From positions 32,001-96,000 of the forward strand of contig CAVXWP010000012.1 in assembly GCA_963765495.1 (NCBI GenBank): a stretch of 64,000 nt of DNA, read 5' to 3'. The stretch comes from Blastocatellia bacterium. Lineage in GTDB: Bacteria; Acidobacteriota; Blastocatellia; UBA7656. The notes beneath the pieces are model-generated. The model made no database searches. It was not told the DNA's origin and worked only from the letters and a program-made list of their open reading frames with translations. The position numbers and the translations under genes are program-made. Below, one piece after another: positions 1 through 64,000 of this stretch (position 1 is the first letter of the stretch; each line of letters begins with the position of its first letter).

Positions 1-447
1 CTCCGTATGGATGCCTGCCCGATCCATAGCCGAGGCCAGCGCAACGAGGCTCACGACTCCACAGGTATTATCGGCTATGCCGGGCGCTAGCAACCGGCGG
101 CCTTCTTGACGAACACGCACATCCGTACCCTCGGGAAAGACCGTGTCGAGATGCGCCGATACTATAATTCGCGGACTTGCAGCGTGGCCCTCTCGCTCGG
201 CAATGATGTTTCCTTCCGCGTCTACGCGTGTGCGGGAAAGCCCCAGTTCTTCGAATCGTTTTCGGATGTAGCTGCCTCGCGCCTCTTCTTTGAACGGAGG
301 CGCGGGTATCTCGCAAATACGGATAAGTTCTTCGGTGGTCTCCTCTCCGGTGTCGGCGATAAACTGAAAGGCTCGCTGGATTTCAGGCGCAGAGAGCATA
401 TCTGGAATAGAAGACATCCTCTCCGCGCTCGGCGCGTAATTTTGCAT
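1..447 (-). CDS. M20/M28 family metallopeptidase, 5' part (runs off left edge)
   Basis: Not in the ORF track. Manual translation from ATG 447 (AAGGAG SD) gives MQNYAPSA...ICEIPAPPFKE...DAEGNII...IVSAHLDTVFP...APGIADN, with the M20 HxD and D metal ligands; open to position 1. Confidence 0.88.
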   Translation of the reverse strand, partial: MQNYAPSAERMSSIPDMLSAPEIQRAFQFIADTGEETTEELIRICEIPAPPFKEEARGSYIRKRFEELGLSRTRVDAEGNIIAEREGHAASPRIIVSAHLDTVFPEGTDVRVRQEGRRLLAPGIADNTCGVVSLVALASAMDRAGIHTE

Positions 448-530
448 CTAACTCCTTCGGTCCCGGATTTTGATTTCAGGCAATCGGGCTCCTCGCCGTT
501 TACCTTTGGGGAGTATACAAGTCAAACTAT

Positions 531-1745
531 TCAGATGAGCGCCATCACTTCTTCATCCGTAAGCACCGATGTGCACTGCTTGACGTGATTGAATATAAGT
601 TCGACGCGCTCGTCTGTCACCTCTACTTCGTGGCGTTCGAGCCAGAACACGATATTGGATTTACCGCTCATCGGGCCTATCTCTATCAACTGCTCGCGAC
701 CCAGCATACTTGCCGGAACGCCCGAATATACCATATCCGCAAGCCAGCTATCACCCTTGCGAAAAGCCTTGATGACCGCCGCCGCGTGCACACCCGTAGC
801 CGTGCGAAAAGCATCGCGGCCCACCATCGGATAAGTGATCGGTATAGTCACGCCGGTTGCTTCGCTTACGAGTTCGCAATAGCGAGTCAGGTTTGATAGA
901 TCGCGATGGATGTATCCCATCAATTGCAGGTTCACAAGCAACTGATCCATAGGGGCGTTGCCGACGCGCTCGCCTATGCCGAGCGCCGTGCCGTGCAGCC
1001 TGTCTGCTCCGGCCTCGAAGGCCGCAATCGAATTGATAACGCCAAGTCCTCGATCCTGATGACCGTGCCAGTCAATCTTTACGTCTTCGACGCCCGTTTC
1101 CTGAACCACCGAATGGATAAAGTTTATCAGCGCGGTCGCGCCTTCGGGCGTGGCGTGACCTACGGTATCGCATACGCACACGCGTCTGGCTCCGGCTTCG
1201 ATAGCCGTTTTGTAAAGGGCGCGAATCGTGTCGGGATGAGCGCGGGTGGTATCTTCGGTCACATACATCACCGGAAGCCCATGAGCGGCAGCGAACTTCA
1301 CGGCGTCTTCCGTAGCCGTGAGCATCATCTCAAGGGACCAGCCTTCGGCGTATTGCCGAATGGGACTTGATCCGATAAATGTGCAGGCTTCAATGGGGAT
1401 GCCTACCTTTTCAGAGATGTTTATGATCGGCTCGATGTCGGCGCGCACGGTGCGCGCGGCGCAATTAGGCTGGATGTCGAGTTTGCAATCGACTATTTCT
1501 CGAGCGAGTCTTGTAACATCGGCCACGGCACGCGGTCCCGCTCCGGGCAGCCCTATGTCGGCGCTGTCTATGCCGAGCGAATCCATGATATGGAGTATCT
1601 CGATCTTTTTCTCGACGGGCGGGTCAATGACCGAGGGCGATTGCAGCCCGTCTCTGAGCGATTCGTCGTCAAACTCCACAGGGCGGCTGGCCGTTATTTC
1701 ACGGCCTACGATGTTCCAGTCATATATAAGTTCGTTCTTATCCAA
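531..1745 (-). CDS. LeuA-like DRE-TIM acyltransferase (2-isopropylmalate/homocitrate/citramalate synthase family), short form without regulatory domain
   Basis: DESLRDGLQS, CDTVG, HGHQDRG and GIGERVGN motifs; 404 aa; TTG start with GGAAGG SD. Confidence 0.85.
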   Translation of the reverse strand: MDKNELIYDWNIVGREITASRPVEFDDESLRDGLQSPSVIDPPVEKKIEILHIMDSLGIDSADIGLPGAGPRAVADVTRLAREIVDCKLDIQPNCAARTVRADIEPIINISEKVGIPIEACTFIGSSPIRQYAEGWSLEMMLTATEDAVKFAAAHGLPVMYVTEDTTRAHPDTIRALYKTAIEAGARRVCVCDTVGHATPEGATALINFIHSVVQETGVEDVKIDWHGHQDRGLGVINSIAAFEAGADRLHGTALGIGERVGNAPMDQLLVNLQLMGYIHRDLSNLTRYCELVSEATGVTIPITYPMVGRDAFRTATGVHAAAVIKAFRKGDSWLADMVYSGVPASMLGREQLIEIGPMSGKSNIVFWLERHEVEVTDERVELIFNHVKQCTSVLTDEEVMALI

Positions 1746-1976
1746 ATTCTCACCTTCCTGAAAGATTAGAGCAAACCCGCGAGCCCACAGTCAAGTTAGC
1801 TGACAGGCGACAGAAGCGAGGAACCGCTCTTTGCCGGGGCCGTATAACTCTCAGATCGACCTGTCGAGATTGTAGGAAACAACCGGCCGCTATATGAAAA
1901 AGCTTTGCGGCTTTGCGAAAAATAGAACATCGCCCATTCGCAAAATAGGCCAAGTATGTGAAGTTTTTCCCGAGAA

Positions 1977-2720
1977 TTAAATGGTTTTGGGATAAAAGAC
2001 CGACAAATTATCTACGGGTACGAAACCGAGTTTGGCCGCGAGCCGCATTGAAGCCACATTTGCCACCTCCGCTCCCCACACGGGTTGCTTGCCCAGTTTG
2101 CGCATGTAATCAACCAGATAAGCCACGCACAGAGCGGCGTATCCGTGCTGTCTGTACTCGGCCAGAGTGTCAATCGAGATGTCCCACAGTGTTTCTGTCT
2201 CTGCCGCCACATAGCAAAACGATACGGGGCGGTCTTCGATAAACGCGGCTACCACAAGCGAGCATTTGGCGGCGGTCTCCAACTCTTTTTTCAAGTCGGG
2301 CGGCAAGTCGCCGATAACGTCTATCTCGAAGGCTTCAATCCCGCGGACCATTTTCTCGGGAGCGAGTGGAAGCTTCGCATTATCGTAGAGAAGATGTATC
2401 ACTGCCGGGCTGTTTTTCCAATCGGGCAGAGCCCGGGCGACGTAAGGGGTGTTTTCAGGAGGGGCGAGAACCGCGCCCTTGTTTTCATTGCGCGAAACTG
2501 CTTCCCTGATGGCTTCCGCTTCGGGGAGACCCACTACAGACACAAGCTCCCCCTCCGAGCAGCGAACTACGAAGCTGAGTTGATTTGTCTCATCCAGACC
2601 GAGGACTTCTCCCTGACCCGATAGCAGCATCGAGCGCGTCTCGATCCATCGCGGAATATCAGGCAACGCCATGGCCAGATCACCGGCCAGATCACCCGGC
2701 ATCGAATGCTGTTCCGACAT
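1977..2720 (-). CDS. GNAT family acetyltransferase
   Basis: C-terminal IDTLAEYRQHGYA (motif A) and NVASMRLAAKLGF; start moved to ATG 2720. Confidence 0.8.
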   Translation of the reverse strand: MSEQHSMPGDLAGDLAMALPDIPRWIETRSMLLSGQGEVLGLDETNQLSFVVRCSEGELVSVVGLPEAEAIREAVSRNENKGAVLAPPENTPYVARALPDWKNSPAVIHLLYDNAKLPLAPEKMVRGIEAFEIDVIGDLPPDLKKELETAAKCSLVVAAFIEDRPVSFCYVAAETETLWDISIDTLAEYRQHGYAALCVAYLVDYMRKLGKQPVWGAEVANVASMRLAAKLGFVPVDNLSVFYPKTI

Positions 2721-2722
2721 AA

Positions 2723-3436
2723 TCACTCCGTTGCAGGCTCCAGGTTGCCCGAGGTCGGGGTTCTTGCGGCAAGCCATTCGTTTATGTGTGGCAGCGACTC
2801 GCGCGGAAAGACATGTCCTGCCCGGTAGCTCACATATTCGACCGAACGGGCGCGGCGCAAGAGCGCATCCTTAAATTTCATCGTGCGCTCCATAGGATAA
2901 AACTGATCCGTCTCGCCCGCGATAATAAGCACATCCGTCTCGCTATCGTGATATTTGTCCTGATCCCAATCGCCCGGTATGCCGCCACAAACCGCGACTA
3001 TGCCGCGCGCCAGATTCGGATGAGTAAAGGCGAAACGATAATTCAGAGCTACGGATTGAGAGAACGCAATAAGAAAGATCGCTCGCCGGTCTATCGGATA
3101 TTGGCGAGAAATCTCCTCGATGACCGAAAGCAGGGTCTCGTGATGGAGCCGTATGGTCTCTTCCGCCTTGTACTGCATCATCCAGCCAAAACCTATTCTG
3201 GGTCTGGCGGATTCGGCTTCGTCACGCACAAAAAACGCATTCGGCCCTTGAACAGAAGCTATCACATAATCCTGCGAATTGATCCTTTGGGCGAGGGCCA
3301 TCATCGATTCCTTGTTGCCCTCGTAGCCATGCAGCGCGATGATGAGCGGCATAGGAGGCGCTTCCGTCTCACGGTCAGGCACATAAAGGTCATAGTAGAG
3401 TTTTGTACGCTGTTCGATGGTTCTTTCGGTAATCAT
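2723..3436 (-). CDS. Alpha/beta hydrolase (phospholipase/carboxylesterase-like)
   Basis: ALHGY oxyanion motif, AFSQS nucleophile elbow (variant of GxSxG), GETD acid and AGH His. Confidence 0.8.
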   Translation of the reverse strand: MITERTIEQRTKLYYDLYVPDRETEAPPMPLIIALHGYEGNKESMMALAQRINSQDYVIASVQGPNAFFVRDEAESARPRIGFGWMMQYKAEETIRLHHETLLSVIEEISRQYPIDRRAIFLIAFSQSVALNYRFAFTHPNLARGIVAVCGGIPGDWDQDKYHDSETDVLIIAGETDQFYPMERTMKFKDALLRRARSVEYVSYRAGHVFPRESLPHINEWLAARTPTSGNLEPATE

Positions 3437-3443
3437 AAGTGGA

Positions 3444-3529
3444 GCGATGCGTGATACGTGATGCGTGATCAGAAAACTTGTGAAGCTTGTCAAAAAGTCC
3501 GGCTCACGAATCGCGAATCACGAATCACG
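3444..3529. repeat. Inverted heptamer array element (CGTGATN)n ... (NATCACG)n
   Basis: GCGATGCGTGATACGTGATGCGTGAT at 3444-3469 and TCACGAATCGCGAATCACGAATCACG at 3504-3529, between divergent genes. Confidence 0.75.
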
Positions 3530-3586
3530 TTCCCCTCCTCAGATGTGTTTGGCTTAATTGCGGCGCGTTCGATATTATCTGAAATT

Positions 3587-4660
3587 ATGGATATGGAAAA
3601 GCCGGTCCGGTATGTCATATTCGGCGCTGGGGCAATTGGCAGCGCGGTTGGCGGGCGTCTCGTTCACGCAGGGCTCTCTGTCGCATTCGTGGCGAGAGCG
3701 CCGCAGGTCGAGGCCTTGAAGCGAGGTATCCTCATCAAGCAGGCGGATACGGAGATTCGCGTGCAGGGCGAGGCCGCGACATCCATCAGCGAGCTTGAAC
3801 CTGACGGCAACGACGTGATTATGATCGTCACAAAATCGCAGGTTACCCGGTTGGTGGTCGAAGAACTCTTCGAGGTTTACGGTCGTCACGCAAATGTGAT
3901 CTGTCTGCAAAACGGCATCCGCAATGAAGAGGTTGCCGCTGAAAGGTTCGATAACGTCTATGCTGCGCTTGTGCTGTTGAGCGCGGTCCAACTGGAACCC
4001 GAAGTAATTACGATGCCGCGCGACAATACCATAGCCCTTTGTCGCTATCCTGACAGGGTTGACGATTTGACCCGCCGATGCGTGGAAGACCTTACCCGCT
4101 CAGGATTCAATGCGCTGGCCTCTGAGCACGTGATGGCAATGAAGTGGGGCAAGCTCGTGGCCAATCTCAACAACGCCACGCACGCCGTAACGGGTTACTG
4201 GCTGGAGCGAGGGCTTGGCGAGCCTGAGATGAGTTGTCTGATGCTGGCGATCCGCGAAGAAGGTTTGCGTGTGCTCGACCGGGCGGGCATCGGTGTCGAG
4301 CCTCCCCCGGATGAGCCTTCGCCTATCAGGATAAGAGAGAACACCGAGCGGCTAAGGCAGCTTTGCCTGAATCCCCGCCCGCAGAGAGATTTGCCGATTG
4401 AGGAACGGACATATCCTTCGATGTGGCAGGACCTTTACCTCGGTCGCAAATCGAACGAGGCTGAATTCTTGAACGGTGAGATAGTCGCCCTCGGAAAGAA
4501 ATACGGCGTTCCCACGCCCTATAATTCCACGCTTTTGGAATTGATCGACCGGATGACAGAAGCGGGAGAAAAGCCCGGAATTTACACGCCCGCCGAGCTT
4601 CACGCCCTGATAAAGTCTCGAACGAACGAGGAGACCGGGCAGGCAAATCAAGGCTGTTGA
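3587..4660 (+). CDS. Ketopantoate reductase (PanE/ApbA) family oxidoreductase
   Basis: GAGAIG Rossmann motif, LQNG, KWGKLVAN, SMWQD and EAEFLNG motifs. Confidence 0.88.
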   Translation: MDMEKPVRYVIFGAGAIGSAVGGRLVHAGLSVAFVARAPQVEALKRGILIKQADTEIRVQGEAATSISELEPDGNDVIMIVTKSQVTRLVVEELFEVYGRHANVICLQNGIRNEEVAAERFDNVYAALVLLSAVQLEPEVITMPRDNTIALCRYPDRVDDLTRRCVEDLTRSGFNALASEHVMAMKWGKLVANLNNATHAVTGYWLERGLGEPEMSCLMLAIREEGLRVLDRAGIGVEPPPDEPSPIRIRENTERLRQLCLNPRPQRDLPIEERTYPSMWQDLYLGRKSNEAEFLNGEIVALGKKYGVPTPYNSTLLELIDRMTEAGEKPGIYTPAELHALIKSRTNEETGQANQGC

Positions 4661-4684
4661 CATCCGAGCGATTGGTGTTATATT
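4657..4684 (+). promoter_or_regulatory. Sigma70-type promoter
   Basis: TTGACA-16nt-TATATT with TG extended -10, upstream of the 4831 gene. Confidence 0.5.
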
Positions 4685-4830
4685 ACGTTTAAGACTGGCA
4701 CCCAGTCAGGCCCCTAATTGACGAAAATTTGATCTCGTTAGCCGGTGGTTGAAAGGCAAAGATAGTCAGTGTGTCTTTGACGAGATGGCTCCTCGGTTTT
4801 CGCCGCCGCTATGTATTTGAGAGGGTGGGA

Positions 4831-5451
4831 ATGATGTACAAAATGAACAGACTGGTCGCGGCAATTATCACTATGCTGATCGTCCTCACATCGCTTCCGG
4901 GCGCATATGCTCAGGCAAGCGCGCAGGACCCTAAAGTCAAAGAGGCGAGCGGCGATGACAACTTTGATCCTATCGAGTTTCTCAATCGATTCAAGCTTGG
5001 AATGAGTTACACAGAGGTGCAGAATCTGCTGCCCAAGAACTTTGACCAGGATATCCTCTCATATATCACGACCGACGAAGTCTTCCTGTTAAACGTAGAC
5101 ATACCGGGCCGGGCCGGCTGGAATGCCTCATTCAAATTCGACACGCTGGACGCGGCCATGCGCAGACCGGAGCAACTGGTCGAGGTAAGTTGCGGTGCGG
5201 CGCTTTCGAGCCGCAGTTCCTCTTTTGAATCCCTTGTCCGCCGAGTCGCAGATGTTTTCGGCGAGCCGGATAAGATGGACAAATCCGAAGATCAGATTCA
5301 GCAGGCTGGCTGGAGGGTTTCGGGCGGGTCTGTCCTGACGCTTGAATACTTCGTTGTGCCGAAGGGGCTGGACGGAAAAGATGTGAGCGTTGATTTCGTC
5401 GTAAAGAAAAACAAGCGGGCGAAATCTTCTCCATCAAAAGACATCGCCTGA
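4831..5451 (+). CDS. Hypothetical secreted protein
   Basis: N-terminal signal peptide (AYA cleavage); GAGAGG SD-like sequence; no family recognised. Confidence 0.7.
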   Translation: MMYKMNRLVAAIITMLIVLTSLPGAYAQASAQDPKVKEASGDDNFDPIEFLNRFKLGMSYTEVQNLLPKNFDQDILSYITTDEVFLLNVDIPGRAGWNASFKFDTLDAAMRRPEQLVEVSCGAALSSRSSSFESLVRRVADVFGEPDKMDKSEDQIQQAGWRVSGGSVLTLEYFVVPKGLDGKDVSVDFVVKKNKRAKSSPSKDIA

Positions 5452-5527
5452 ACCGGATCAATTCTGAACCGGATCAATTCTGAACCGGATCAATTCTGAA
5501 CCGGATCAATTCTGAACCGGATCAACT
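5448..5527. repeat. Tandem repeat, 5 x 16 bp (CTGAACCGGATCAATT)
   Basis: Four exact copies plus one with a single mismatch; the first copy contains the TGA stop of the upstream gene. Confidence 0.95.
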
Positions 5528-5555
5528 CGATTATCTCAGGGAAATAGGTTCATGC

Positions 5556-7877
5556 TTACTGCGCGAGTCCGACACGGTCCGCGAGGTCTGCGAATCTCGC
5601 GTCTTTTCGCAGCGGGTCGAATACGGGGTCTACATTCAGAAAGGCAAGAAAACCGTATCTCTCCTCACAAGCCTTTTCAAGCCACGCAAAAGCCTTGTCT
5701 TTATCGCCGAGGCCGATGTGAATCCTGGCGATAAAGTAGGCGGGGATATATCTCTCTTTCGAAAGTTTGACGAGCGATTTAAGGACCTTTACGGCATCCT
5801 GTTTCCTGCCCGATACGGCATAGGTGTGACCAAGCGCCGCCACGGTTTCAGTATCTTCGCCTGAAAGCCCCACGGCTATTTGAAGATGTGATACGGCATC
5901 CTCATAGCGAGACTGCTGCTCGTATGCCTGCCCGAGGCGACGATGGGCGAGCGCAAATGACGGGTCGAGTTCAAGGGTGCGCCTGTATTGCTCGACGGCT
6001 TCCGGGTAACGTCTGGCCAGATAAAAAACCCATCCTGCGTTTGTGTTTATCGGCAGCGAGAGCGGGTCAATCAATTGCGCGCGTTCTATTTCCGCGAGGG
6101 CTTCATCGAACCTTCCCATTGCCGCCAGATCGAGCGCGTACCAGAGGTGAGCCGTCGCGTAGCCGGGGTTAAGTTTGAGCGCCAGTTGAAATTCCCGTTC
6201 CGCCGCTTTCCAGTCCCAGTCGTAGCCGAGCCGCACGAATGCAAGCGAGGTATGGGCCTCGGCCAGTTGCTCGTCAAGCTCAAGCGCCTTGATTGCCGAG
6301 GTCTTGGCGCGGGTGAAGGCTTCGTGAGGAGGCAGGGCGCTGTAGCTGGCCAGGATGTTATAAGAATCGGCGAGCCCCGCGTAGGCCAGCGCATAATTCG
6401 GGTCCGCTTCGATGGCCCGCTCGAAATACTCTATGCCCTTTTTCACCCCCTCAACCGTTCGCTTGTTCCACGAGTAACGGCCTTTGAGGTAAAGCTGATA
6501 GGCATCGGTCTTTTCGGTATATCGTCTGGTCAGCTTCTTCTTTTCCGCGCCGGTCAGTTTCAATCTCAGCTTGTCGGATATTTCCGTAGAGATCTCTTCT
6601 TCTATGGTAAAGATGTCTGTAAGTTTTCGGTTATACGTTCCGCCCCACAACTGAGAGCCGTCCGAGGTATCGACAAGTTCGGTCTTTATGACGAGCCCGT
6701 CCCCCCTGTGAAGAACCCTGCCTGTAAGGACTGCGCGTACGCCGAGCGAGCGCCCGGTTTCCATAGGATCGATCTCTTTGTCCTTGTAGCGAAAGACGGT
6801 GCTGCGCGCCATCACTCGCAACTCGGGCAATTGCGAGAGGGTGTTGATTATACTCTCCGTGATACCGTCGGAAAGATAATCCATGTCGGAGTCTTTGCTC
6901 GCGTTGATAAGCGGCAGTATGGCCAGAGAGTTTATCTTTTTGCTTGAGCGCTTTTTCTTAGGAGGCTTAATCTCTCCGGTAGCACTTGCGGGCACAAGGT
7001 CTGCCGTTATCGACGCTCGCTGGAGGTTGCGCAAGTCTGTTAAAAGCTCGCGTGCCGATTGATACCGGCGCTCTCGATCCTTCTCAAGACATTTGCGCGC
7101 TATGTGATCGAGATCGGCCGGAACCGAGTAATTAAATCGAGCTATCGCGGGCGGGTTCTTGTGTATGATTCCGTCGATGATTTCGGTGAAGCTCTCTCCA
7201 TCAAACGGCATACGCCCGGTGAGCATTTCATAGATAACCACGCCCAGACTGAACAGGTCCGAGCGGTGATCTACGGTGTGACCGAGCGCCTGCTCGGGCG
7301 ACATATAGGCGACGGTCCCGACGACGATTCCGGCAGAGGTCTGTTTGCTGAGCGGAACCGTGGGCGCATTCTCGTCTTCGAAATCTTCGGTCTCGCCCGG
7401 TGCCTGATCTATAAATTTAGCAAGCCCGAAATCGAGCACCTTTACAAGCCCGCGTTCGTTGATGATCAGGTTAGCGCTCTTGATGTCTCGATGTACGACT
7501 CCCTGCGAGTGGGCTTCGTCAAGCGCATCGGCAACCTGCGCGGCTATGCTCACGACTTCGCGCGCCGAGAGCAGTCCCCGCTCGATTCGCTGGGAGAGCA
7601 TTTCGCCTTCGACATACTCCATAACGATATAGCGCGAGCCTTGATGCTCGCCTATGTCATAGATGGCGGCGATTGAAGGAGAGCGAAGACCGGAAGCGGC
7701 ACGCGCCTCTTTCAGAAACCTCGCACTGCGAACGGGGTCATACTGGTAGGAGGCGGGCAAGAGTTTTAGAGCTATTTGTCGGCCGAGCCTGACGTCTTCG
7801 GCCAGAAAGACCTCTCCCATCCCACCTGCTCCGAGTTTTTTGATTATGCGGTAATGAGAGATAATTTCCGGCGTCAT
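5556..7877 (-). CDS. Hanks-type Ser/Thr protein kinase with TolB-like domain and TPR repeats
   Basis: LGAGGMGEV, ALK, HRDIKSAN, DFG, YMSPEQ; SLAILP TolB-like segment; C-terminal TPRs. Confidence 0.95.
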   Translation of the reverse strand: MTPEIISHYRIIKKLGAGGMGEVFLAEDVRLGRQIALKLLPASYQYDPVRSARFLKEARAASGLRSPSIAAIYDIGEHQGSRYIVMEYVEGEMLSQRIERGLLSAREVVSIAAQVADALDEAHSQGVVHRDIKSANLIINERGLVKVLDFGLAKFIDQAPGETEDFEDENAPTVPLSKQTSAGIVVGTVAYMSPEQALGHTVDHRSDLFSLGVVIYEMLTGRMPFDGESFTEIIDGIIHKNPPAIARFNYSVPADLDHIARKCLEKDRERRYQSARELLTDLRNLQRASITADLVPASATGEIKPPKKKRSSKKINSLAILPLINASKDSDMDYLSDGITESIINTLSQLPELRVMARSTVFRYKDKEIDPMETGRSLGVRAVLTGRVLHRGDGLVIKTELVDTSDGSQLWGGTYNRKLTDIFTIEEEISTEISDKLRLKLTGAEKKKLTRRYTEKTDAYQLYLKGRYSWNKRTVEGVKKGIEYFERAIEADPNYALAYAGLADSYNILASYSALPPHEAFTRAKTSAIKALELDEQLAEAHTSLAFVRLGYDWDWKAAEREFQLALKLNPGYATAHLWYALDLAAMGRFDEALAEIERAQLIDPLSLPINTNAGWVFYLARRYPEAVEQYRRTLELDPSFALAHRRLGQAYEQQSRYEDAVSHLQIAVGLSGEDTETVAALGHTYAVSGRKQDAVKVLKSLVKLSKERYIPAYFIARIHIGLGDKDKAFAWLEKACEERYGFLAFLNVDPVFDPLRKDARFADLADRVGLAQ

Positions 7878-8030
7878 CGTATTTTGGCCTCTGGGCAGCA
7901 AACAGCCGTCAGACTGACGAGGAGTATAGCCGATTAAGCCCTGTGATTGCATGTCAACTCATGATACGCCGGTTCTTGCTATACCAGATGGGTGAAGACA
8001 ATCGTTGAATGTAAACACTCCGCAAAACTT

Positions 8031-8633
8031 TCAGGGCTTCTGCTCCTGCTCTTCTTCCTTCTCTGTACTGAAGAACTCCTGATCCTCTTCGATGACTCGT
8101 CGTTCAAAGCGGGTGATGATATAGACTGTGGCCAGTATGATAACGCCTATGAGAAGAATTATCTGGATGCGATGCAGGTCGCCGATCAGCTTCTCTATTC
8201 CGGTGGCGAAGGTGAATCCCGCCCCGGCCAGTATGCCTACCCAGAGAGCGCAACTTGCCAGCGTGAGCAAAGCGAATTTACCGAATCCGAATTGAGCAAG
8301 CCCCCAGAAGATCGCGCTCGTGGTTCTCAGCCCGTAGACATACTTGACGATAAAGACCGAAAGCACGCCGAATTTCCTCATCAATTTTTCTATGCGAGGA
8401 CGGGCGCGCACAAAAAATTGCAGGGTCCTGGCCCGCTCGCGAAAGCGCGCTCCTATCAGATAGCTCAACGAATCGCCTGCAAAACCGCCTATCGTGCCCA
8501 CAACTAACGCTTCTTCGAGTGAGAAGACACCGGCGCGGGCGAGCACGCCTGCAAGAAGCAGAGTCAAATCGCCTTCGATCATGGTTCCGAAAAATACTGC
8601 CCACAGCCCGTATCTTTGCAGCAGTTCGTACAT
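8031..8633 (-). CDS. DedA family membrane protein
   Basis: GTMIEGD, GDSLSYLIG and KYVYGLR motifs; multiple TM helices. Confidence 0.88.
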   Translation of the reverse strand: MYELLQRYGLWAVFFGTMIEGDLTLLLAGVLARAGVFSLEEALVVGTIGGFAGDSLSYLIGARFRERARTLQFFVRARPRIEKLMRKFGVLSVFIVKYVYGLRTTSAIFWGLAQFGFGKFALLTLASCALWVGILAGAGFTFATGIEKLIGDLHRIQIILLIGVIILATVYIITRFERRVIEEDQEFFSTEKEEEQEQKP

Positions 8634-8949
8634 AGAGACTCAGGACCCGCGAGACGGTTTTGGACCAGCGTCTCTTCGGGTCTGTGGATTGTAGCCTATT
8701 CTGGGCGAATTGACATGTGTTAAATCGAACTGCGCCAGAAAAGGCTTTGCCGGAATTCATAAGAATCCACCTGTATAAAGAGAGCATCCAGGTTGAATCT
8801 TGTCGGATCCTGTGAGTCCTTTCAAAAAAATCAGAGGCTACTGTACGGTCTATGGAGCGGCTGCGGCAAAATTGACAGCCCTTTCTCGCCTTTGTTATTC
8901 TGAAATATCGAGTTAGCTTTCGAAAGTCAGCCGTAAATAAGGACTGTTT

Positions 8950-9930
8950 ATGACAACCAGCCAGGAGAACGACCCTGTCTATATCGGCATTGATCTCGGC
9001 GGTACGACGCTAAAGGGAGCGCTAGTCAGTTCAGCCGGCGAGATAATACACGAAATCCGTTTCGGAACCGAGCAGCGAAACTCCGAGCAACTGCTCGCGC
9101 AAATTGTCGAAGCGGTGCGCACTCTCAGCCAGAACGAAAAGGCGGCGGGGCGGGCGCGCGCCGTCGGAATAGGAGTGCCCGGGCTTGTAAATCGAAAGAC
9201 GAATCGCATCGAAGTCATGCCCAATCTGCCCGAGCTTTCCAAAATTGATCTCAAGACCGAACTGACTCGCGAGACGAGCCTGCCGGTCATCCTCGATAAT
9301 GATGCCAACTCGGCCGCATACGGCGAGCTTATGGTGGGAGCCGCGCGCGACCGGCAGGATGTCTTCTTCATATCAATGGGAACGGGCATCGGGGCCGGGT
9401 TGATAATCAACGGACAGATATATCGAGGGGCCGCCGGGTTTGCGGGCGAGTTTGGTCACATGACGATTGACCCGGAAGGCATCGAATGCGCCTGCGGCAA
9501 TATAGGCTGTCTTGAAACCATCGCTTCGGGGCCAAACATCGTTCGCCGCACACGCGAGCGTCTCTATCGAGACCGAACCTCTTCGCTGTCGCGCCTTGCA
9601 ATTCCGCGAGACCGCGAATTCACAGCCGAAGACATAGCTCATGCCGCGCGCGAGGGCGACGAGATGGCTCAGGTGATGATGGAACGAACGGGAATGTTTC
9701 TGGGCATAGCCATCGCCGCGGTAATAAATCTTTTGAACGTCGAGATAGTGGTGATGGGCGGTGGAGTGATGGAAGCCGGAGATCTGATCTTGAAACCCAC
9801 GGTCAAAGAGACGCGGCGGCGAGCCTTTCCGCCTTCGTTTGGAAGCTGCGAAATCGTGATCGCGGAACTCGGCCCTTCGGCAGGGATGATAGGAGCAGCC
9901 CTGCTTGCGCGCGATCAAGCCACCGATTAA
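8950..9930 (+). CDS. ROK family sugar kinase (glucokinase-like)
   Basis: GIDLGGT, NDAN, GTGIG, GEFGH and CACGNIGCLE Zn motif. Confidence 0.93.
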   Translation: MTTSQENDPVYIGIDLGGTTLKGALVSSAGEIIHEIRFGTEQRNSEQLLAQIVEAVRTLSQNEKAAGRARAVGIGVPGLVNRKTNRIEVMPNLPELSKIDLKTELTRETSLPVILDNDANSAAYGELMVGAARDRQDVFFISMGTGIGAGLIINGQIYRGAAGFAGEFGHMTIDPEGIECACGNIGCLETIASGPNIVRRTRERLYRDRTSSLSRLAIPRDREFTAEDIAHAAREGDEMAQVMMERTGMFLGIAIAAVINLLNVEIVVMGGGVMEAGDLILKPTVKETRRRAFPPSFGSCEIVIAELGPSAGMIGAALLARDQATD

Positions 9931-9948
9931 TTTCAATCAGGATCAATT

Positions 9949-11121
9949 TCAAACGGTCTCGATCAACCTTGTGACGAGCGCGGCGCGGCGAGCTATATCG
10001 CTGATTCGAATGTGTTCGTGTTCGGCGTGCGCCCCCGCCCCGTCAACACCAAGCCCGTCGAGAACGGGCGTCCCCAGCGCCGCAATAAAATTCCCGTCCG
10101 ACCCTCCCCCGACTGTACCTTCCTGGAGATCGTAGCCGATCTCGGCACCAAGCGCCCTTGCGTGATCGAAGAGCGCGGCAATCGCTTCCGTGCGAACCAT
10201 CGGGGGGCGATTTATTCCACCGCGCAACTCAAGGCTCGCCCCTTCAAGAACGGGGCGAAGCGCGCTCATCGCCTCAGTGACGCGGTTGCCTTCTTCGATT
10301 GTCCTGAACCGCATATCAATAGTGGCTCGCGCCTCGGCCGCCACAACATTCGACAGCACCCCGCCGCGAACTACGCCTACGTTGAGCGTAGTGCCCCGGT
10401 CATAATCGCCAATACGATTTATAGCGAGTATCTGGTGCGCCATCTCTGTGATCGCGCTTACGCCCGAGCGCGGGTCATTGCCTGCGTGAGCGGGCTTGCC
10501 TCGCGCTATCAACTCGAACTCGCCTATGCCTTTGCGCCCCGTCTTGACCGCGCCGCCCGGAATTGGGGGTTCAAGAACGAGCGCGGCTCTTGCTGCCCGG
10601 CCTTCCTCTTCGATAATCTCGCGCGAAAAATGGCTGCCTGTCTCTTCGTCACAGGTCATCAGGAAGGTCACGGGTCGGCGAGCAGTTCGTCGGGTCTCTT
10701 TGAGGGCGCGCATCGCAAAGACTGCTATCGCCACGCCTGCCTTCATATCGAATATGCCCGGACCGTAGGCCCTATCCCCTTCAACGCGAAAGGGGCGCGA
10801 GGCGAGCGTACCAAGAGGCCAGACCGTGTCGAGGTGACCGACTATGAGCAGGTGGTTTCCGCCTCCGGCTCTGTCGTCGGATGAGTTACAGGCGAAGCGG
10901 GCTCTGAGTGTCGCGCCGTAGAGCGGGTCGGCGAGCAGTTCGACATCGGCCCCCACGAGAGAGAGACGATACGCAAGATTTTCAGCTATGCGGCGATTGG
11001 CTTCGGCCTCACGCGACATGGATTCCTGTTCGACCAGCCACCGGATGAATTCCAGCATCTCGGATTGACTATGCTCAAAGTAATTCAGCAACTTTGCCGC
11101 GTCGGGATTTGCGGTTTCCAT
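9949..11121 (-). CDS. M20 family peptidase (glutamate carboxypeptidase-like)
   Basis: GHLDTV, GIFDMKAG, DEE, LEP, GGSDG and GAH motifs. Confidence 0.92.
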   Translation of the reverse strand: METANPDAAKLLNYFEHSQSEMLEFIRWLVEQESMSREAEANRRIAENLAYRLSLVGADVELLADPLYGATLRARFACNSSDDRAGGGNHLLIVGHLDTVWPLGTLASRPFRVEGDRAYGPGIFDMKAGVAIAVFAMRALKETRRTARRPVTFLMTCDEETGSHFSREIIEEEGRAARAALVLEPPIPGGAVKTGRKGIGEFELIARGKPAHAGNDPRSGVSAITEMAHQILAINRIGDYDRGTTLNVGVVRGGVLSNVVAAEARATIDMRFRTIEEGNRVTEAMSALRPVLEGASLELRGGINRPPMVRTEAIAALFDHARALGAEIGYDLQEGTVGGGSDGNFIAALGTPVLDGLGVDGAGAHAEHEHIRISDIARRAALVTRLIETV

Positions 11122-11169
11122 AAGACCAATATTTATCAGAGAGAGAAGCGCGAGCGCCAGCCCGCAAAT

Positions 11170-11218
11170 CGAAGCGCCGGGTTTCTTTCATTAGTCTTGA
11201 AAGAAACCCGGCGCTTTG
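11170..11218. terminator. Strong hairpin / probable terminator
   Basis: AAGCGCCGGGTTTCTTTCA ... TGAAAGAAACCCGGCGCTT inverted repeat just downstream of the 11243 gene. Confidence 0.6.
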
Positions 11219-11242
11219 ATCGAGCCTCGATAATGGGCGGAC

Positions 11243-11761
11243 TTATTTCTTGTTTAGCAGGCCGTCAATGATAGCCGACATATCGTTTACGAAATCCGAA
11301 TTGGGATTGAAGCCGCCACGAGGCTGGCCATACACCTGACCTTGCTGATTCACGACTACGATTGTAGGCATCACCTTGCCGCCATAGCTCTTAAATGCCG
11401 CCCGATTGGGATCGCGCAAAACGACTACCGAACCCGCGGGTCCGCACGGGCTGTTGAGCTTGGTGTTGCTCGCATCGGCTTCCGTGTCTATGCTGACCCA
11501 ATAGACCTGAACATCTTTGCCCTTGTATCTATCGGCCAGCGACGAAAGCGCTTTGAATTCGTCGCGGCATTGCGGGTCCTGTACCCCGCCGAACAGGAGA
11601 ACCACTACTTTCCCTTGCAGGCCGGATAAAGATACAGTCTGCCCATTCGGCATCATGAACTTGAGGTCCTGCTTCGCGCCCGCCGGTATAGCCAGGCAGG
11701 TTGCGATGACAAGTGAAAATATGATTGCCCTCAAGCTGCGAAATTTGTTTAACATCCTCAT
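11243..11761 (-). CDS. Exported thioredoxin-fold (TlpA/redoxin-like) protein lacking the first Cys of CxxC
   Basis: Signal peptide; VSLSGLQGKVVVLLF, DPQC in place of CxxC, cis-Pro motif MPT. Confidence 0.75.
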   Translation of the reverse strand: MRMLNKFRSLRAIIFSLVIATCLAIPAGAKQDLKFMMPNGQTVSLSGLQGKVVVLLFGGVQDPQCRDEFKALSSLADRYKGKDVQVYWVSIDTEADASNTKLNSPCGPAGSVVVLRDPNRAAFKSYGGKVMPTIVVVNQQGQVYGQPRGGFNPNSDFVNDMSAIIDGLLNKK

Positions 11762-11800
11762 CCCCTTTTCAGTTGTATAGACCTGAACTGGTCTCAGCCC

Positions 11801-11828
11801 TTAGATGCAGCCCCGCGCTCCAAAGTTC
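11801..11828 (-). promoter_or_regulatory. ECF (sigmaE/AlgU-like) promoter
   Basis: GAACTT-17nt-TCTAA on the minus strand, about 40 nt upstream of the 11761 start. Confidence 0.55.
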
Positions 11829-11959
11829 GATGCCGCATTTATTTATCGGGGCGCTTACATTTACGGTCTGGTTCAAAAAATAACCTGTTGGGCGAACACT
11901 TCAATTCTAGCAGGTCAGACCCATCTGTGACCAGTTGCGGCTCCGCAGATCAAAATCCG

Positions 11960-12688
11960 TCACCTGACGTTATTGTGTGAGTGGACACGTCTGCCTCGCA
12001 ACAACAGATACCCCGCGCCGACGACGACGGCCAGCGCCATAATCCCTATCAAGGCTAAAAACAATGTGTGCGAAGAAGAGGTTTCGCCTGTGGGCGATTC
12101 ACCATTTGCGATTGGCGGTCGCGATACCTGAGCGGCAAATGAGTTGAGGGCGCTCTCTGCGGCCGATGACGATTCATCGAAGTGCCGCGCATCATCGCTG
12201 AAGGTGAACAGGTATGTGCGTTTGTGCTCCTGAATCGGCACGTATGCCTGACGCGACTGCACAAGAGCGTCTCCCTGTTTGTAGGTCAGGTCCATCTGCA
12301 ATGCGTCAAAGCCTGAAACCTTGATCTTCTTACGATCAACGACACGGGCTGAACTGAGCCCACGATCTTCAAAGCCCGCTGTCAAATCAGATTCAATGGC
12401 CTTGATCTGATCCTCATCCAGACTGATCGCGTTGTCTAAAGCGGTCAGATTGATGACGGGTCGGGTGTTGTCTTCGCGCTTTGGGCCGAGGTATTGAACC
12501 AGCACATCCGAGCGGACGCCTTTGTCTTCGACCCAATCGGGCGGCGGCTGAAAGGAGATGCCGTATCGTTTGTTGGAATAGCGGGTATCCTGCGCCGAGG
12601 CTGTCGAAATACATAATACGGCTACGGCTACGACTATAACTACTTTCACGCCCTTTTGTTTCGCTATTTCCTTTGTGTGGAATTTCAT
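11960..12688 (-). CDS. Exported PsbP/DcrB-like protein with C-terminal membrane anchor
   Basis: Signal peptide, YGISFQPPPDW motif, C-terminal TM helix followed by RGRR. Confidence 0.6.
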   Translation of the reverse strand: MKFHTKEIAKQKGVKVVIVVAVAVLCISTASAQDTRYSNKRYGISFQPPPDWVEDKGVRSDVLVQYLGPKREDNTRPVINLTALDNAISLDEDQIKAIESDLTAGFEDRGLSSARVVDRKKIKVSGFDALQMDLTYKQGDALVQSRQAYVPIQEHKRTYLFTFSDDARHFDESSSAAESALNSFAAQVSRPPIANGESPTGETSSSHTLFLALIGIMALAVVVGAGYLLLRGRRVHSHNNVR

Positions 12689-12749
12689 TATTTATCTCTC
12701 CAGGCTCTTTCAGGTTGAAATGAGAGCGCGTTCGGCTTATACCAGAATT

Positions 12750-13331
12750 ATGATCTCAGCAGTGCTTCTGGCCGCGGGCCAGTCACGACGAATGGGCGAA
12801 TTCAAACAACTGCTCACCTTTGGCGGTAAGACTTTCGTCGAATGCTGCCTTGACAATCTGCTTCGATCTCGCGCGGGCGAGGTCATAGTCGTAACGGGTC
12901 ATCGCGCCGAGGATGTCCGCAAAGCCGCAGGCAATCGCCCCGTCAAATTCATTTACAATCCCGACTATCACGCTGGTATGAGCGCGTCTATCAAGCGAGG
13001 TATTGAGGCACTGGCAGACACGGCGGAGGCCGTGATGATTGCTCTTGTGGATCAGCCCCAGATCGGACCTGATGTCTGCAATCGGATCATCGAAGCATAC
13101 GAAAGACTGCGACCGCTCATTGTCGTACCTACTTTTAATGGTCGAAAAGGCCATCCCTTAATCCTGGATTTGAGTCTCAAAGCGCAAATCCTGGCTCTGG
13201 ACCCGGCGCAAGGATTGAGGCAGGTTGTCGAGGATCACAAGAGCCGGATTCATCATATTGAAGTTGCCACCGAAGATGTGTTGATAGACTGCGACTTTCC
13301 AGAAGATTATCGCCGCCTCTCCAATCGATGA
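12750..13331 (+). CDS. Molybdenum cofactor cytidylyltransferase-like nucleotidyltransferase (MocA/MobA family)
   Basis: LAAGQSRRMG..KQLL, NPDY..GMSASI, LVDQP, GHP and DCD motifs. Confidence 0.88.
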   Translation: MISAVLLAAGQSRRMGEFKQLLTFGGKTFVECCLDNLLRSRAGEVIVVTGHRAEDVRKAAGNRPVKFIYNPDYHAGMSASIKRGIEALADTAEAVMIALVDQPQIGPDVCNRIIEAYERLRPLIVVPTFNGRKGHPLILDLSLKAQILALDPAQGLRQVVEDHKSRIHHIEVATEDVLIDCDFPEDYRRLSNR

Positions 13332-13492
13332 TGATTACGCATCGCTGCAATTACAAAGCTACTTATTACCCAGCCTGATTACTTACTACCCGTTACTTAC
13401 TTCCCAACAGCAGAAAATGTACGCATCTTAAACGACGAAGAGGCCAAGACAAGTCTCGGCCTCTCCATAAATCCACTATGTTCGTTCGGCCT

Positions 13493-13861
13493 TTAGACAG
13501 CGATCTTTTCGGCCCTGTTTGCGCGCGATGCCGGTGTTTCAAAGGCAAGGACTCTGCCATTGCCTGATGCGGCGGCATATGCAGCCACGCGCTCGGCTCT
13601 AAGTTGCAGCGCATTAAGGGCGAGGCTCGATGCCAGCATATAGCTGTGGCCTCCGCACTGATGACAGTTGCCCGATGCGTCAAGATATGTTTTAACGGGG
13701 AGTTCGTTATCGCCAGAACAGTCGCCGCAGATTATCTGCACACCAAGAGTTGGTATTGGCGCTCGGGGCTGGGTCAACTGTGCGGCATCCGTTTTCCGGG
13801 TCTTCATAAATATCAAACTCAAAACCAGAGTCGTCACTGTTGCCGCAATAATAATCGCCAT
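13493..13861 (-). CDS. Small membrane-anchored Zn-ribbon protein
   Basis: N-terminal TM helix, CGDC...CHQC; AGGAGA SD. Confidence 0.7.
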   Translation of the reverse strand: MAIIIAATVTTLVLSLIFMKTRKTDAAQLTQPRAPIPTLGVQIICGDCSGDNELPVKTYLDASGNCHQCGGHSYMLASSLALNALQLRAERVAAYAAASGNGRVLAFETPASRANRAEKIAV

Positions 13862-13995
13862 ACTCTCTCCTTCTCTTTCTAATCCACCTTAACTTGCGAC
13901 CAACTGCTCGCCGCCTCTCTCCACTTTACGAACGAATCAACGACGAAGATTTGCTTTAATGAAATAAAATGCAAAGTATCGCCATATTTTCATAT

Positions 13996-14011
13996 AGCAA
14001 TGAGTATGCCA
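13996..14011 (-). promoter_or_regulatory. Sigma54 (-24/-12) promoter
   Basis: TGGCATACTCATTGCT with exact GG-N10-GC spacing, in an AT-rich intergenic region upstream of the 13861 gene. Confidence 0.65.
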
Positions 14012-14295
14012 TTAATGCCTTCCAGCGCCTTTAAACTTATGATTGTTCGTAAATTAGACTTTAAGAGAAGAATCCATCGTCTAAGCGGGAAATTTGCAGT
14101 AAAAGATGGGATAAAAATGCAAGATAACAGTACAAAGCCGTACCATATTGCATCACTGGCTAACCGGCAACCCTCCGGTCAAAATTCAAGTATCAGACAA
14201 GTTTGAACGAAGAATATCATCCTTGCAGTCAACCTGACTCAAAGGGGGGTAGATTTCGCGATATAAAAGGTTTCCGCCAGAGCGGCGGATCAGAA

Positions 14296-14553
14296 CTATG
14301 TTCGCCCGCGTAATTGACGCCAGATCAGGAGCAATATGATTGCGCCGGCCAGCGAAAGCAGAAAGCCGGCGGGTCTGAACCCAGTGCCTTCGTTTCTCCA
14401 GATCAAAGATGCGATGAATCCACCCAGGAGTGAGCCTCCGATTCCAAGCAGGGCGGTCATAAAACAGCCCATCGGATCACGTCCGGGAACGAGAAGCCGC
14501 GCAAGCCCTCCAATGATTACTCCAACTATCAGGGACCAGATTATCCACATCAT
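14296..14553 (-). CDS. GlsB/YeaQ/YmgE (transglycosylase-associated) membrane protein
   Basis: GGLARLLVPG...GIGGSLLGG; three TM helices; AAAGGAGA SD; upstream TTGACA-17-TAATAT. Confidence 0.9.
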   Translation of the reverse strand: MMWIIWSLIVGVIIGGLARLLVPGRDPMGCFMTALLGIGGSLLGGFIASLIWRNEGTGFRPAGFLLSLAGAIILLLIWRQLRGRT

Positions 14554-14663
14554 ACAGATTTCTCCTTTAGGCAGGATATCCAAGCCGTCACAGGTACTGC
14601 TCGATATTAGCCAGCGTAGCCGAGGGTGTCAATTAAATTGGAGTGTTGCGCCGGGGCGAGTAT

Positions 14664-15956
14664 TTACATGCCGCCGCGTTTGTTGAAAAGGCGAAAGGCG
14701 GTCGTGCGAATTACATCGGGAATATTCTTGTTTTTAGAGAGTACGCGCAGGTCGCGCGTTTGAATACGATTGATGAAACCCAGGCTGATCGATATTGGAG
14801 TGCGCGGATTGCGGACCAGATTATGCACTACCACATAAGATCGGGTCCATGCGCGACTGTGACCTATCTGTCTCAGCACCTCTTCGGGAACCGTCCTGAT
14901 CGAAGCGATGCTTTCGACCTCGGTGTCGGTCAAACGCGGATTGCGCAGGACGGCGGAAGCTACTATGCGGTTCGGGTCACGGACCAGAATCAACCTGGCC
15001 TCTCGCGTTCCCTTTATCGCAAGCATTACGCGGTCCTTGATACTCATCAAAGCGATTCGTTGAAAGACGGGCATCCGCTCAGGCAAAGAGTATCCTTCTT
15101 CGCTCCCCATCTCTTTTATTATCTCATCTACGTTGAATTGCTCGTCGGGAGTGGGTGGGACCAGATTAAATGGACCAAACTCGGTTTCGTATTCGGAGAA
15201 GATTAAGGCATCCTGCTCTGCATCCAATCCTTCTTCGATCAGCCCGAGACGCATCAGGTCTTCTATGCCTTCGATAAGGACGCGGGGGCCTGTGTCTGCG
15301 CTGGCAACGCGTTCGGCCTCGGCCTGTGTGCGCGCCCGTTGTTCTTCGGCAACCATCTGCGCGCCAAATTCTTTCTCGAAGAATTCCTGACGGACCTCGT
15401 TTGCGCGGCGTTCGGCTTCGGGCGTCCGGCGCGGATTGGCGAGAATCGCTTCTATAATTTCGGGCGAGCGAATCAGGCTCTGCTGCTTGAGCGATATCGT
15501 TTCGATGATCTGAGGATCGGGGCTTGCGGCTGCGAGTTGGGCCAGGGCTCCGTCCGGCGTCGAATGATTGAAGATTACAGTCTCGACCAGTTGGCGATTA
15601 GCACGCGGCCACAGACACAGGAATCCGAGCACATCAGCGCTTGATTGCGGGTCTGCGGCAAGCTCGATAAAGGAATTGGGATCGAGCCCGTCAACCGTTG
15701 TGGCCGCGATGTCGCGAATCTCCTGGCTCTCATCCGAGAGAAGCGCCACGAGTGCCTGAAGCATCTCTTCGGTTGTAAGCGGAACTATCCCACGGGCAGC
15801 CGCCAGCTTCATCGTCTGCGGAGCCTTGCCCGATACTATTGCTTCTATGATCTTGCTGGAAATGACTATTACTCCCGGTCTGACTGGCGTTCGATTGCAA
15901 AAGGCTATTTGTCTGGCTTTAAGGCAAAGCAAGCTTACTATAATCCGGTTGGGCAT
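14664..15956 (-). CDS. Hypothetical helical-repeat (HEAT/LRV-like) protein; start uncertain
   Basis: Long ORF with repeated NPxTP/NPRL motifs (NHSTP, NPRRTP, NPRLT, NPRTP). Confidence 0.7.
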   Translation of the reverse strand: MPNRIIVSLLCLKARQIAFCNRTPVRPGVIVISSKIIEAIVSGKAPQTMKLAAARGIVPLTTEEMLQALVALLSDESQEIRDIAATTVDGLDPNSFIELAADPQSSADVLGFLCLWPRANRQLVETVIFNHSTPDGALAQLAAASPDPQIIETISLKQQSLIRSPEIIEAILANPRRTPEAERRANEVRQEFFEKEFGAQMVAEEQRARTQAEAERVASADTGPRVLIEGIEDLMRLGLIEEGLDAEQDALIFSEYETEFGPFNLVPPTPDEQFNVDEIIKEMGSEEGYSLPERMPVFQRIALMSIKDRVMLAIKGTREARLILVRDPNRIVASAVLRNPRLTDTEVESIASIRTVPEEVLRQIGHSRAWTRSYVVVHNLVRNPRTPISISLGFINRIQTRDLRVLSKNKNIPDVIRTTAFRLFNKRGGM

Positions 15957-16001
15957 TCAATTACTTTTCCTCGCCGCCCCGAACCTGACAAAAGCTAATT
16001 A

Positions 16002-16030
16002 TTGACAAGAAATACCCCTCATATTAGACT
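16002..16030 (+). promoter_or_regulatory. Sigma70 promoter driving the riboswitch-SLT transcript
   Basis: TTGACA-17nt-TAGACT. Confidence 0.7.
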
Positions 16031-16063
16031 GTCAGGGTCGTAATAAGTTGTTTTGAACTGATA

Positions 16064-16270
16064 CCGATAAAGGCACACCAGGAGCGATCCTGGGTCGCAA
16101 AGCCAAGGCCTTTTGAGGGATGAGGGATGAGGGATGAGTGATGAAAAGGATTTTGAGGAAACATTCCAGTAATTGGTTCAACCCATTTACTGGCTCGCGT
16201 CTTTAGAGTCTTTTTCATCCCTCATCCCTCATCCCTCATCCCTCCGGAGGATGTCTGGCCGCCGAAGTCG
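16064..16270 (+). ncRNA. c-di-GMP-I (GEMM) riboswitch with a large insertion in P3
   Basis: P1 CGAT/GTCG; AAAGGCACAC; P2 CCAGGA-GCGA-TCCTGG; GTCGCAAAGCCA; 3' TGGCCGCCGAA. P3 is extended by a repeat hairpin at 16115-16244. Confidence 0.8.
16115..16244. repeat. Inverted heptamer array (GAGGGAT)n ... (ATCCCTC)n inside the riboswitch
   Basis: GAGGGAT x3 + GAGTGAT on the left, ATCCCTC x4 on the right; the inner spacer carries its own hairpin CCAGTAATTGG/CCATTTACTGG. Confidence 0.92.
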
Positions 16271-16426
16271 AGGTTGAAAACGGCTCCCTCCCGGGTTTTC
16301 AACTCCGCCTGGTTATAGTTCCCCGATGTAGCGAGTCTTGAAATTCGCTTTCAACAAACGGCATCGCAAGTCCCTGCTTTTGCGCTGCCTTTGGCTAAAC
16401 ATCTAGCCCCAAGTATCGGAGGAGAT

Positions 16427-17284
16427 ATGAGGACTCTTATAATCTTGCTCGCAGTGATTCTGGTTGGAGTCACGACGAGCGAAGCTCGCGCGCAGGAAGC
16501 GAGCGAATCTTTTAATGCCGAGGCTGCCGCAGTCCTGAAGCCCACGCCTATGATGGTCGCTTACGGTAACGCGGCTCCGGTTGAGAAAGAGAAAAACAAG
16601 TTACCCGCCACGCCGGACGGCAAAGCAGGATTGGCAAAGGATGGCGCGGGAAAAGATGTTGCCGGAAAAGTCGCCACGGGGAAACCCGATGAAGCAGGCA
16701 CTCAAGCTCCGACTGCTCCGCCGCAACAGCCGGTCATTTTGTCGGCCGCCCGCTCAAATACGCAATCATCGAATGTCCCGCTCCAATCTACGGGCAATCC
16801 CGCCTATGACGACCTGGTGATGAAGGCGGCGGCTCGCCACGGCGTAGACCCGAACCTCATCTTTTCGGTCATGCATCAGGAATCGGGATTTAATCCCCGC
16901 GCCCGTTCCTACAAAGGCGCGTCGGGGCTTATGCAGTTGATGCCGGCGACGGCGCGCCGCTTTGGCGTGACCAATATCTTCGACCCGGCACAAAACATTG
17001 ACGCGGGAGCCCGTTATCTTCGACTCCTGCTCGATATGTTCGACGACGATGTAGAGCTTGCGCTTGCGGGCTACAACGCGGGTGAAAACGCCGTGGTCAA
17101 ATCGGGATTCCGCGTTCCGCGTTATCGAGAGACTCAGGATTACGTGCGTATAATTTCATCCAGATACGGGTCGGATAAGCACAGGGGAAACAAGAAAACC
17201 CCGGCCGGTCCCGTAAAGCCTTCGGCCCCGGCAGCCGTCGCCTTTGGCGCGGGGGCAAGCAGTCGTCTTTCAAACAATTACTGA
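16427..17284 (+). CDS. Lytic transglycosylase (SLT domain), exported
   Basis: Signal peptide; catalytic QES, GLMQL, AGYNAG and ETQDYV motifs; GGAGGAG SD. Confidence 0.93.
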   Translation: MRTLIILLAVILVGVTTSEARAQEASESFNAEAAAVLKPTPMMVAYGNAAPVEKEKNKLPATPDGKAGLAKDGAGKDVAGKVATGKPDEAGTQAPTAPPQQPVILSAARSNTQSSNVPLQSTGNPAYDDLVMKAAARHGVDPNLIFSVMHQESGFNPRARSYKGASGLMQLMPATARRFGVTNIFDPAQNIDAGARYLRLLLDMFDDDVELALAGYNAGENAVVKSGFRVPRYRETQDYVRIISSRYGSDKHRGNKKTPAGPVKPSAPAAVAFGAGASSRLSNNY

Positions 17285-17465
17285 GCAACGTATGCTTCCC
17301 CCAAAAGGCGCGGAGAGAGCAGAGTCAAGGCCCGGCTCGTCTCCGCGCTTTCGCCGTCTGTCCTTCTCCCGGCCTCTTGATATAGACTGCAAAAAGCGTT
17401 ACGGCTATAATGCAGGCTTGAATTAGGGGTGGCCCTCTAAAAATCCCCCGCATCGGCTGATCGTT

Positions 17466-19526
17466 ATGCGCAAATCACCACGCAACAAATTAGTAGTAGG
17501 CGTGATTGTCACTGCGCTGGTTTTTTGTCTTTCGGCCCGGCCTACGCTAAACGCGGCTGACCCGGAAGCCTCATCCGCGCACAGCCCGCGTTCGCTTGCC
17601 GAAAACCTGTTCCAGTACGCGACCGGGCTCAAGAAGGCGCTACACGACCGACCGCTTGAAGAGCGGAGCGAAAGCGACTATCTTCGCGCCCTTGACGCAT
17701 ACGGACAGGTAATCAGGCTCAACACCGACTCATTTTTTTCCGCCGAATCGCTTGCGCGCCGCGCAGAACTTCAACGCGAGATCGCCGATGCTACGGGCGA
17801 TTCCGCTCTTTATCTGGAAGCCATAGAATCGTTTCGCAGAATCGTAAACGAACGCCCGCAGAGCACCTTCGTCGGAGACGCGCTGATCAACATCGCTCAA
17901 ATATATGAAGAGAATCTGCAGGACCTGGATGGCGCAGCGGCAGCCTACAAAGAGATGATCGCCCACTTCCCTTCCTCGGTGCTGGCGCGCGAGGCCAGCG
18001 CCGTGCTCGCAAGATTCGAAGCGCACCTCGGCGATCACCCCGTTGATGTTCTGGTCTCTGCCGATCAGACTCAACCAAACGCCAACAGGTTTGGGCCGGA
18101 ACGAGGGGCGCAGCTTACAAACGTGCGCAACTTCACCGGACCCGACTACGCCCGCGTGGTCATAGACCTGTCAAAGGGGGCCGAATACGCGGGCGGGCGC
18201 GCGGGCAACAATCACTTGAGCCTTCGATTGAGCGATGCTCGCATCTCGCCTTCACTCTATGGCCGCCGGTTCATCGTGAGCGAATCGAGTCTTTTGAGAA
18301 GAATAACCGTGGCCGAAGGCGCAAATAATCCTTCGACACACGCTCTCTCGGAAGGGGTGCAGATTGATTTAGAGGTCGCATCGCTTGCGGAGTATTCCAT
18401 CTTTCGGCTGTCAAACCCCGAACGCATAGTCATAGACATTCACGCCGAGGGCGCTGCCTCCGAGCCTCTTTATGTAGCGAGAGGAGGAGCGGCAAACCGA
18501 GGCGTCACCCGTCCTGCCGAAGATGCGGACGAAGAAAATTCCGCGCCCGATGCTTCATCCGGCAACGTGACGGCACGCGCGGGCAGTTCACGCGCGTGGC
18601 GCACGCAGAAACCTCTGTTTGCGCTGCCCGAAATCACCGAGCCTATATTGCCTTACGATCCATCGAGTTCGGCAAGCGGCGCAAGCGGCCAGTTAGAGGC
18701 TAAGATTGACGCAGACCTTTCGCAGACGCCCATCAAATGCATAGTGATTGATCCGGGTCACGGCGGCCACGATACGGGCACGATAAGCTCGAACGGCATG
18801 TGCGAGAAAGACCTTGTGCTCGATGTAGCGCGGCGATTAAAGGCTTATGTCAAACGGAAGTACCCGGATGTCGAAGTTATATTGACCCGCGACAGCGACC
18901 GCTTTGTAGCTCTTGAGCAGCGAACGGCGATAGCCAATTCGCGCCGGGCCGATCTGTTTATATCCATTCACGCAAACGCAAGCCCCTCGCGCGTGGCCTC
19001 CGGCGTAGAGACTTATTTCATGAGTCCCGACCGCGCGCCTGATGAAGACCTTGAGACGGCCAATCGCGAAAACACCAAAATGGCCGATGAGAAGACCGAA
19101 AAACGAGACACCAGCGTCAAGCCCATCGTCGCGAGCGTTTCGGCAGGCGGGCGCGTAGCCGCATCGCGAGAGCTTGCGCGATATATTCAAGCGGGGCTTG
19201 TTCGCGGCATAGGCGCGCAATCTCCGCGCACGGCGGCCAATCGCGGAGTGAAACACGCGCCTTTTGTCGTGCTGCTCGGAGCGGTGATGCCAAGCGTTCT
19301 TGCCGAAATCTCTTTCCTCTCAAATCCACGCGACGAAGAGTTGCTCAAGACATCCGCGTTCCGCGAGCGAATTGCGGCCTCTTTGTTTGCCGGATTGAAC
19401 TCTTACCTGAAGAAGAATCGCCCCGCCGAATCAAGAAACGACGCAAAGAATGACGCAAAGAGCGAGGCGAAAAAAGAGACGAAAAAACCTGACCCGGACA
19501 CAAAGAAAACGGGCAGCGAAGAATGA
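17466..19526 (+). CDS. N-acetylmuramoyl-L-alanine amidase (Amidase_3) with N-terminal TPR and AMIN domains
   Basis: IDPGHGG, EKD, SIHAN and LAE motifs; RVVIDL/RIVIDI AMIN motifs; upstream TAGACT-17-TATAAT promoter. Confidence 0.92.
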   Translation: MRKSPRNKLVVGVIVTALVFCLSARPTLNAADPEASSAHSPRSLAENLFQYATGLKKALHDRPLEERSESDYLRALDAYGQVIRLNTDSFFSAESLARRAELQREIADATGDSALYLEAIESFRRIVNERPQSTFVGDALINIAQIYEENLQDLDGAAAAYKEMIAHFPSSVLAREASAVLARFEAHLGDHPVDVLVSADQTQPNANRFGPERGAQLTNVRNFTGPDYARVVIDLSKGAEYAGGRAGNNHLSLRLSDARISPSLYGRRFIVSESSLLRRITVAEGANNPSTHALSEGVQIDLEVASLAEYSIFRLSNPERIVIDIHAEGAASEPLYVARGGAANRGVTRPAEDADEENSAPDASSGNVTARAGSSRAWRTQKPLFALPEITEPILPYDPSSSASGASGQLEAKIDADLSQTPIKCIVIDPGHGGHDTGTISSNGMCEKDLVLDVARRLKAYVKRKYPDVEVILTRDSDRFVALEQRTAIANSRRADLFISIHANASPSRVASGVETYFMSPDRAPDEDLETANRENTKMADEKTEKRDTSVKPIVASVSAGGRVAASRELARYIQAGLVRGIGAQSPRTAANRGVKHAPFVVLLGAVMPSVLAEISFLSNPRDEELLKTSAFRERIAASLFAGLNSYLKKNRPAESRNDAKNDAKSEAKKETKKPDPDTKKTGSEE

Positions 19527-19570
19527 CGCTGATGATCGTTGTAGACTTGTGATCGTTATAGACTCGTCGC

Positions 19571-20107
19571 TCAACCGCCGAATTGGTCTTCCCTGTTTTT
19601 GAACAGCAGGTTGAAGGTGGTCATAGAGCCGTAACAGCGCGTGATGTACTGTTGCAATTCCACCTTGTCGGCTTCCGCCAGTTTATCGTAGCTGTTTATC
19701 TTCTGTTCGAGCACTCGCAGATTATTTCGCATCATCACGATCTTATGAAAGAAGACTTCGAGCGGCACCTCTTTGGCCTGAAGCGCAGCATCGGCGGGCT
19801 GTAAAATCATACGCCCGTCGTGCCAGCGCACTCCGAGTTCCTCGATCACAGAGTCGGGTTTTTCAAGTCCCAGCTCCGCGATGACCGCATCCGCCGTCTG
19901 CTTTATGAAGACCGCCAGCGGAACATCAAGCCCGTTTATGGCGGCGGTCGCCTCTGCCGGTTCGAGGTTACTCTTTTCAGGAGAAACCGATCTGACGCCT
20001 TCGTCGAAGTGTATGTCGGCGGCGTGCTCGGAGATGGCCTTTACCACTCCGAGACCGTAATGCGGATGCTCAACTTTCATGCCTATGTGTAGTGATTCGA
20101 TTTTCAT
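19571..20107 (-). CDS. Conserved hypothetical protein (N-terminal SH3-like HPxYGxG module)
   Basis: VEHPHYGLGVV; conserved-looking C-terminus FFHKIVMMRNNLRVLEQKIN...YITRCYGSMTTFN. Confidence 0.75.
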   Translation of the reverse strand: MKIESLHIGMKVEHPHYGLGVVKAISEHAADIHFDEGVRSVSPEKSNLEPAEATAAINGLDVPLAVFIKQTADAVIAELGLEKPDSVIEELGVRWHDGRMILQPADAALQAKEVPLEVFFHKIVMMRNNLRVLEQKINSYDKLAEADKVELQQYITRCYGSMTTFNLLFKNREDQFGG

Positions 20108-20140
20108 GACATCCTTCGAATGAGATATGACGCGCGCCTC

Positions 20141-20178
20141 GGGATTTGAGATCTGAGAAATTTCAAATCTCAAATCCC
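20141..20178. repeat. Short inverted heptamer element (GATTTGA/TCAAATC)
   Basis: GGGATTTGAGAT ... ATCTCAAATCCC. Confidence 0.65.
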
Positions 20179-20182
20179 CCTG

Positions 20183-20380
20183 CTAATCGCCTTTGGAAAA
20201 TACATCTATTATCAAGGGAATGGTCGTTGCCGCGCCGACCAGAAAGAGCGCCCAGCCGGCGGCTCGCCTCTGATCCGTATTGAGCCTGTCGGCAAGCAAC
20301 AGGCCCACTCCCGCTCCAAACGCCGCTCGCGTGCCGGCGATCAGGGCTATCTCGGGCAATGTCATTAGTCTTTGTTTCAT
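20183..20380 (-). CDS. Small two-TM membrane protein
   Basis: MKQRLMTLPEIALIAGTRAAFGAGVGLLLA...; AGGAGG SD overlapping the end of the upstream gene. Confidence 0.75.
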   Translation of the reverse strand: MKQRLMTLPEIALIAGTRAAFGAGVGLLLADRLNTDQRRAAGWALFLVGAATTIPLIIDVFSKGD

Positions 20381-20385
20381 AGTCG

Positions 20386-21519
20386 TCAACCTCCTTTTTT
20401 TTCGCTCGCCGTGACCGCTTTGCTGATGTCGCGCAGACTCACATATCCGACAATCAAGCCGTTGCCGTCCAGCACGACCGCCCGACCGAGCCCGTTGCCG
20501 GATAAGACCGTCCGCGCTTGCAGAAGGGGAGTGAGCGAGCTTATGAACATCGAAGTGTCTACGGGTCGCATACAATCGCGAGCAGTCAGGTCGGTCCATT
20601 TTTCTCTGGGAACAGATTTCAATTCTTCCAGCAGCAGCAGACCGTGCAGCCGCTTATCGCGCGCCACAGGAAAACTGGTATGGTGATTGTTCTTGAGCAC
20701 CTGATTGATAAAATCGCTGACTTTCATTTCAGGGGGAATCAGCACCACATCGCGGTTCATCACGTCTTCGATAGTGCCGCGTCTGACTCGCCACACGCCG
20801 TACTGACGACCGTCAGCCGTGCCAAGCATCAACGCGATTATCAATCCGATTATTATGCTCCATGTTCCGGTTATCCATTCGCCGTAAAGGAATACGTAAA
20901 CACCCGACAACACGAGCGCAATCGCTATCATTAGCCCTGCCCGTACTGCCGTCTGAGTCGCCGTCCGAAAATTCTTGTTGAGCTTCCAGAGTATGGCTCT
21001 CAGCACCCGCCCGCCGTCGAGCGGGAGGCCGGGCAGGATATTGAATCCGGCCAGAAACCAGTTTGCTATTCCCAGATGTCTGAGAACCTGCCCCGTTCCG
21101 CGAAAGGTTGTGCCACGAAGAAAAATCTCGTCGGCCAGAAAGAATATCATCCCAAGAATAAAGCTCGCGCCGGGGCCGACGACCGCGATCTTGAATTCCG
21201 ACGAAGGACGCGCGGGCTGGCCTTCGAGCGCAGCAAGCCCGCCAAAGATATAGAGCGTGATATTGGTTGTGCCTAGCCCTTCTACGCGAGCCATCAATGC
21301 GTGCGCAAGCTCGTGAGCGATGACGGAGACAAACAGCAGTATCGTCGTCAGCGACCCGAGCGCCCAGTACTCATAAAGCGGACGATTGGGCACAACGCCC
21401 GGCAGATAGGCCGCAATGATCCAGGCGTAAAGAGGAAAGACCGCAAGCCAGCTATAATGCGCCTGGATGGGTATGCCAAAAATACGCCCCAGCCGAAATG
21501 GTTTGGTATTGATCAACAT
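20386..21519 (-). CDS. Site-2 protease (M50) with tandem CBS domains
   Basis: HELAH, AGP-like VGP, FNILPGLPLDGG; C-terminal CBS pair. Confidence 0.94.
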   Translation of the reverse strand: MLINTKPFRLGRIFGIPIQAHYSWLAVFPLYAWIIAAYLPGVVPNRPLYEYWALGSLTTILLFVSVIAHELAHALMARVEGLGTTNITLYIFGGLAALEGQPARPSSEFKIAVVGPGASFILGMIFFLADEIFLRGTTFRGTGQVLRHLGIANWFLAGFNILPGLPLDGGRVLRAILWKLNKNFRTATQTAVRAGLMIAIALVLSGVYVFLYGEWITGTWSIIIGLIIALMLGTADGRQYGVWRVRRGTIEDVMNRDVVLIPPEMKVSDFINQVLKNNHHTSFPVARDKRLHGLLLLEELKSVPREKWTDLTARDCMRPVDTSMFISSLTPLLQARTVLSGNGLGRAVVLDGNGLIVGYVSLRDISKAVTASEKKGG

Positions 21520-21600
21520 GATTTTCAGACTGCTTATCGCATGTTCGCGCTCAAATAGAGTTTACATACGGCAGCCCGCTATCTCAAGGAAGTGGCTGAC

Positions 21601-21768
<168 letters not shown>

Positions 21769-21774
<6 letters not shown>

Positions 21775-23412
21775 ATTGGAGATGCTTACGGCTACGGGCG
21801 CTTTGTTGCGCGCTACTTTTAGCGAGACAGCGCCCTGAGTGGTGGAGAACAATGCCCTTAACTCGACAGAATTGACCGGCTCTTTTTCCTGAGCGCCAAC
21901 GATGACATCGCCCGCCTTAAGCCCGGCCTTTTCGGCCGCGCTGCCCGGCTTTACGAGCTTTACCAGTATTCCGCCCGTGGTTCCGAAATAAGCAGCCAGT
22001 TGCGGTGTCAGGTCTTTGCCGATAAATCCCGTGGAGAAGACTATATCCTGCGTTGGGGGATCGTTTCCCTGATTGTCGGCTTTTAATTCCTGTTGATCCG
22101 GTTTTTGTTGGTCGAGCCGCTGTTGATCGAGCGAGCGCATGTTGTCGTAAAGATGCCGAAGCTCTATCTCAAGCTCGCGGAGCGCTTCGTTGCGCTCCTT
22201 CGTTACGGGAACTTTGAGGTAGGCTCTATATTGAGTCCTGAGTTCTTCGATACGTTTTTCGACGTATTCGCGCTGAGTCAGGAAAACGTCGCCTGCCGGC
22301 AGATCGTAAATCATCGGTCCGTTGCAGTCACGAGCGCCAAGCACCACCCCTATATTCAGAAGCTGGTGATTGCGTATAGTCTTCAACGTCACATTGCGGC
22401 CCACGGGCGAGGATGAAAGCAAGGCGCTTAAATCCGTTGTGCCCACTACGTTGTAGTCGCCGAGGCCGACTATCACATCATTGGGCTGTATGCCGCTCGT
22501 CGCTGCGGGGCTATCGGCTATGACCTCGCGCACGATAACGCCTGACTTATCCGTAAGGCCAAGGGTCTCTATTTCCGTCGAAGGAAGTTGCGCCAGGCTG
22601 ACTCCAACAGCGCCGAGCCACCCCGACGGCACATTATCGTTTCTCTCTATGACCCGCTTTGCGATCTGATTGCGTATCAGATCAATCGGGAACAGGTAGG
22701 CGCGTCCAAATCCCGCGTATTGCGTCATGCCGACTATCTGATTTGCGGTATTGGTCACTATGCTGCTGTCGTTGCGCGAGAGCAAACCTTTGGAATAGAG
22801 CGTGAGCGCGCCACGCGCTTTCGAGTATATGCTGTCGGGTTCTATCTCTCCGCTTGTTATTTTGACCGAAGGGTCAAGATAAAACTGGTTGTTCTTTTCG
22901 GCCGGCGCTGCCTTGGGCACGAAATCCACGCTCAGTATCTTCACCTCTTCTTTGCCCGAAGCCACGGCAGTAAATGCATTATCCGGCAGATTCACCTTTA
23001 GCGAATCTGCTTCAAGCACGGCAAAGCCTGTGGCGCAATCAACCCCTACAAGTCGCGCCGCCCGCCTGTATCCGTCGTCGGTTGTGATTGAAATCTTCTG
23101 ATTTTTATCCTCGGGGTCAAGGTTGGTCAGGCGGGTTACAACATGGCCCTGATTATCTACAACCAGGCCCGTCACGACATTGATTATATTGTCGGGCGCA
23201 GACCCCGGCACGCCGAGTCGAACATCCTGCCGCGCGCGTATGCGCTCAAGCAGCTTGTGCAAATCCACGACGTGTACGACCGAAACGATGAGCGGCGATT
23301 TGCCGCTTGCGTAAGGAGGTGTCTGAGGCTGCTGGGCAAACATTGTCCCGGCCGCCTGCAAGATCAATAGATATACTGCTACTACCCTTTTCACCATAGA
23401 TGAAAAATTCAA
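21769..23412 (-). CDS. HtrA/DegP-like protein with two PDZ domains and degenerate catalytic triad
   Basis: Signal peptide; trypsin-like scaffold; GWLG PDZ entry; SPAATSGIQPNDVI and SAAEKAGLKAGDVI PDZ motifs; no TNxH, D or GNSGG. Confidence 0.8.
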
Positions 23413-23568
23413 ACTCCTACAACCTTAAAAATCGAGGTCAAAGACTCACTGGGGGTGAGAAATAAAAGATTCCAGGGCATGATTTACAAGACCAGCCGCG
23501 TCCGTTTCAAATCTCTTTTCTGTAAATCATGTCGCTCTGCTTCGTTGCCCCGCCTGGCGAGGTTTGTT

Positions 23569-24285
23569 TCAGAATGTGGTCTTGACATTCTGCGGCGTCT
23601 GCCGTCCCGCGTTAACATAAAGGAGCGGCTGCGCGCCTACGCTCACGGTAGGCATCGGCACTTCGATCTCTCCGTCCCTCGCCACAACGAGCACCACCGG
23701 CATATCTGCCTCGCTCAACCCTCGTTGGCCTGCCGTCCTTGGCTCAGGCTGCGCGTGTCTCGCATGTCTGGGCGGAGTCGTGTAATGCACAGGCAAACTG
23801 GCGCTCGCCGTCAACGGATGATTATTTTCCGAGGCAACGGCGGGACTGCCCGTTTCAGGTGGTGTGATCTCTTTGTTCGGCGCTGGTGCTGGTGCTTTTG
23901 GCGTAACAGTCGACCCGGCTGCCGCGATCTGATTTGAAGAAGAATTCTGATCCGAGCCTGTGAAAAAGCCCGCGTACTGCGCGCCTGCTACGACGACTAT
24001 AAGAGCCGCCGTGGCCGCGCCCGTTCTCCATAGAAAAGCCGCGTCAAACCACGAGAAAGTGCGTTTTGTGGTGCGCTCTTTGAGCCGCGCTCTGAGCATG
24101 GCATCGAAATTCGCGGGCACCGTGACCCTTGAATCGAGCGCGAGCAACTCTCTGAGCCTGGCCCGCTCGTCGGCAAATGCGCTGCAATCGCTGCACGAAG
24201 CGACGTGGGCATTCGCCTCAAAGGGGAGTATATCGGGGCGGTCGGCTTCGTCTATCTGTTTTTTTACCTGGTTACAACCAATCAT
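23569..24285 (-). CDS. Zinc-binding anti-sigma factor (ZAS), single TM
   Basis: HVASCSDC (HxxxCxxC), TM helix, directly downstream of an ECF sigma gene. Confidence 0.85.
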   Translation of the reverse strand: MIGCNQVKKQIDEADRPDILPFEANAHVASCSDCSAFADERARLRELLALDSRVTVPANFDAMLRARLKERTTKRTFSWFDAAFLWRTGAATAALIVVVAGAQYAGFFTGSDQNSSSNQIAAAGSTVTPKAPAPAPNKEITPPETGSPAVASENNHPLTASASLPVHYTTPPRHARHAQPEPRTAGQRGLSEADMPVVLVVARDGEIEVPMPTVSVGAQPLLYVNAGRQTPQNVKTTF

Positions 24286-24324
24286 AAGATTACTCGTTTC
24301 CTGCTTTCGCCACCCGGTGTGGCC

Positions 24325-24957
24325 TCAAATGTACGCGCTCAGCTTCTCTTTCAAGAGGTTGCGAGCGCGATTGATACGTGACTTGACAGTTCCTTCCGAG
24401 AGTTCAAGCACCTCCGCAATGCGGTCGTAGCTGAGTCCCTCTACATCGCGCAGCACAATGGCGGCGCGGTATTTTTCAGGCAAGGAGGTGATGGCGCGGG
24501 CCACGGCCTGGCGGCGCTCGGTTTCGATCATCGCCTCGTCTTGCAGGGGATTCAAATCCGGCGGGTCAATCTCGACCGGGTCCCCGTTGTCGTCGCTGAA
24601 CGGCGTAAAAAGCGAAACGACCTTGCGCCGTTTCCGCTTGCGAAGCTCGCTGATGGCAAGGTTCGTGGCTATACGGTATATGTAAGTCGAGAAGCTGTAG
24701 TTGGCCTGATAACGAGACGCGCTCGTATAAACACGGATAAAAGTTTCCTGCGCCAACTCGACAGACCTCTCGTAATCGTCAATCATCCGATAAACGAAAT
24801 TGGTAATCGGATTGCGATACCGCCGCACGATCTCCTGAAATGCAGCTTCGTCGCCATCGCGAATAGCGGCAACCAGTTCGTGATCGTTCGCTGTTTCAAC
24901 CGATCTGCTGCTGCCACCGAATCCTATTACTTGCGCCTGATGAGTAAGAGTTGCCAT
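24325..24957 (-). CDS. ECF RNA polymerase sigma factor
   Basis: GDEAAF, ELAQETF, FSTYIYRIATN and region 4 GLSYDRIA...GTVKSRINRAR. Confidence 0.95.
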   Translation of the reverse strand: MATLTHQAQVIGFGGSSRSVETANDHELVAAIRDGDEAAFQEIVRRYRNPITNFVYRMIDDYERSVELAQETFIRVYTSASRYQANYSFSTYIYRIATNLAISELRKRKRRKVVSLFTPFSDDNGDPVEIDPPDLNPLQDEAMIETERRQAVARAITSLPEKYRAAIVLRDVEGLSYDRIAEVLELSEGTVKSRINRARNLLKEKLSAYI

Positions 24958-25090
24958 TCGGCGTTGTCGCCTTCTCCAGTGGTTTTTGCCTCCATATATT
25001 ATACCCACATTAATCACGCCCGCAAAAACATAAAGTTCCATAATGTAAAAAGATGCGCCCGGTCGAAGGCAAGCAACGGGTTCCGGCTGG

Positions 25091-25118
25091 TTGACAAAAA
25101 GAACATCGCTTATATAAT
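25091..25118 (+). promoter_or_regulatory. Sigma70 promoter of the yceD-rpmF-plsX-fab operon
   Basis: TTGACA-16nt-TATAAT. Confidence 0.75.
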
Positions 25119-25223
25119 CATATCTTTTGCGCTGAAGGGCTTTTTTGTGTGATTATAACTGTTAAGTCTGAACCACCAGTCGCGCATAGTCCGGGCCTGT
25201 TCGCCCGGCTGGAAAGCTTTGGG

Positions 25224-25751
25224 ATGAATATTAGCATCGGCCAGATAAGAGAGGATGACGGTCTTGAAGTCCATCATCTCTATCCGGAGGGAGAACCCCG
25301 ACTGGAGGACGAAGACAGCCGCATAACGGGGCGGTCGTCGCTTGATCTGCGCGCCGAGCGAAACGGCGACGAGGTGCAGATCGAAGGTACGCTAACCGCG
25401 ACGGTCGAAATTGACTGCGACCGTTGCCTGACGCCTTTATCGGTCCCCGTTAAACAAAGCTTCGACCTTCTTTATATACCTCCGCTTAAGACCACAGGCA
25501 CCGGGGATGAGCGGGAACTTGGTCGAGATGATCTTTCTATAGCCTTCTATCATGACCAGACGATTGATCTCGACGACCTCGTGCGAGAGCAGATCGAACT
25601 GACGTTCCCGATGGCGAGGCTGTGCAGCGAAGGGTGTCGCGGGTTGTGCCCGGAGTGCGGCGCTAACTTAAATGAGGGCCAGTGCGCCTGCCGTTTCGAG
25701 CAGATTGATCCGCGATGGGCCGCGCTGAAAGAGTTGAAATCTGGAAATTGA
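25224..25751 (+). CDS. yceD: YceD/DUF177 family protein
   Basis: CDRCL, CRGLCPECG, DPRWAAL; directly upstream of rpmF. Confidence 0.93.
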   Translation: MNISIGQIREDDGLEVHHLYPEGEPRLEDEDSRITGRSSLDLRAERNGDEVQIEGTLTATVEIDCDRCLTPLSVPVKQSFDLLYIPPLKTTGTGDERELGRDDLSIAFYHDQTIDLDDLVREQIELTFPMARLCSEGCRGLCPECGANLNEGQCACRFEQIDPRWAALKELKSGN

Positions 25752-25766
25752 AGGAGTAGTAAGACA

Positions 25767-25952
25767 ATGCCAAATCCTAAAAGGAAACATTCGAAATCTC
25801 GCACAGGAAAGCGCAGGGCGCACGATCACCTGCAACCCCCCGCCGTTGGAAATTGCCCTAACTGCGGCGAACCGAAGATGCCGCACCGCGTCTGTCCTAA
25901 TTGCGGGTTTTATCGGGGCCGCGTGGCCATCGAGATGAAAGAAGAAGAGTAA
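25767..25952 (+). CDS. rpmF: 50S ribosomal protein bL32 (Zn-binding form)
   Basis: PNPKRKHSKSR...CPNCGE..PHRVCPNCGFY. Confidence 0.97.
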   Translation: MPNPKRKHSKSRTGKRRAHDHLQPPAVGNCPNCGEPKMPHRVCPNCGFYRGRVAIEMKEEE

Positions 25953-26018
25953 GTCTCTTCGGCGGGCGCGCCTTTAAGGCTGCATCTTTAACCGCCTCTC
26001 TGACTTAGAGATTATTTA

Positions 26019-27056
26019 ATGCTTAGGATCGCTGTGGATGCAATGGGAGGCGATCACGCTCCCACAAGCGAGGTCGAAGGAGCCATCGAGGCCGTGCGTG
26101 ACCTCGGTGTTTCAGTAATCCTCGTGGGACGATCCGAAGAGATCAAGACGCAGCTTGAAAAGCACCGCGACGGCCGGGGCAAGAGGGAACACCTGTGGCG
26201 TGATTCGCAAATAGAGATTGTTGATGCGCGCGAGGTCATCACTATGGATGATCCGGTTGCAACAGCCGTCCGCCGCAAACGCAACAGTTCGATTCGCGTC
26301 GCGGCAAACCTCGTGCGTCACGGTGAGGCCGAGGCGCTTGTGAGCGCGGGAAACACGGGCGCGGTGATGATGACGGCAAAGCTTGTGATCGGCACGCTTC
26401 CAAAGGTCGACCGCCCGGCGCTTGCAGCCGTGTTGCCTACTATCACGGGACGAAGCACCGTGTTGCTCGACGTAGGGGCGAACGCCGAATGCAAGCCGTC
26501 GCACCTGCGCGATTTTGCCGTTATGGGATCGCTCTATTCGAGCGTGGTTGTAGGCATTCACAACCCTCGGGTAGGGCTTCTCTCGATTGGCGAAGAAGAG
26601 ATCAAGGGCAACGACCTGACAAAAGAAGCGTTCAAGCTGCTGAAGAGTTCGTCGCTGAATTTTATCGGCAACATCGAGGGCCGCGACATGTGTACGGGGC
26701 AGGCCGATGTGATCGTTTGTGATGGATTCACGGGCAATGTCGCGCTAAAAGTGAGCGAAGGCGTATTCGAATTCATTATGGGCCTGCTCAAACAGGAATT
26801 GAAATCGTCGCTCCAGACAAAGGCAGGCGCAGTGCTTACGCGGCCTGCCTTTCAGCGATTCAAGCAACGGCTGGATTACGCCGAATTCGGCGGCGCTCCG
26901 CTTTTGGGAATCAAAGGCGTCACGGTCATCTGCCACGGACGTTCAACTCCAAGAGCCATTCGAAACGCCATCGCCGTAGCCAGGGATTATTGTCTCGGAG
27001 ATGTCAACGAACGGATCGGACTTGAGATAGGCGTGCCGGTGATCAGTGGTCAGTGA
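26019..27056 (+). CDS. plsX: Phosphate acyltransferase PlsX
   Basis: IAVDAMGGDHAP, SAGNTGA, LDVGAN, DGFTGN, GGAPLLG and HGRS motifs. Confidence 0.97.
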   Translation: MLRIAVDAMGGDHAPTSEVEGAIEAVRDLGVSVILVGRSEEIKTQLEKHRDGRGKREHLWRDSQIEIVDAREVITMDDPVATAVRRKRNSSIRVAANLVRHGEAEALVSAGNTGAVMMTAKLVIGTLPKVDRPALAAVLPTITGRSTVLLDVGANAECKPSHLRDFAVMGSLYSSVVVGIHNPRVGLLSIGEEEIKGNDLTKEAFKLLKSSSLNFIGNIEGRDMCTGQADVIVCDGFTGNVALKVSEGVFEFIMGLLKQELKSSLQTKAGAVLTRPAFQRFKQRLDYAEFGGAPLLGIKGVTVICHGRSTPRAIRNAIAVARDYCLGDVNERIGLEIGVPVISGQ

Positions 27057-27169
27057 TCGGTGGTCAGTGATCGGTGAAAAGACAGGGCGATTATGAAAAC
27101 GAAGAGGTTTAATTTGATGAGCCGGAAAGTTATTACACCTGGCTACCGGCCACCGGCCACCGATCACTG
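27037..27169. repeat. Inverted heptamer array (CRGTGRT)n ... (CACYGRY)n between plsX and fabD
   Basis: Six units at 27037-27077 containing the plsX stop; inverted units at about 27136-27169 ending 3 nt before the fabD ATG. Confidence 0.85.
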
Positions 27170-27172
27170 CTT

Positions 27173-28126
27173 ATGAAGACTGCGTTTCTATTTCCGGGGC
27201 AGGGCGCGCAGAAGGTGGGGATGGGCAGATCCCTGATCGAATCCGTCGAGCCGGCCCGACAGATATTTGAAGAGGCGGACGCCGTACTGGGCGCGAGACT
27301 TTCAAGCCTCTGCCTTGAAGGGCCGGAAGAAGAGTTGCGCCTGACGGCCAATACTCAGCCCGCGATCCTTACGGTCTCGATTGCCGCCCTGCGCGCGCTC
27401 GAAGCCAGAGGCGTGCGGGCGGATTTCGTAGCCGGTCACTCGCTTGGCGAATATTCGGCGCTTGTGGCGGCAGGCTCTTTGAAATTTGCCGACGCCCTTC
27501 GAGTAGTCAGAAAGCGCGGAGAGTTTATGCAGGAGGCTGTGCCCGAGGGCGAAGGCGCGATGGCTGCCCTGGTCGGCTGCGACGCTGAAACGGCAAACTC
27601 GATTTGCAGCGAGGCCGCAAGCCTCGGAGTCTGCGCCCCGGCCAATCTGAACGCACCTAATCAGATCGTGATCGCCGGTCATCGTTCAGCCGTAGAGCGC
27701 GCCGTAGAACTTGCTAAACAGAAGGGCGTACGCAAAGCAGTTCTGCTTGCCGTGAGCGCGCCGTTTCATTGCGAGTTGATGAAACCCGCGGCAGAACGGC
27801 TCGCCGAGGTGCTCGATGTGACCGAGTTTGCGGATTTGAATTTGCCCCTCGTAGGCAATGTAGACGCGGAGATAATACTGGCCGGGCGCGAGGCAAAAGA
27901 CGCATTGCTCAGACAGGTGGCATCACCCGTTCGATGGACTGAATCGGTTCAGCTCATGCTCGATCAGGGCGTGAGACGGTTTATAGAAGTGGGGCCGGGC
28001 AAAGTTTTATCGGGGCTGGTAAAGCAAATCAGCCGCGACAGCCAGATATCGGATGCCGTGTTATTGAATGTAGAAGATTCTGATTCGCTTGATCATACGC
28101 TTGCCGCTATAACACAAGTGAGTTGA
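27173..28126 (+). CDS. fabD: Malonyl-CoA:ACP transacylase
   Basis: FPGQGAQ, TQPA, GHSLGEY, SAPFHC and PVRW motifs. Confidence 0.97.
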   Translation: MKTAFLFPGQGAQKVGMGRSLIESVEPARQIFEEADAVLGARLSSLCLEGPEEELRLTANTQPAILTVSIAALRALEARGVRADFVAGHSLGEYSALVAAGSLKFADALRVVRKRGEFMQEAVPEGEGAMAALVGCDAETANSICSEAASLGVCAPANLNAPNQIVIAGHRSAVERAVELAKQKGVRKAVLLAVSAPFHCELMKPAAERLAEVLDVTEFADLNLPLVGNVDAEIILAGREAKDALLRQVASPVRWTESVQLMLDQGVRRFIEVGPGKVLSGLVKQISRDSQISDAVLLNVEDSDSLDHTLAAITQVS

Positions 28127-28209
28127 TTAGGGCGCGGTCTTCTTTCATGATTTAACCCGGCGCTGTAGTGATTTGACTAATTTTTTGGAAACGTTAGGAG
28201 GAGTTACAA

Positions 28210-28452
28210 ATGTCAGAAGGTTCCGTTGAGGCAAAGGTTACACAGATAATAATGGACGAGCTTGGGGTAGACGAGTCGGAAGTGACCGCCAATGCTCGTT
28301 TTATTGATGATCTAGGCGCTGATTCGCTCGATACGGTAGAACTCGTTATGCGGTTCGAAGAAGAGTTCAATATCGAAATACCGGATGAGGACGCTGAAAA
28401 GATAACCAGCGTGCGCGATGCGGTTGATTACATCGAGAAGCATTCCAAATAA
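28210..28452 (+). CDS. acpP: Acyl carrier protein
   Basis: [11 protein letters not shown] phosphopantetheine site; AGGAGGAG SD. Confidence 0.97.
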
Positions 28453-28490
28453 GCGATTCCCGAAGGGAAGCGTTTCTCTGGTTGGAGGTT

Positions 28491-29750
28491 ATGGCTTTGA
28501 ATCGTCGTGTTGTTATTACAGGTATAGGTCTCATTTGCGGCTCGGGCAATACCAAGGAAGAAGTCTGGTCGGATCTGCTTGCCGGGCGCAGTGAAATCTC
28601 TCACATCACCCGGTTCGACGTCAGCAACTTCCCCGTACGCATTGCCAGCGAAGTGAAAAATTTTGACCCCTTGAATTTCATAGAAAAGAAAGAGGTCAAG
28701 AAGATGGACGTCTTCATCCACTACGCGCTGGCAGCGGCGCAAGAAGCAATGGATGATTCCGGTTTGCGCGTCACGGATGAAAACGCGACGCGCATCGGAA
28801 CCTACATAGGTTCGGGCATAGGCGGATTTGGGGTGATCGAGCGCGAGCACGCGAAGTTCTTAAATCATGGGCCGGGCAAGATATCGCCCTTCTTTATCCC
28901 TGCCGCCATTGTAAACCTTGCGGCGGGCCAGGTCTCGATACGCTTTCGGGCCAAGGGGCCAAATTCAGCCACGTGCACAGCCTGCTCTACGGGGGCGCAC
29001 GCGGTCGGCGACAGCTTCAAGATCATTCAGCGCGGGGACGCGGACGCGATGATTTGCGGCGGGGCGGAGGCCGCCATCACTCCCATGGGAGTGGGTGGAT
29101 TCGCCGCTATGCGGGCGCTCTCTACGCGCAACGATGATCCCGAGCATTCCAGTCGTCCGTTTGACGCCGACCGCGACGGTTTCGTCATAGGCGAAGGCGC
29201 GGGCATACTGATCCTCGAAGAGCTAGAGCACGCCCGGGCGCGCGGGGCAAAGATTTACGCCGAGATGGCCGGCTACGGCATGTCGTCGGATGCGTTTCAC
29301 ATCACCCAGCCGTCGGAAGACGGGGATGGCGCCGTTCGGGTGATGCAAAACGCGATCAAGGACGCCGGCGTTGAGACGCACGAGGTTGATTACATCAACG
29401 CGCACGGCACCTCGACCCACTACAACGACAAGCTCGAAACGATGGCCATCAAGCGGGTCTTCGGCGATTCGGCGTACTCGATTCCGGTCAGTTCCACCAA
29501 ATCCATGATGGGGCATCTGCTGGGCGCTGCGGGCGGAGTCGAGGCGGGCGTGATTGCCCTGGCACTTCAGAATCAGGTTATACCGCCCACGGCGAATTAT
29601 GAAAAACCCGACCCTGATTGCGACCTAGATTATGTGCCGAACACCGCGAGGCGGGTCTCGATTCGTTACGCGCTTTCGAATTCGTTTGGGTTTGGCGGCA
29701 CAAACGCTGCCCTGCTGATGAAGCGATTCGAGCAGTCAAACGAAAGCTGA
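28491..29750 (+). CDS. fabF: 3-oxoacyl-ACP synthase II
   Basis: TACSTG, NAHGTST, GHLLGAAG, NSFGFGG; GGAGG SD before ATG 28491. Confidence 0.97.
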   Translation: MALNRRVVITGIGLICGSGNTKEEVWSDLLAGRSEISHITRFDVSNFPVRIASEVKNFDPLNFIEKKEVKKMDVFIHYALAAAQEAMDDSGLRVTDENATRIGTYIGSGIGGFGVIEREHAKFLNHGPGKISPFFIPAAIVNLAAGQVSIRFRAKGPNSATCTACSTGAHAVGDSFKIIQRGDADAMICGGAEAAITPMGVGGFAAMRALSTRNDDPEHSSRPFDADRDGFVIGEGAGILILEELEHARARGAKIYAEMAGYGMSSDAFHITQPSEDGDGAVRVMQNAIKDAGVETHEVDYINAHGTSTHYNDKLETMAIKRVFGDSAYSIPVSSTKSMMGHLLGAAGGVEAGVIALALQNQVIPPTANYEKPDPDCDLDYVPNTARRVSIRYALSNSFGFGGTNAALLMKRFEQSNES

Positions 29751-29870
29751 AGCCGTCCGGGCTCTGAATCGGTTAACGCGCCGCAGCGATTATCTTTGCA
29801 GGCAGTCCGGGCGAGAAACGGTCTCGCCCGTGGATTTTTCTACGCCGGGGATTTATCGAAAAGGAAAGAC

Positions 29871-30653
29871 ATGAACATAGTCGTTTGTTTGAAGCAGGTG
29901 CCGAAAAAAGATTCGATCCTGAGGATCGCGCCCGATGGAAAATGGATTGACGAGCGCGACATCAGTTATGAAATGAGCGAGGCCGACGCCTACGCGCTCG
30001 AAGAGGCGCTCAGACAGAAAGAGAAACACGGGGGCGAAGTCATAGTGATCTCGTGCGGGCCTGAGCGGGTGAGGCAGTCAATCAAAGAAGCGCTCGCAAA
30101 GGGCGCGGACCGCGCCATCCACCTTCACGATCCCATCTTTGACACTGCTACGGATGCTCAAGCTTTAGGGCGGCTGCTTGCCGCCGCGCTCAAGGACGAG
30201 AAATTCGATCTGGTCTTTACCGGCCTGCAATCGGATGATTACGGTTACGCGCAGGTGGGTCTTATCATCGCCGAGCGACTCGGGATAGCCTCGGCTACAA
30301 TCGTCATGGAAGTACAGCCGGAGGCACCTTCGGTGCGGGTAAAGCGCGAGCTTGAGAGCGGATGGTTTCAGTGGGTTAAGGTGCCTATGCCTGCGCTGCT
30401 CACGATCCAATCCGGCATCAATCAGCTTCGATACGCCACACTCAAAGGCATCATGGCGGCGAAGAAAAAAGAGATACGAGAAGTCAAGGCGGCTGACCTC
30501 GGCTTGACGGCCGAAGACCTCAAACCCGGTCAGACAATCGAGCGCACATACCTGCCCGAAAAATCGAAACAGACCGAAATGATCGAAGGCAAGCCATCCG
30601 AGATCGCGGCCAAGCTGGTTGAGAAACTGCGCTTCGACGTGAGAGTCATCTGA
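29871..30653 (+). CDS. etfB: Electron transfer flavoprotein beta subunit
   Basis: VCLKQVP, YALEEAL, GADRA, LRYATLKGIM. Confidence 0.93.
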   Translation: MNIVVCLKQVPKKDSILRIAPDGKWIDERDISYEMSEADAYALEEALRQKEKHGGEVIVISCGPERVRQSIKEALAKGADRAIHLHDPIFDTATDAQALGRLLAAALKDEKFDLVFTGLQSDDYGYAQVGLIIAERLGIASATIVMEVQPEAPSVRVKRELESGWFQWVKVPMPALLTIQSGINQLRYATLKGIMAAKKKEIREVKAADLGLTAEDLKPGQTIERTYLPEKSKQTEMIEGKPSEIAAKLVEKLRFDVRVI

Positions 30654-30766
30654 TTTTGGATTTTGGATTTTGGATTGACGATGCGAAAGGCAGGTTTAGC
30701 TTCTGGTTATAAATCCAAAATCGCGCCGCGACGAAGTCGCATCATGCGCCACGAAAATCCAAAATC
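30652..30766. repeat. Inverted heptamer array (GATTTTG)n ... (CAAAATC)n between etfB and etfA
   Basis: Left array 30652-30676 begins in the etfB stop; right array is split into 30712-30722 and 30755-30766. Confidence 0.88.
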
Positions 30767-30781
30767 CCAGAGGGGGGATTG

Positions 30782-31774
30782 ATGAGCGAAGGAATACTAC
30801 TTTTCATTGAGCAAAGAGACGGCGTGCTGAATCGCACTTCATTTGAAGCGATGGTTGCGGCTCAACGGATTGCAACGGAGACGGGCGATAAAGTATCTGC
30901 CGTCGTGCTTGGCAAAGGCATATCGAATGTCGCCCAGGAAGTGGCCGCAAAAAAGCTCGAAACCGTCTATACGGTCGAGGACGACAAGCTTGCCAGCTAC
31001 ACGCCTGACGGATATGTGGGCGCGCTCAGGCAGGTCGTTGAAAAACTCGATCCGCGATATGTCATCCTGAGCCACACTTATCGCGTGCGCGATTTCGCGC
31101 CGAGGCTTGCCGTGGCGCTTGGCAAATCGTTTGTGACCGACTGCATAGCCATTCGTGGTGAAGGTAGCGAAATGGTCTTTACGCGGCAGGTCTTTCAGGG
31201 CAAGATCAACACGGATGTTCGAGTCGAAGCCGCCCCGCCTGTGTTTGTATCATTTCAGGCTGGCTCATACAGAGCGGACCTTGCCGAAGCGGGAGACGCA
31301 ACCGCGCCCGTCAAATCGTTTGAGGTGAATATGGCCGATGTCAATATTCGCACCGAGAACGAAGAGCCGTTTCAGGAAGCCAAACAGGCGGTTGACCTCA
31401 CGCAGGCACCGCTCATCGTGGCCGTGGGCCGGGGTATCAAGAGCGAAGAGAACATCGCGATTGTCAAGGAACTGGCAGAAGCACTCGGAGCCGAGATTGC
31501 CGCCTCGCGCCCTATCTGCGATAACGAATGGCTGCCAATGGACCGCCAGATAGGAAGCTCCGGCCAGACCGTAGCGCCAAAACTCTACTTGGCCGTAGGC
31601 ATCTCAGGCGCGATTCAGCACGTGGTCGGCATGAAAAATTCTCAGACGATAGTCGCCATAAACAAAGACCCCGAAGCGCCTATCTTCGATCTGGCCGATT
31701 ACGGGATCGTGGGCGACCTGTTCGAAATAGTGCCCGCGCTCACAGCCGAGATTCGCCAGGCCAAAGGACAGTGA
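30782..31774 (+). CDS. etfA: Electron transfer flavoprotein alpha subunit
   Basis: VGRG, AASRP, QIGSSGQTV, GISGAIQH and AINKD motifs. Confidence 0.95.
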   Translation: MSEGILLFIEQRDGVLNRTSFEAMVAAQRIATETGDKVSAVVLGKGISNVAQEVAAKKLETVYTVEDDKLASYTPDGYVGALRQVVEKLDPRYVILSHTYRVRDFAPRLAVALGKSFVTDCIAIRGEGSEMVFTRQVFQGKINTDVRVEAAPPVFVSFQAGSYRADLAEAGDATAPVKSFEVNMADVNIRTENEEPFQEAKQAVDLTQAPLIVAVGRGIKSEENIAIVKELAEALGAEIAASRPICDNEWLPMDRQIGSSGQTVAPKLYLAVGISGAIQHVVGMKNSQTIVAINKDPEAPIFDLADYGIVGDLFEIVPALTAEIRQAKGQ

Positions 31775-31777
31775 TGG

Positions 31778-31910
31778 AGGGGGCCGGGGGTCGGGGGCCG
31801 GGGGCCGGTGATTACATATCGGCATATGGTCTAAAATTCTCCAGATGTATTTCAAAAACCGGCCACAGAAAAACAACTACCGGCCCCTGGCCCCCGACCC
31901 CCGGCCCCCT
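31778..31910. repeat. Inverted heptamer array (GGGGGCC)n ... (GGCCCCC)n between etfA and ETF-QO
   Basis: 32-bp arms at 31778-31809 and 31879-31910, complementary except for one G-U pair; AT-rich spacer. Confidence 0.93.
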
Positions 31911-31918
31911 TAAAGATT

Positions 31919-33598
31919 ATGGCAATTGAGAGAGAACAACTTGAAATGGATGTCCTGCTTGTGGGAGCAGGACCGGCTAATCTATCGTGCGCGCTCCATC
32001 TGGCCAACCTGATTTCGGCGCACAACGAACGCGCAAAACAGGGGGGCGGAAAGCCTCTGGGCGATGTCGAGATCGCCGTGATAGAGAAGGCCGCGGAAAT
32101 AGGCGCGCACCAGCTTTCAGGAGCGGTGCTTGATCCCGTAGCGCTTCGTGAACTCATCCCGGATTTCGAAAAAGACGCGCCGCTTGAAGCGCCTGTGGGC
32201 AGCGAAAAGGTGTACTTTTTGACCGAGAGCGGGAAGCTGTCGGCTCCGATGATCCCGCCGCCGCTTCGCAATCACGGCAACTACGTCATATCGCTTAATA
32301 AGCTCGTAGTGTGGCTGGCCGGGAAATGCGAAGCGGCGGGCATCAATATCTTTCCTGAATTCCCGGGCTGGGAAATGCTCTACGAGGGCGATCAGGTCAC
32401 GGGCGTGCGGACGGGCGACAAGGGTATAGACAAAAACGGGAAGCCAAAACCCAATTTCGAGCCCGGCGTGGACATCCTCGCAAAGGTGACCGTGCTCGGA
32501 GAGGGCGTGCGAGGCTCGCTCACCAAACAACTCGTCAATCATCTGGGCCTTGACCGCGAGAGCGAGCCCCAGGTTTATTCGGTCGGCGTCAAAGAACTAT
32601 GGGAAATGCCCGATGACAGGTTTGCGGCGGGCTCGGTGATTCACACGCTGGGCTGGCCACTGGATTCGCACACATTCGGCGGGTCGTGGGTTTACGGCAT
32701 GCGCGACCGGATCATCGACATAGGGCTCGTGGTCGGTCTCGATTATCGAGACCCGCGAATCGACCCGCATCACGAGTTTCAAAGATTCAAGACCCACCCG
32801 CTTGTAAAAGACCTGCTCAAGGGCGGAAAGATGATCCGCTACGGAGCAAAGGCCATGCCCGTGGGCGGCTGGTACACGATGCCGCAGTTGAGCGCGGATG
32901 GAGTGATGATTCTGGGCGATTCGGGCGCGATGCTCAACGGCGAGCGGCTCAAGGGGATTCACACGGCGATAAAAGCCGGGATACTTGCCGCCGAGACGAT
33001 TCTGGAGGCTCTTATAGCTGGCGATCACTCGCGCAACAAACTGGGCGCTTTTGATAAGAAGCTGAAAGAGAGCTACGTCGGACGCGAGCTTTATCGCTCG
33101 CGCAATTTCCATCAGGCATTTGATAGAGGCCGTTTCGTTGGGCTTGCCATTTCGGGACTTTCGACCGTTTCGGGCGGGCGCTTCCCGTCGCGGCTTGCGA
33201 TCAAGGCCGGTCATCAGCATATGCGAAAGCTTGCCGATGTTGATGGAGCAGGCGACCGCTACAATGATCTCAAATACGATGATGAGATCACATTTGCCAA
33301 GCTGACCGATGTCTATTATTCGAGCACGCATCACGACGAGGATCAGCCGTCTCATTTAAAGGTGCTCGATACAAACATCTGCGTCGATCGCTGCACAAAG
33401 GAATACGGCAACCCTTGCGAGAATTTCTGCCCGGCAAATGTCTATGAGATGGTCGAGGCCGGAGAGGGCCAGCGAAGGCTTCAGGTGAATTTCTCGAATT
33501 GCGTGCATTGCAAGACGTGCGACATCATGGACCCGTATCAAATCATAAACTGGGTTCCACCCGAAGGCGGCGGCGGGCCGAATTATCGCAACATGTGA
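31919..33598 (+). CDS. Electron transfer flavoprotein-quinone oxidoreductase
   Basis: VGAGPA FAD motif, HQLSGA, KGIHTA, 4Fe-4S CPANVY...CVHCKTC and GGGPNY. Confidence 0.95.
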   Translation: MAIEREQLEMDVLLVGAGPANLSCALHLANLISAHNERAKQGGGKPLGDVEIAVIEKAAEIGAHQLSGAVLDPVALRELIPDFEKDAPLEAPVGSEKVYFLTESGKLSAPMIPPPLRNHGNYVISLNKLVVWLAGKCEAAGINIFPEFPGWEMLYEGDQVTGVRTGDKGIDKNGKPKPNFEPGVDILAKVTVLGEGVRGSLTKQLVNHLGLDRESEPQVYSVGVKELWEMPDDRFAAGSVIHTLGWPLDSHTFGGSWVYGMRDRIIDIGLVVGLDYRDPRIDPHHEFQRFKTHPLVKDLLKGGKMIRYGAKAMPVGGWYTMPQLSADGVMILGDSGAMLNGERLKGIHTAIKAGILAAETILEALIAGDHSRNKLGAFDKKLKESYVGRELYRSRNFHQAFDRGRFVGLAISGLSTVSGGRFPSRLAIKAGHQHMRKLADVDGAGDRYNDLKYDDEITFAKLTDVYYSSTHHDEDQPSHLKVLDTNICVDRCTKEYGNPCENFCPANVYEMVEAGEGQRRLQVNFSNCVHCKTCDIMDPYQIINWVPPEGGGGPNYRNM

Positions 33599-33653
33599 AA
33601 GGATAAAGGATGAATGCGGCGCATCCAGCGCCGCATTCATCCTTTATCCTTTC
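33597..33653. terminator. Perfect 26-bp hairpin with AAAGGAT heptamer arms
   Basis: GAAAGGATAAAGGATGAATGCGGCGC-ATCCA-GCGCCGCATTCATCCTTTATCCTTTC, starting inside the stop codon. Confidence 0.8.
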
Positions 33654-33711
33654 CTCTTCCTTTGCCCTGATTTATGCATTAAATTAAATATAAGGAAATA
33701 CTGAGAGGCTT

Positions 33712-34623
33712 ATGGAACAGTCTATAGAACTCGTGGGAAAGAAATACTGCGTATTTGAGCCGATTGTGCCCCGGATCGAATCCATGCGCGTAGTGCTGGT
33801 GGATGATCTGATCAAAACGGCGGATGATTTTTCGGATGTGGCTCGAAGCGCTCCCGCATTCGATGCCGAAAAATGGGTTCGCCTCGAGCGAAAGATCGCA
33901 TCGCTTGCCATGGGCAATATCGAAAACCATGTTCATAAGCTTGTCAAAAATCCCGATGTCCGCACCGTCCACCTTTCCGAGCTGGACGATGATCTTATAA
34001 ACGATTTCAACCCCGATGCCATCGTGATGAGCGGCACGCTCAGAGACTTCGACTATTACAATCCCGCCTTGATCGAAGCTTTCAATCGCTTTATCCGGCG
34101 CAACAGAGTGCCGGTGCTTGCCATCTGTGGAGGCCATCAGCTTGTCGGTCAGGCTTATGGCGCTACGATTGTCACGCTTGATAAAAAGCTGCCTGCCGAG
34201 CGGAGAGATGATCGCATTTACGAATATCAGTACCGCTTCGTCAAAATAACCGATGCCGATGACCCGATATTTGCCGGGATCGGCGAGCGCAATGACCATC
34301 GCTGGCAGAAATACACAAATCGCCGCCACATGCTGCGCGTTTGGCAAAATCACGGATTGCAACTCGATCACCTGCCCGAAGGATTCAGACAACTGGCCAG
34401 GGGATATCTTTCCGAAGTGCAGATGATGGTGCTTCGAACAAGCGATCAGTTGATTTATGGCGTGCAATTTCATATCGAAAAATCGTTCCAGGATTGGCAA
34501 TACGACAAATATTGGGAGCATCGCAACGAGAGCCGCGACGGACGATTGATATTCGATAATTTCCTGGTCGAAGCTCTGCGCTTCCACGGTAAGCAAGCTC
34601 TTTTACATCAAACCATTCAATAG
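33712..34623 (+). CDS. Class I glutamine amidotransferase-like protein
   Basis: MSG oxyanion, ICGGHQL nucleophile, GVQFHIE (H-x-E). Confidence 0.85.
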   Translation: MEQSIELVGKKYCVFEPIVPRIESMRVVLVDDLIKTADDFSDVARSAPAFDAEKWVRLERKIASLAMGNIENHVHKLVKNPDVRTVHLSELDDDLINDFNPDAIVMSGTLRDFDYYNPALIEAFNRFIRRNRVPVLAICGGHQLVGQAYGATIVTLDKKLPAERRDDRIYEYQYRFVKITDADDPIFAGIGERNDHRWQKYTNRRHMLRVWQNHGLQLDHLPEGFRQLARGYLSEVQMMVLRTSDQLIYGVQFHIEKSFQDWQYDKYWEHRNESRDGRLIFDNFLVEALRFHGKQALLHQTIQ

Positions 34624-34684
34624 ATGTCGCGCATCTCTCGCATGGTCTGGTATATCTCGGATACTTCAGTTTTCGGAGGTTTTC

Positions 34685-36247
34685 ATGAAGAGGGTTTTAT
34701 CAGTTATTTTTATGGCATTCATAATCTGCTCATTGGCCGCCGTGACGCTCGCCGGTCAGACACCGAGCGCGCCGCAAGACAAAACGCAACAGGCGACAAC
34801 ACCCGCCGATAAAAAAGATGATAAAAAAGAGGTTAAGAAGGAAGAGGATTGCGGCTGCGAGGCAAAGACTCCGCCCCCCGATGTGCTGGCCGAGGTCAAC
34901 GGCGTAAAAATCTCTATCAAGGACGTGGACGAGGCCATCAGGAGTCAGGTCGAGGAGCTTCAAAAGCAGGTGATCGAGGCGCGCCAGCAGGAACTCAATG
35001 TACTGATCAATTCGAAGCTGCTCGACGCGGAGGCGAAAAAGCGCGGCACGACGGCTGACGAGATGATCAAAACCGAAATCGTCGCGAAGATAACGGAACC
35101 GACCGAAGCCGAGGCGCAGGCATTCTATAATCAGAATAAGAGTCAGATTCAGGGCGAGTTTGCCGAGGTGAAGGGGCAAATAATCAACTACCTTCGCGGA
35201 TTGAAAGAACAGGAACTCGGCAGCAAGCTTGCCCAGCAATTACGCGCCGCTGCGGATGTAAAAGTCCTTGTCGAAGACGTTTTGCCGCCTGTGAGCGAAG
35301 CCGACCGCGCCCGCGTACTTGCCACCATAAACGGCGCGCCGATCACTTCGGGCGAGGTTGAAGATTCGCTAAAACCGATAATCGCCGAAGTGCAGGAGCA
35401 AATTTATACCCTGCGGCAGAGACAGGTGGAACTGCGCATAAACGATATGCTGCTCGAAGCCGAGGCGAAGAAACGCAATGTCACCGGGCAGGCCCTTTTT
35501 GAATCTGAGGTCTTGCCAAAGACAAAAAAAGTGACCGAAGAAGAGGCGCAGGTTTTTTATACGCAGAACAAAGAGAAGATCAACGGCGAGTATGCTCAGT
35601 TAAAAGACCAGATCATCAAATACTTGCAGGAGATCGAACAGGACAAGGCTGAAACGGCCTTTGCCGATCAACTCCGCAAAGGGGCAAAGGTCCAGATATT
35701 TTTGACCCCGCCCGACCCGCCCGCCTATCAGATAGCCATAGACGATCAACCCTGGAAGGGTGGAGCCAATGCTCCCGTCACAATAGTAGAGTTCACCGAC
35801 TATGAATGCCCTAGTTGCGCCTTTAGCCAGCCCGCGCTCGATGAGGTGGTAAAGGAGTTTGGCGACAAGGTAAAGCTCGTAGCGCGCGATTATCCGCTCA
35901 GCATGCACGCGCATGCGGCGAAAGCCGCCGAGGCCGCCGAAGCCGCCCGCGAACAGGGCAAATACTGGGAATACACGGCTCTTCTGTTTCAGAACCAGGG
36001 CAAGCTTGAGATCGAAAACCTGAAACAGTATGCGACCCAGTTGCAACTGGATAGAAAAAAATTCGACGAGGCGCTCGATTCCGGCAAGTTTGCCGATAAG
36101 GTGCAGCGAGACCTACAGGACGGCTACAAGATAGGAGTCAATTCGACGCCTTCGGTATTCATCAACGGCAAGCGCGTCAGAGACAGGACAAAAGAAAGCC
36201 TGAAAGCAGCCATAGAAGCCGCTCTCAAGGAATTAGCCAAGAAATAA
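34685..36247 (+). CDS. DsbA-family thioredoxin with duplicated N-terminal SurA-like helical domain
   Basis: Signal peptide; two similar modules (LAEVNG.../LATING...); EFTDYECPSC, DYPL, GVNSTP. Confidence 0.88.
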   Translation: MKRVLSVIFMAFIICSLAAVTLAGQTPSAPQDKTQQATTPADKKDDKKEVKKEEDCGCEAKTPPPDVLAEVNGVKISIKDVDEAIRSQVEELQKQVIEARQQELNVLINSKLLDAEAKKRGTTADEMIKTEIVAKITEPTEAEAQAFYNQNKSQIQGEFAEVKGQIINYLRGLKEQELGSKLAQQLRAAADVKVLVEDVLPPVSEADRARVLATINGAPITSGEVEDSLKPIIAEVQEQIYTLRQRQVELRINDMLLEAEAKKRNVTGQALFESEVLPKTKKVTEEEAQVFYTQNKEKINGEYAQLKDQIIKYLQEIEQDKAETAFADQLRKGAKVQIFLTPPDPPAYQIAIDDQPWKGGANAPVTIVEFTDYECPSCAFSQPALDEVVKEFGDKVKLVARDYPLSMHAHAAKAAEAAEAAREQGKYWEYTALLFQNQGKLEIENLKQYATQLQLDRKKFDEALDSGKFADKVQRDLQDGYKIGVNSTPSVFINGKRVRDRTKESLKAAIEAALKELAKK

Positions 36248-36327
36248 GCCGTAGAATAAACTTTGACATCGCTTTCTTACTATTTTGCAGTCTCAGCGCA
36301 ATGTTCTATAATTGCCTGACGTGATTT

Positions 36328-36639
36328 GCCGGGGTGGTGGAATGGCAGACACAGAGGACTTAGTTGTTTGAGCACGTCGAATGGAAACACCGGCGTGAAT
36401 GGAGTCAAACTCGGTGAACCCTTAACAGGTAGGGCTGATGGCAACGCCGAGCTAAGGTCGGTAACACGCAGGCCGACAAAGTGTAGAGACGAGACGGCTC
36501 CCTCCTAAACATCCCTCGTGATGCACGGAGAAGGCATCGTCCAGACCACAAACTGCGATCAGGGCAGGTAGCGAAAGCTATAGTGGTAAGAAAATCCTCT
36601 GGGCGCAAGCCCGTGCGGGTTCGAGTCCCGCCCTCGGTA
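36328..36639 (+). tRNA. trnL-UAA: tRNA-Leu(UAA), intron-containing; exons 36328-36361 and 36591-36639
   Basis: Acceptor GCCGGGG/CCTCGGT, D-loop TGGAATGGCAGAC, spliced anticodon arm GAGGA-CTTAAAA-TCCTC, long variable arm GGGC-GCAA-GCCC, T-arm GCGGG-TTCGAGT-CCCGC; CCA not encoded. Confidence 0.96.
36362..36590 (+). ncRNA. Group I intron (IC3-like, 229 nt, no ORF) in the tRNA-Leu anticodon
   Basis: Follows U34 and ends in G. P1 CUU^AG/UUGAG with U-G pair; P3 GGAGTC/GGCTCC; P4 CTCGG/CCGAG; R GTGTAGAGACGA; P7 GACGA/TCGTC; P9 GTAGC-GAAA-GCTAT. Confidence 0.93.
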
Positions 36640-36723
36640 TCCTTTATGCGATCCGGCACTCTCGCTCCGGGTCGCATCATCGCTCTTGCGACCTTCCCGC
36701 CCAAAACCATATAACTTCTCAGG

Positions 36724-38022
36724 ATGAAAAAGCGCGCTCGTCTATTACTGGCAATCGTACTTGCAATCGCGGTCGCGCTCCTGGGCCTCGTCTTTATCCG
36801 CAAATTGATAGATTTTCCGGTCTATTACAGAGCCGGGCGCTCGCTCATCGAAGGCCGCACGGACCTTTACGCGGTGGATTTCGCGCTGGGCCGCGTGATG
36901 GATTACAGATATCCTTCCTTTTTTCTCATAGCCCTATATCCTCTGTGGCTTTTGCCTTACGGCGTGGCCGCCTATCTTTGGTATCTGTTTTCCGTCTCCC
37001 AGATTGCCGCATCCGTTACTGCGCTCAACCGCGTGGTCGCTCCCTACAGACCGTCGAAAACCGTGTGGATCGTTTCCGGTTTTGCCGTGGCTGAGTACTT
37101 CGTGATGATACTGCATTACGGCAACGCGCATCTTCTGGCCGTCTCGTTGCTGTTTGTCTCTTTCTATCTGGCCGGGCGGCGCAAGACTGTATGGGCGGCG
37201 CTTTTGATGGCGCTCTCGATTACGATAAAGCTGACTCCCGTATTGCTGCTTCCCTACTTTGCCCTGAAGAAACAATGGAAATTCCTTGGGCTTGTCGGCG
37301 CGTTTCTGGTGGCAGTCAACCTCGTGCCTGCCGCATATTTCGGTTTTGGTCAGAACGCCCGGCTGCTCGGACAGTGGTACGAGAAAGTAATCGCAGAGCA
37401 GGAATTCCACGAAACGAACGGCCCCATAAACCTGTCGCTCAAAGGGCAGCTCAGACGTTGCTTCACCGATGTGGACTACGCCGAAAGAGTTGATGGAGAC
37501 ACCCGCTATCCGGCGGTGAATGTCGCGTCTTTCACTTTCGAGCAAACGGATAGAGTCTGGATAGCCGTTTCAGCCTGTCTGTATCTTTTCGTCCTTGCGT
37601 TGATCTGGCGAAGATCGCGCTTTAGCGGAGACCGTACAGGCGATAGCGTAAGACTCGACCCCGTCGAATTTGGCTTGATGATTTGCCTGATGTTGTTTGT
37701 CGGACCGCTTACTTCAAAAATTTACTTCATAGCCTTGTTGTGGCCTGTGGTCTACCTTGCCGTCTTCGCATTCAAGGGCTCTGCCGCAGAAGCGAGGTGG
37801 GGAAAGCTCGTTTTGACGGTTGTATTGGTTGCTAATGTAGTCTTGCCTTTGCTGCCCGGGCGTTCAACTCAGCGGCTGCTTCTTGTGCTGGGGGTTGATT
37901 TTTATCTAAACGCTCTATTGTTTGCATCGCTGATTTATCTGGCTCGGTCTCGGTCGTGGGCGCTTCAAGCGTCAGGCGGCGAATTGCAAACACAAGCCCT
38001 GCCATCAACCAGAACGCCATGA
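36724..38022 (+). CDS. GT-C glycosyltransferase (GT87/DUF2029-like)
   Basis: DFPVYY, YRYP, GN and IKLTP motifs; many TM helices. Confidence 0.82.
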   Translation: MKKRARLLLAIVLAIAVALLGLVFIRKLIDFPVYYRAGRSLIEGRTDLYAVDFALGRVMDYRYPSFFLIALYPLWLLPYGVAAYLWYLFSVSQIAASVTALNRVVAPYRPSKTVWIVSGFAVAEYFVMILHYGNAHLLAVSLLFVSFYLAGRRKTVWAALLMALSITIKLTPVLLLPYFALKKQWKFLGLVGAFLVAVNLVPAAYFGFGQNARLLGQWYEKVIAEQEFHETNGPINLSLKGQLRRCFTDVDYAERVDGDTRYPAVNVASFTFEQTDRVWIAVSACLYLFVLALIWRRSRFSGDRTGDSVRLDPVEFGLMICLMLFVGPLTSKIYFIALLWPVVYLAVFAFKGSAAEARWGKLVLTVVLVANVVLPLLPGRSTQRLLLVLGVDFYLNALLFASLIYLARSRSWALQASGGELQTQALPSTRTP

Positions 38023-39451
38023 CCACTTCTCCATCGCCAAAATTGAAGTGGACAAGCGAACTCAGGTTGAACGCTGTGATCGCGCCTATCCCGCCCAAAA
38101 CTACGCCCCAATCCTGCCATCTGCCCTCAGCGCGCAATCGCTTGCTCAATTTCCAACTCTCGAAGAGGAGGATAGCCATCATAGCGAAATAAAAAGCAAG
38201 CGCGGGCAGCCCCCACCACGTAGCGATTTGAACAGGGGTCGAGTGAAAATGGCCCTGAGGCAATCTTCCATTATCGAACAGCCCGAGTTTTTCTTTGAGA
38301 ATACCCTCGCTTCCCTTGCCTATTCCGACCACGGGATTGTTTTTTATCAATCCCATAGCCTCGCCCCATACCTCTATCCTGTAGGCCGTGCTTCCTTCGT
38401 TTGGGTTGAATATCTGCGAGCCGCGCGAGTGTTCGAGCGCCAGAATTGCAGCCGGGACCAGTAATAACAGACCCAGGACGGCGGCGATCATCGTTCGGCG
38501 GCGAAGGCTTATGACGGCCATAACCATTGTGGCAAGTCCCAGCCCCGCCATCGCCGCTCGCGTGGATGTCAAGACGAGTGCCGCCGTTATCAGGATGATC
38601 GAGACTCCGAGGAAAAGAGACCTGGCCGATCTCTTGTCGGGCTGCGCAATCAAAAGACCTATGGCCAGAGACGCTATAATCTGAAGCACTTCGGCATAGG
38701 TTTCATAGTGGCTGTATAGACCCGTGATGCGAAAGCTCCTGCCCGGAGAAGCGGTCAGCCCCAATCGCTCGACGCCTTCGAGAGGTAATTTCTTGATGGC
38801 CCGCCTCGACACCGAAGCCTGATTGACGGCCTCATCTTTCTGGTAAGTGATCGTTATCCTTCCGCGTTGAGCATCGACGGCAGCCGACAGATCTTCAAGT
38901 GTGGCGATACTCTTTCCATCCGCCTCGGTGATTACGTCGCCGACCTGCAAACCGGCTCTGGCAAACGGCCCGTGCGGGGTCAGGCTGTCTATCCTGAGCC
39001 CCCTTCCAACGGCAAGCTGCCCGGCGCTGTAAGCCACGTTAAACAGACACGACGCCACGATTGCCACCGCAAGCATTCGCGCAAACTTCAGGCTTGTAAC
39101 TTTATTGCTGACAAAATAAAAGGCGAGAAAAAAGGCTGGGCTTCTCAACCCCTTGATGCTCGTATAAGGATCGTATGAGAGAAAGGATGAGATGACGGCG
39201 CAGGCGAAAAATCCGAGAAGCGCTATGTCGAGCGGGGATTTCTTCAGAGGGAATCGCCTGGTTGCAACCATTTGCACGGCCCAGGCCAGAAGCCCCAGCA
39301 AGAAACTGCCCTGAGTTATGGCTATCGAGTGCGGCGCAAACAGCGCATACATTACCAGCGAAAATATGATTATTGATTCGGTAATCCGATAAATTCGCTG
39401 ATTGCCAATTTCAGGTGGGGGGGAAGCGGTGTTATTTGTCAATCTATTCAA
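37832..39451 (-). CDS. O-antigen ligase (Wzy_C) family protein with inserted PDZ domain
   Basis: LTSTRAA, R..VW, NPVVGIG and HFHS motifs; PDZ segment GPFARAGLQVGDVI. Confidence 0.85.
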   Translation of the reverse strand: MNRLTNNTASPPPEIGNQRIYRITESIIIFSLVMYALFAPHSIAITQGSFLLGLLAWAVQMVATRRFPLKKSPLDIALLGFFACAVISSFLSYDPYTSIKGLRSPAFFLAFYFVSNKVTSLKFARMLAVAIVASCLFNVAYSAGQLAVGRGLRIDSLTPHGPFARAGLQVGDVITEADGKSIATLEDLSAAVDAQRGRITITYQKDEAVNQASVSRRAIKKLPLEGVERLGLTASPGRSFRITGLYSHYETYAEVLQIIASLAIGLLIAQPDKRSARSLFLGVSIILITAALVLTSTRAAMAGLGLATMVMAVISLRRRTMIAAVLGLLLLVPAAILALEHSRGSQIFNPNEGSTAYRIEVWGEAMGLIKNNPVVGIGKGSEGILKEKLGLFDNGRLPQGHFHSTPVQIATWWGLPALAFYFAMMAILLFESWKLSKRLRAEGRWQDWGVVLGGIGAITAFNLSSLVHFNFGDGEVVMAFWLMAGLVFAIRRLTLEAPTTETEPDKSAMQTIERLDKNQPPAQEAAAELNARAAKARLH

Positions 39452-39539
39452 CCTCTATAATCCATATCGTGGCAACCATTCTCAAACCTTGTAAGGAAGA
39501 CCTATTTTATGTTGCGCTCATCCGCAAATCAATCCCGCA

Positions 39540-39614
39540 ACAGGGTTTACAGGATGGCGGAGGATTGAGAAGATTTCTAGCCCTGTCAATTCTCCATCAT
39601 CTTGTAAACCCCGT
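39540..39614. repeat. Imperfect inverted ACAGGAT-type (~9-mer) element
   Basis: ACAGGGTTTACAGGATG ... CATCTTGTAAACCCCGT. Confidence 0.65.
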
Positions 39615-39616
39615 CT

Positions 39617-39657
39617 AAAAAAACGCAACCATGAGACACTGATGTCTCATGGTTGCG
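39617..39657 (-). terminator. Intrinsic terminator
   Basis: CGCAACCATGAGACA/TGTCTCATGGTTGCG 15-bp stem followed by a T-run on the minus strand. Confidence 0.75.
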
Positions 39658-39727
39658 CATAGTAAAGCCCCTGTTGCCCGGATGGTTCCGAGCAGACTGT
39701 AACTATATAGGCAGCCGGATAGTGAGC

Positions 39728-39765
39728 TTTCTGCTCAGTCTTTCTGCTCAGTCTTTCTGCTCAGT
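39728..39765. repeat. Tandem repeat, 3 x 13 bp (CTTTCTGCTCAGT)
   Basis: Direct reading; overlaps the stop codon of the 39761 gene. Confidence 0.85.
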
Positions 39766-39982
39766 GGCTTTTTTCTCCGCCCTTGCGACTCGACTCGTGA
39801 GTGTCCTTGTGCCCGCGACCGCTGCCGGATTTATTGCCGCCGCCGGATTCCTTGTTGACCGTAGCCCAGCCACGGCTTTTGGCCTCTTTTTCTGATACGC
39901 CGCGATCTTCGTAGCCCTCGGCTATGTGCTCGGCCTGGCGTTTCTGCTTGTCTGTGTATTTATCTTTATCTCCTCTTGGCAT
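39761..39982 (-). CDS. Small hydrophilic stress-type protein (MPRGDK..YTDKQKRQAEHI family)
   Basis: MPRGDKDKYTDKQKRQAEHIAEGYEDRGVSEKEA..WATVNKESGGG; AAGGAG SD. Confidence 0.85.
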   Translation of the reverse strand: MPRGDKDKYTDKQKRQAEHIAEGYEDRGVSEKEAKSRGWATVNKESGGGNKSGSGRGHKDTHESSRKGGEKSH

Positions 39983-40065
39983 CTTTTCTTGCTCCTTTCC
40001 TTTTCCCCTCTTGCTCGTAGTGTCGCTGTTCCCAACTATTCGTATGAATAGCCATAATTCTCGAT

Positions 40066-40081
40066 TGCAATTCCAATGCCG
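40066..40081 (-). promoter_or_regulatory. Sigma54 (-24/-12) promoter
   Basis: CGGCATTGGAATTGCA with GG-N10-GC spacing, about 85 nt upstream of ATG 39982. Confidence 0.55.
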
Positions 40082-40173
40082 AAAGCAAATTAAGAACGAT
40101 GACGCCCGCCGGGAAAGGAGTTTGCTTGAGCATTTCGGCCCGATAGGCAATTATCTACAGTTGAGGAGCATTG

Positions 40174-42948
40174 ATGTACATACCCACGGCGACCTACAGA
40201 ATTCAATTCCATTCTGCGTTTGGTTTCAAATCGGCGGAAGGTATCGTTTCGTATCTGTCGGACCTCGGGGTCTCCACCCTTTATGCATCGCCAATCTTTA
40301 AAGCGCGCAAGGCAAGCGCCCACGGCTATGACGTAACCGATACCAATCAGCTAAACCCGGAAGTGGGGACGAGGGAAGATTTTGAGTCTCTTATAACAAC
40401 CCTGCACCGGCAGGGGCTCGGATGGTTGCAGGATTTTGTTCCAAATCACATGGCATATGACAGCAGCAACCATATGCTTATGGACATCTTTGAGAAGGGG
40501 CCGCATTCGCCTTATTTCGAGTTCTTTGATGTCGTCTGGGACCACCTGAGATTGAATTTGCGCGGCAAGCTCATAGCGCCTTTTCTGGGGCGTCCATACG
40601 GCGAGGCGCTCGAACACGGTGAGATTTCGCTCGAACTGGGCGAGCAGGGCTTTTCGGCCAGGTATTATGACAAGGTCTATCCGATTCGCATCGAATCCTA
40701 TGCCGAAATCATCTCTTTCGGTCTTGATCGGCTGAAGGAACAACTCGGCGAGGAAGACCCGGATTACATAAAAATAGCGGGCATCATACACATTCTGGAA
40801 ACGTTCGATTCGGCAGAATCCGACGAGATACGAAACATCCAGATCAGGCTCGCAAAGGATTTGTTCCAGGAGGTCTATCAGAAAAATTCGGTGGTTCGAG
40901 CTTTCCTTGACGGGAACGTAGCTGAGTTTAATCAAAACATCGACCTGCTCGACAGTCTGCTCGTGCAGCAATGGTTCCTCTTTGCTTACTGGCGGCTGGC
41001 TACGAAAGAGATCAACTATCAGCGATTCTTCAGCGTCAACGAGCTTATCTCTCTGAGGATCGAACAGCCGAGCGTATTCGATCACATCCATTCGCTGGTG
41101 CTCGAACTGCTCGAGTCGGGCCAGATAGATGGCCTTCGAATTGATCATGTAGACGGGCTCTATGATCCTACGATGTATCTGCGCCGCCTCAGACACAAGG
41201 CCGGAGACGCCTTTCTGGTTGTGGAAAAGATACTGGAGATGTCGGAGGCGCTTCCCAACCGCTGGCCAATCGAGGGCACAACCGGCTATGAGTTTTTGAA
41301 TTACGTAAACGGGCTGTTTGTATACGCAGACAGTCGAGATGCGTTTCATCGCATATACGAGCGATTTGCCGGAGTATCCGATTCTCTGGAAGAGCTTCTT
41401 TACGAAAAGAAACAACTCATCATCGAGCGCCATATGACGGGCGATCTCGACAATCTGGCTCATCATTTGAAGAAAGTTTCGACCACAACCCGCGACGGCA
41501 TTGACCTGACTATGGAAGGGTTGAAGCGGGCAGTGGTGGAATTTTCCTGTCTGTTTCCGATCTACAGGACTTATATAAACAGCGAGACGATAACCGACCG
41601 GGACATAAGGTATGTGCGCGAGGCGATAGCAAGTGCTAAAGAAAAGAATCCCGAGCCTGCGCGCGAACTCGCCTTTCTTGAGAAGGTGCTGTTGCTTGAT
41701 CTGCCCAAACATCTGGCCGACGAAGACCACAGCCTCTGGCTCTCATTCGTCATGAGATTTCAGCAGTATACAAGCCCGCTTATGGCCAAGGGGCTTGAAG
41801 ATACGACTTTTTATGTTTACAACAACCTGATCTCGCTAAACGAAGTGGGCGGCAATCCCGACAGATTCTCCATCCCTGCGGAAGACTTTCACGCCTTCAA
41901 CCACCAGAGGAGCGAGAATTATCCGCATACGATCAACACCACCTCGACTCACGACACAAAGAGAGGCGAGGACGTGCGGGCGCGCATCAATGTGCTTTCC
42001 GAGATTCCCGATGAATGGGAAGCACAGGTAAAACTCTGGCGCGAGCAGAATCTCGCCCATAAGACCCTCATAAGAGGTTGTGAAGCGCCCGACCGCAATC
42101 GCGAATATTTTCTCTATCAAACGATCGTGGGCACTTTCCCCTTTGAGGCGTCTGAGCGCGAGCCGTTCGTCGGGCGTATAAAAGATTACGTGATAAAGGC
42201 GGCCAGAGAGGCAAAGACTTATACCAACTGGCTCGACCCCGACACCGAGTACGAACGGGCGTTGGTCGGTTTCACCGAGGCTATTCTCACGCCCTCGCCT
42301 TCCAATAAATTTTTAGAGAACCTCGCTGATTTTCAAAAGAAGGTTGCGCATTACGGCATATTCAATTCACTGGCTCAGACCGTGCTCAAGATAACATCTC
42401 CGGGGCTGCCCGATTTCTATCAGGGCAGCGAACTCTGGGACCTCACACTGGTTGACCCGGATAACCGCCGCCCGGTTGATTTCAGCAGACGCAGAGAAAT
42501 TCTAAGGCATATAAAAGAGAGAGAATCATCGCTTTTGCCGCTCGTCGAAGAATTGCTATCCACAAAAGAAGACGGGCGCGTAAAGCTGTTCACGATTTAC
42601 AGGGCGCTTGGCGCAAGAAATCTCAATCGCGAGTTATTCGAGCGCGGCGATTACACGGGGTTGAAAACTTCCGGCAAGCAGCGCGCAAGCGTGATCGCAT
42701 TCGCAAGACGGATAGAAAACAGATGGGTGGTAATCGTAGTCCCTAGGTTTTTGACATCTCTCATAAAGAGAGACGAGCTGCCGCTTGGCGAAAGTGTCTG
42801 GCAAGACACTCGTATAGAATTGCCCGCTGGCGCGCCCGGCGCGTGGCGCGATGCGTTTACAGATCAGATCAAAGAGAGCAACTCCGGGCTATTGGCAGCC
42901 GAAGTATTCCGCCATTTCCCCGTGAGCTTTTTACTTGGACAGAATTGA
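40174..42948 (+). CDS. treY: Malto-oligosyltrehalose synthase (GH13)
   Basis: PTATYRIQ, HGYDV, DFVPNHM, GLRIDHVDGL, VEKIL, STHDTKRGED and LVDPDNRRPVDF. Confidence 0.96.
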   Translation: MYIPTATYRIQFHSAFGFKSAEGIVSYLSDLGVSTLYASPIFKARKASAHGYDVTDTNQLNPEVGTREDFESLITTLHRQGLGWLQDFVPNHMAYDSSNHMLMDIFEKGPHSPYFEFFDVVWDHLRLNLRGKLIAPFLGRPYGEALEHGEISLELGEQGFSARYYDKVYPIRIESYAEIISFGLDRLKEQLGEEDPDYIKIAGIIHILETFDSAESDEIRNIQIRLAKDLFQEVYQKNSVVRAFLDGNVAEFNQNIDLLDSLLVQQWFLFAYWRLATKEINYQRFFSVNELISLRIEQPSVFDHIHSLVLELLESGQIDGLRIDHVDGLYDPTMYLRRLRHKAGDAFLVVEKILEMSEALPNRWPIEGTTGYEFLNYVNGLFVYADSRDAFHRIYERFAGVSDSLEELLYEKKQLIIERHMTGDLDNLAHHLKKVSTTTRDGIDLTMEGLKRAVVEFSCLFPIYRTYINSETITDRDIRYVREAIASAKEKNPEPARELAFLEKVLLLDLPKHLADEDHSLWLSFVMRFQQYTSPLMAKGLEDTTFYVYNNLISLNEVGGNPDRFSIPAEDFHAFNHQRSENYPHTINTTSTHDTKRGEDVRARINVLSEIPDEWEAQVKLWREQNLAHKTLIRGCEAPDRNREYFLYQTIVGTFPFEASEREPFVGRIKDYVIKAAREAKTYTNWLDPDTEYERALVGFTEAILTPSPSNKFLENLADFQKKVAHYGIFNSLAQTVLKITSPGLPDFYQGSELWDLTLVDPDNRRPVDFSRRREILRHIKERESSLLPLVEELLSTKEDGRVKLFTIYRALGARNLNRELFERGDYTGLKTSGKQRASVIAFARRIENRWVVIVVPRFLTSLIKRDELPLGESVWQDTRIELPAGAPGAWRDAFTDQIKESNSGLLAAEVFRHFPVSFLLGQN

Positions 42949-43000
42949 CAGGGTTCAACTCAAAATAATCGAGCCTTGCATTCAAAGTCTGGAGATCGCG

Positions 43001-43759
43001 GTGAAAATTACAATACTCGGATCAGGGACGGTGGTGCCGGATGGAGCGAGAAACTCGGCGGGTTATTTCGTCGAAATGTCCGGCGCAAGCGTGATGCTCG
43101 ATTGCGGCGCGGGAACCGTTCACGCGCTTGCGCGGTTCAACCTCGCCTGGGAAGAGATGTCACATCTTTTCATCAGCCACTTTCACGTAGACCACGCGGG
43201 TGAACTGGCCTCGCTTTTTTTCGCCTTCAAGTACGGCATGCGAACCCGGCGCAGCAAGCCTTTTACTCTGATCGGTCCCGTGGGGCTTGACCGCGTGATG
43301 AACGGGTTGAAGGAGGCGTTCGGGTCGAATCTGTTCGAAACAAAATTTCCATTTGAGCTTCAAATGCTTGCGCCGGGCGCGAGCCTTGAGCTTGGAGACA
43401 ATTGTCGGCTGACGGTCGCCAAGACTCCTCACACCGAAGAGAGCCTCGCCGTAAGGATTGAGAGCCGTGACGCGTCGGTCTGCTACACGGGCGATACCGA
43501 TTACAGCGAGAGGCTGGCAAACTTTTTCAATGAGGCTGATTTGCTTATCTCCGAGTGCTCGTTCGAGGAGCGACGCGAAGGCGTTCCGCATCTGTCGGTC
43601 AAAGACGTAACCAGGCTTGCCGGTGAATCGAAGGTCGCGCGCCTTATCGTCACTCATTTCTATTTCGATGTAGACGAGGCGGATTTGAAAGACCGGCTGC
43701 AACAGGATTTTTCGGGCGAAGTGATAATCGGCAGAGACGGCTTGAGCGTTCTTATTTAG
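43001..43759 (+). CDS. Metallo-beta-lactamase fold hydrolase (RNase Z/BN-like)
   Basis: ILGSG, LDCG, SHFHVDH, YTGDT and THF motifs; GTG start with GGAG SD. Confidence 0.88.
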   Translation: MKITILGSGTVVPDGARNSAGYFVEMSGASVMLDCGAGTVHALARFNLAWEEMSHLFISHFHVDHAGELASLFFAFKYGMRTRRSKPFTLIGPVGLDRVMNGLKEAFGSNLFETKFPFELQMLAPGASLELGDNCRLTVAKTPHTEESLAVRIESRDASVCYTGDTDYSERLANFFNEADLLISECSFEERREGVPHLSVKDVTRLAGESKVARLIVTHFYFDVDEADLKDRLQQDFSGEVIIGRDGLSVLI

Positions 43760-43820
43760 GGCGACATTTTTCCAATCGAGATTCGAGATTTGAAATCTCA
43801 GACACGAGAGGGCGCATAAT

Positions 43821-45293
43821 ATGAAAAAGATTCGTTTTCACATATCCGTTGTCATCATCGTCTGGTTAACCTGCGGCTCGATCAACCTTTTCGGGCAGGA
43901 GGGCGCAGGCAGGCAAACCAAACAGACCGATCAGGTTGCGCAGCCAAAAACAGACGCACACGTCATAATGATCTCGATTGACGGGCTTGTGCCGGATTAT
44001 TACACGCGACCCGCGCAGCTTGGATTAAAGGTGCCGAACCTCGTCAGGATGAAACTCAACGGCGCGTACGCCGACGGGGTAGAGGGTGTTTATCCTTCGG
44101 TGACTTACCCCTCGCATACGACGCTCGTGACGGGGGTGAGACCGGCTACGCATGGCATAATCCAGAACCGCATCTTTGAAGCGCCTACTGATGAGCAGAC
44201 GCGCGAGTGGTACTGGTTTGCCGGTGCGATAAAAAGCGAGACTTTGTGGGGGCTGGCAAAGAAAGCCGGGCTTGTGACCGCTGCCGTCGGCTGGCCGGTC
44301 ACGGTCGAAGCCGATATAGATTACAATGTGCCCGAGATAGTCGATCCCAAAGAAAATCCTCCCACACCCAAACGATCCATCCAGTACTCAACGCCCGGAC
44401 TGATTGCGAATGCGGCAGCAGGGTTGAGCAGCGAGACGACCACCGACGGTCGCCGCACGGCAATCAGCGAATACATCATCAATACTTATAGACCTGATCT
44501 GATGTTGATTCATCTTGTCGAGCTTGATTCCTCGCATCACAAAAATGGGCCTCGCACACCCGGCGCGCTCGAAACCGCTGAGCGCGAAGACGGGTTTATA
44601 GGTCGCATAATCGAAGCCACTCGCAAGGCAGGTATATTCGACAAGACAACTTTTTTCCTGGTCTCAGATCATGGCTTTGCCGAGGTGAAAAAGAAATTTG
44701 AACCGGGCGTAGAACTGGTCAAGGCAAAGCTGATAACACTTGGCGCGGAGGGAAAGCCTACGGATTGGAAGGCCGCCGCGTGGCCTGCGGGCGGGTCGTG
44801 CGCTATCGTCCTGCGCGACCCGAAAGACAAAGAGACTGCCCAGAAAGTCGCGGACCTGTTTTCGAAAATCGCCGAGCGCAGCACCGGCCCCATCAATCGC
44901 ATTCTCACAAAAGAGAGCCTGCAAAAACTGGGTGCCGTCCCGACCGCCGAGTTGATGCTTGAGGCGGCTCCGGGCTATGCCTTTGGCGAAGAACTCACCG
45001 GGCCTGAGATTCACGATTCGAAGGATTATCGAGGCACGCACGGGCAGTTGCCAAGCCGGGCCGAGATGCGCTCCTCGCTGATAATATTTGGCCGCGACGC
45101 GCGAATCGGCGCGCATCTCGGGGTTGCGCGAATGATTGATATAGCGCCTACGATAGCGCCGCTGCTGGGCCTGAGCTTTACAGAGGCCGAAGGAAGCGCG
45201 ATGAAAGAGATGCTCAAACCCGGCCTTGTGCCAGCCGCAAAACCCGCAAAGAAAAGAGGCGAAAAAAGAGAGAAGCCGGTAAAAAACGACTGA
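43821..45293 (+). CDS. Exported nucleotide pyrophosphatase/phosphodiesterase (alkaline phosphatase superfamily)
   Basis: ISIDG, PSVTYPSH, DSSHH, SDHG and GTHG motifs. Confidence 0.9.
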   Translation: MKKIRFHISVVIIVWLTCGSINLFGQEGAGRQTKQTDQVAQPKTDAHVIMISIDGLVPDYYTRPAQLGLKVPNLVRMKLNGAYADGVEGVYPSVTYPSHTTLVTGVRPATHGIIQNRIFEAPTDEQTREWYWFAGAIKSETLWGLAKKAGLVTAAVGWPVTVEADIDYNVPEIVDPKENPPTPKRSIQYSTPGLIANAAAGLSSETTTDGRRTAISEYIINTYRPDLMLIHLVELDSSHHKNGPRTPGALETAEREDGFIGRIIEATRKAGIFDKTTFFLVSDHGFAEVKKKFEPGVELVKAKLITLGAEGKPTDWKAAAWPAGGSCAIVLRDPKDKETAQKVADLFSKIAERSTGPINRILTKESLQKLGAVPTAELMLEAAPGYAFGEELTGPEIHDSKDYRGTHGQLPSRAEMRSSLIIFGRDARIGAHLGVARMIDIAPTIAPLLGLSFTEAEGSAMKEMLKPGLVPAAKPAKKRGEKREKPVKND

Positions 45294-45345
45294 AAGCCGT
45301 TTTGCGACGGGACCATTCAGACCCCAAAGTGTAGATGAGGAAAAT

Positions 45346-45453
45346 GGAAATAGGCCGCGGATGAACGCGGATCAGGCGGATTTACGCGGATCTGACATTA
45401 TTTGATCTAATCTATGTTTATCCGTCTAATCCGTGTCATCCGTGGCCTATTCC
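45346..45453. repeat. Inverted ~9-mer element (..GCGGAT)n ... (ATCCGT..)n
   Basis: GGAAATAGGCCGCGGATGAACGCGGATCAGGCGGAT ... ATCCGTCTAATCCGTGTCATCCGTGGCCTATTCC. Confidence 0.8.
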
Positions 45454-45656
45454 CCACTCGCTTTTCGTTCAAATTAACCTGCAAAATTATTACGCCTGTT
45501 GCCCGCTGTTTAAATACGGATTGATTCCGGTTCTGCGATAACCATCGACACGCAAGAATCCTCATATCATCGTTCTAAATTCTGTAGTGTCAATTTGTCG
45601 ATCTCCTGCTCAAAAGTCCTCTGTGTTGAAGCCGACTTTTGCAGATGATATGATTT

Positions 45657-47102
45657 ATGTCGAGGTTTCTTATAAAAATGCGTCTCTCTGTGCTTATCGT
45701 TTCCGGTATTCTTGTCTTATTTACCGCCCGAGCGCCACACTCTTTCGCCCAGCACCCGGACCACACCGACCCGAGGCAAAAGGCCGCCGTCGCCTTTGAT
45801 GAAGGCCAAAATGCGCAGGAACGCGGAGACATGCTTTCGGCGGTAAAATTTTATACGGATGCCATCAATGCTGCCCCCACTATGTTTCAAATCTATTATC
45901 AGCGGGCAACGGCGCTCATCGCGCTCTCGCGCGAAAGCGAAGCCGAAGCGGATTTGAAAAAAGTGATCGAGCTGAACGCAGATTTCGCCCGCGCTCACCG
46001 CGCGCTCGGCCAGCTTTTACTCGATCGCGGGATAACCGATGACGCCCTCAGAGAATTTGCGCGAGCCATCGAACTCGACCCGAAGCTGACCGGCGTGCGC
46101 ATCTATTACGCCAGCGCGCTCATAAAGAATAATCAGCCTGCCAAAGCCATCGAACATCTTAGAGCCGCGCTTGAACAGAATGAATCTCCGGCTCTGGCCC
46201 ACGCGCTTCTGGGCATAGCGGAAGAGCGTACGGGGAAACCCGATGACGCCTTTAATGATTACTCTCGCGCCATCGAAATGGATGCCGGTATCGCGCCCGC
46301 GCGTGAAGGCCGCGCCCGTCTCTTTGAGGCAAAAGGCGAGACGGCGAAAGCCATAGAAGATTACACAATCGCTTATCGCGCGCAGCCGTCGCCGGAACTT
46401 GCGCGCAAGCTTGCGGATCTGCACGCCCGCGCAGGCCAGGCACAGGCGGCCATACAGCTGTATCGCGGATTGCTTCTGGAAAAACCCGACGATCTGGGCG
46501 TGCGAGCCGAAATGCTTCGCCTGATGATTGAGAACGGGCAGGCCGAAGAGGCTACTCGCGAGCTTAAGAAGATTCTGGCCGCAAGCCCGGCAAACGCAAA
46601 GTTGCTCACGCTCGCAGGCGACATATACCTTGCCGATAAGCCCGAAGAGGCGGCCGAGTATTATCGCCGCGCCGTCGAGTTGAGCCCGGATGACAACCGG
46701 GCGCGCGTGCAACTTGGGGCCGCGCTCACACGTTCATCGCAGTTTGAAGTCGCATTGCCTGTGCTCGCCGATGCCATTTCGCGGGAAGAGAACAACTATG
46801 CGGCGCACGCCAATCTCGCCACCGCGCTCTTCAAGCTGAAGCGATACCCTCAGGCGGCGGCCGAGTTTATTTGGGTGTTGAAACAAAAGCCCGACATCCC
46901 GGCCAGCTACTTTTTTCTGGCTATATCGCTCGACCGCATAGGCGATTGCGAGCAGGCCGTGCGCGCCTACCAGGCATTCACGCGCATAGCCGATCCGGCC
47001 GCAAACAAAGAAGAGATCGAAGAAGCGAACATACGTTTGAGCCTGCTTGAAAAGCTGGTCAAAAGCGGGAAATGTAAATCGCTGGTCAAGGGGAAGCAAT
47101 GA
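45657..47102 (+). CDS. Exported TPR-repeat protein
   Basis: Signal peptide and about ten TPR-like repeats. Confidence 0.88.
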   Translation: MSRFLIKMRLSVLIVSGILVLFTARAPHSFAQHPDHTDPRQKAAVAFDEGQNAQERGDMLSAVKFYTDAINAAPTMFQIYYQRATALIALSRESEAEADLKKVIELNADFARAHRALGQLLLDRGITDDALREFARAIELDPKLTGVRIYYASALIKNNQPAKAIEHLRAALEQNESPALAHALLGIAEERTGKPDDAFNDYSRAIEMDAGIAPAREGRARLFEAKGETAKAIEDYTIAYRAQPSPELARKLADLHARAGQAQAAIQLYRGLLLEKPDDLGVRAEMLRLMIENGQAEEATRELKKILAASPANAKLLTLAGDIYLADKPEEAAEYYRRAVELSPDDNRARVQLGAALTRSSQFEVALPVLADAISREENNYAAHANLATALFKLKRYPQAAAEFIWVLKQKPDIPASYFFLAISLDRIGDCEQAVRAYQAFTRIADPAANKEEIEEANIRLSLLEKLVKSGKCKSLVKGKQ

Positions 47103-48258
47103 TGAAGCGCCAATCCGGTCATATTCGTTTACAAGCGCTCGCCCGCCTGATGCAGATCGCCTTGCTGATGGCCTGCGCACTTTTTGCTGGGACGGCAAAG
47201 GCTCAACCGCAGGAGTCAGAGTCGCAGTATCCGCCTCTTCCGGTCAATCCCGCGCCGCTGTCGGAATTGATGAGCGCGCAGGAGATGGCGCAACTCAAGA
47301 AGGCAGACAGCCCTAAAGAACAGATTGAGACTTATCTCAAACTTTCGGACGCGCATCTTGATACGGCTCTCAATGCCATAAAAAACAGGAACAGGCTCCA
47401 ACAGCAGAGCTTGAGCTCGATATTTACAACAAGATACTGGCAGCAGCAGCGAAAACCGCCTTCACAAACCAGAAAGACAGAAGAAAACTGACCAAGAAGA
47501 TAGAGCAGCGTCTCTATCGCCACATCAAAACGCTCGAGGTCATCGAGCGCCTCTTTCCAATCGAGCGCCTCGCCTTTGCCGAAGCGGCGCTCAAGAAGAC
47601 AAAGCAGTTGCGCATACAATCGCTCAACGAGACATTCGATTCCGGTGATGTGCTTCACGTCCCCTCAAAAGAGAAGAAGCCGTCCAACGATTCGCCCGGC
47701 AAAAGCGGAGGGGTTCGGCTATCAAACCCGTCGGGTGCGATGTCTTTCGTCGCCCGAGGCGCACATCGGCCCGCGCAAATTCCCGGAGATTATCTAAACG
47801 AAGAGGAAGACGATTTTGTGAGGATCGCGCAGGAACCTGACGACCGTGTAAAAGTCTTCATGAAGATAGCCGACCGCCGTCTTGAAGCCATCACGGGAGC
47901 CCCCGCCCCGACAGGCGATCAGAAGACACAGGAAAAGGCCCGCAAGAAGGCCGAAGAAGAGGCGCGCAGATGGGGCGAGGTGCCAAAGGTCGAGCGATAT
48001 GTCTTGTTGCAGCATTACACGCGTGCGCTCGATGAAGCCACAGCGAAACTCGAAGACGCTCACGAACGCAACCCGAAAAATTCAGCCCTCCCGCGTGCGC
48101 TCAACATATTGCGAGAGTCTACGGACCGGCAACTGAAAATACTCCACTCGCTCGAAGGCCAGATGAAAAACGAGAACGAATCTGTTGCGCTCAAAGAGGC
48201 CATAGCCGAAGCCGAATTTGTAAATCAGGCGGCGCGAAAGGGTCTGGAGGCAAAGTAA
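47099..48258 (+). pseudogene. Exported helical protein interrupted by a -1 frameshift at 47380-47386 (pseudogene, programmed frameshift or sequencing error)
   Basis: The -1 frame is open from 47386 (QEQAPTAELELDIYNKIL...) through to the 47608-48258 ORF; the two halves share a similar motif. Confidence 0.7.
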
Positions 48259-48287
48259 CGGCGGAAGACCCGGTTGAGTTTTGAGTC

Positions 48288-48342
48288 TTCAGATTTCAGG
48301 TCCCAAATTTCAGGTCCCAAATTTCAGGTCTCAGATCCCAGA
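48288..48342. repeat. 7/14-bp tandem array (ATTTCAG GTCCCAA)
   Basis: TTCAGATTTCAGGTCCCAAATTTCAGGTCCCAAATTTCAGGTCTCAGATCCCAG. Confidence 0.75.
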
Positions 48343-48354
48343 TAAATCGAGGCT

Positions 48355-48382
48355 GTAACCGAAAAGAAAGAATCGGTGTCTT
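48355..48382 (+). promoter_or_regulatory. Putative ECF promoter
   Basis: TGTAACC ... GTGTCT upstream of the Spy/CpxP-ECF operon. Confidence 0.4.
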
Positions 48383-48456
48383 AAAAAGTAGAGGGCTAGA
48401 GGAAGTCTTCGAAAGGATTGAAAAACCAATTTCATTATAGGTTTAGAGAGGAAACG

Positions 48457-49002
48457 ATGAAAAGACTCAACAAAATCAAGGCGCTCGCAATAGCAGCGAT
48501 TTTGGCAATGGCCGTGGCTGCTCCCTTTGCTCTGGCGCAGGACTCAGGTTCACAGGACAGCCCGACAGTCGGGCGACACGGTGGAAAACGCGCATTTGGC
48601 AGACACTTCGGGCGCGGCGGGCACGGCGATATGGGCGGCTTTATGCTGCGAGGAGTTGATCTGACCGATGCTCAGAAGACTCAGATACAGCAGATTCGAG
48701 CAAGCCATAAGGAAGCCGTGGCCCCATTGATGCAGCAAATCCGGGCCAAGGAGCAAGCGATCCATCAGTCATTCGGGGATGACACTTTCAACAGTTCACT
48801 GGTAAATCAGCAACTGATTGAAATTGCAAATCTCAAGACCCAGCTCATGAGCGAACAGTTCAAGATACATCAAGAGACGCTTGCCGTGCTGACTCCCGAG
48901 CAGAAGACCAAGCTTACCGAGATGCGCGAACAGTTCAAGGCCAAGCGCGAAGAGATGAAGGCTAAGAGAGCCGAGCGCCGCGCCAATAAAACTCAGCAGT
49001 AA
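48457..49002 (+). CDS. Spy/CpxP family periplasmic chaperone
   Basis: Signal peptide; LTDAQK and VLTPEQK (LTxxQ) motifs. Confidence 0.9.
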   Translation: MKRLNKIKALAIAAILAMAVAAPFALAQDSGSQDSPTVGRHGGKRAFGRHFGRGGHGDMGGFMLRGVDLTDAQKTQIQQIRASHKEAVAPLMQQIRAKEQAIHQSFGDDTFNSSLVNQQLIEIANLKTQLMSEQFKIHQETLAVLTPEQKTKLTEMREQFKAKREEMKAKRAERRANKTQQ

Positions 49003-49030
49003 CTCTTGACCGAAGATACGAGCCACGGGA

Positions 49031-49092
49031 ATCAGACAGGATCAACAGCCTTATAAAATCGTTCCTAAATCATCTTGTTGATCCTGTCTGAT
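49031..49092. repeat. 17-bp perfect inverted repeat (ACAGGAT-type)
   Basis: ATCAGACAGGATCAACA / TGTTGATCCTGTCTGAT. Confidence 0.8.
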
Positions 49093-49146
49093 GAGGTTAG
49101 AGTAAGCCGTAAGTGAAAACTTGGATCGGGAGCGCTTCTGGCGAAT

Positions 49147-49755
49147 TTGAATGAACAAGCTTCGGACCTGGAACTGGTCAGTCTTGCGCGCAAGGGAGAT
49201 GAATCTGCCTTTGAAGAGATCGTGCGGCGTCACAGCGGGCGAGTCTTTTCGGTGGCAAGCCGGTTCTTCCGCCAGCGCAATCTCGTAGAAGAGGCGGCGC
49301 AGGAGGTCTTTCTGAAAGCCTACACGCAGCTTTCAAGTTACGAGGGGCGAGGTTCTTTCGAAGGATGGCTGACCAGGATTGCAACCAACACCTGTTTGAA
49401 CCTGCTCAGAAGCGCCAAGCGACGACCGGAATCTCCGGTTGCCGACCTGACCGATGAAGAATCTGACTGGCTGGATAATAAGCTGGCTGATGTTTCTATC
49501 GAACGCCACAAGTCAGTTGAAAACAGCCTGGTCGCGTCCGATCTGGCTGAAAAGGTGCTCGACACCTTATCACCTGATGATCGCCTGGTTTTGATGATGA
49601 TCGACGGCAACGAGCTTTCGGTCAAAGAGGTCGCCGAGGCAACAGGCTGGTCGGAATCTAAGGTCAAGGTTCAAGCCTTTCGCGCTCGCCGAAGGATGCG
49701 AGAGGCCGTAGAAAAGTTATTGGAAGTAAAAGAAGAATTGCAGGTCAAGACATAG
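49147..49755 (+). CDS. ECF RNA polymerase sigma factor
   Basis: GDESAF, AQEVF, FEGWLTRIATN and region 4 LSVKEVA...VKVQAFRAR. Confidence 0.94.
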   Translation: MNEQASDLELVSLARKGDESAFEEIVRRHSGRVFSVASRFFRQRNLVEEAAQEVFLKAYTQLSSYEGRGSFEGWLTRIATNTCLNLLRSAKRRPESPVADLTDEESDWLDNKLADVSIERHKSVENSLVASDLAEKVLDTLSPDDRLVLMMIDGNELSVKEVAEATGWSESKVKVQAFRARRRMREAVEKLLEVKEELQVKT

Positions 49756-49771
49756 AAAGCACAGGTCAGAG

Positions 49772-50278
49772 ATGAAAAACGACCACATTAAAGAGTTGCT
49801 CGAACACACACCTGTCATCGATTTGAGCGAAGGCGAGCGGCTTGCGGTTGAACGACACACAAGCCGTTGCGATGAGTGCTTGCGGGCCTACAAAGCCGCG
49901 CAGATCGCAAGCGTACTGCTCAAGACGCGGGCATCTGAAATCGTGGAGCCGACGCCGTTCTTTAAGACCCGCGTGATGGCTGCTCTGCGCGAACGTCAGG
50001 CGGTCGCGGAAGTCCCTGCGATCTTGAGAATGTGGAAAGCCGCCGGAGCTATGGTCTCTTCGATGGTGGCGCTCGTGGTCATCCTGCTGACCATGACTTT
50101 TTTCTATAACAATAATCAGGTTCAGAATGAGACGAGCGCGCTGGCATCGAGCCAGAATCTCTACTCGGCGGAATATGTGGTTTTTGATGCGGATGATTTA
50201 CGTGACGAAGAGATAAGTTATGGTCAGGTGCTGACGACTTTATATGATTCACAGGATGCTTATGGAGAGTACAAGTAA
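49772..50278 (+). CDS. ZAS anti-sigma factor
   Basis: HTSRCDEC; TM helix; follows the ECF gene. Confidence 0.85.
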   Translation: MKNDHIKELLEHTPVIDLSEGERLAVERHTSRCDECLRAYKAAQIASVLLKTRASEIVEPTPFFKTRVMAALRERQAVAEVPAILRMWKAAGAMVSSMVALVVILLTMTFFYNNNQVQNETSALASSQNLYSAEYVVFDADDLRDEEISYGQVLTTLYDSQDAYGEYK

Positions 50279-50663
50279 AAGCAAGTGGCAGATTCGCCTG
50301 GCAGCGTTGTCTATTTTCGTGATCGGCTTTGTGGCGGGCGCTCTGGCCTTGAATCTTTATAATCATACTCGGCGCGGGCCGGGATCTCCGCCGAGAGGGT
50401 TTTACGGGCCAGTGCTTGACCGCCTAGACCTCAACGACGAACAGAAAGATCAGGTCGAAAAGATACTGGCCGACACGCGCGGGCAGTTGATGGAGGTTCG
50501 CAAACAGTCGCAACCCCAGTTTGAAGAGATCAGGAAACAGACCGACGAAAAATTAAAGACCGTGCTCACGCCGGAGCAGTGGGAGCAGTTTCAGCAGACT
50601 ATAAGCGAAAGAAGAGAGCGACGGCACCACGGCAGAAGAGGGAAACAATCAGATAAGGACTGA
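50262..50663 (+). CDS. Membrane-anchored Spy/CpxP-like (LTxxQ) protein
   Basis: FVIGFVAG TM helix; LDLNDEQK and VLTPEQW. Confidence 0.82.
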   Translation: MESTSKSKWQIRLAALSIFVIGFVAGALALNLYNHTRRGPGSPPRGFYGPVLDRLDLNDEQKDQVEKILADTRGQLMEVRKQSQPQFEEIRKQTDEKLKTVLTPEQWEQFQQTISERRERRHHGRRGKQSDKD

Positions 50664-50711
50664 AAGAGATTAACTGCCGGGTGTTGACTATCCCGGCAGT
50701 TAATCTCTTTC
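50662..50711. terminator. Long hairpin / terminator
   Basis: GAAAGAGATTAACTGCCGGG / CCCGGCAGTTAATCTCTTTC. Confidence 0.75.
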
Positions 50712-51015
50712 ACTTTTGTCAATCTGAGATTTGGGATTTGTGCTCTCAGATTATGAGCCAGTTTGAGCTAACCCGACCCAAACTGCGCCCTTCTGTGTGC
50801 GGCTGCTATTTGCCTTTGTTCAAATTCCCTTTCGGTATTATATCCAACAAACGACACCCGGCAGAGGTCGTCCGACCTCTATCTCAAGAAATTGTCCACA
50901 ATCCAATTGGGACCGCTTATTCTTACACAAGCCGCGCTTTTGTGTTAGCATGTGGTCGCCTCGCTTGTGATTTAGTGCCGGCATGTATGGCTTGAATGAG
51001 CGCCCGAGAAGAATA

Positions 51016-51990
51016 ATGACCGTAGAAGAGTTTCAAAAGGCCTTTCGCTCAGAAATAGATGAAGCACTGGCACGCATCGAGCGTCGCTACAGCGTCAGCG
51101 ACGATGAGATGGCTTGCGCTCTGCACGCGTCGTCCAGAAAATATCTGTCCGGTGTGATTGAAGAAACGACCCCTAACCCCGGCCCGACGGAGGCGGCACG
51201 CGAGGCGGCAAGGGATTACCTTTCATCGCTCAACTCGAATGATCTCTGCCTGGCAGTAGCCTGCGCAAAAGGGGATGACGCGGCCTGGGAGGATTTCTTT
51301 CGCGACTACCGGAGTTACATGCTCGCCACCGCGCGCACGATGACACAGGACCCTTCGGCAGCCGAGCAACTGGCCGATTCAACCTTTGCCGAACTCTACG
51401 GATTGCGCGAATCGGGCGGCGAGCGGGTAAGCAAATTCTCGTTTTATTCGGGACGGGGCTCTCTTCGCGGATGGCTGCGCGCAGTCGTATATCAGCTATC
51501 AGCAGATATGCACAGGCAGACGAGTCGATTCGTGCAGACCGAAGAACCCGAAGACCTCGACCGCATGGCGCGAGCCAGCCTTGCGCCCGAACGCGCCACA
51601 AATACCGAAGTCGCATTTATAAAAGAACGCTATCGCGTGTCGGTCGCCGATTCGCTCGGGCGCGCTATCGCGGAACTTGAAGCCCGAGAGCGGCTGCTGC
51701 TGGTCTACTACTACTATGATGAGATGACTCTGCGAGAGATCGGACAGCTTTTCAAGGTGCACGAAGCGACCATCAGCCGGTGGCTGGCAAAGGTGCAGAA
51801 GCGCGTGCGAAAGCTTGTGGAAAAAAGCCTTGCTCGCGATCACCGTTTCAACCGGCGAGAAGTGAACGAGGCGATTCAACTGGCGGCCGAACAGATGGAC
51901 ATCAATGTTCGCGCATATCTTTTTGATAAGACATCACCGGAGCGCGAGGAAACCGCCGAAAGAGCGGGGGAGGCCGTCGCGCAACGCTGA
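51016..51990 (+). CDS. Sigma-70 family ECF-like factor with N-terminal extension
   Basis: DLCLAVACAKGDDAAW, YSGRGSLRGWLR and region 4 TLREIG..HEATISRWL. Confidence 0.85.
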   Translation: MTVEEFQKAFRSEIDEALARIERRYSVSDDEMACALHASSRKYLSGVIEETTPNPGPTEAAREAARDYLSSLNSNDLCLAVACAKGDDAAWEDFFRDYRSYMLATARTMTQDPSAAEQLADSTFAELYGLRESGGERVSKFSFYSGRGSLRGWLRAVVYQLSADMHRQTSRFVQTEEPEDLDRMARASLAPERATNTEVAFIKERYRVSVADSLGRAIAELEARERLLLVYYYYDEMTLREIGQLFKVHEATISRWLAKVQKRVRKLVEKSLARDHRFNRREVNEAIQLAAEQMDINVRAYLFDKTSPEREETAERAGEAVAQR

Positions 51991-52053
51991 CCGAAAAAAC
52001 AACGCAAGTAAGGCGGTCGGCGGCGTTCTCTTGGAGGAGAAAAACCAGAAGCA

Positions 52054-53313
52054 ATGAAGACGTTTTTCAGCACGAAAGATCGAAAGATAGACAATCTGCT
52101 TCGCTCTCATATCAGTGAGCGGCGCGGTTCGGAACCACGTTGCGGGGAATTTGACCCCGATCTGGCCAACTCATATATAGAGCAATTGTTGACACCCGCC
52201 GAAAACGCGCGTTTCGAAAGCCACATCGCCGGCTGCCATCCCTGCCGTAAGAGCGTGGTGACGCTGGCGCGTCTGGCTGACCCTATCCCTGTCGCGTCGA
52301 GTCACCTGATCGCCTCCGCAGAAAGGCAAGGACGGGTGGCAGGATTCAAGGGTCTGCTGACGACTCTTGCCACACCGCGAATGGCGCTTACTGCTACGGC
52401 TGTTATGGTGCTGGCCATAAGCATCCCGCTCGCGCTTTCGCGCAGAGACGGATCGACAGATCGCGCAATGCAGGCTTCTTCTGAGACGGCGATAGCAGAA
52501 GGACAAGAGCGGTCAAATAATGAGGCTCCGGTCAATTCATCTTCAGCCGATTTGGAGGGAAATATTGCCTCCACCGATACTTCACAACCTGCGTCCGCCG
52601 AAAGACAGGCATCAAGGGTTGCACAGGGCACTGTTGCGGAAGCAGGGCAACCGGCACCGCTCGCGCCGCCCGAAACTCAGCTAATCGAAGCCCGCAATGT
52701 CTCTGAGAGCAAAGATGAGGTTGTAGCAGGTGCGCCTGCCGGTGTTCAGATGGACGGCGAACAACCGCCTGCGCCTGCGCCCCCACAGACAGCCAAAAAG
52801 CAGGAAGAGCTTCCGCGTATTGATTCGGCTCAAGCCTTGCAGGTTCCTCAGAAAGATAAAGACTCCACATATTTGAGTCTGATTCAACCCGGACGCACAA
52901 CAGGCGAGCAGAAGCGTGAGACCGATGCCACGATAAGACCTGATGCTGCCGCTCCCCCCCCGGAATCTGTCGCATCAGAGCGCGCGGACCGCCGAGGAAT
53001 AGCCAGTCCCACGCCCGGCAATGCCTTGCGCGATGTGAATACGGCCCGCTCGTCGCGCGCGCGCGATTTGCCGGGACGCAAAGTTGCCGGCAAACGATTT
53101 TATCTGATGAAGGACATCTGGACCGACAAGGATTACAACCCGAGCAAAGAACGCCCGGAGGTCACGATCATCCGCGATAGCGATATCTACAATGAGATGC
53201 TTACAAAGAACAATGGTTTAAGGCTATTTTTCACAAACTTTGCAAAAGATGAGCGAGTAATAGTCGTTTACAAAGGAACGGTCTACAAGCTCATCCCGCA
53301 AGAAAACAAATAG
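52054..53313 (+). CDS. ZAS anti-sigma factor with long extracytoplasmic region
   Basis: HIAGCHPC; TM helix; low-complexity linker and C-terminal domain. Confidence 0.8.
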   Translation: MKTFFSTKDRKIDNLLRSHISERRGSEPRCGEFDPDLANSYIEQLLTPAENARFESHIAGCHPCRKSVVTLARLADPIPVASSHLIASAERQGRVAGFKGLLTTLATPRMALTATAVMVLAISIPLALSRRDGSTDRAMQASSETAIAEGQERSNNEAPVNSSSADLEGNIASTDTSQPASAERQASRVAQGTVAEAGQPAPLAPPETQLIEARNVSESKDEVVAGAPAGVQMDGEQPPAPAPPQTAKKQEELPRIDSAQALQVPQKDKDSTYLSLIQPGRTTGEQKRETDATIRPDAAAPPPESVASERADRRGIASPTPGNALRDVNTARSSRARDLPGRKVAGKRFYLMKDIWTDKDYNPSKERPEVTIIRDSDIYNEMLTKNNGLRLFFTNFAKDERVIVVYKGTVYKLIPQENK

Positions 53314-53459
53314 GCCCGTCCGGCGTAGAGTTGCAACTCTGCGCCGGCCTCCCCCCTCCTTTCAGCCTCGCTCACCTAAACACAATTTTTGAGTATAATC
53401 GCTTTATGATTCTTCAAATCGCGTCTTAACAGGCAGGTTCTTGATTTCGGGGAGGCTCT

Positions 53460-53918
53460 ATGAAGACAAAAAGATTTGTGAAACAATCGGAAGTTGAAGC
53501 ACCACACGAAAGAGTCTTCGCTTTTCACGAACGGCCCGACGCACTTGAAGTTCTCACGCCGCCCTGGGAGCGGGTCGAAGTTCTCGAGTGCTCAGATGGT
53601 ATACATCCCGGCAGCCGTGTTGTCATCAAGATGCATATAGGTCCTTTCTCGCGGCTCTGGATCGCAGAGCACACGGAATATGTGCCAAACCTCCTCTTTG
53701 CGGATATGCAAAAGAAGGGGCCGTTTGCCTACTGGTATCACAGACATCGATTCGAGCCGACCGAGCGCGGGACTACGATGATGACGGATGATGTTGAGTA
53801 CGCGCTGCCGATGGGACGCATAGCAGAGTTGATCGCGGGCAGTTTCGTCGAGGCAAAACTGGAACGCATGTTTGATTACCGCCATAATGTGGTGGCTGAA
53901 CAAATGCGCCGTCATTGA
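53460..53918 (+). CDS. SRPBCC/cyclase-like protein
   Basis: VFAFH..P..L..LTPPW, GPF..W.H.H.F and MFDYRH motifs. Confidence 0.88.
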   Translation: MKTKRFVKQSEVEAPHERVFAFHERPDALEVLTPPWERVEVLECSDGIHPGSRVVIKMHIGPFSRLWIAEHTEYVPNLLFADMQKKGPFAYWYHRHRFEPTERGTTMMTDDVEYALPMGRIAELIAGSFVEAKLERMFDYRHNVVAEQMRRH

Positions 53919-54234
53919 TCGAACAATAAAAGAGGAAGCCGTATCTTGCGCAGGAGAAATTGCATCGACATGATTTATGTCTCTTCCGGCAAACCAGTGA
54001 GAAAACCTATTGATGTTCTCAAAGTGAATTTCCGCTTTCTCGTATGTGTTGATGTACCTATCAAATTGATGTAGTATGATGGGCCGGTCCCGCAAGGGTA
54101 TCGGCCCATTTATGTTACTTGGCCACCGGTGGGCTAAATTCGACCGCAAGCGAAGATACCGGTCGCGCATCGAAGCTCGGTTCCACCGCTCTGATCCCGC
54201 CTGCTTAATGGTTTCAGGCACGAGTTAAACGATT

Positions 54235-54594
54235 ATGATGAGACGTCCTACTAAAGTAATCAGCCGACAGGTAGATTCTGTCCGAATTATAAAAGTCACA
54301 GGTCGATTGGATCCGGGCGATGGGCCTGATCCGCTTTCTGATCTTGTTCAGGAGTTTGTAGCTGAGGACGAGATCAACTTCCTGCTTGATCTCAGAAGCG
54401 TTACCTATATCAGTAGCACAGGGGTCGGAAGCCTGATCAAATGCTACCGCTCGGTCCTGAAGAAGAAGGGCCTGGTCAAATTGCTCTCACCCTCTCAGTC
54501 GGTAATGAATATACTGGCTATCTCGAAGCTTGATGGTGTGTTCGAAATTTTCTCAGATGAAAAGACCGCGCTCGACAGTTTCAAGGGGAAATAG
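54235..54594 (+). CDS. STAS domain anti-anti-sigma factor
   Basis: GRLD, LDL..VTYISSTGVG phospho-Ser motif. Confidence 0.88.
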   Translation: MMRRPTKVISRQVDSVRIIKVTGRLDPGDGPDPLSDLVQEFVAEDEINFLLDLRSVTYISSTGVGSLIKCYRSVLKKKGLVKLLSPSQSVMNILAISKLDGVFEIFSDEKTALDSFKGK

Positions 54595-54613
54595 GTCGGA
54601 TTAAGAATCTGGA

Positions 54614-54835
54614 CTAAAAATCTGGCGGCCTTTTATCTCTCTTGGGATGCGGTTTATCGCCTTTACCCTTAGGCTCTTTATCCCTAACAACAGGTGGTCC
54701 GGGCGGGTCTTTTTTGTCTTTCTTTTTGTCGTTGTCTTTCTTTTGTGCATACAGATCAAAACCCTGCGCCGAGACTGTGCCGAGCGAGGTTACTCCAAAG
54801 AGGGCTATTGTTATGGCTAAAACTAACTTCTTCAT
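54614..54835 (-). CDS. Small secreted Lys/Asp-rich peptide
   Basis: Signal peptide MKKLVLA...VSA, highly charged mature part. Confidence 0.7.
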   Translation of the reverse strand: MKKLVLAITIALFGVTSLGTVSAQGFDLYAQKKDNDKKKDKKDPPGPPVVRDKEPKGKGDKPHPKRDKRPPDF

Positions 54836-54851
54836 TTGATCGCGCCCGTCC

Positions 54852-55073
54852 TTACTGCTTTCGTCTGTGCGTATCGCCGTCGGAGCGCCGGCCGTCAGAA
54901 TTGTCTCTGTTATCCGATCTATCGCGCTCTCTCTTTTCGACTATAACGATCTGCACCTTATCTTTTTTCTGTTTCTTGTCAGCTGGAGCCTGTCCTGCCT
55001 GGGCCAGAGCCCCTGTGCAGATTGTGCCTAAAAGAATACCACTCAATACCAGCTTGTGAAACCGTATTTTCAT
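54852..55073 (-). CDS. Small secreted Lys/Arg/Asp-rich peptide
   Basis: Signal peptide ...GALA, charged mature part; GAGGG SD. Confidence 0.7.
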   Translation of the reverse strand: MKIRFHKLVLSGILLGTICTGALAQAGQAPADKKQKKDKVQIVIVEKRERDRSDNRDNSDGRRSDGDTHRRKQ

Positions 55074-55342
55074 TTCGGCCCTCTATCCTGAGGCAGTTCC
55101 CTCCAAGACGGCTTATATTAGGGCAACTACCATTCCAAAACGCGATTATCCATTCAAATACTGCAATACTTCAAGTTAGCTGTTATAAAGACATTAAAAT
55201 CAGATCATTAACGCACCCTTTCGGTCTAGGATCACACGTTTTAGTGCAAAATTGTGATGCCCGGAGTCAAATGGGCGTTGTAGGCAAGGGAATGATTTCG
55301 GGGGATAGAACTGTTGTTAGAAAGGGCAAAGCAATAGAATGG

Positions 55343-55387
55343 CAGGCTACGAAAGTCGATCCGATGCTTGCTCTGCGTGGTGAGTAA
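55343..55387 (+). pseudogene. 3'-terminal remnant of an ADOP/MacB-like ABC permease gene
   Basis: Encodes QATKVDPMLALRGE*, matching the RAxxVDPxxALRxE terminus typical of these permeases; the upstream sequence lacks TM helices. Confidence 0.55.
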
Positions 55388-55489
55388 GCAGTGGATTAAT
55401 GCCATCCGTATAGTCTTACAATTTGCCGGGAAGATAGCCTGCTCAATATGACTCTTCATTTTCCTGCAATGAAAAATTTCTTTTCGTGT

Positions 55490-55516
55490 TGTCGATCTAA
55501 AGGTCTCTCGTTCGAC
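55490..55516 (+). promoter_or_regulatory. ECF42-type promoter
   Basis: TGTCGA-17nt-CGAC upstream of a DGPF/YciI gene, the known ECF42 target class. Confidence 0.65.
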
Positions 55517-55599
55517 TTAATAGTAGAGCAAGGGTTAACGCCCGGACGTGATTGTCTGGAAACCCGGCTTCAAATCGATAACTGGAAGGAGAAATTACA

Positions 55600-56028
55600 A
55601 TGCGAGTTATGGTTCTAATCAAGGCTAACAAAGATTCAGAGGCGGGCGTTCTCCCGGATGAGAAGCTTATTTCCGAGATGATGGAATACAACGAAGAACT
55701 GGTGAAAGCAGGGGTGATGCTTGCCGGCGAGGGGCTCTACCCAAGCTCAAAGGGCGCGCGCGTCAAGTTTTCGGAGGGCAAAGCGACTGTGATTGACGGC
55801 CCCTTTATCGAAACAAAGGAGTTGATTGCCGGGTACTGGCTATGGCAGGTAAAGTCTATGGAAGAAGCTATTGAGTGGGTCAAGCGATGCCCTTCCCCGG
55901 AGGGCGAAACCGAAGGCGAGATCGAGATTCGCCAGATATTTGAGGCTGAGGACTTTGGGGCCGAATTTACATCCGAGCTAAGGGAGAAAGAAGCGCGTCT
56001 GCGCGCGGAGATAGAGGCAAGGAAGTAA
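55600..56028 (+). CDS. YciI/DGPF domain protein
   Basis: GEGL.PSS, DGPFIETKELIAGYW and IEIR motifs. Confidence 0.93.
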   Translation: MRVMVLIKANKDSEAGVLPDEKLISEMMEYNEELVKAGVMLAGEGLYPSSKGARVKFSEGKATVIDGPFIETKELIAGYWLWQVKSMEEAIEWVKRCPSPEGETEGEIEIRQIFEAEDFGAEFTSELREKEARLRAEIEARK

Positions 56029-56084
56029 TCGTTGCCCCCTCGACAAGTATTGATAAACTGCCTGTTTTTGTTAGAGACACAGAA

Positions 56085-56122
56085 GCCGACACTCAAAGAC
56101 CCTTTCGGGTTTGAGTGTCGGC
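56085..56122. terminator. Hairpin, probable terminator
   Basis: GCCGACACTCAAA / TTTGAGTGTCGGC. Confidence 0.55.
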
Positions 56123-56610
56123 AACAGATCAAAACTTACCCCCCCCCTACCGTGATTGAGATACCTCGCGACAAATACAACGACCATTGCAGGTCGGCAG
56201 TTTGAGCCACGGGAACGCTCTTTCGAATGGCGCGTTTTGCAAGTACTTTGGCACGAGCTGCTGGTGATTCGGCAGGGGAGATTGGTTAGAATTACGATGT
56301 GATCAACGAGATCACAGAGCAGCCCTCGACGAGGGTATTTGATAAGGCAGTTTTTCGGAGATCAGAGAAATGACTGCTACTAAAGCTTATATCGCGTCGT
56401 TTGGAACCCGATATCATCGACGTACATCTGCAACAGCCCATCCATGCTCTTCAGGTTCTACCCCTGCATTATCCAGGTCACAATCTATGCAGTGCCAGAT
56501 TAAAGGCGTTTCCACATATTTCTAAAGTATCTTTCTAAGGTATCCTGGCAATGATTGCACTTGGCCGATAAACTACTGCTTTCTTCACCCCACAAAACGT
56601 TGATGAGGAG

Positions 56611-58329
56611 GTGCGCATGCGCGATCTAACTTGCTATCTAATCTTTGGCATGTTTATGGCAATATTTCCCCGTACGGCTGCGCATACCAATGTGAAGCTA
56701 CTGCCCACACCGCAAAAGTTTTGCACTTTCTACACAAATGAGGATGCCAGGATTCCTCTCAGCATCCGAAAGCAACTTTCAGAACCTCGGCAAACGGCAC
56801 AAAGTGGAAGCATCCGCTGGACATTAAAGCCCGATGCCTTAATTCGCAATTCGTTCCCTCAAACGCGGCTTTCATACGAAGACGGGTTACCCGTAGGCGG
56901 TCTAAGCGCAATGGCAATTGCCACCGACGGAGCAGTATGGGCCGGAGGCGACGAGGGGCTCGTCCGGTACCAGAATAAAACCCATCCGTGGGATAGATGG
57001 CAGTACTTTGCCGGAAAACGCTATTTGCCGTCCGACAAGGTTATCTCTTTGACCGCAGGGAAAGCCGGGTCTGTATGGGTTCAAACATCGGCGGGAGTGA
57101 CTCACATAGAGTTTCGCCCCAAGACGCTTGCCGAAAAGGCGGCGTTTTTTGAGCAAAGAATAGCCGAGCGGCACAAGCGACATAATCTTGTAGCAGATTC
57201 TGTTTTTCAAGAGCCGGGCAATCCAGCCACAAGCCATCAATACCCAACCGATAACGATGGCCTGTGGACTGCAATCTACGTGGCGGCAGAGGCCTTTCGA
57301 TATGCCGTTACTTCGGGTCGTGAGGCGCTTGATTCCATGCGTCGGTCAACGGAGGCCATGCTCCGGCTTGAGGCAATAACCGGACGACCCGGTTTTCCTG
57401 CGCGATCATTCAGACACAAAGACGAGCCCAGGCATAAAGACGGCATCTGGCACTTCACCCCGGATGGTGAATGGGAGTGGAAGGCGGACACAAGCTCGGA
57501 TGAGATAGTCGGCCACTTCTTCGCATACTCTGTCGTCTATGACCTGACAGCAGACGAAAATTTAAAGAAGGAACTGCGCGAGGCTGTCTCTAAAATCGCG
57601 GATCATCTGATAGATCATCATTACAATCTGACCGATCTTGATGACGAGCCTACCAGATGGGGGCGCTACGATCCTGCCTACTTTGAAACCGACGACGGGC
57701 GAGAAGAAAGGGCGCTACGCTCGCTTGAACTGCTTTCGCATTTGAAGGTCGCGTATCATATGACCGGGAACCCTCGCTTTGATAAGGAGTACCGGAAACT
57801 AATAGGCGAGATGGGGTACCACAAAAACACAACCACGTATTTGAAGCTTCGCCAGGAACTTAATTATTCCGATGAAGAGCTTGCGATGCTTTCTTATTAC
57901 CCGCTTTTCCGGTACGAAAAAGACCCGGCGCTGTTGCGGGTTTATCGCGAAGGATTAGAGCAGTGGTGGGTGAACATTCAACGCGAAGGCAACCCCCTGT
58001 GGATCTTTATCTATGGCGTGTGTAATCCGGGCAAGCGCGTGCCGCTTGAGGCTGCTGCGCGCACTCTTTACCGAATTCCGATGGATATGATCAAGTGGTC
58101 CGTAAAGAACTCTCACCGGCGTGATGTGCCGCTCGATAATTCGGCTGAGCGATTTAATCGCGTGCAAAGCTCTCGTCTTCTGCCGCCGGATGAGCGGCGG
58201 ATAATGAGGTGGAACAGCAATCCGTTTCAGCTTGACGACGCCTCGTCAGGAAGGGGGGAAGATGACGGCGCATTCTATTTATTACCTTACTGGATGGGCC
58301 GGTACCATAAATTTCTCATAGGCGAATAA
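56611..58329 (+). CDS. Exported hypothetical protein, probable (alpha/alpha)-barrel carbohydrate-active enzyme
   Basis: Signal peptide; propeller-like N-part (DGAVWAG..GL); DNDGLWT, KADTSSDE..GH and YLLPYW motifs. Confidence 0.65.
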   Translation: MRMRDLTCYLIFGMFMAIFPRTAAHTNVKLLPTPQKFCTFYTNEDARIPLSIRKQLSEPRQTAQSGSIRWTLKPDALIRNSFPQTRLSYEDGLPVGGLSAMAIATDGAVWAGGDEGLVRYQNKTHPWDRWQYFAGKRYLPSDKVISLTAGKAGSVWVQTSAGVTHIEFRPKTLAEKAAFFEQRIAERHKRHNLVADSVFQEPGNPATSHQYPTDNDGLWTAIYVAAEAFRYAVTSGREALDSMRRSTEAMLRLEAITGRPGFPARSFRHKDEPRHKDGIWHFTPDGEWEWKADTSSDEIVGHFFAYSVVYDLTADENLKKELREAVSKIADHLIDHHYNLTDLDDEPTRWGRYDPAYFETDDGREERALRSLELLSHLKVAYHMTGNPRFDKEYRKLIGEMGYHKNTTTYLKLRQELNYSDEELAMLSYYPLFRYEKDPALLRVYREGLEQWWVNIQREGNPLWIFIYGVCNPGKRVPLEAAARTLYRIPMDMIKWSVKNSHRRDVPLDNSAERFNRVQSSRLLPPDERRIMRWNSNPFQLDDASSGRGEDDGAFYLLPYWMGRYHKFLIGE

Positions 58330-58403
58330 GGCCCTGAGAAGAGAGAAGTGCAGGAGTTTGAGGATAGACCCAATTCCGCCATAAAAACGATCTGGAGGCC
58401 ATT

Positions 58404-59708
58404 TCAAGCCTCCAGACGTGGCCGCTCGGCGCGGTTCATCTGTTTTATTTCGATCAAACGGTCATCGGCCCGCAGCAACTCATCGATGTTGCTCTGTATT
58501 TTCATAATGGCTTCGACAATCTGATCTACATCCTCTTCGCTTCCAAGCAGCACTTGATGCGGAATCCAGACCGATTCCCGATAGGCGGCGCGTTCAGAAA
58601 TCGGACAGTGGGTTTTCGCCCACGGTAAATCGTTACTGCTTTGACTTGCGAGCGCGGGAAAATCTCGCGGATCAACGTGAAAAAGCACACTCCGATAGAC
58701 AGGTTCATAAAACAGCCCATCCGAAGGGATGCCTTCGGCCTCAAGCGCCGCAACGAACCTGTCACGAGGTGCTCCGGAAAAAGCCTCCGCATCATACTTG
58801 AAAACGAATTGATAGATGGCCTGTGTCGTCAGTCGTTCATCTTTTCTAAGCAGCGAAATGCCGGGGACACTCGCCAGCCCTTCCGAAAGCCTCTTTGCGC
58901 GCGATGCGCGCAGTTCTGTCTGTTCGGGCAGCCGGTCAAGTTGAGCAAGCAGGATAGCGGCCTGAAATTCCGTCATTCGATAATTGTATCCGAGCATGCG
59001 ATGCTTAAAGCGGTCTGTTTGACTCGCTCGTCCGCAATTCACGTAAGACTGGCAACGCTCAAAAATTTCATCATCGCCGGTTGTGACCGCGCCACCTTCA
59101 CCTGCGGTCATAAGCTTTGTTGTTTGCATGCTGAATGAGCCGGCATCGCCAAATGAGCCCGCGCCTTTATTGCGCCATTTGGCTCCGTGAGCGTGCGCGC
59201 AATCTTCGATGATCTTCAAGCCGCACCGTGCGGCAAGCTCGGCGAGTGCGTCCATATCAGCCATGCTCATTGCGAGGTGAACCGGAATCATCGCTCGCGT
59301 ACGAGAGGTGACTGCCGCCGCCGCCGCCGCCGCGTCGATGCAGTATGTGTCCGGCAATACGTCCACGAAGACCGGGACCCCGCCAAGTTTGAGTACGGGC
59401 GCGGCCGAGGCTTCAAATGTATATGCCGGAACGATGACCTCATCGCCCGGTTTGAGGTCGATTGCCTTGAGCGCGATCTCGAGCGTGACCGTTCCGTTTG
59501 CCGCGCACAGGGCGTGTTTTGCGTCCTGATATTGGGCAAACCGCTCGCTGAAAAGCTCGGCCCGCTGATTCGGGAAAGGGTAGCCGCCCCAGTTGCGGCT
59601 CTCTAAAACCTCCATGACGGCCCGTTTCTCTCTATCATCAAACTGCGGCCATTCAGTGAAGGGCTTCGTCCTCACAGGAGCGCCTCCGGCAATTGCGAGT
59701 TTGGCCAT
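58404..59708 (-). CDS. DegT/DnrJ/EryC1/StrS PLP aminotransferase (inosose aminotransferase-like)
   Basis: NGT, EDCAHAHG, SFSMQTTK.MTAGEGG and GYNYRM motifs. Confidence 0.92.
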   Translation of the reverse strand: MAKLAIAGGAPVRTKPFTEWPQFDDREKRAVMEVLESRNWGGYPFPNQRAELFSERFAQYQDAKHALCAANGTVTLEIALKAIDLKPGDEVIVPAYTFEASAAPVLKLGGVPVFVDVLPDTYCIDAAAAAAAVTSRTRAMIPVHLAMSMADMDALAELAARCGLKIIEDCAHAHGAKWRNKGAGSFGDAGSFSMQTTKLMTAGEGGAVTTGDDEIFERCQSYVNCGRASQTDRFKHRMLGYNYRMTEFQAAILLAQLDRLPEQTELRASRAKRLSEGLASVPGISLLRKDERLTTQAIYQFVFKYDAEAFSGAPRDRFVAALEAEGIPSDGLFYEPVYRSVLFHVDPRDFPALASQSSNDLPWAKTHCPISERAAYRESVWIPHQVLLGSEEDVDQIVEAIMKIQSNIDELLRADDRLIEIKQMNRAERPRLEA

Positions 59709-59723
59709 TATTCCTCCTATGAC

Positions 59724-61127
59724 TTATTCGACGACCGCTTCAGCAGCCTGTGCGAATGGCCAGCGGCGCGACCGCCACGACCAGATGAAGAAAAATGCTA
59801 CGCCGAGACCGAGCGTCCCCAACCCAAAAAGGATGATATACAGGTCCGAAGTCGCAAAGATAAATACCCACCCGATCAATGCGATAACGCTCGGGACAGG
59901 ATATAGCCAGATTCGATACGGGCGCGGAAGCTCGGGATTGCGTTTCCTGAGCAATGCCACGGCCAGAATCTGGCCGATAAACTGGATGAGTATTCTCGTA
60001 GTTATCAACGCGTCGATGACTACTCCGAGCGAGACAAAGCTACACGCAATCGAAATGATGCCAATTACGATCAGCGAAACGTAAGGGAAGTTTTTCTTAG
60101 GATGAAGTCGACCAAATACTTTGAAGAAATATCCATCCTGAGCAGCGGCATAAGGGATGCGCGAGTATCCCAGCAGTAAGGCGAAGACCGATCCGAAAGC
60201 CGTCCACAAGATCATGGCCGTGAACGCTGTCGCCACCCTCGAACCATAAATCTTTTCCATAAAGGTCGAGACAACAAAGTCGGCACCGGGATGCGTCTCG
60301 TAAGGAACAAACTCGCGCCAGGGCACTACGCCTATGATGGAGAGGTTTATCGCGAAATAGATCAACGCCACCGCAAGCAGGCTGATGATTATCGAGCGAG
60401 GTATGACGACGCCGGGATTCTTAACTTCATCGCCGATGTAGCAAATATCGTAATAGCCGAGATAGTCATACACGCCGATGCGGGTTGCCGCGCCCAGACC
60501 GAGAAGAAAGCCCAGGGAAAAATTGAAGCCGCCCGGTGGAAAATCAAACGCCAGATTCGGGTCGAAATGCATTGCCCCCGTGACGATCACCGCGCCGGTT
60601 GTGAGCAGCGTCCCCGCCCAAAGGCTCACCGTGATTTTGCCAATCGAAGTTATCTTGCGATACAGCAGCGCAATGTTTATCAAGCCGACGCTTGAAGCAA
60701 CCATCGCGGTTTGAAAAGGCGTGACTGCGGGCCACACGTAACCCGTGTATTTTGCGAAGCCGATATAGCCTGATGCGATCTCGAGGGGACCGCTCAAGAT
60801 AAATTGCCAGATGAATAAGAATGCCATCAACCGGCCATAGGTTTCGCGGCCATACCCCTCACGCAGATAGAGGTAGGTGCCACCCGATCCGGGCATAGCA
60901 GCGCCGAGTTCACTCCACACCATCCCATCGGGTATGGCTATGATAACGGCCAGAAACCACCCCAGCATTGCCTGCGGCCCGCCGAGCGCCGACATCAGCA
61001 ACGGGATCGTGATGAATGGCCCGATGCCTATCATATTCGACATATTCAGCGCTGTAGCCTGCAAAAGCCCAAACCGCCGCAGCAAGTGAGGGGATTCGCC
61101 CTGGTTTGGTGTCGGTTTTGGTTCCAT
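59724..61127 (-). CDS. APC superfamily permease
   Basis: NMIGIGPF, ELGAAMPGSGG, YLGY...GDEVKNP; about 12 TM helices. Confidence 0.92.
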   Translation of the reverse strand: MEPKPTPNQGESPHLLRRFGLLQATALNMSNMIGIGPFITIPLLMSALGGPQAMLGWFLAVIIAIPDGMVWSELGAAMPGSGGTYLYLREGYGRETYGRLMAFLFIWQFILSGPLEIASGYIGFAKYTGYVWPAVTPFQTAMVASSVGLINIALLYRKITSIGKITVSLWAGTLLTTGAVIVTGAMHFDPNLAFDFPPGGFNFSLGFLLGLGAATRIGVYDYLGYYDICYIGDEVKNPGVVIPRSIIISLLAVALIYFAINLSIIGVVPWREFVPYETHPGADFVVSTFMEKIYGSRVATAFTAMILWTAFGSVFALLLGYSRIPYAAAQDGYFFKVFGRLHPKKNFPYVSLIVIGIISIACSFVSLGVVIDALITTRILIQFIGQILAVALLRKRNPELPRPYRIWLYPVPSVIALIGWVFIFATSDLYIILFGLGTLGLGVAFFFIWSWRSRRWPFAQAAEAVVE

Positions 61128-61169
61128 TTGCCTCCACGTTTATGAATCACACGAGTCTGAACTTCAACC

Positions 61170-64000
61170 TTACTTCACTTCAAAATCATAGAGATTTTCT
61201 GACAACCGCTTGCCCTCGTGATCAAAGACTTCGGTGCGAATCTCATACTTTCCTGCGCTCGCCGGTTTCCATTGCAAATCACTCAGTTTTACGGAAGAGT
61301 CTGCCCTAATGTCAGCTTTCAACTCACTTGCCGCGACCGCAGCCCCGCTTGAATTAATAACCTTCCATCTGATCCGCGCTCCGGGAATTGCGAACCAGTG
61401 ATCATTGATTACCCAGAGACCGCAACGGACATCTTCGCCTGCTCGCCACGTATCGCGGTCGTATTCGAGACTTGCGAGCACCATCTGAAAGCTTCGCTGG
61501 ACTGTGAAATAAGATTTCGTCGGCTTGCGAAAATAATCGAGCGCGGCCATAGTCACCGACGGCCAGAAATCTATCGCATGGAAATGAAGTATTCCCCCTG
61601 CATCGTACTTGCGCCGCCGCATCCGCTCTATGGCGAGTTGATGAAGCCTTGCAACATAAGCCTGAGTCTGCGGAATGTACTCTTTGAGCGTTTTGCCGTC
61701 CGGGCGACCCCACGCGCGCATAGCCTCGCTGATCTGTAGCTTGCGGAAGATCCACTCTTCCCTGTGATCTTCGATAGGCCAGTGGTCTGGGAGAAATTGC
61801 ATCAAGGTTTCGTAATTCGGCAACGCGGTAGCGCCAAGCTCGGAGATGAATTTCTCTTCCGTCGTTGTGTACTCCCAGATGCTGCCGCCGTACCATCCAT
61901 AGTAAATGTGACCGTCGCCATACCGGCCAGTGGAACGCACGACAGCCCGGCGTTCTTCATCGCATGCATATAACCGCCCAGCCAGGTGCTTCGTGAGCAC
62001 GCGATAGTTTTCCAGGTCCTCTTCGTCGCACGTTGCCCAGATAGCCACGCTGGGGTGATTGCGTACCATCCGAATGTGATTGTCGTAAAGTCGCGCCGCC
62101 TGTAACGCGAACTCCTCGTCCTGCGGATACCAGGCTTCGAGGAAATCCTGCCATACCATTATCCCGATCTCGTCGCACAGGTCATAAAACTCGGGGTTCT
62201 GAAAATGGCAATGCAGACGAACCATGTTGATGTTCATGCTCTTCATAAGATTTATATCCCGCTCGTACTTCTCGCGGTTCATCTCTGACATGAAAAGCTC
62301 AAGATAGTAAGAATTGGTCCCGCGAATATATACCCGGCGACCATTGAGATAAAAAATCCAGCCGACTTTTTCTATCTCGCGTATGCCGACGGCCTGCGAG
62401 CGATAATCGGAAACCTGTCCATCTATAAACACTCGCGTAGATAGCGTATAGAGATTTGGCTTGCCGTGGTCCCACGTCCACCATAACTGCGGCTTCTTTA
62501 AGTGAAATCTGACATGAACCTGACGCGCATTCCCGTCACTGAGACGAGTGAGATCAACTATTGCCTTCAATTGCTCTCCGCCTGAAAAATTGCGCGGCAA
62601 TAGTGTGAGCTCCAGGCTGCCTTTCATACTTTCGGCTCTCAGAGCCACTTCCACGTCAACATCTGCCGATCCGTCTTGATTTAAAGAAGGCCGGGTGACT
62701 ACCGCGTCAATGAGAACCGAGTCGTTTGCGACGAGACGGACGGGGCGAGTGATGCCAAGAGGAGTGATGTTATCGGGCTTTTGATCCACGGCCCCATAAG
62801 ACCCTTTGATGGTGTAGGGACGATGCCGCCAGTAATAATCAACCGGAGTCCATACGCGCACGGCTATGACATTTTCGCCATCGAGATTCAGCTTATCTCC
62901 AACTTCAAACTCGTATGGATCAATGTAGCCTTCGTGACGTCCAAGCTTTTTTCCGTTGAGCCAGATGTCGGCATAGTAATCCGTCGCGCCGAATTGTAAA
63001 CGCAGGCGCTTCCCTTCCAAACCGGCCGGCACGCGGAACCGCTTGCGATACCACCACTCTTTGAAGCTGATCCATTCGGCTTCGTGCGAATAGTAGACGG
63101 GATATTTTAAGATTTGAGTGTGAACAGAGCCCGGCACCTCTACTGTCTGCCAATCTGAATCGTCTAAACCGGCTTCAAAAAGTCTCTCTGGTTCACCCTG
63201 CCCTTTTTCTCTATGTTGAAGCTTCCACGCCCCATCGAGAGGAAGCTCGATCACTCCTGATGTGACGCCCTCCGCAGGACTGTTCTTAAATGGTCCCGAT
63301 TCAACGCGGTAAGCAGCCGTCTTCAAAGCGGGCGTATAAGCGGGGTATTTGGCAAGCGGCTGCGGGTCGAGCGTGAAGGCAAGGATCGGTTGCGCAAATC
63401 TGCGATAGCAAGCGCGAGCCTCAAGCAGCGTCTCGGTTCCTTTCCATCTCGGAAAGGTTATCGCGATTTGAGAAGACCACCCCGCCGCGTGCTCAATTAA
63501 ATCTGGCCGGTTTATCGCCGCAATTCCTGTTTGCGCCGCTCGCGGAGGACCTGCACCAATATCTCTCACGGCGTAGAGTTGTCGAGTGCCTACATCAAAC
63601 CACTTTAGCGCAGAATCGAGTTCGATAAAGCCCAGAGCGCCATAGTTATCCTGCGGATTATAGTAAAGAATATGGCCGCCGGGAAGATCGTCAAAATCCT
63701 GCGCGCGGATCAGAAAATTTTGTGAAATGATCTTCTTATGCGGCGGATTGTCTGTCTCCCAGCCGTCAGGCCAGCCGACTTCCTCTCCATCTGCCCAGTG
63801 TGTAAAGGGTACGTAAGGAAAAGCCGAAAGAGCCGAAAAGAAGAAACCATAATTCCCCGCCCTGCTTTCAGCCCGCGCGCGCCAGACAAGAACCGGACTG
63901 TTGGAGTACCATTCAAATTCCCATTCTTCCGGGTCTGTTCCGAGGCGCGCTCCCTTGAGCCGGACTCGCGCACGCAGAGGGCCGGATTCAATAATCTCAA
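61170..64000 (-). CDS. Large GH2-family glycoside hydrolase (beta-mannosidase/exo-beta-glucosaminidase-like) with extra N-terminal domain; 5' end outside the window
   Basis: [30 protein letters not shown] and SELG motifs. Manual translation shows the frame stays open past 63569 to the window edge ([14 protein letters not shown]...). Confidence 0.88.

Follow-up and report, generated by a model that had tools for sequence, protein, structure and literature searches.

Polar palindromic heptamer arrays in stop-to-start gaps of Blastocatellia genomes

The window, a 64,000-nt stretch from the genome of a soil bacterium of the Blastocatellia (Acidobacteriota), carries seven main elements of one form (Table 1). 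An element of this kind opens with an array of a C-poor 7-mer, usually 2–6 (rarely >20) copies in tandem, and continues with a nonconserved spacer and the reverse-complement array. All seven main elements had been listed in an earlier note on this DNA, and each was confirmed (7/7), with RNA folds that beat 200 shuffles (z = −4.2, −15.8, −6.2, −3.1, −3.6, −10.1, and −13.3 for elements 1–7). Four weaker elements from the same list fared unevenly: The one at 20141–20178 folds significantly (z = −5.6), whereas the candidates at 43775, 48288, and 50720 do not (z = −0.65, −1.0, and −1.35).

Table 1. Coordinates of the elements and associated features in the window
Feature	Position	Strand	Composition	z
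Hydrolase gene start (ATG)	3434–3436	minus		
Element 1	3444–3530	.	5′ arm 3446–3470, 33-nt spacer, 3′ arm 3504–3530	−4.18
panE-family gene start	3587			
c-di-GMP-I-GGC riboswitch aptamer match, subthreshold	16063–16267	+	RF03167, model positions 1–80 of 80	
Element 2	16113–16245	.	Arms 16113–16144 / 16214–16245	−15.84
Small relative	20141–20178	.	Two-unit hairpin GGGATTT / GAGATCT, 6-nt loop	−5.58
Element 3	21601–21777	.	Arms 21601–21637 / 21749–21777	−6.17
Stretch in element 3 spacer	21703–21729	+	27 nt identical to 45365–45391	
Element 4	27037–27169	.	Arms 27037–27077 / 27141–27169	−3.07
Element 5	30651–30768	.	5′ arm 30651–30677; 3′ arm split, 30711–30722 + 30754–30768	−3.57
GC-rich mini-palindrome, 31 nt	30723–30753	+	Insertion within element 5 3′ arm	
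Element 6	31779–31909	.	Arms 31779–31810 / 31880–31909	−10.05
Element 7	33597–33653	.	Arms 33597–33622 / 33628–33653	−13.28
Related palindromic element	45346–45452	.	Arrays 45356–45391 and 45420–45444; −66.5 kcal/mol	−10.06

Element 1 (unit GTGATNC, ~3.4 copies in the 5′ arm) lies in a divergent gap, where its C-rich strand adjoins the hydrolase gene on the minus strand at that gene's start. Element 2 (GAGGGAT, ~4.4 copies per arm) folds over all 133 nt into a single hairpin of −91 kcal/mol. A c-di-GMP-I-like aptamer match (36.9 bits, below the gathering score of 59; E = 2e-7) hosts this hairpin as a 137-nt insertion in its second stem-loop, in line with the earlier note's placing of one element inside a riboswitch stem. 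The match follows a promoter-like site (16002–16030) and precedes an SLT-domain transglycosylase gene (16391–17284). Element 3 comprises ~4.7 copies of AGGCAGT, a 111-nt spacer, and ~3.6 inverted copies, and its 3′ arm holds the minus-strand stop codon of a DegP/HtrA-like PDZ protein (21769–21771). Element 4 (CRGTGRT, ~5.6 copies, ~65-nt spacer, imperfect inverted array) contains the last ~6 codons and the stop (27054–27056) of plsX within its 5′ array and ends 3 nt before the fabD ATG (27173). The first bases of element 5 (GGATTTT, ~3.6 copies) are the etfB stop TGA (30651–30653), and only a Shine–Dalgarno stretch separates this element from the etfA ATG (30782). Element 6 (GGGGGCC, ~4.3 copies per arm, a GTC variant unit mirrored between arms, 68-nt AT-rich spacer of 35% GC) starts 4 nt past the stop of etfA, and its far end lies 9 nt short of the ETF-QO ATG (31919), with no Shine–Dalgarno stretch between. 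Element 7 is a perfect 26-bp stem with a 5-nt loop, built of two AAAGGAT copies on the outside and a GC-rich hairpin on the inside, and it overlaps the ETF-QO stop (33596–33598). Stop codons of four genes (plsX, etfB, ETF-QO, and the DegP/HtrA-like gene) accordingly fall within arrays, as the earlier note had it. The related palindrome at 45346–45452 has 9–10-nt units containing CGGAT, again with the G-rich arm first, and its family recurs at etfA|ETF-QO in two relatives (loci L016 and L044).

Heptamer periodicity and inverted pairing far exceed chance. Tandem Repeats Finder assigned period 7 to 15 of 47 rows in the window, and arrays of ≥2.5 copies numbered eight at period 7, two at period 5, three at period 6, and none at periods 8–12. 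Strict inverted pairs of period-7 arrays numbered five in the window and zero in each of 20 dinucleotide shuffles, with other periods at shuffle level; 15 of the 20 independently found inverted repeats of ≥16 nt are part of heptamer elements. Across 80 related Blastocatellia loci (1.2 Mb), arrays of ≥3 copies numbered 152 at period 7 and 27, 19, 5, 0, and 0 at periods 5, 6, 8, 9, and 10. A reverse-complement partner lay downstream of 140 arrays, vs. 1 in a reversed-sequence control. Of 220 heptamer arrays of ≥21 nt in these loci and the window, 195 were paired with an inverted array no more than 300 nt away (control, 3). Polar palindromic heptamer arrays are a class-wide feature of Blastocatellia.

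The resulting catalog, 80 loci plus the window (1.27 Mb), holds 121 elements and samples ~20 kb or less per relative, with identical copies elsewhere in each genome outside its view. It contains 75 distinct units, so that period and fold-back geometry are conserved and sequence is not. The claim that the units are unrelated stands in that count but not in composition: GGAT occurs within 31 of 121 units (shuffled, 7.1, SD 2.5), and 5′ arms are C-poor (11% C). The 5′ arm has G > C in 113 of 121 elements, the G-rich arm coming first whichever strand is read, a polarity of 113:7 that holds in codirectional (86:6), convergent (10:1), and divergent (15:0) gaps and is far weaker in other hairpins (102:73). 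Arm lengths are only moderately correlated (r = 0.40), and tests for mirrored variant order gave P ≤ 0.05 in 6 of 73 cases.

The elements fit closely between genes. On curated junctions, the array starts −6 to +5 nt from the first intergenic base in 47 of 63 elements and ends ≤16 nt before the next start in 42 of 63. The tail at etfB|etfA consists only of the Shine–Dalgarno stretch, and at plsX|fabD and etfA|ETF-QO the 3′ arm ends 3–10 nt before the start with no such stretch intervening. We read these edges, which coincide with the stop codon on one side and the ribosome-binding site or start on the other, as set by selection. Occupancy, based on rough gene calls in a sample centered on one operon, is 10.6% of 897 codirectional, 5.7% of 247 divergent, and 4.6% of 238 convergent gaps. 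Most long gaps that lack a flagged element are structured too (z < −2 in 16 of 24 at etfB|etfA and 12 of 16 at etfA|ETF-QO). These edges, the codirectional preference, the structured long gaps, the very stable folds, and the GGAT enrichment favor selected RNA elements, either hairpins setting mRNA stability, processing, or stop-to-start translational coupling, or arrays of a protein-binding motif. We nevertheless hold such selection to be quite unlikely. Sense and antisense RNA fold equally well: The more stable RNA is sense in 48 codirectional elements and antisense in 43 (P = 0.78), with 211 vs. 192 G-U pairs, and the symmetry is at the DNA level. Polarity is equally strict outside operons, unit sequence differs between close species, and an arm can decay while the element persists (L019, below). 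The hairpin is dispensable, because many species have short empty gaps of 1–15 nt at junctions occupied elsewhere. Placement in stop-to-start gaps and a riboswitch loop is consistent with the earlier suggestion that insertions are neutral at the RNA level, through folding out.

Ordinary intrinsic terminators with slipped stems, or G-quadruplex-forming repeats as proposed for Xanthomonas, are highly improbable. Although a simple terminator scan picks out element 7, and the GAGGGAT and GGGGGCC units carry G-runs spaced 7 nt, element 7 is the sole terminator-like one of the seven, and a T-rich tail follows just one of them. Cotranscribed housekeeping genes flank three of the seven, convergent gaps (the proper sites of terminators) are the least occupied, and GGG occurs in only 13 of 121 units.

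Orthologous junctions turn over discretely. Elements occupy plsX|fabD in 13 of 35 loci, etfB|etfA in 29 of 75, etfA|ETF-QO in 18 of 55, and acpP|fabF in 0 of 39; the median plsX|fabD gap is 92 nt when occupied vs. 32 nt otherwise. A junction may be empty, filled, or filled with another unit, even at ~87.5% species identity, a pattern of presence, absence, and replacement rather than gradual terminator drift. L073 is empty, with a 13-nt gap, at a site that holds three different units in its close relatives, and L027 and L028 (~87.5% DNA identity) share an identical empty plsX|fabD gap but differ completely in the elements at their two etf junctions. In sister species, copy number and unit variants shift arm by arm: L010 and L019 differ in copy number, with one L019 arm homogenized to a variant unit and the MFE falling from −71.5 to −36.9 kcal/mol; each arm is homogenized separately in L075 and L076; and the L047 and L055 elements are single substitutions apart. 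L008 and L015 hold single-unit hairpins of common unit types.

Such discrete presence, absence, and replacement between conserved flanks would suit a nonautonomous mobile family, moved in trans by a structure-recognizing enzyme (a RAYT/TIRYT-like HUH transposase or other) encoded elsewhere in the genome, which would insert whole hairpins into stop-to-start gaps that slippage modifies only afterward. Pairs that share a unit make up 24.8% of 145 within loci vs. 5.7% of 7115 between loci, a roughly fourfold excess within genomes, and counts per 20-kb locus are overdispersed (index 1.56, P = 0.02; zero in 7 of 35 loci). The gaps behave as landing sites, because dispersed REP-like palindromes fill them in other species, with one family at ≥3 places in L033. 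Fragments are also copied, within the window and between species. Comparison of 94 spacers gave one real shared stretch, and the 27-nt match in element 3 (~57 nt alignable; 2 exact matches vs. 0 in 100 shuffles) is a fragment copied from another palindromic element. The mini-palindrome of element 5 matches an insert that another species carries in a GGATTTT-type element, at a different junction (L028, 5266–5305; 95% identity over 42 nt). Di Nocera (2013, PMC3733652) reports that Acidobacteria have RAYT-like TIRYT genes and that REP ends can provide stop codons.

The dedicated enzyme or mobile family proposed in the earlier note is nonetheless unlikely. None of the 61 window ORFs has a transposase-like domain, no conserved end, tag, or boundary motif appears across the 121 units (GTAG in 13, shuffled 7.0, SD 2.6; CGTC in 0), and spacers are otherwise unique, whereas a MITE or REP family would have such ends, tags, or common spacers. 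The earlier note raised the possibility that longer copies enclose an ORF: None does, the longest spacer being 263 nt in the catalog and, within the window, 111 nt. The site compared among L073, L047, L051, and L060 shows no target-site duplication, and 75 units would demand very relaxed or purely structural recognition.

We read the elements, which are noncoding, as neither genes nor a sequence-specific transposon family and tentatively favor, at somewhat less than even confidence, DNA-level passengers: self-generated palindromic microsatellites whose growth and turnover come from slippage and whose survival is limited to places where the transcript folds them out. A short hairpin or small insertion would seed a site, and an arm would then expand by replication slippage in 7-nt steps. 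Quasi-palindrome correction by intrastrand template switching is an established mutational mechanism; it, selection for foldability, or both could keep the arms matched, and loop breakage repaired with filler DNA could keep spacers unique. Purifying selection would remove copies that fail to fold out of mRNA, and survivors would therefore lengthen a riboswitch stem or span the gap from a stop to the following start. The resulting transcript hairpins, with predicted energies of −30 to −90 kcal/mol, probably act like REP-type intercistronic hairpins, yet are dispensable.

Several observations run counter to slippage. The L027/L028 etf replacements need loss and regrowth twice within ~12% divergence, for which one-step insertion would be the simpler account; unit sharing within genomes exceeds that between genomes, an excess not expected from independent in situ growth; and fragment copy-paste does occur. 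Strict polarity in all gap types points to a directional generating process, and plain slippage supplies none. The 7-nt period and G-first polarity lie outside the reach of the slippage model, and we attribute them to the machinery of slippage or repair.

A repair process that writes repeats would supply such direction. At a break, for example a cleaved hairpin, both 3′ ends would be lengthened toward the center in one and the same G-rich heptamer, and filler DNA would join the extended ends into a polar inverted pair de novo. This would account in one step for near-obligate pairing (195 of 220), for polarity in all gene contexts (strands with center-facing 3′ ends are G-rich, with only 11% C), for unique spacers partly made of captured fragments, and for regrowth with a new unit at one site. 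We consider it distinctly improbable: It is pure inference with no enzyme candidate, and no bacterial process that acts this way is known. Many units coexisting per genome argue against a single template, and arm-specific homogenization shows ordinary slippage acting too. Fold-back priming gains no specific support, because self-pairing with G-T allowed is equal in units and shuffled units (4.50 vs. 4.49).

Heptamer STRR repeats have been described in cyanobacteria. They likewise comprise several different intergenic tandem units per genome, often beside start codons (for Nostoc, PMC4692102 and 10.1101/2022.06.06.494920); Rehm et al. (2015, PMC4692102) describe "only a few paired repeats" in Nostoc, unlike the 195 of 220 paired here. 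The closest known system is the convergent GGGAATC heptamer pairs of Xanthomonas, of which Rehm et al. (2015, PMC4692102) count 70 and 75 in two genomes, so the undescribed system that had been supposed is in part already known. Those arrays too comprise ~4 tandem heptamers, are intergenic and mostly between aligned ORFs, and converge on opposite strands, which we take to mean G-rich arm first, the polarity seen here. Matching the Blastocatellia elements in position, the G-rich array lies ≤50 bp after a stop (sense) or before a start (antisense), and repeat length and sequence vary between close species. They differ in phylum, in having one unit family rather than 75 units, and in the central place given to G4 potential, a G-run being present in only 13 of 121 Blastocatellia units. 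New here are the phylum, the multiplicity of units, and pairing that is near-obligate and strictly polar.

Other repeats resemble the elements in part. The TAACTGA arrays of marine Beggiatoaceae (MacGregor 2015, PMC4679880) are intergenic, hold 2–6 copies, end a few nt before starts, and are patchy across phyla, but they are direct arrays of a single unit, with 1 inverted case in 170 sets, and their orientation follows the downstream gene. RAYT-mobilized REP/BIME sequences (Di Nocera 2013, PMC3733652; Bertels and Rainey 2011, PMC3116915) are small extragenic palindromes downstream of ORFs and between unidirectional ORFs, likely RNA hairpins whose ends may supply a stop codon and whose presence varies by species; their near-identical copies, GTAG or CGTC tag, and associated transposase gene have no counterpart in the Blastocatellia data. 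Geobacter metallireducens has 49 copies of dispersed four-tandem-heptamer elements, one class drawn as fold-backs, but in conserved, BLAST-alignable families with some copies inside genes (PMC2700814). Palindromic microsatellites of Fusarium mitochondria (Ponts 2020, PMC7218506) lie in organelle genomes, consist of mononucleotide runs, (A)n/(T)n, and have no 7-nt period, yet they share the order of tandem repeat then complement and are optional between close species; mobility has been proposed for them.

The earlier note's description of inverted heptamer arrays held on direct reading at all seven sites: 2–6 tandem 7-mers, a unique spacer of 5–111 nt, and a reverse-complement run (table). Period 7 accounted for 15 of the 47 Tandem Repeats Finder rows in the window and, where arrays had 2.5 or more copies, for eight, against two at period 5, three at period 6, and none at periods 8–12. 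Strict inverted pairs of period-7 arrays numbered five, vs. none in each of 20 dinucleotide shuffles; inverted pairs at other periods stayed at shuffle level. An independent search returned 20 inverted-repeat pairs of at least 16 nt, 15 of them belonging to heptamer elements, and folding of all seven main elements beat 200 shuffles (z −3.1 to −15.8). Among the four weaker candidates proposed alongside them, only one was significant as a hairpin; those at 43775, 48288, and 50720 were not. The table also lists ordinary hairpins and tandem repeats of other unit lengths.

Heptamer elements and other structured or repeated features of the window, with their gene context; genes flanking elements 1–7 are named from Pfam and NCBIfam
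Feature	Position	Structure	Context
Element 1	3444–3530	inverted heptamer arrays	hydrolase and panE-family reductase
Element 2	16113–16245	inverted heptamer arrays	SLT transglycosylase, downstream
Element 3	21601–21777	inverted heptamer arrays	M50 peptidase and DegP/HtrA-like PDZ protein
Element 4	27037–27169	inverted heptamer arrays	gene run yceD-plsX-fabD-acpP-fabF-etfB-etfA-ETF-QO
Element 5	30651–30768	inverted heptamer arrays	same gene run
Element 6	31779–31909	inverted heptamer arrays	same gene run
Element 7	33597–33653	inverted heptamer arrays	same gene run
Weaker candidate	20141–20178	significant hairpin	
c-di-GMP-I-type aptamer match	16063–16267	full model length	contains element 2
Promoter-like site	16002–16030		near the aptamer match
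31-nt mini-palindrome	30723–30753	GC-rich	within the C-rich 3′ arm of element 5
Exact 27-nt repeat, first copy	21703–21729		element 3 spacer
Exact 27-nt repeat, second copy	45365–45391	5′ half of the palindromic element	
Palindromic element	45346–45452	9–10-nt CGGAT-containing units, G-rich arm first; −66.5 kcal/mol, z −10	
Near-perfect ordinary hairpin	11168–11220	arms 23 nt; 7-nt periodicity absent	
Near-perfect ordinary hairpin	49031–49092	arms 17 nt; 7-nt periodicity absent	
Near-perfect ordinary hairpin	50661–50712	arms 21 nt; 7-nt periodicity absent	begins at end of ORF 50244–50663
Perfect tandem repeat	5448–5525	16-nt unit, 4.9 copies	from stop codon of ORF 4771–5451 onward; convergent gap, ahead of Ser/Thr kinase-TPR gene
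Perfect tandem repeat	39727–39765	13-nt unit, 3 copies; no inverted partner	intergenic
Perfect tandem repeat	48293–48330	14-nt unit, 2.7 copies; no inverted partner	intergenic

An EtfA search gave 80 loci from Blastocatellia or Acidobacteriota MAGs (58–84% identity), with the operon syntenic in about 40 of the 80. Some loci (L005, L011, L013, L016, L040, L052–L054, L058, L059, L064, L068, and L073) are titled Clostridia, Heliomicrobium, or Heliobacteriaceae; their EtfA shares 62–81% identity with Blastocatellia, L005, L016, and L040 (those long enough) also have the common operon order, and on these sequence features the bins are probably mislabelled. Arrays of at least three copies across the 80 loci (1.2 Mb) were dominated by period 7 (n = 152), with 27, 19, 5, 0, and 0 at periods 5, 6, 8, 9, and 10. 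A reverse-complement partner lay within 300 nt downstream for 140 arrays, vs. 1 in a reversed-sequence control; of the 220 arrays that were 21 nt or longer, 195 were paired within 300 nt (3 in the control), and several of the 25 unpaired ones sit at contig ends. Merging gave 121 elements in 1.27 Mb, the window's seven included, with a median length of 87 nt and a median spacer of 35 nt (range 1–263), so the suggestion that longer copies enclose an ORF failed: none of the spacers is of gene length. The elements are intergenic and dispersed, flanking called genes with overlaps of a few codons at most. The architecture also occurs with an 8-nt unit, a different unit variant in each arm, at L075 4430–4582 and L076 9829–10000; period 7 is therefore dominant, not exclusive.

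Orthologous gaps were empty, filled, or filled with a different unit, even at ~87.5% identity—the discrete presence/absence that the earlier note had proposed to look for. Occupancy was 13/35 loci at the plsX|fabD gap (median length 92 nt occupied vs. 32 nt empty), 29/75 at etfB|etfA, 18/55 at etfA|ETF-QO, 3/39 at fabD|acpP, and 0/39 at acpP|fabF. Sister species often had a unit in common (L047/L055, L020/L021, L030/L012, and L010/L019). In one clade with ~90% etfA identity, the same gap was either empty (13 nt) or held one of three unrelated units. L027 and L028 (~87.5% DNA identity) have an identical, empty plsX|fabD gap and an alignable fabD|acpP gap; at each of the two etf junctions, their elements are unrelated. 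Units were shared by 24.8% of within-locus pairs vs. 5.7% of between-locus pairs. Long gaps without a flagged element mostly held other strong hairpins, including REP-like palindromes beginning with GTAG. GC-rich REP-like palindromes at the etfB|etfA and etfA|ETF-QO gaps formed one family in L004, L022, L025, and L032 and another in L033, L025, and L044, the latter present at no fewer than three places within the L033 locus; the gaps concerned hold heptamer elements in other species, and none of these palindromes occurs in the window. Mobilization of the elements in trans is kept alive as an explanation by three observations: elements are replaced between closely related species, units are shared within genomes, and REP-like families use the same gaps. 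A Pfam scan of the 61 window ORFs found no transposase-like domain and no RAYT (IS200/IS605-type) gene of the REP/REPIN type, and no MITE-type target-site duplication was visible at one empty/filled site, a weak comparison across species.

Comparisons of sister species show that slippage occurs within arms; each arm also evolves on its own. In L019, the 3′ arm has been homogenized to a variant unit, with the fold energy halved, and in L075 and L076, with their 8-nt unit, either arm carries its own variant. Arm lengths correlated only moderately (r 0.40), and the sequence of unit variants was mirrored between arms at p ≤ 0.05 in 6/73 cases (~3.7 expected). Spacers had 49% GC (56% overall), and most were unstructured (median z −0.22; 16/82 at z < −2), which rejects spacers as a continuation of the palindrome. 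Across 94 spacers there was one real match, the 31-nt mini-palindrome in element 5, 95% identical to L028 5266–5305 in a GGATTTT-type element at a different junction. On its sequence, it resembles a tiny mobile insert targeting arrays; its motif is rare, with 2 loose matches in the window (0.67 expected) and 3 matches in 2 of the 80 loci. A second copied fragment, the exact 27-nt repeat (~57 nt alignable), links the element 3 spacer to a palindromic element of a conserved family, which occupies different loci in different species and has relatives at etfA|ETF-QO in L016 and L044.

Polarity was strict. In the 5′ arm, G outnumbered C in 113 of the 121 elements, C outnumbered G in 7, and the two were equally frequent in 1, vs. 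only 102:73 for other perfect hairpins of the sampled DNA; since each element is an inverted repeat, this G-first polarity is true of both strands. Overall, 5′ arms were 27% A, 32% G, 29% T, and 11% C. The G-first:C-first ratio was 86:6 in co-directional, 10:1 in convergent, and 15:0 in divergent gaps, the last two samples being small. Rho avoidance, which predicts relaxed polarity outside operons, fails on these same small convergent and divergent samples. Nor did G-quadruplexes (GGG in only 13/121 units) or fold-back priming by wobble self-complementarity (4.50 for G-rich units vs. 4.49 shuffled) account for the elements. Units were diverse—75 distinct among the 121 elements, the commonest being GGATTTT (11) and GGATTGC (9)—with GGAT in 31/121 vs. 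7.1 (SD 2.5) in shuffled units. Recurrence of units across genomes (110/121 within one mismatch) did not clearly exceed what C-poor 7-mers would give by chance. The elements stand out in that pairing is nearly obligate, polarity is strict, and units are numerous.

That polarity is independent of gene context keeps a directional repeat-writing process alive as well. In its strongest form, a dedicated DNA-level process, with no known enzyme, would write G-rich heptamer arrays inward from both sides and so create polar inverted pairs de novo where gaps permit. Blastocatellia and Xanthomonas would share this process, which might also lie behind the heptamers of cyanobacteria and other phyla. We consider this improbable; if it were true, G-first polarity in every gene context, near-obligate pairing, unique spacers bearing fragments, and regeneration of a site with new units would be its footprints.

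Placement was measured on 63 elements at junctions with curated gene ends. In 47, the array starts −6 to +5 nt from the first intergenic base, 24 of these taking in stop-codon bases, and 42 elements end no more than 16 nt upstream of the next start. At etfB|etfA, the tail left after the element is the Shine–Dalgarno stretch alone; at plsX|fabD and etfA|ETF-QO, it is 3–10 nt without a Shine–Dalgarno motif. Gap occupancy was 10.6% of 897 co-directional, 5.7% of 247 divergent, and 4.6% of 238 convergent gaps, under rough gene calls and an operon-centered sample. Stop codons gave no signal, whether within units (53/121 vs. 58.9, SD 4.6, in shuffles) or as the upstream stop type (TAG 22, TAA 19, and TGA 22 at occupied junctions vs. 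58, 66, and 61 elsewhere).

Where elements lie between co-directional genes (n = 93), sense and antisense RNA were the more stable in 48 and 43 cases, respectively (p 0.78), with 211 vs. 192 G-U pairs. Arm complementarity is therefore a DNA-level property from which the RNA hairpins follow, and these counts give no evidence of strand-specific selection or maintenance of RNA. A role as intrinsic terminators was rejected as well: one of the seven main elements drew a terminator-like call, three lie inside operons—as the earlier note had said—and occupancy is lowest in convergent gaps. The results are consistent with microsatellites that are palindromic and non-coding and that originate and turn over as DNA. 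Arms would be matched by intrastrand template switching, which we infer from quasi-palindrome mutagenesis, itself an established process, and the two copied fragments suggest that loops may turn over by break repair with captured fragments. Persistence would be limited to places where folding makes an element harmless: the gap that separates a stop codon from the following ribosome-binding site or start, or the tip of a riboswitch stem. If they are merely selection-filtered products of slippage, they are ordinary, though pretty, selfish or neutral DNA. Clean regularities (pairing, polarity, edges, and fast orthologous turnover) make a vague heptamer phenomenon testable and raise two questions: whether a directional repeat-generating mechanism exists, and whether 100-nt hairpins between coupled genes are tolerated in mRNA through stop–start adjacency.

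Bacterial heptamer repeats, described over several decades, have to our knowledge no accepted origin or function. The Blastocatellia elements share with STRR-type heptamer repeats the overrepresentation of 7 nt relative to other periods and an intergenic, dispersed location; they are not the cyanobacterial STRR if judged by host rather than by published units, the relatives here being Blastocatellia/Acidobacteriota. We found no relevant literature on heptamer repeats in Acidobacteria or Blastocatellia, subscription journals lying outside the search's coverage. The available text of Rehm et al. 2015 (PMC4692102) describes GGGAATC heptamer arrays in Xanthomonas that form 70 and 75 convergent inverted pairs, lie shortly after stops (sense) or before starts (antisense), vary among closely related species, and lack a known function; it passes on an older proposal that heptamers correspond to the stretch of DNA that the polymerase holds and describes cyanobacterial heptamers as mostly unpaired. 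As far as that text goes, its close convergent opposite-strand arrays are matched here by the pairing (195/220) and G-first polarity (113/121), and its positions by our array starts (47/63) and ends (42/63), whereas its unit, GGGNATC, has quadruplex-capable G-tracts and ours are 75 units with GGG in 13/121. The two are the same kind of object. The reading of the elements as an undescribed family was partly borne out: it held for discrete turnover and frequency and not wholly for novelty, the kind being already described in that portion of PMC4692102. The accessible parts of other reports describe direct arrays for the Beggiatoaceae TAACTGA repeats (PMC4679880) and effects on reporter expression for Nostoc heptamer repeats (preprint 10.1101/2022.06.06.494920). 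REP elements, as the consulted portions of PMC3733652 and PMC3116915 present them, occupy similar positions, but their consensus, tag, and transposase were not seen here. Unlike REP/REPIN near-identical copies, the 121 elements have 75 units and one shared spacer stretch (in at most ~20 kb per relative and the 64-kb window), and in place of a GTAG/CGTC end tag there is no boundary motif, with GTAG in 13/121 units and CGTC in 0. Element interiors are not conserved, unlike those of MITEs.

Elements also alter gene ends. In plsX, etfB, ETF-QO, and the DegP-like gene, the stop codon falls within an array, as first described, and C-terminal residues of PlsX (27037–27056) and the DegP/HtrA-like protein (21769–21777) are array-encoded; both proteins terminate inside arrays, which thus reshape gene ends. 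Such elements will confuse the prediction of terminators and small RNAs in genomes of Acidobacteria. At the gathering threshold, Rfam returned no matches in the window, and a tRNA search returned none; at an E-value threshold, microRNA-precursor matches to the hairpins were meaningless. The proposed location of one element in a riboswitch stem is plausible, since a c-di-GMP-I-type aptamer match covers the full model length and its second stem-loop accommodates element 2 as an insertion of 137 nt, although the score is sub-threshold (36.9 bits vs. a gathering score of 59; E 2e-7). That heptamer hairpin probably leaves the candidate aptamer detectable only below the gathering score. Heptamer elements may keep Rfam from recognizing a riboswitch. 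A promoter-like site lies near the match, and the SLT transglycosylase gene follows downstream.

Follow-up and report, generated by a model that had tools for sequence, protein, structure and literature searches.

A probable c-di-GMP-I aptamer enlarged by a heptamer-repeat hairpin in P3, in the leader of a lytic transglycosylase gene

The window (the whole stretch of DNA that was analysed, 64,000 nucleotides) contains a 5' leader with a riboswitch aptamer, followed by a gene for a secreted lytic transglycosylase and a gene for an amidase. The features of this locus, all on the forward strand, are the following:

16002..16030, + strand: sigma-70-like promoter, TTGACA-17-TAGACT, with 10/12 consensus matches (consensus match only)
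16046..16062, + strand: upstream strand conserved in the alignment ("P0", or 5' strand of an extended P1), which can pair with 16269-16285
16063-16268, + strand: c-di-GMP-I (GEMM-I) aptamer, placed by Rfam alignment
16063..16114, + strand: 5' part of the aptamer, supported by the Rfam alignment and, across 42 orthologues, by columns without variation and by covariation in P2
16063-16066, + strand: 5' strand of P1, within the 5' part of the aptamer
16073-16098, + strand: P2, with the GNRA loop GCGA at 16084-16087
16101-16114, + strand: 5' strand of P3
16115..16244, + strand: copy of the GAGGGAT element (~130 nt), with the left arm to 16144, the core at 16145-16214 and the right arm at 16215-16244
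16245..16268, + strand: 3' part of the aptamer, from the Rfam alignment
16245-16260, + strand: 3' strand of P3
16263-16268, + strand: 3' strand of P1
16270..16305, + strand: putative expression-platform hairpin with a conserved C-rich loop, the 3' arm of which runs into a conserved CUCC motif (16303-16306)
16270-16281 and 16295-16305, + strand: the two arms of the platform hairpin
16418-16424, + strand: Shine-Dalgarno sequence GGAGGAG, with the ATG start at 16427-16429; the GGAG-type context before the start is conserved in orthologues
16427..17284, + strand: secreted SLT-domain lytic transglycosylase of 285 aa (Pfam SLT, E 2.8e-30)
17466..19526, + strand: next gene, AMIN-domain N-acetylmuramoyl-L-alanine amidase (Pfam Amidase_3, E 3.4e-50)

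The first of the two genes encodes a lytic transglycosylase, as the initial annotation of this DNA had proposed, and the Pfam SLT match leaves this assignment in place. An orthologue of the SLT gene is present in all genomes of the family (53/53), and the aptamer lies upstream of it in 42 of the 51 loci examined. The stop codon of the SLT gene is separated from the amidase gene by 181 nt. The promoter that had been named at the start of the leader is recovered by consensus match, and it is the only promoter-like site in the interval 15850-16500 (mean of shuffled sequences, 0.6).

Within the leader, the Rfam alignment gave one c-di-GMP-I-type match to model RF03167 over its full length (16063-16267), which includes both core halves and skips 137 nt of P3. 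With 36.9 bits and an E-value of 3.8e-7 for the 501 nt searched, this match is well beyond chance. Every string that had been quoted for the two core halves (16069-16105 and 16256-16270) was located at these positions, and the earlier assignment to the c-di-GMP-I class with a G at the G20 position agrees with the alignment, in which 16072, 16099 and 16262 are the equivalents of the ligand-contact positions G20, A47 and C92 (Vc2 numbering) and are occupied by G, A and C, respectively. We take A47 to be a ligand-contact nucleotide, and its change to G is presumably what defines the c-di-GMP-I-GGC variant (RF03167). Among the 42 orthologous SLT leaders, the positions of A47 and C92 are A and C without exception (42/42 each), the G20 position is G in 41/42 and A in 1/42 (orthologue G020), and the P2 loop is of the GNRA type in 42/42 (GUGA in 29, GCGA in 12, and GUAA in 1). 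The base of P3, the helix into which the P2 tetraloop docks in this class, is conserved together with its asymmetric internal loop in the orthologue alignment as well, and is proximal to the insert.

The locus shares its three-helix architecture and the contact bases G20, A47 and C92 with the c-di-GMP-I aptamers of RF01051 that have a GNRA loop in P2, and aptamers of both kinds are found in 5' leaders of genes for secreted or envelope proteins. The genome contains four c-di-GMP-I-type aptamers, all of which precede genes of this type. Compared with RF01051, where P3 has ~30 nt and the aptamer 77, the repeat element brings P3 here to 158 nt and the whole aptamer to 205 nt.

Sensing of a ligand other than c-di-GMP by this leader, whether 3'3'-cGAMP (the GEMM-Ib ligand) or some unknown ligand of the sort put forward for variant classes, appears highly improbable. 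The local scan placed the variant RF03167 first, ahead of RF01051, and orthologue G020 has an A at the G20 position; yet the score for RF03167 is far under the cut-off of that model (59 bits), and the A47 position, presumably the one that defines the GGC variant, is A at 16099 and in 42/42 orthologues, so that we rejected membership of this variant. According to PMC6140456, G20 and C92 have ligand-contact roles and cGAMP-sensing members carry an A at the G20-equivalent position. By this rule GEMM-Ib membership was rejected too, as 16072 is G and not A (with A in 1/42 orthologues) and the C92 position is C.

The enlargement of P3 is due to one copy of an element with the layout (GAGGGAT)n, a 70-nt core and (ATCCCTC)n. 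Its arms are tandem arrays of 4.4 copies with 95% matches (16114-16144) and of 4.3 copies with 100% matches (16215-16244). Together with the base of P3, the insert (16106-16255) folds into a single unbranched hairpin of -97.5 kcal/mol (z -13.8), a value that none of 200 shuffles equalled, and this bears out the earlier description of an insertion in P3 that folds as one long stem. The insert, which is absent from the short-P3 orthologues, is located at the P3 apex, where it continues the stem. Every conserved or ligand-contacting position is proximal to it, and its effect is to extend P3; neither the three-way junction nor the P2 GNRA loop nor the P3 base is thereby prevented from forming. In three RNA-library runs and one DNA run, contigs of relatives follow the interval 16063-16112 at 0-1 differences before they diverge at 16112, where the insert starts, and other contigs from these public runs cover the heptamer arm alone. 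Since they belong to relatives, these contigs are no evidence on the transcription of this locus or on its habitat. The stretch itself was not present in any of the 24 listed public sequencing runs, with ~0.05 of the sampled words common to each. We consider that 16063-16268 is in all likelihood a genuine c-di-GMP-I aptamer with a GAGGGAT copy in the apical loop of P3; that the enlarged form binds c-di-GMP is what we infer from its sequence.

At gathering thresholds, the whole window gave no Rfam match (0). The score of the aptamer with RF01051 was 32.6 bits against a cut-off of 35, in keeping with the forecast in the initial annotation that standard scans may miss it. The same annotation had suggested a search of orthologous SLT leaders for an insertion-free version, and such leaders were found: four orthologues upstream of the same SLT gene in related genomes, with a P3 of 30-44 nt, score 56.8, 54.5, 53.3, and 49.1 bits against the cut-off of 35, and they were matched in the same run in which the window locus was not. 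A paralogue in the genome (C15) reaches 35.3 bits. When the window and the C15 paralogue are compared with the orthologues with a P3 of 30-44 nt, the shortfall in the RF01051 score tracks the insert. Matches of microRNA families to the insert were far under their cut-offs and were dismissed as reflecting the long hairpin only.

Covariation in the alignment of the 42 orthologues argues for the P1-P2-P3 three-helix fold of the aptamer. Of the 1422 cells, 93.8% were paired, compared to 24-49% when the partners were slid, and 10 pairs had changed on both sides (shuffle mean 5.6; 0/500 shuffles reached 10). The covarying pairs of P2 were AU in 33 and GC in 8 leaders, and GC in 36 and AU in 5 leaders, whereas the P3 pair 16109-16250 (columns 71-307), which closes across the insert, was CG in 25, UA in 16, UG in 1 and unpaired in 0. 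The fold of the region 16045-16312 had a z-score of -9.8. P1 of the window is weaker than that of most orthologues, being without a standard pair at columns 24-326 (3/42) and 23-327 (4/42), and its first P3 pair is A.C, a variant present in 9/42 orthologues with the window included.

These two non-standard positions in P1 and the A.C pair at the base of P3, together with Rfam scores under the gathering thresholds and a modelled Shine-Dalgarno accessibility that is equal with P1 forced or blocked, could be taken to mean that the window copy is a decaying, non-functional relic, in which the insertion and the weak P1 have disabled the aptamer and the gene is constitutive. We regard this as quite unlikely, as nothing has changed at the invariant positions of the core or at the three ligand-contact bases, the A.C variant is common to the nine orthologues mentioned, and the platform hairpin is intact. 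Furthermore, a long P3 is found in 61/82 members of the subclass with the core kept, and the P3 pair covaries across inserts. The weak P1 is moreover compensated in the minimum free energy (MFE) structure by a long upstream helix (16046-16059/16271-16285), whose 3' segment doubles as the 5' arm of this hairpin.

The hairpin at 16270-16305, suggested earlier as a possible expression platform on account of its position next to the aptamer, is conserved in the 42 orthologous leaders (helix 6 of the alignment), with 88.7% of cells paired and two-sided changes at 2 pairs. A search of the leader for a U-tract intrinsic terminator found none, and the platform therefore looks translational. In the mechanism that we propose, the upstream strand 16046..16062 would be the competitor strand. 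Binding of c-di-GMP would stabilise P1 and its upstream extension, and this extension would compete with the hairpin 16270-16305 for the segment 16269-16285; the C-rich loop and the CUCC tail would be released on binding and might mask the Shine-Dalgarno sequence, so that the riboswitch in the SLT leader would most likely be a translational OFF switch. Modelling of this direction gave a weak signal: with P1 blocked, the Shine-Dalgarno sequence became more accessible by at least 0.1 in 14 of 38 leaders and less accessible in 2, and 22 showed no change. The leader of the window had a value of 0.20 with P1 forced or blocked alike, which points in no clear direction.

The genome contains 64 two-armed GAGGGAT copies, among them the insert of the window, and 436 perfect heptamer arrays of at least 3 copies, which belong to 39 unit families. 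A second count gave 407 arrays of period 7 versus 1-16 for the periods 5, 6, 8, 9, and 10. In two paralogous riboswitches of the genome, P3 holds this element at the corresponding position, which makes three carriers in all. At 92%, the identity between the core of the window insert and that of the C10 copy exceeds the 99th percentile of all pairs (85%), while the core of the C15 copy is 85% identical to non-riboswitch copies and 76% to that of the window. Given this affinity of the C15 core to copies outside riboswitches, the three inserts may not have a single origin. We rejected a single insertion followed by duplication of the leader on the same ground, and also because orthologues of other species have different inserts or none. 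Of 24 insert pairs from the same genome, 12 lie above the 95th percentile of orthologous pairs from different genomes (n = 595), and paralogues in one genome often share their insert, probably via gene conversion or via repeated invasion by the same element family. Separately from the riboswitches, a hairpin loop of the genome's own RNase P RNA contains 34 nt of repeat-like inserted sequence.

Across the family of soil bacteria, which is probably Blastocatellia in the Acidobacteriota, P3 of the 82 subclass aptamers ranges from 28 to 178 nt and contains unrelated inserts. It is at least 80 nt long in 61/82 aptamers; these long P3 helices fold as a single hairpin in 53/61 cases, have a tandem-heptamer signal in 44/61, and have a z-score of -4 or lower in 42. 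At most 55 nt are found in 13/82 aptamers, close relatives within one genus among them. The heptamers in P3 differ within genera (g7, g14, and g20) and come from families that are dispersed in the respective genomes, and the core of the aptamer is invariant despite this turnover of inserts, showing that the tip of P3 tolerates insertions and, as the comparison of these sequences has it, keeps attracting them as a recurrent landing site.

The long P3 duplex could in principle be selected for a function of its own on top of the riboswitch, as an RNase III site, a protein-binding site or a double-stranded RNA that sets half-life. In the window it is a near-perfect duplex of 24+20 bp, which could be cut by RNase III, possibly altering the function of the leader. 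A long P3 is the majority form, with the single hairpins and low z-scores given above, its helicity is kept through complete sequence turnover, and inserts are retained in all three subclass paralogues of the genome, all of which would suit such a function. We nevertheless think it unlikely, since the aptamers with a P3 of at most 55 nt include close relatives in one genus, copies of these elements are scattered over dozens to hundreds of other, unrelated positions, and helicity is intrinsic to the element, so that its retention needs no selection at the SLT-leader locus. More tentatively, and possible rather than probable, heptamer-hairpin elements of a previously undescribed, STRR-like class in probable Blastocatellia may integrate or be templated at the P3 apex in a structure-specific way, making it a hot spot; they would enter or grow preferentially at existing hairpin loops, turn over faster than species diverge, and spread between paralogues by gene conversion.

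Several known repeat systems resemble these elements in part. STRR heptamers reportedly lengthen helix P12 of the RNase P RNA of heterocyst-forming cyanobacteria, the activity of which is said not to need the repeats, and closely related strains are said to have unrelated repeats at the same P12 helix. The inserts in P3 are likewise dispersed tandem heptamers that lengthen a peripheral helix, with units that are unrelated between close relatives. They differ from STRRs in that the host is a probable member of the Acidobacteriota and the RNA a riboswitch rather than a cyanobacterial ribozyme, and in that the heptamer arrays are inverted and flank a core of ~70 nt. Helix P12 is described as sometimes dispensable in PMC2858038 (citing Vioque 1997, Nucleic Acids Res 25:3471).

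With REPINs, REP elements and MITEs, the elements have in common dozens of dispersed, mostly intergenic copies, a strong hairpin potential and sequence families within a genome, but here each arm is built of tandem heptamers, and heptamers of many families are found side by side. No GAGGGAT-family arrays were found within ~1.5 kb of the two Y1-transposase (RAYT-type) genes of the genome. A REPIN/RAYT link was rejected, as one of these two PF01797 genes has no arrays of at least 17 periodic bases (~2.4 copies) within ~1.5 kb, and the only one in that range of the other gene consists of 2.7 copies of a different unit. The TAACTGA repeats of Beggiatoaceae, Cyanobacteria and Bacteroidetes likewise form tandem arrays specific to the heptamer length, for the most part between genes and frequently in 5' leaders; according to PMC4679880 they repeat what is essentially one unit in direct orientation, with one inverted case reported, in contrast to the inverted, hairpin-forming arrays of many units described here. 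In the literature searched, which took in few subscription journals, no report was found of heptamer hairpins in Acidobacteria or Blastocatellia, or of repeats or mobile elements in riboswitch stems.

In this well-studied riboswitch class, an aptamer has thus nearly tripled in length and scores under curated thresholds, with its core still under purifying selection. Because the class can lengthen and slip under thresholds in this manner, riboswitch censuses in repeat-rich phyla probably undercount it. The phenomenon reported for cyanobacterial RNase P RNA, heptamers in a peripheral helix, is found here in a second phylum and in an RNA with a regulatory role. The 82 aptamers also amount to a natural tolerance experiment on which part of c-di-GMP-I accepts arbitrary helical extension, which is useful for engineering. 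The findings raise the questions by which route heptamer hairpins reach hairpin loops, and whether gene conversion takes place between paralogous leaders. If the P3 apex is indeed a hot spot of the kind proposed, riboswitch stems would record the activity of new hairpin-targeting mobile or self-templating DNA.

The leader of the SLT (lytic transglycosylase) gene was read over positions 15700-17500, and both halves of the aptamer core quoted in the initial annotation lie where it had placed them, as do the heptamer arrays, delimited here with Tandem Repeats Finder, and the adjacent hairpin. The promoter it proposed is the sole promoter-like match in 15850-16500 (shuffle mean 0.6), and no intrinsic terminator was found.

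Features of the leader (window positions)
16002-16030: promoter, TTGACA-17-TAGACT
16063-16268: c-di-GMP-I aptamer
16069-16105: 5' core
16072: G, equivalent of G20 (Rfam alignment)
16099: A, equivalent of A47 (Rfam alignment)
16114-16144: heptamer array (TGAGGGA)4.4
16115-16244: insert of about 130 nt at the tip of P3
16215-16244: heptamer array (TCATCCC)4.3
16256-16270: 3' core
16262: C, equivalent of C92 (Rfam alignment)
16270-16281 and 16295-16305: arms of the adjacent hairpin
16427-17284, + strand: SLT lytic transglycosylase gene, downstream of the aptamer

Folding agrees with the single long stem that had been proposed, as 16106-16255 forms one unbranched hairpin of -97.5 kcal/mol (z -13.8; equalled by 0 of 200 shuffles). 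In the fold of 16045-16312 (z -9.8) the insert hairpin prolongs P3, again as suggested, and P2 forms alongside.

As had been predicted for standard scans, the whole window gave no Rfam match at gathering thresholds. With E-value thresholds applied to 15950-16450, RF03167 (c-di-GMP-I-GGC) aligned end-to-end over 16063-16267 with 137 nt skipped in P3, scoring 36.9 bits against a cut-off of 59, with an E-value of 3.8e-7 that holds for this small search. MicroRNA-family matches in the same interval merely reflect the long hairpin and were discounted. In a whole-genome run, RF01051 reached 32.6 bits at the locus (cut-off 35). The GGC variant is defined by a G at the A47 position, and the window differs from this definition in having A there. 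The Rfam alignment places GCGA, a GNRA loop, on P2, and the G that the initial annotation had assigned to the G20 equivalent is present. G20 and C92 are described as contacting the two guanines of c-di-GMP, and cGAMP-sensing members as having an A at position 20 (PMC6140456); G16072, A16099 and C16262 therefore make up the canonical c-di-GMP triad. Judged by structure and predicted binding site, the RNA belongs to the c-di-GMP-I class, though not by curated score. Against this reading, its P1 has only four standard pairs adjoining the junction, and its P3 opens with an A.C pair, an arrangement seen in 9 of 42 orthologues.

An SLT protein orthologue is encoded in all 53 family genomes, and the nearest titled public contig, from a Blastocatellia MAG, encodes one of 72% identity. 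After two genomes with partial best matches were left out, 51 SLT loci were examined, and 42 have the aptamer upstream of the gene; the nine aptamer-free loci comprise the whole of genus g20 (five genomes), two genomes of g14, one incomplete genome and one contig end. Measured between conserved flanks, P3 spans 30 to 178 nt across these leaders (158 nt in the window). Insertion-free counterparts, for which a comparison had been proposed, do exist: P3 is 30 nt long with a GAAA loop in two species, and 32, 44, 47 or 54 nt long in others. These orthologues served as a natural comparison with and without the insert, in place of its deletion. In a joint search at gathering thresholds, four of them scored 56.8, 54.5, 53.3 and 49.1 bits with RF01051, and the window locus gave no match.

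The alignment of the 42 leaders shows a core with almost no variation and a P3 tip that cannot be aligned. Over P1, P2, the platform hairpin and the base of P3, 93.8% of 1422 cells are paired; with partners shifted by 1-3 columns the figure drops to 24-49%. Both sides have changed in 10 pairs (shuffle mean 5.6; 10 reached in 0 of 500 shuffles). Two P2 pairs alternate between AU and GC (33/8 and 5/36, respectively), and the P3 pair that directly underlies the insert (columns 71-307; 16109-16250 in the window) is CG in 25, UA in 16 and UG in 1, and unpaired in none. As its bases lie 30-178 nt apart, P3 pairing is kept in insert-bearing RNAs. Among the contact bases, G20 is G in 41/42, and A47 is A and C92 is C in 42/42; the P2 loop is GNRA in all 42. 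The single A at the G20 equivalent belongs to the SLT leader L064 (G020:C628), a candidate cGAMP-sensing or bispecific binder inside an otherwise c-di-GMP-type clade. The insert starts four pairs past a conserved asymmetric P3 internal loop and is distal to every invariant position, so its tolerance by the aptamer is structurally plausible. Public sequencing runs, three RNA-library runs among them, contain only the conserved 5' half, from relatives: their contigs agree with 16063-16112 and part from it precisely where the insert starts. They are evidence for neither transcription nor habitat of this locus.

Orthologues conserve the adjacent hairpin, initially proposed as the expression platform (helix 6; 88.7% of cells paired). 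The P1 3' strand runs directly into 16269-16285, which can pair with the conserved upstream strand 16046-16062, as it does in the MFE structure, or alternatively with 16295-16305, which would form the platform hairpin. Both the hairpin loop and the tail behind it are rich in C and contain CUCC motifs, the complement of the GGAG-type Shine-Dalgarno context that the leaders conserve. A translational switch may operate here: P1, once stabilised by ligand, would free the anti-Shine-Dalgarno segment and turn expression OFF. In constrained partition-function folding of 38 leaders, blocking P1 raised Shine-Dalgarno accessibility by at least 0.1 in 14, lowered it in 2 and left it unchanged in 22; in the window it was 0.20 whether P1 was forced or blocked. 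This modeling weakly supports the OFF model, and we lean slightly towards that direction.

An exact-match scan of the genome found 76 GAGGGAT/ATCCCTC anchors, 49 of them paired, and with one mismatch per unit allowed, 64 elements have two arms around a core of about 74 nt. Perfect heptamer arrays of at least 3 copies number 436, from only 39 unit families (107 in the GAGGGAT family); a second count gave 407 period-7 arrays against 7, 16, 8, 6 and 1 for periods 5, 6, 8, 9 and 10. The window holds further hairpins of inverted heptamer arrays, with other units:

3446-3529: GATGCGT-type units
21603-21774: GCAGTAG units
27039-27162: GTGATCR units
31779-31909: GGGGGCC units

Together, the genome-wide copies, the period-7 excess and these hairpins identify the insert as a copy of a hairpin repeat that is dispersed and heptamer-specific. 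A second dispersed repeat, with CGCGGAT/CGGAT-like units (window 21703-21730 and 45356-45444), is often found inside or adjoining heptamer hairpins; elsewhere in the genome it accompanies several one-armed GAGGGAT arrays. A perfect 16-nt unit in 4.9 tandem copies at 5448-5525 is unrelated to the heptamer system. A link to Y1 transposases was rejected (0 of 2 Y1 genes have a GAGGGAT-family array within about 1.5 kb).

The heptamer-specific system resembles cyanobacterial STRR. STRR heptamer repeats reportedly lie in helix P12 of the RNase P RNA of heterocyst-forming cyanobacteria, an observation credited to Vioque in 1997, and would be the closest precedent for heptamers in a helix. One paper gives P12 as sometimes dispensable, with Vioque 1997 as source (PMC2858038), and another describes heptamer direct repeats in leaders of Beggiatoaceae, Cyanobacteria and Bacteroidetes (PMC4679880). 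A literature search of incomplete coverage found no published heptamer hairpins in Acidobacteria and no repeat elements within a riboswitch stem. The RNase P RNA gene of the window's genome (L127 1501-2003; G000:C1:530752-531254) measures 503 nt, compared with 367 positions in the Rfam model, which it matches at 268.8 bits. A repeat-like, A/T-rich insertion of 34 nt lies in the model's first hairpin loop and resembles small palindromic P3 inserts of some relatives; other, non-repeat insertions are present elsewhere in the gene.

The genome has four c-di-GMP-I-like aptamers. Three have the core sequence in common, and each carries an identically oriented GAGGGAT element at one and the same P3 position; the fourth differs in P2/P3 sequence and lacks an insert.

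Window: insert, SLT gene downstream
C10:136460-136644: insert, beta-helix/PKD protein gene downstream
C15:52363-52568: insert, gene for a 1598-aa FN3-domain protein downstream
C9: no insert, subtilase gene downstream

Across the family, the 5'-core pattern occurs at 83 sites in 48 of 53 genomes (reversed-pattern control, 0), and both cores are present in 40 of 41 non-SLT sites examined, the remaining one being cut by a contig end. Most non-SLT aptamers share a second conserved platform type. In C15 and C10 (L012, L013) and the type-B leaders of relatives it is a hairpin of the P1 3' strand with GAGAUG...CAUCUC, and the genes that follow encode large secreted proteins of FN3 or beta-helix/PKD type; a downstream GUCCCC motif is conserved in both platform types. 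P3 measures at most 55 nt in 13 of 82 aptamers and at least 80 nt in 61, and these 61 include 53 single-hairpin folds, 42 with z <= -4 (mononucleotide shuffles) and 44 with a tandem-heptamer signal. Unit types differ within a genus: GAGGGAT-, GATTTTG- and CTGAGTC-type in g7; none, GATTTTG-type, A/T-rich and GAACGAT-type in g14; three types among four species in g20. They are dispersed families within their own genomes: in five genomes the GATTTTG-type pattern matched 22-199 times (controls, 0-2), and the AAGGCAA-type pattern matched 4-60 times (controls, 0).

Despite the different platforms of their leaders, the window and C10 insert cores are 92% identical (all 2016 core pairs: median 66%, 99th percentile 85%). 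Against these two, the C15 core reaches only 76-78% identity; its closest matches are non-riboswitch copies (85%). Within genomes, the median identity of SLT-type to other-type inserts is 0.63 (24 pairs), against 0.46 for orthologous inserts between genomes (595 pairs; 0.48 for 49 same-genus pairs), values that a shared heptamer family inflates somewhat; 12 of the 24 exceed the between-genome 95th percentile, and one genome reaches 98% over 149 nt. Two paralogous leaders of G041 (L048, L098) carry the same nested P3 insert with the innermost core reverse-complemented between them, which suggests an inversion through recombination between inverted heptamer arms. Inheritance from an ancestral insertion does not fit the within-genome sharing; the pattern fits sequence exchange among the paralogous leaders, or the same element invading more than once.
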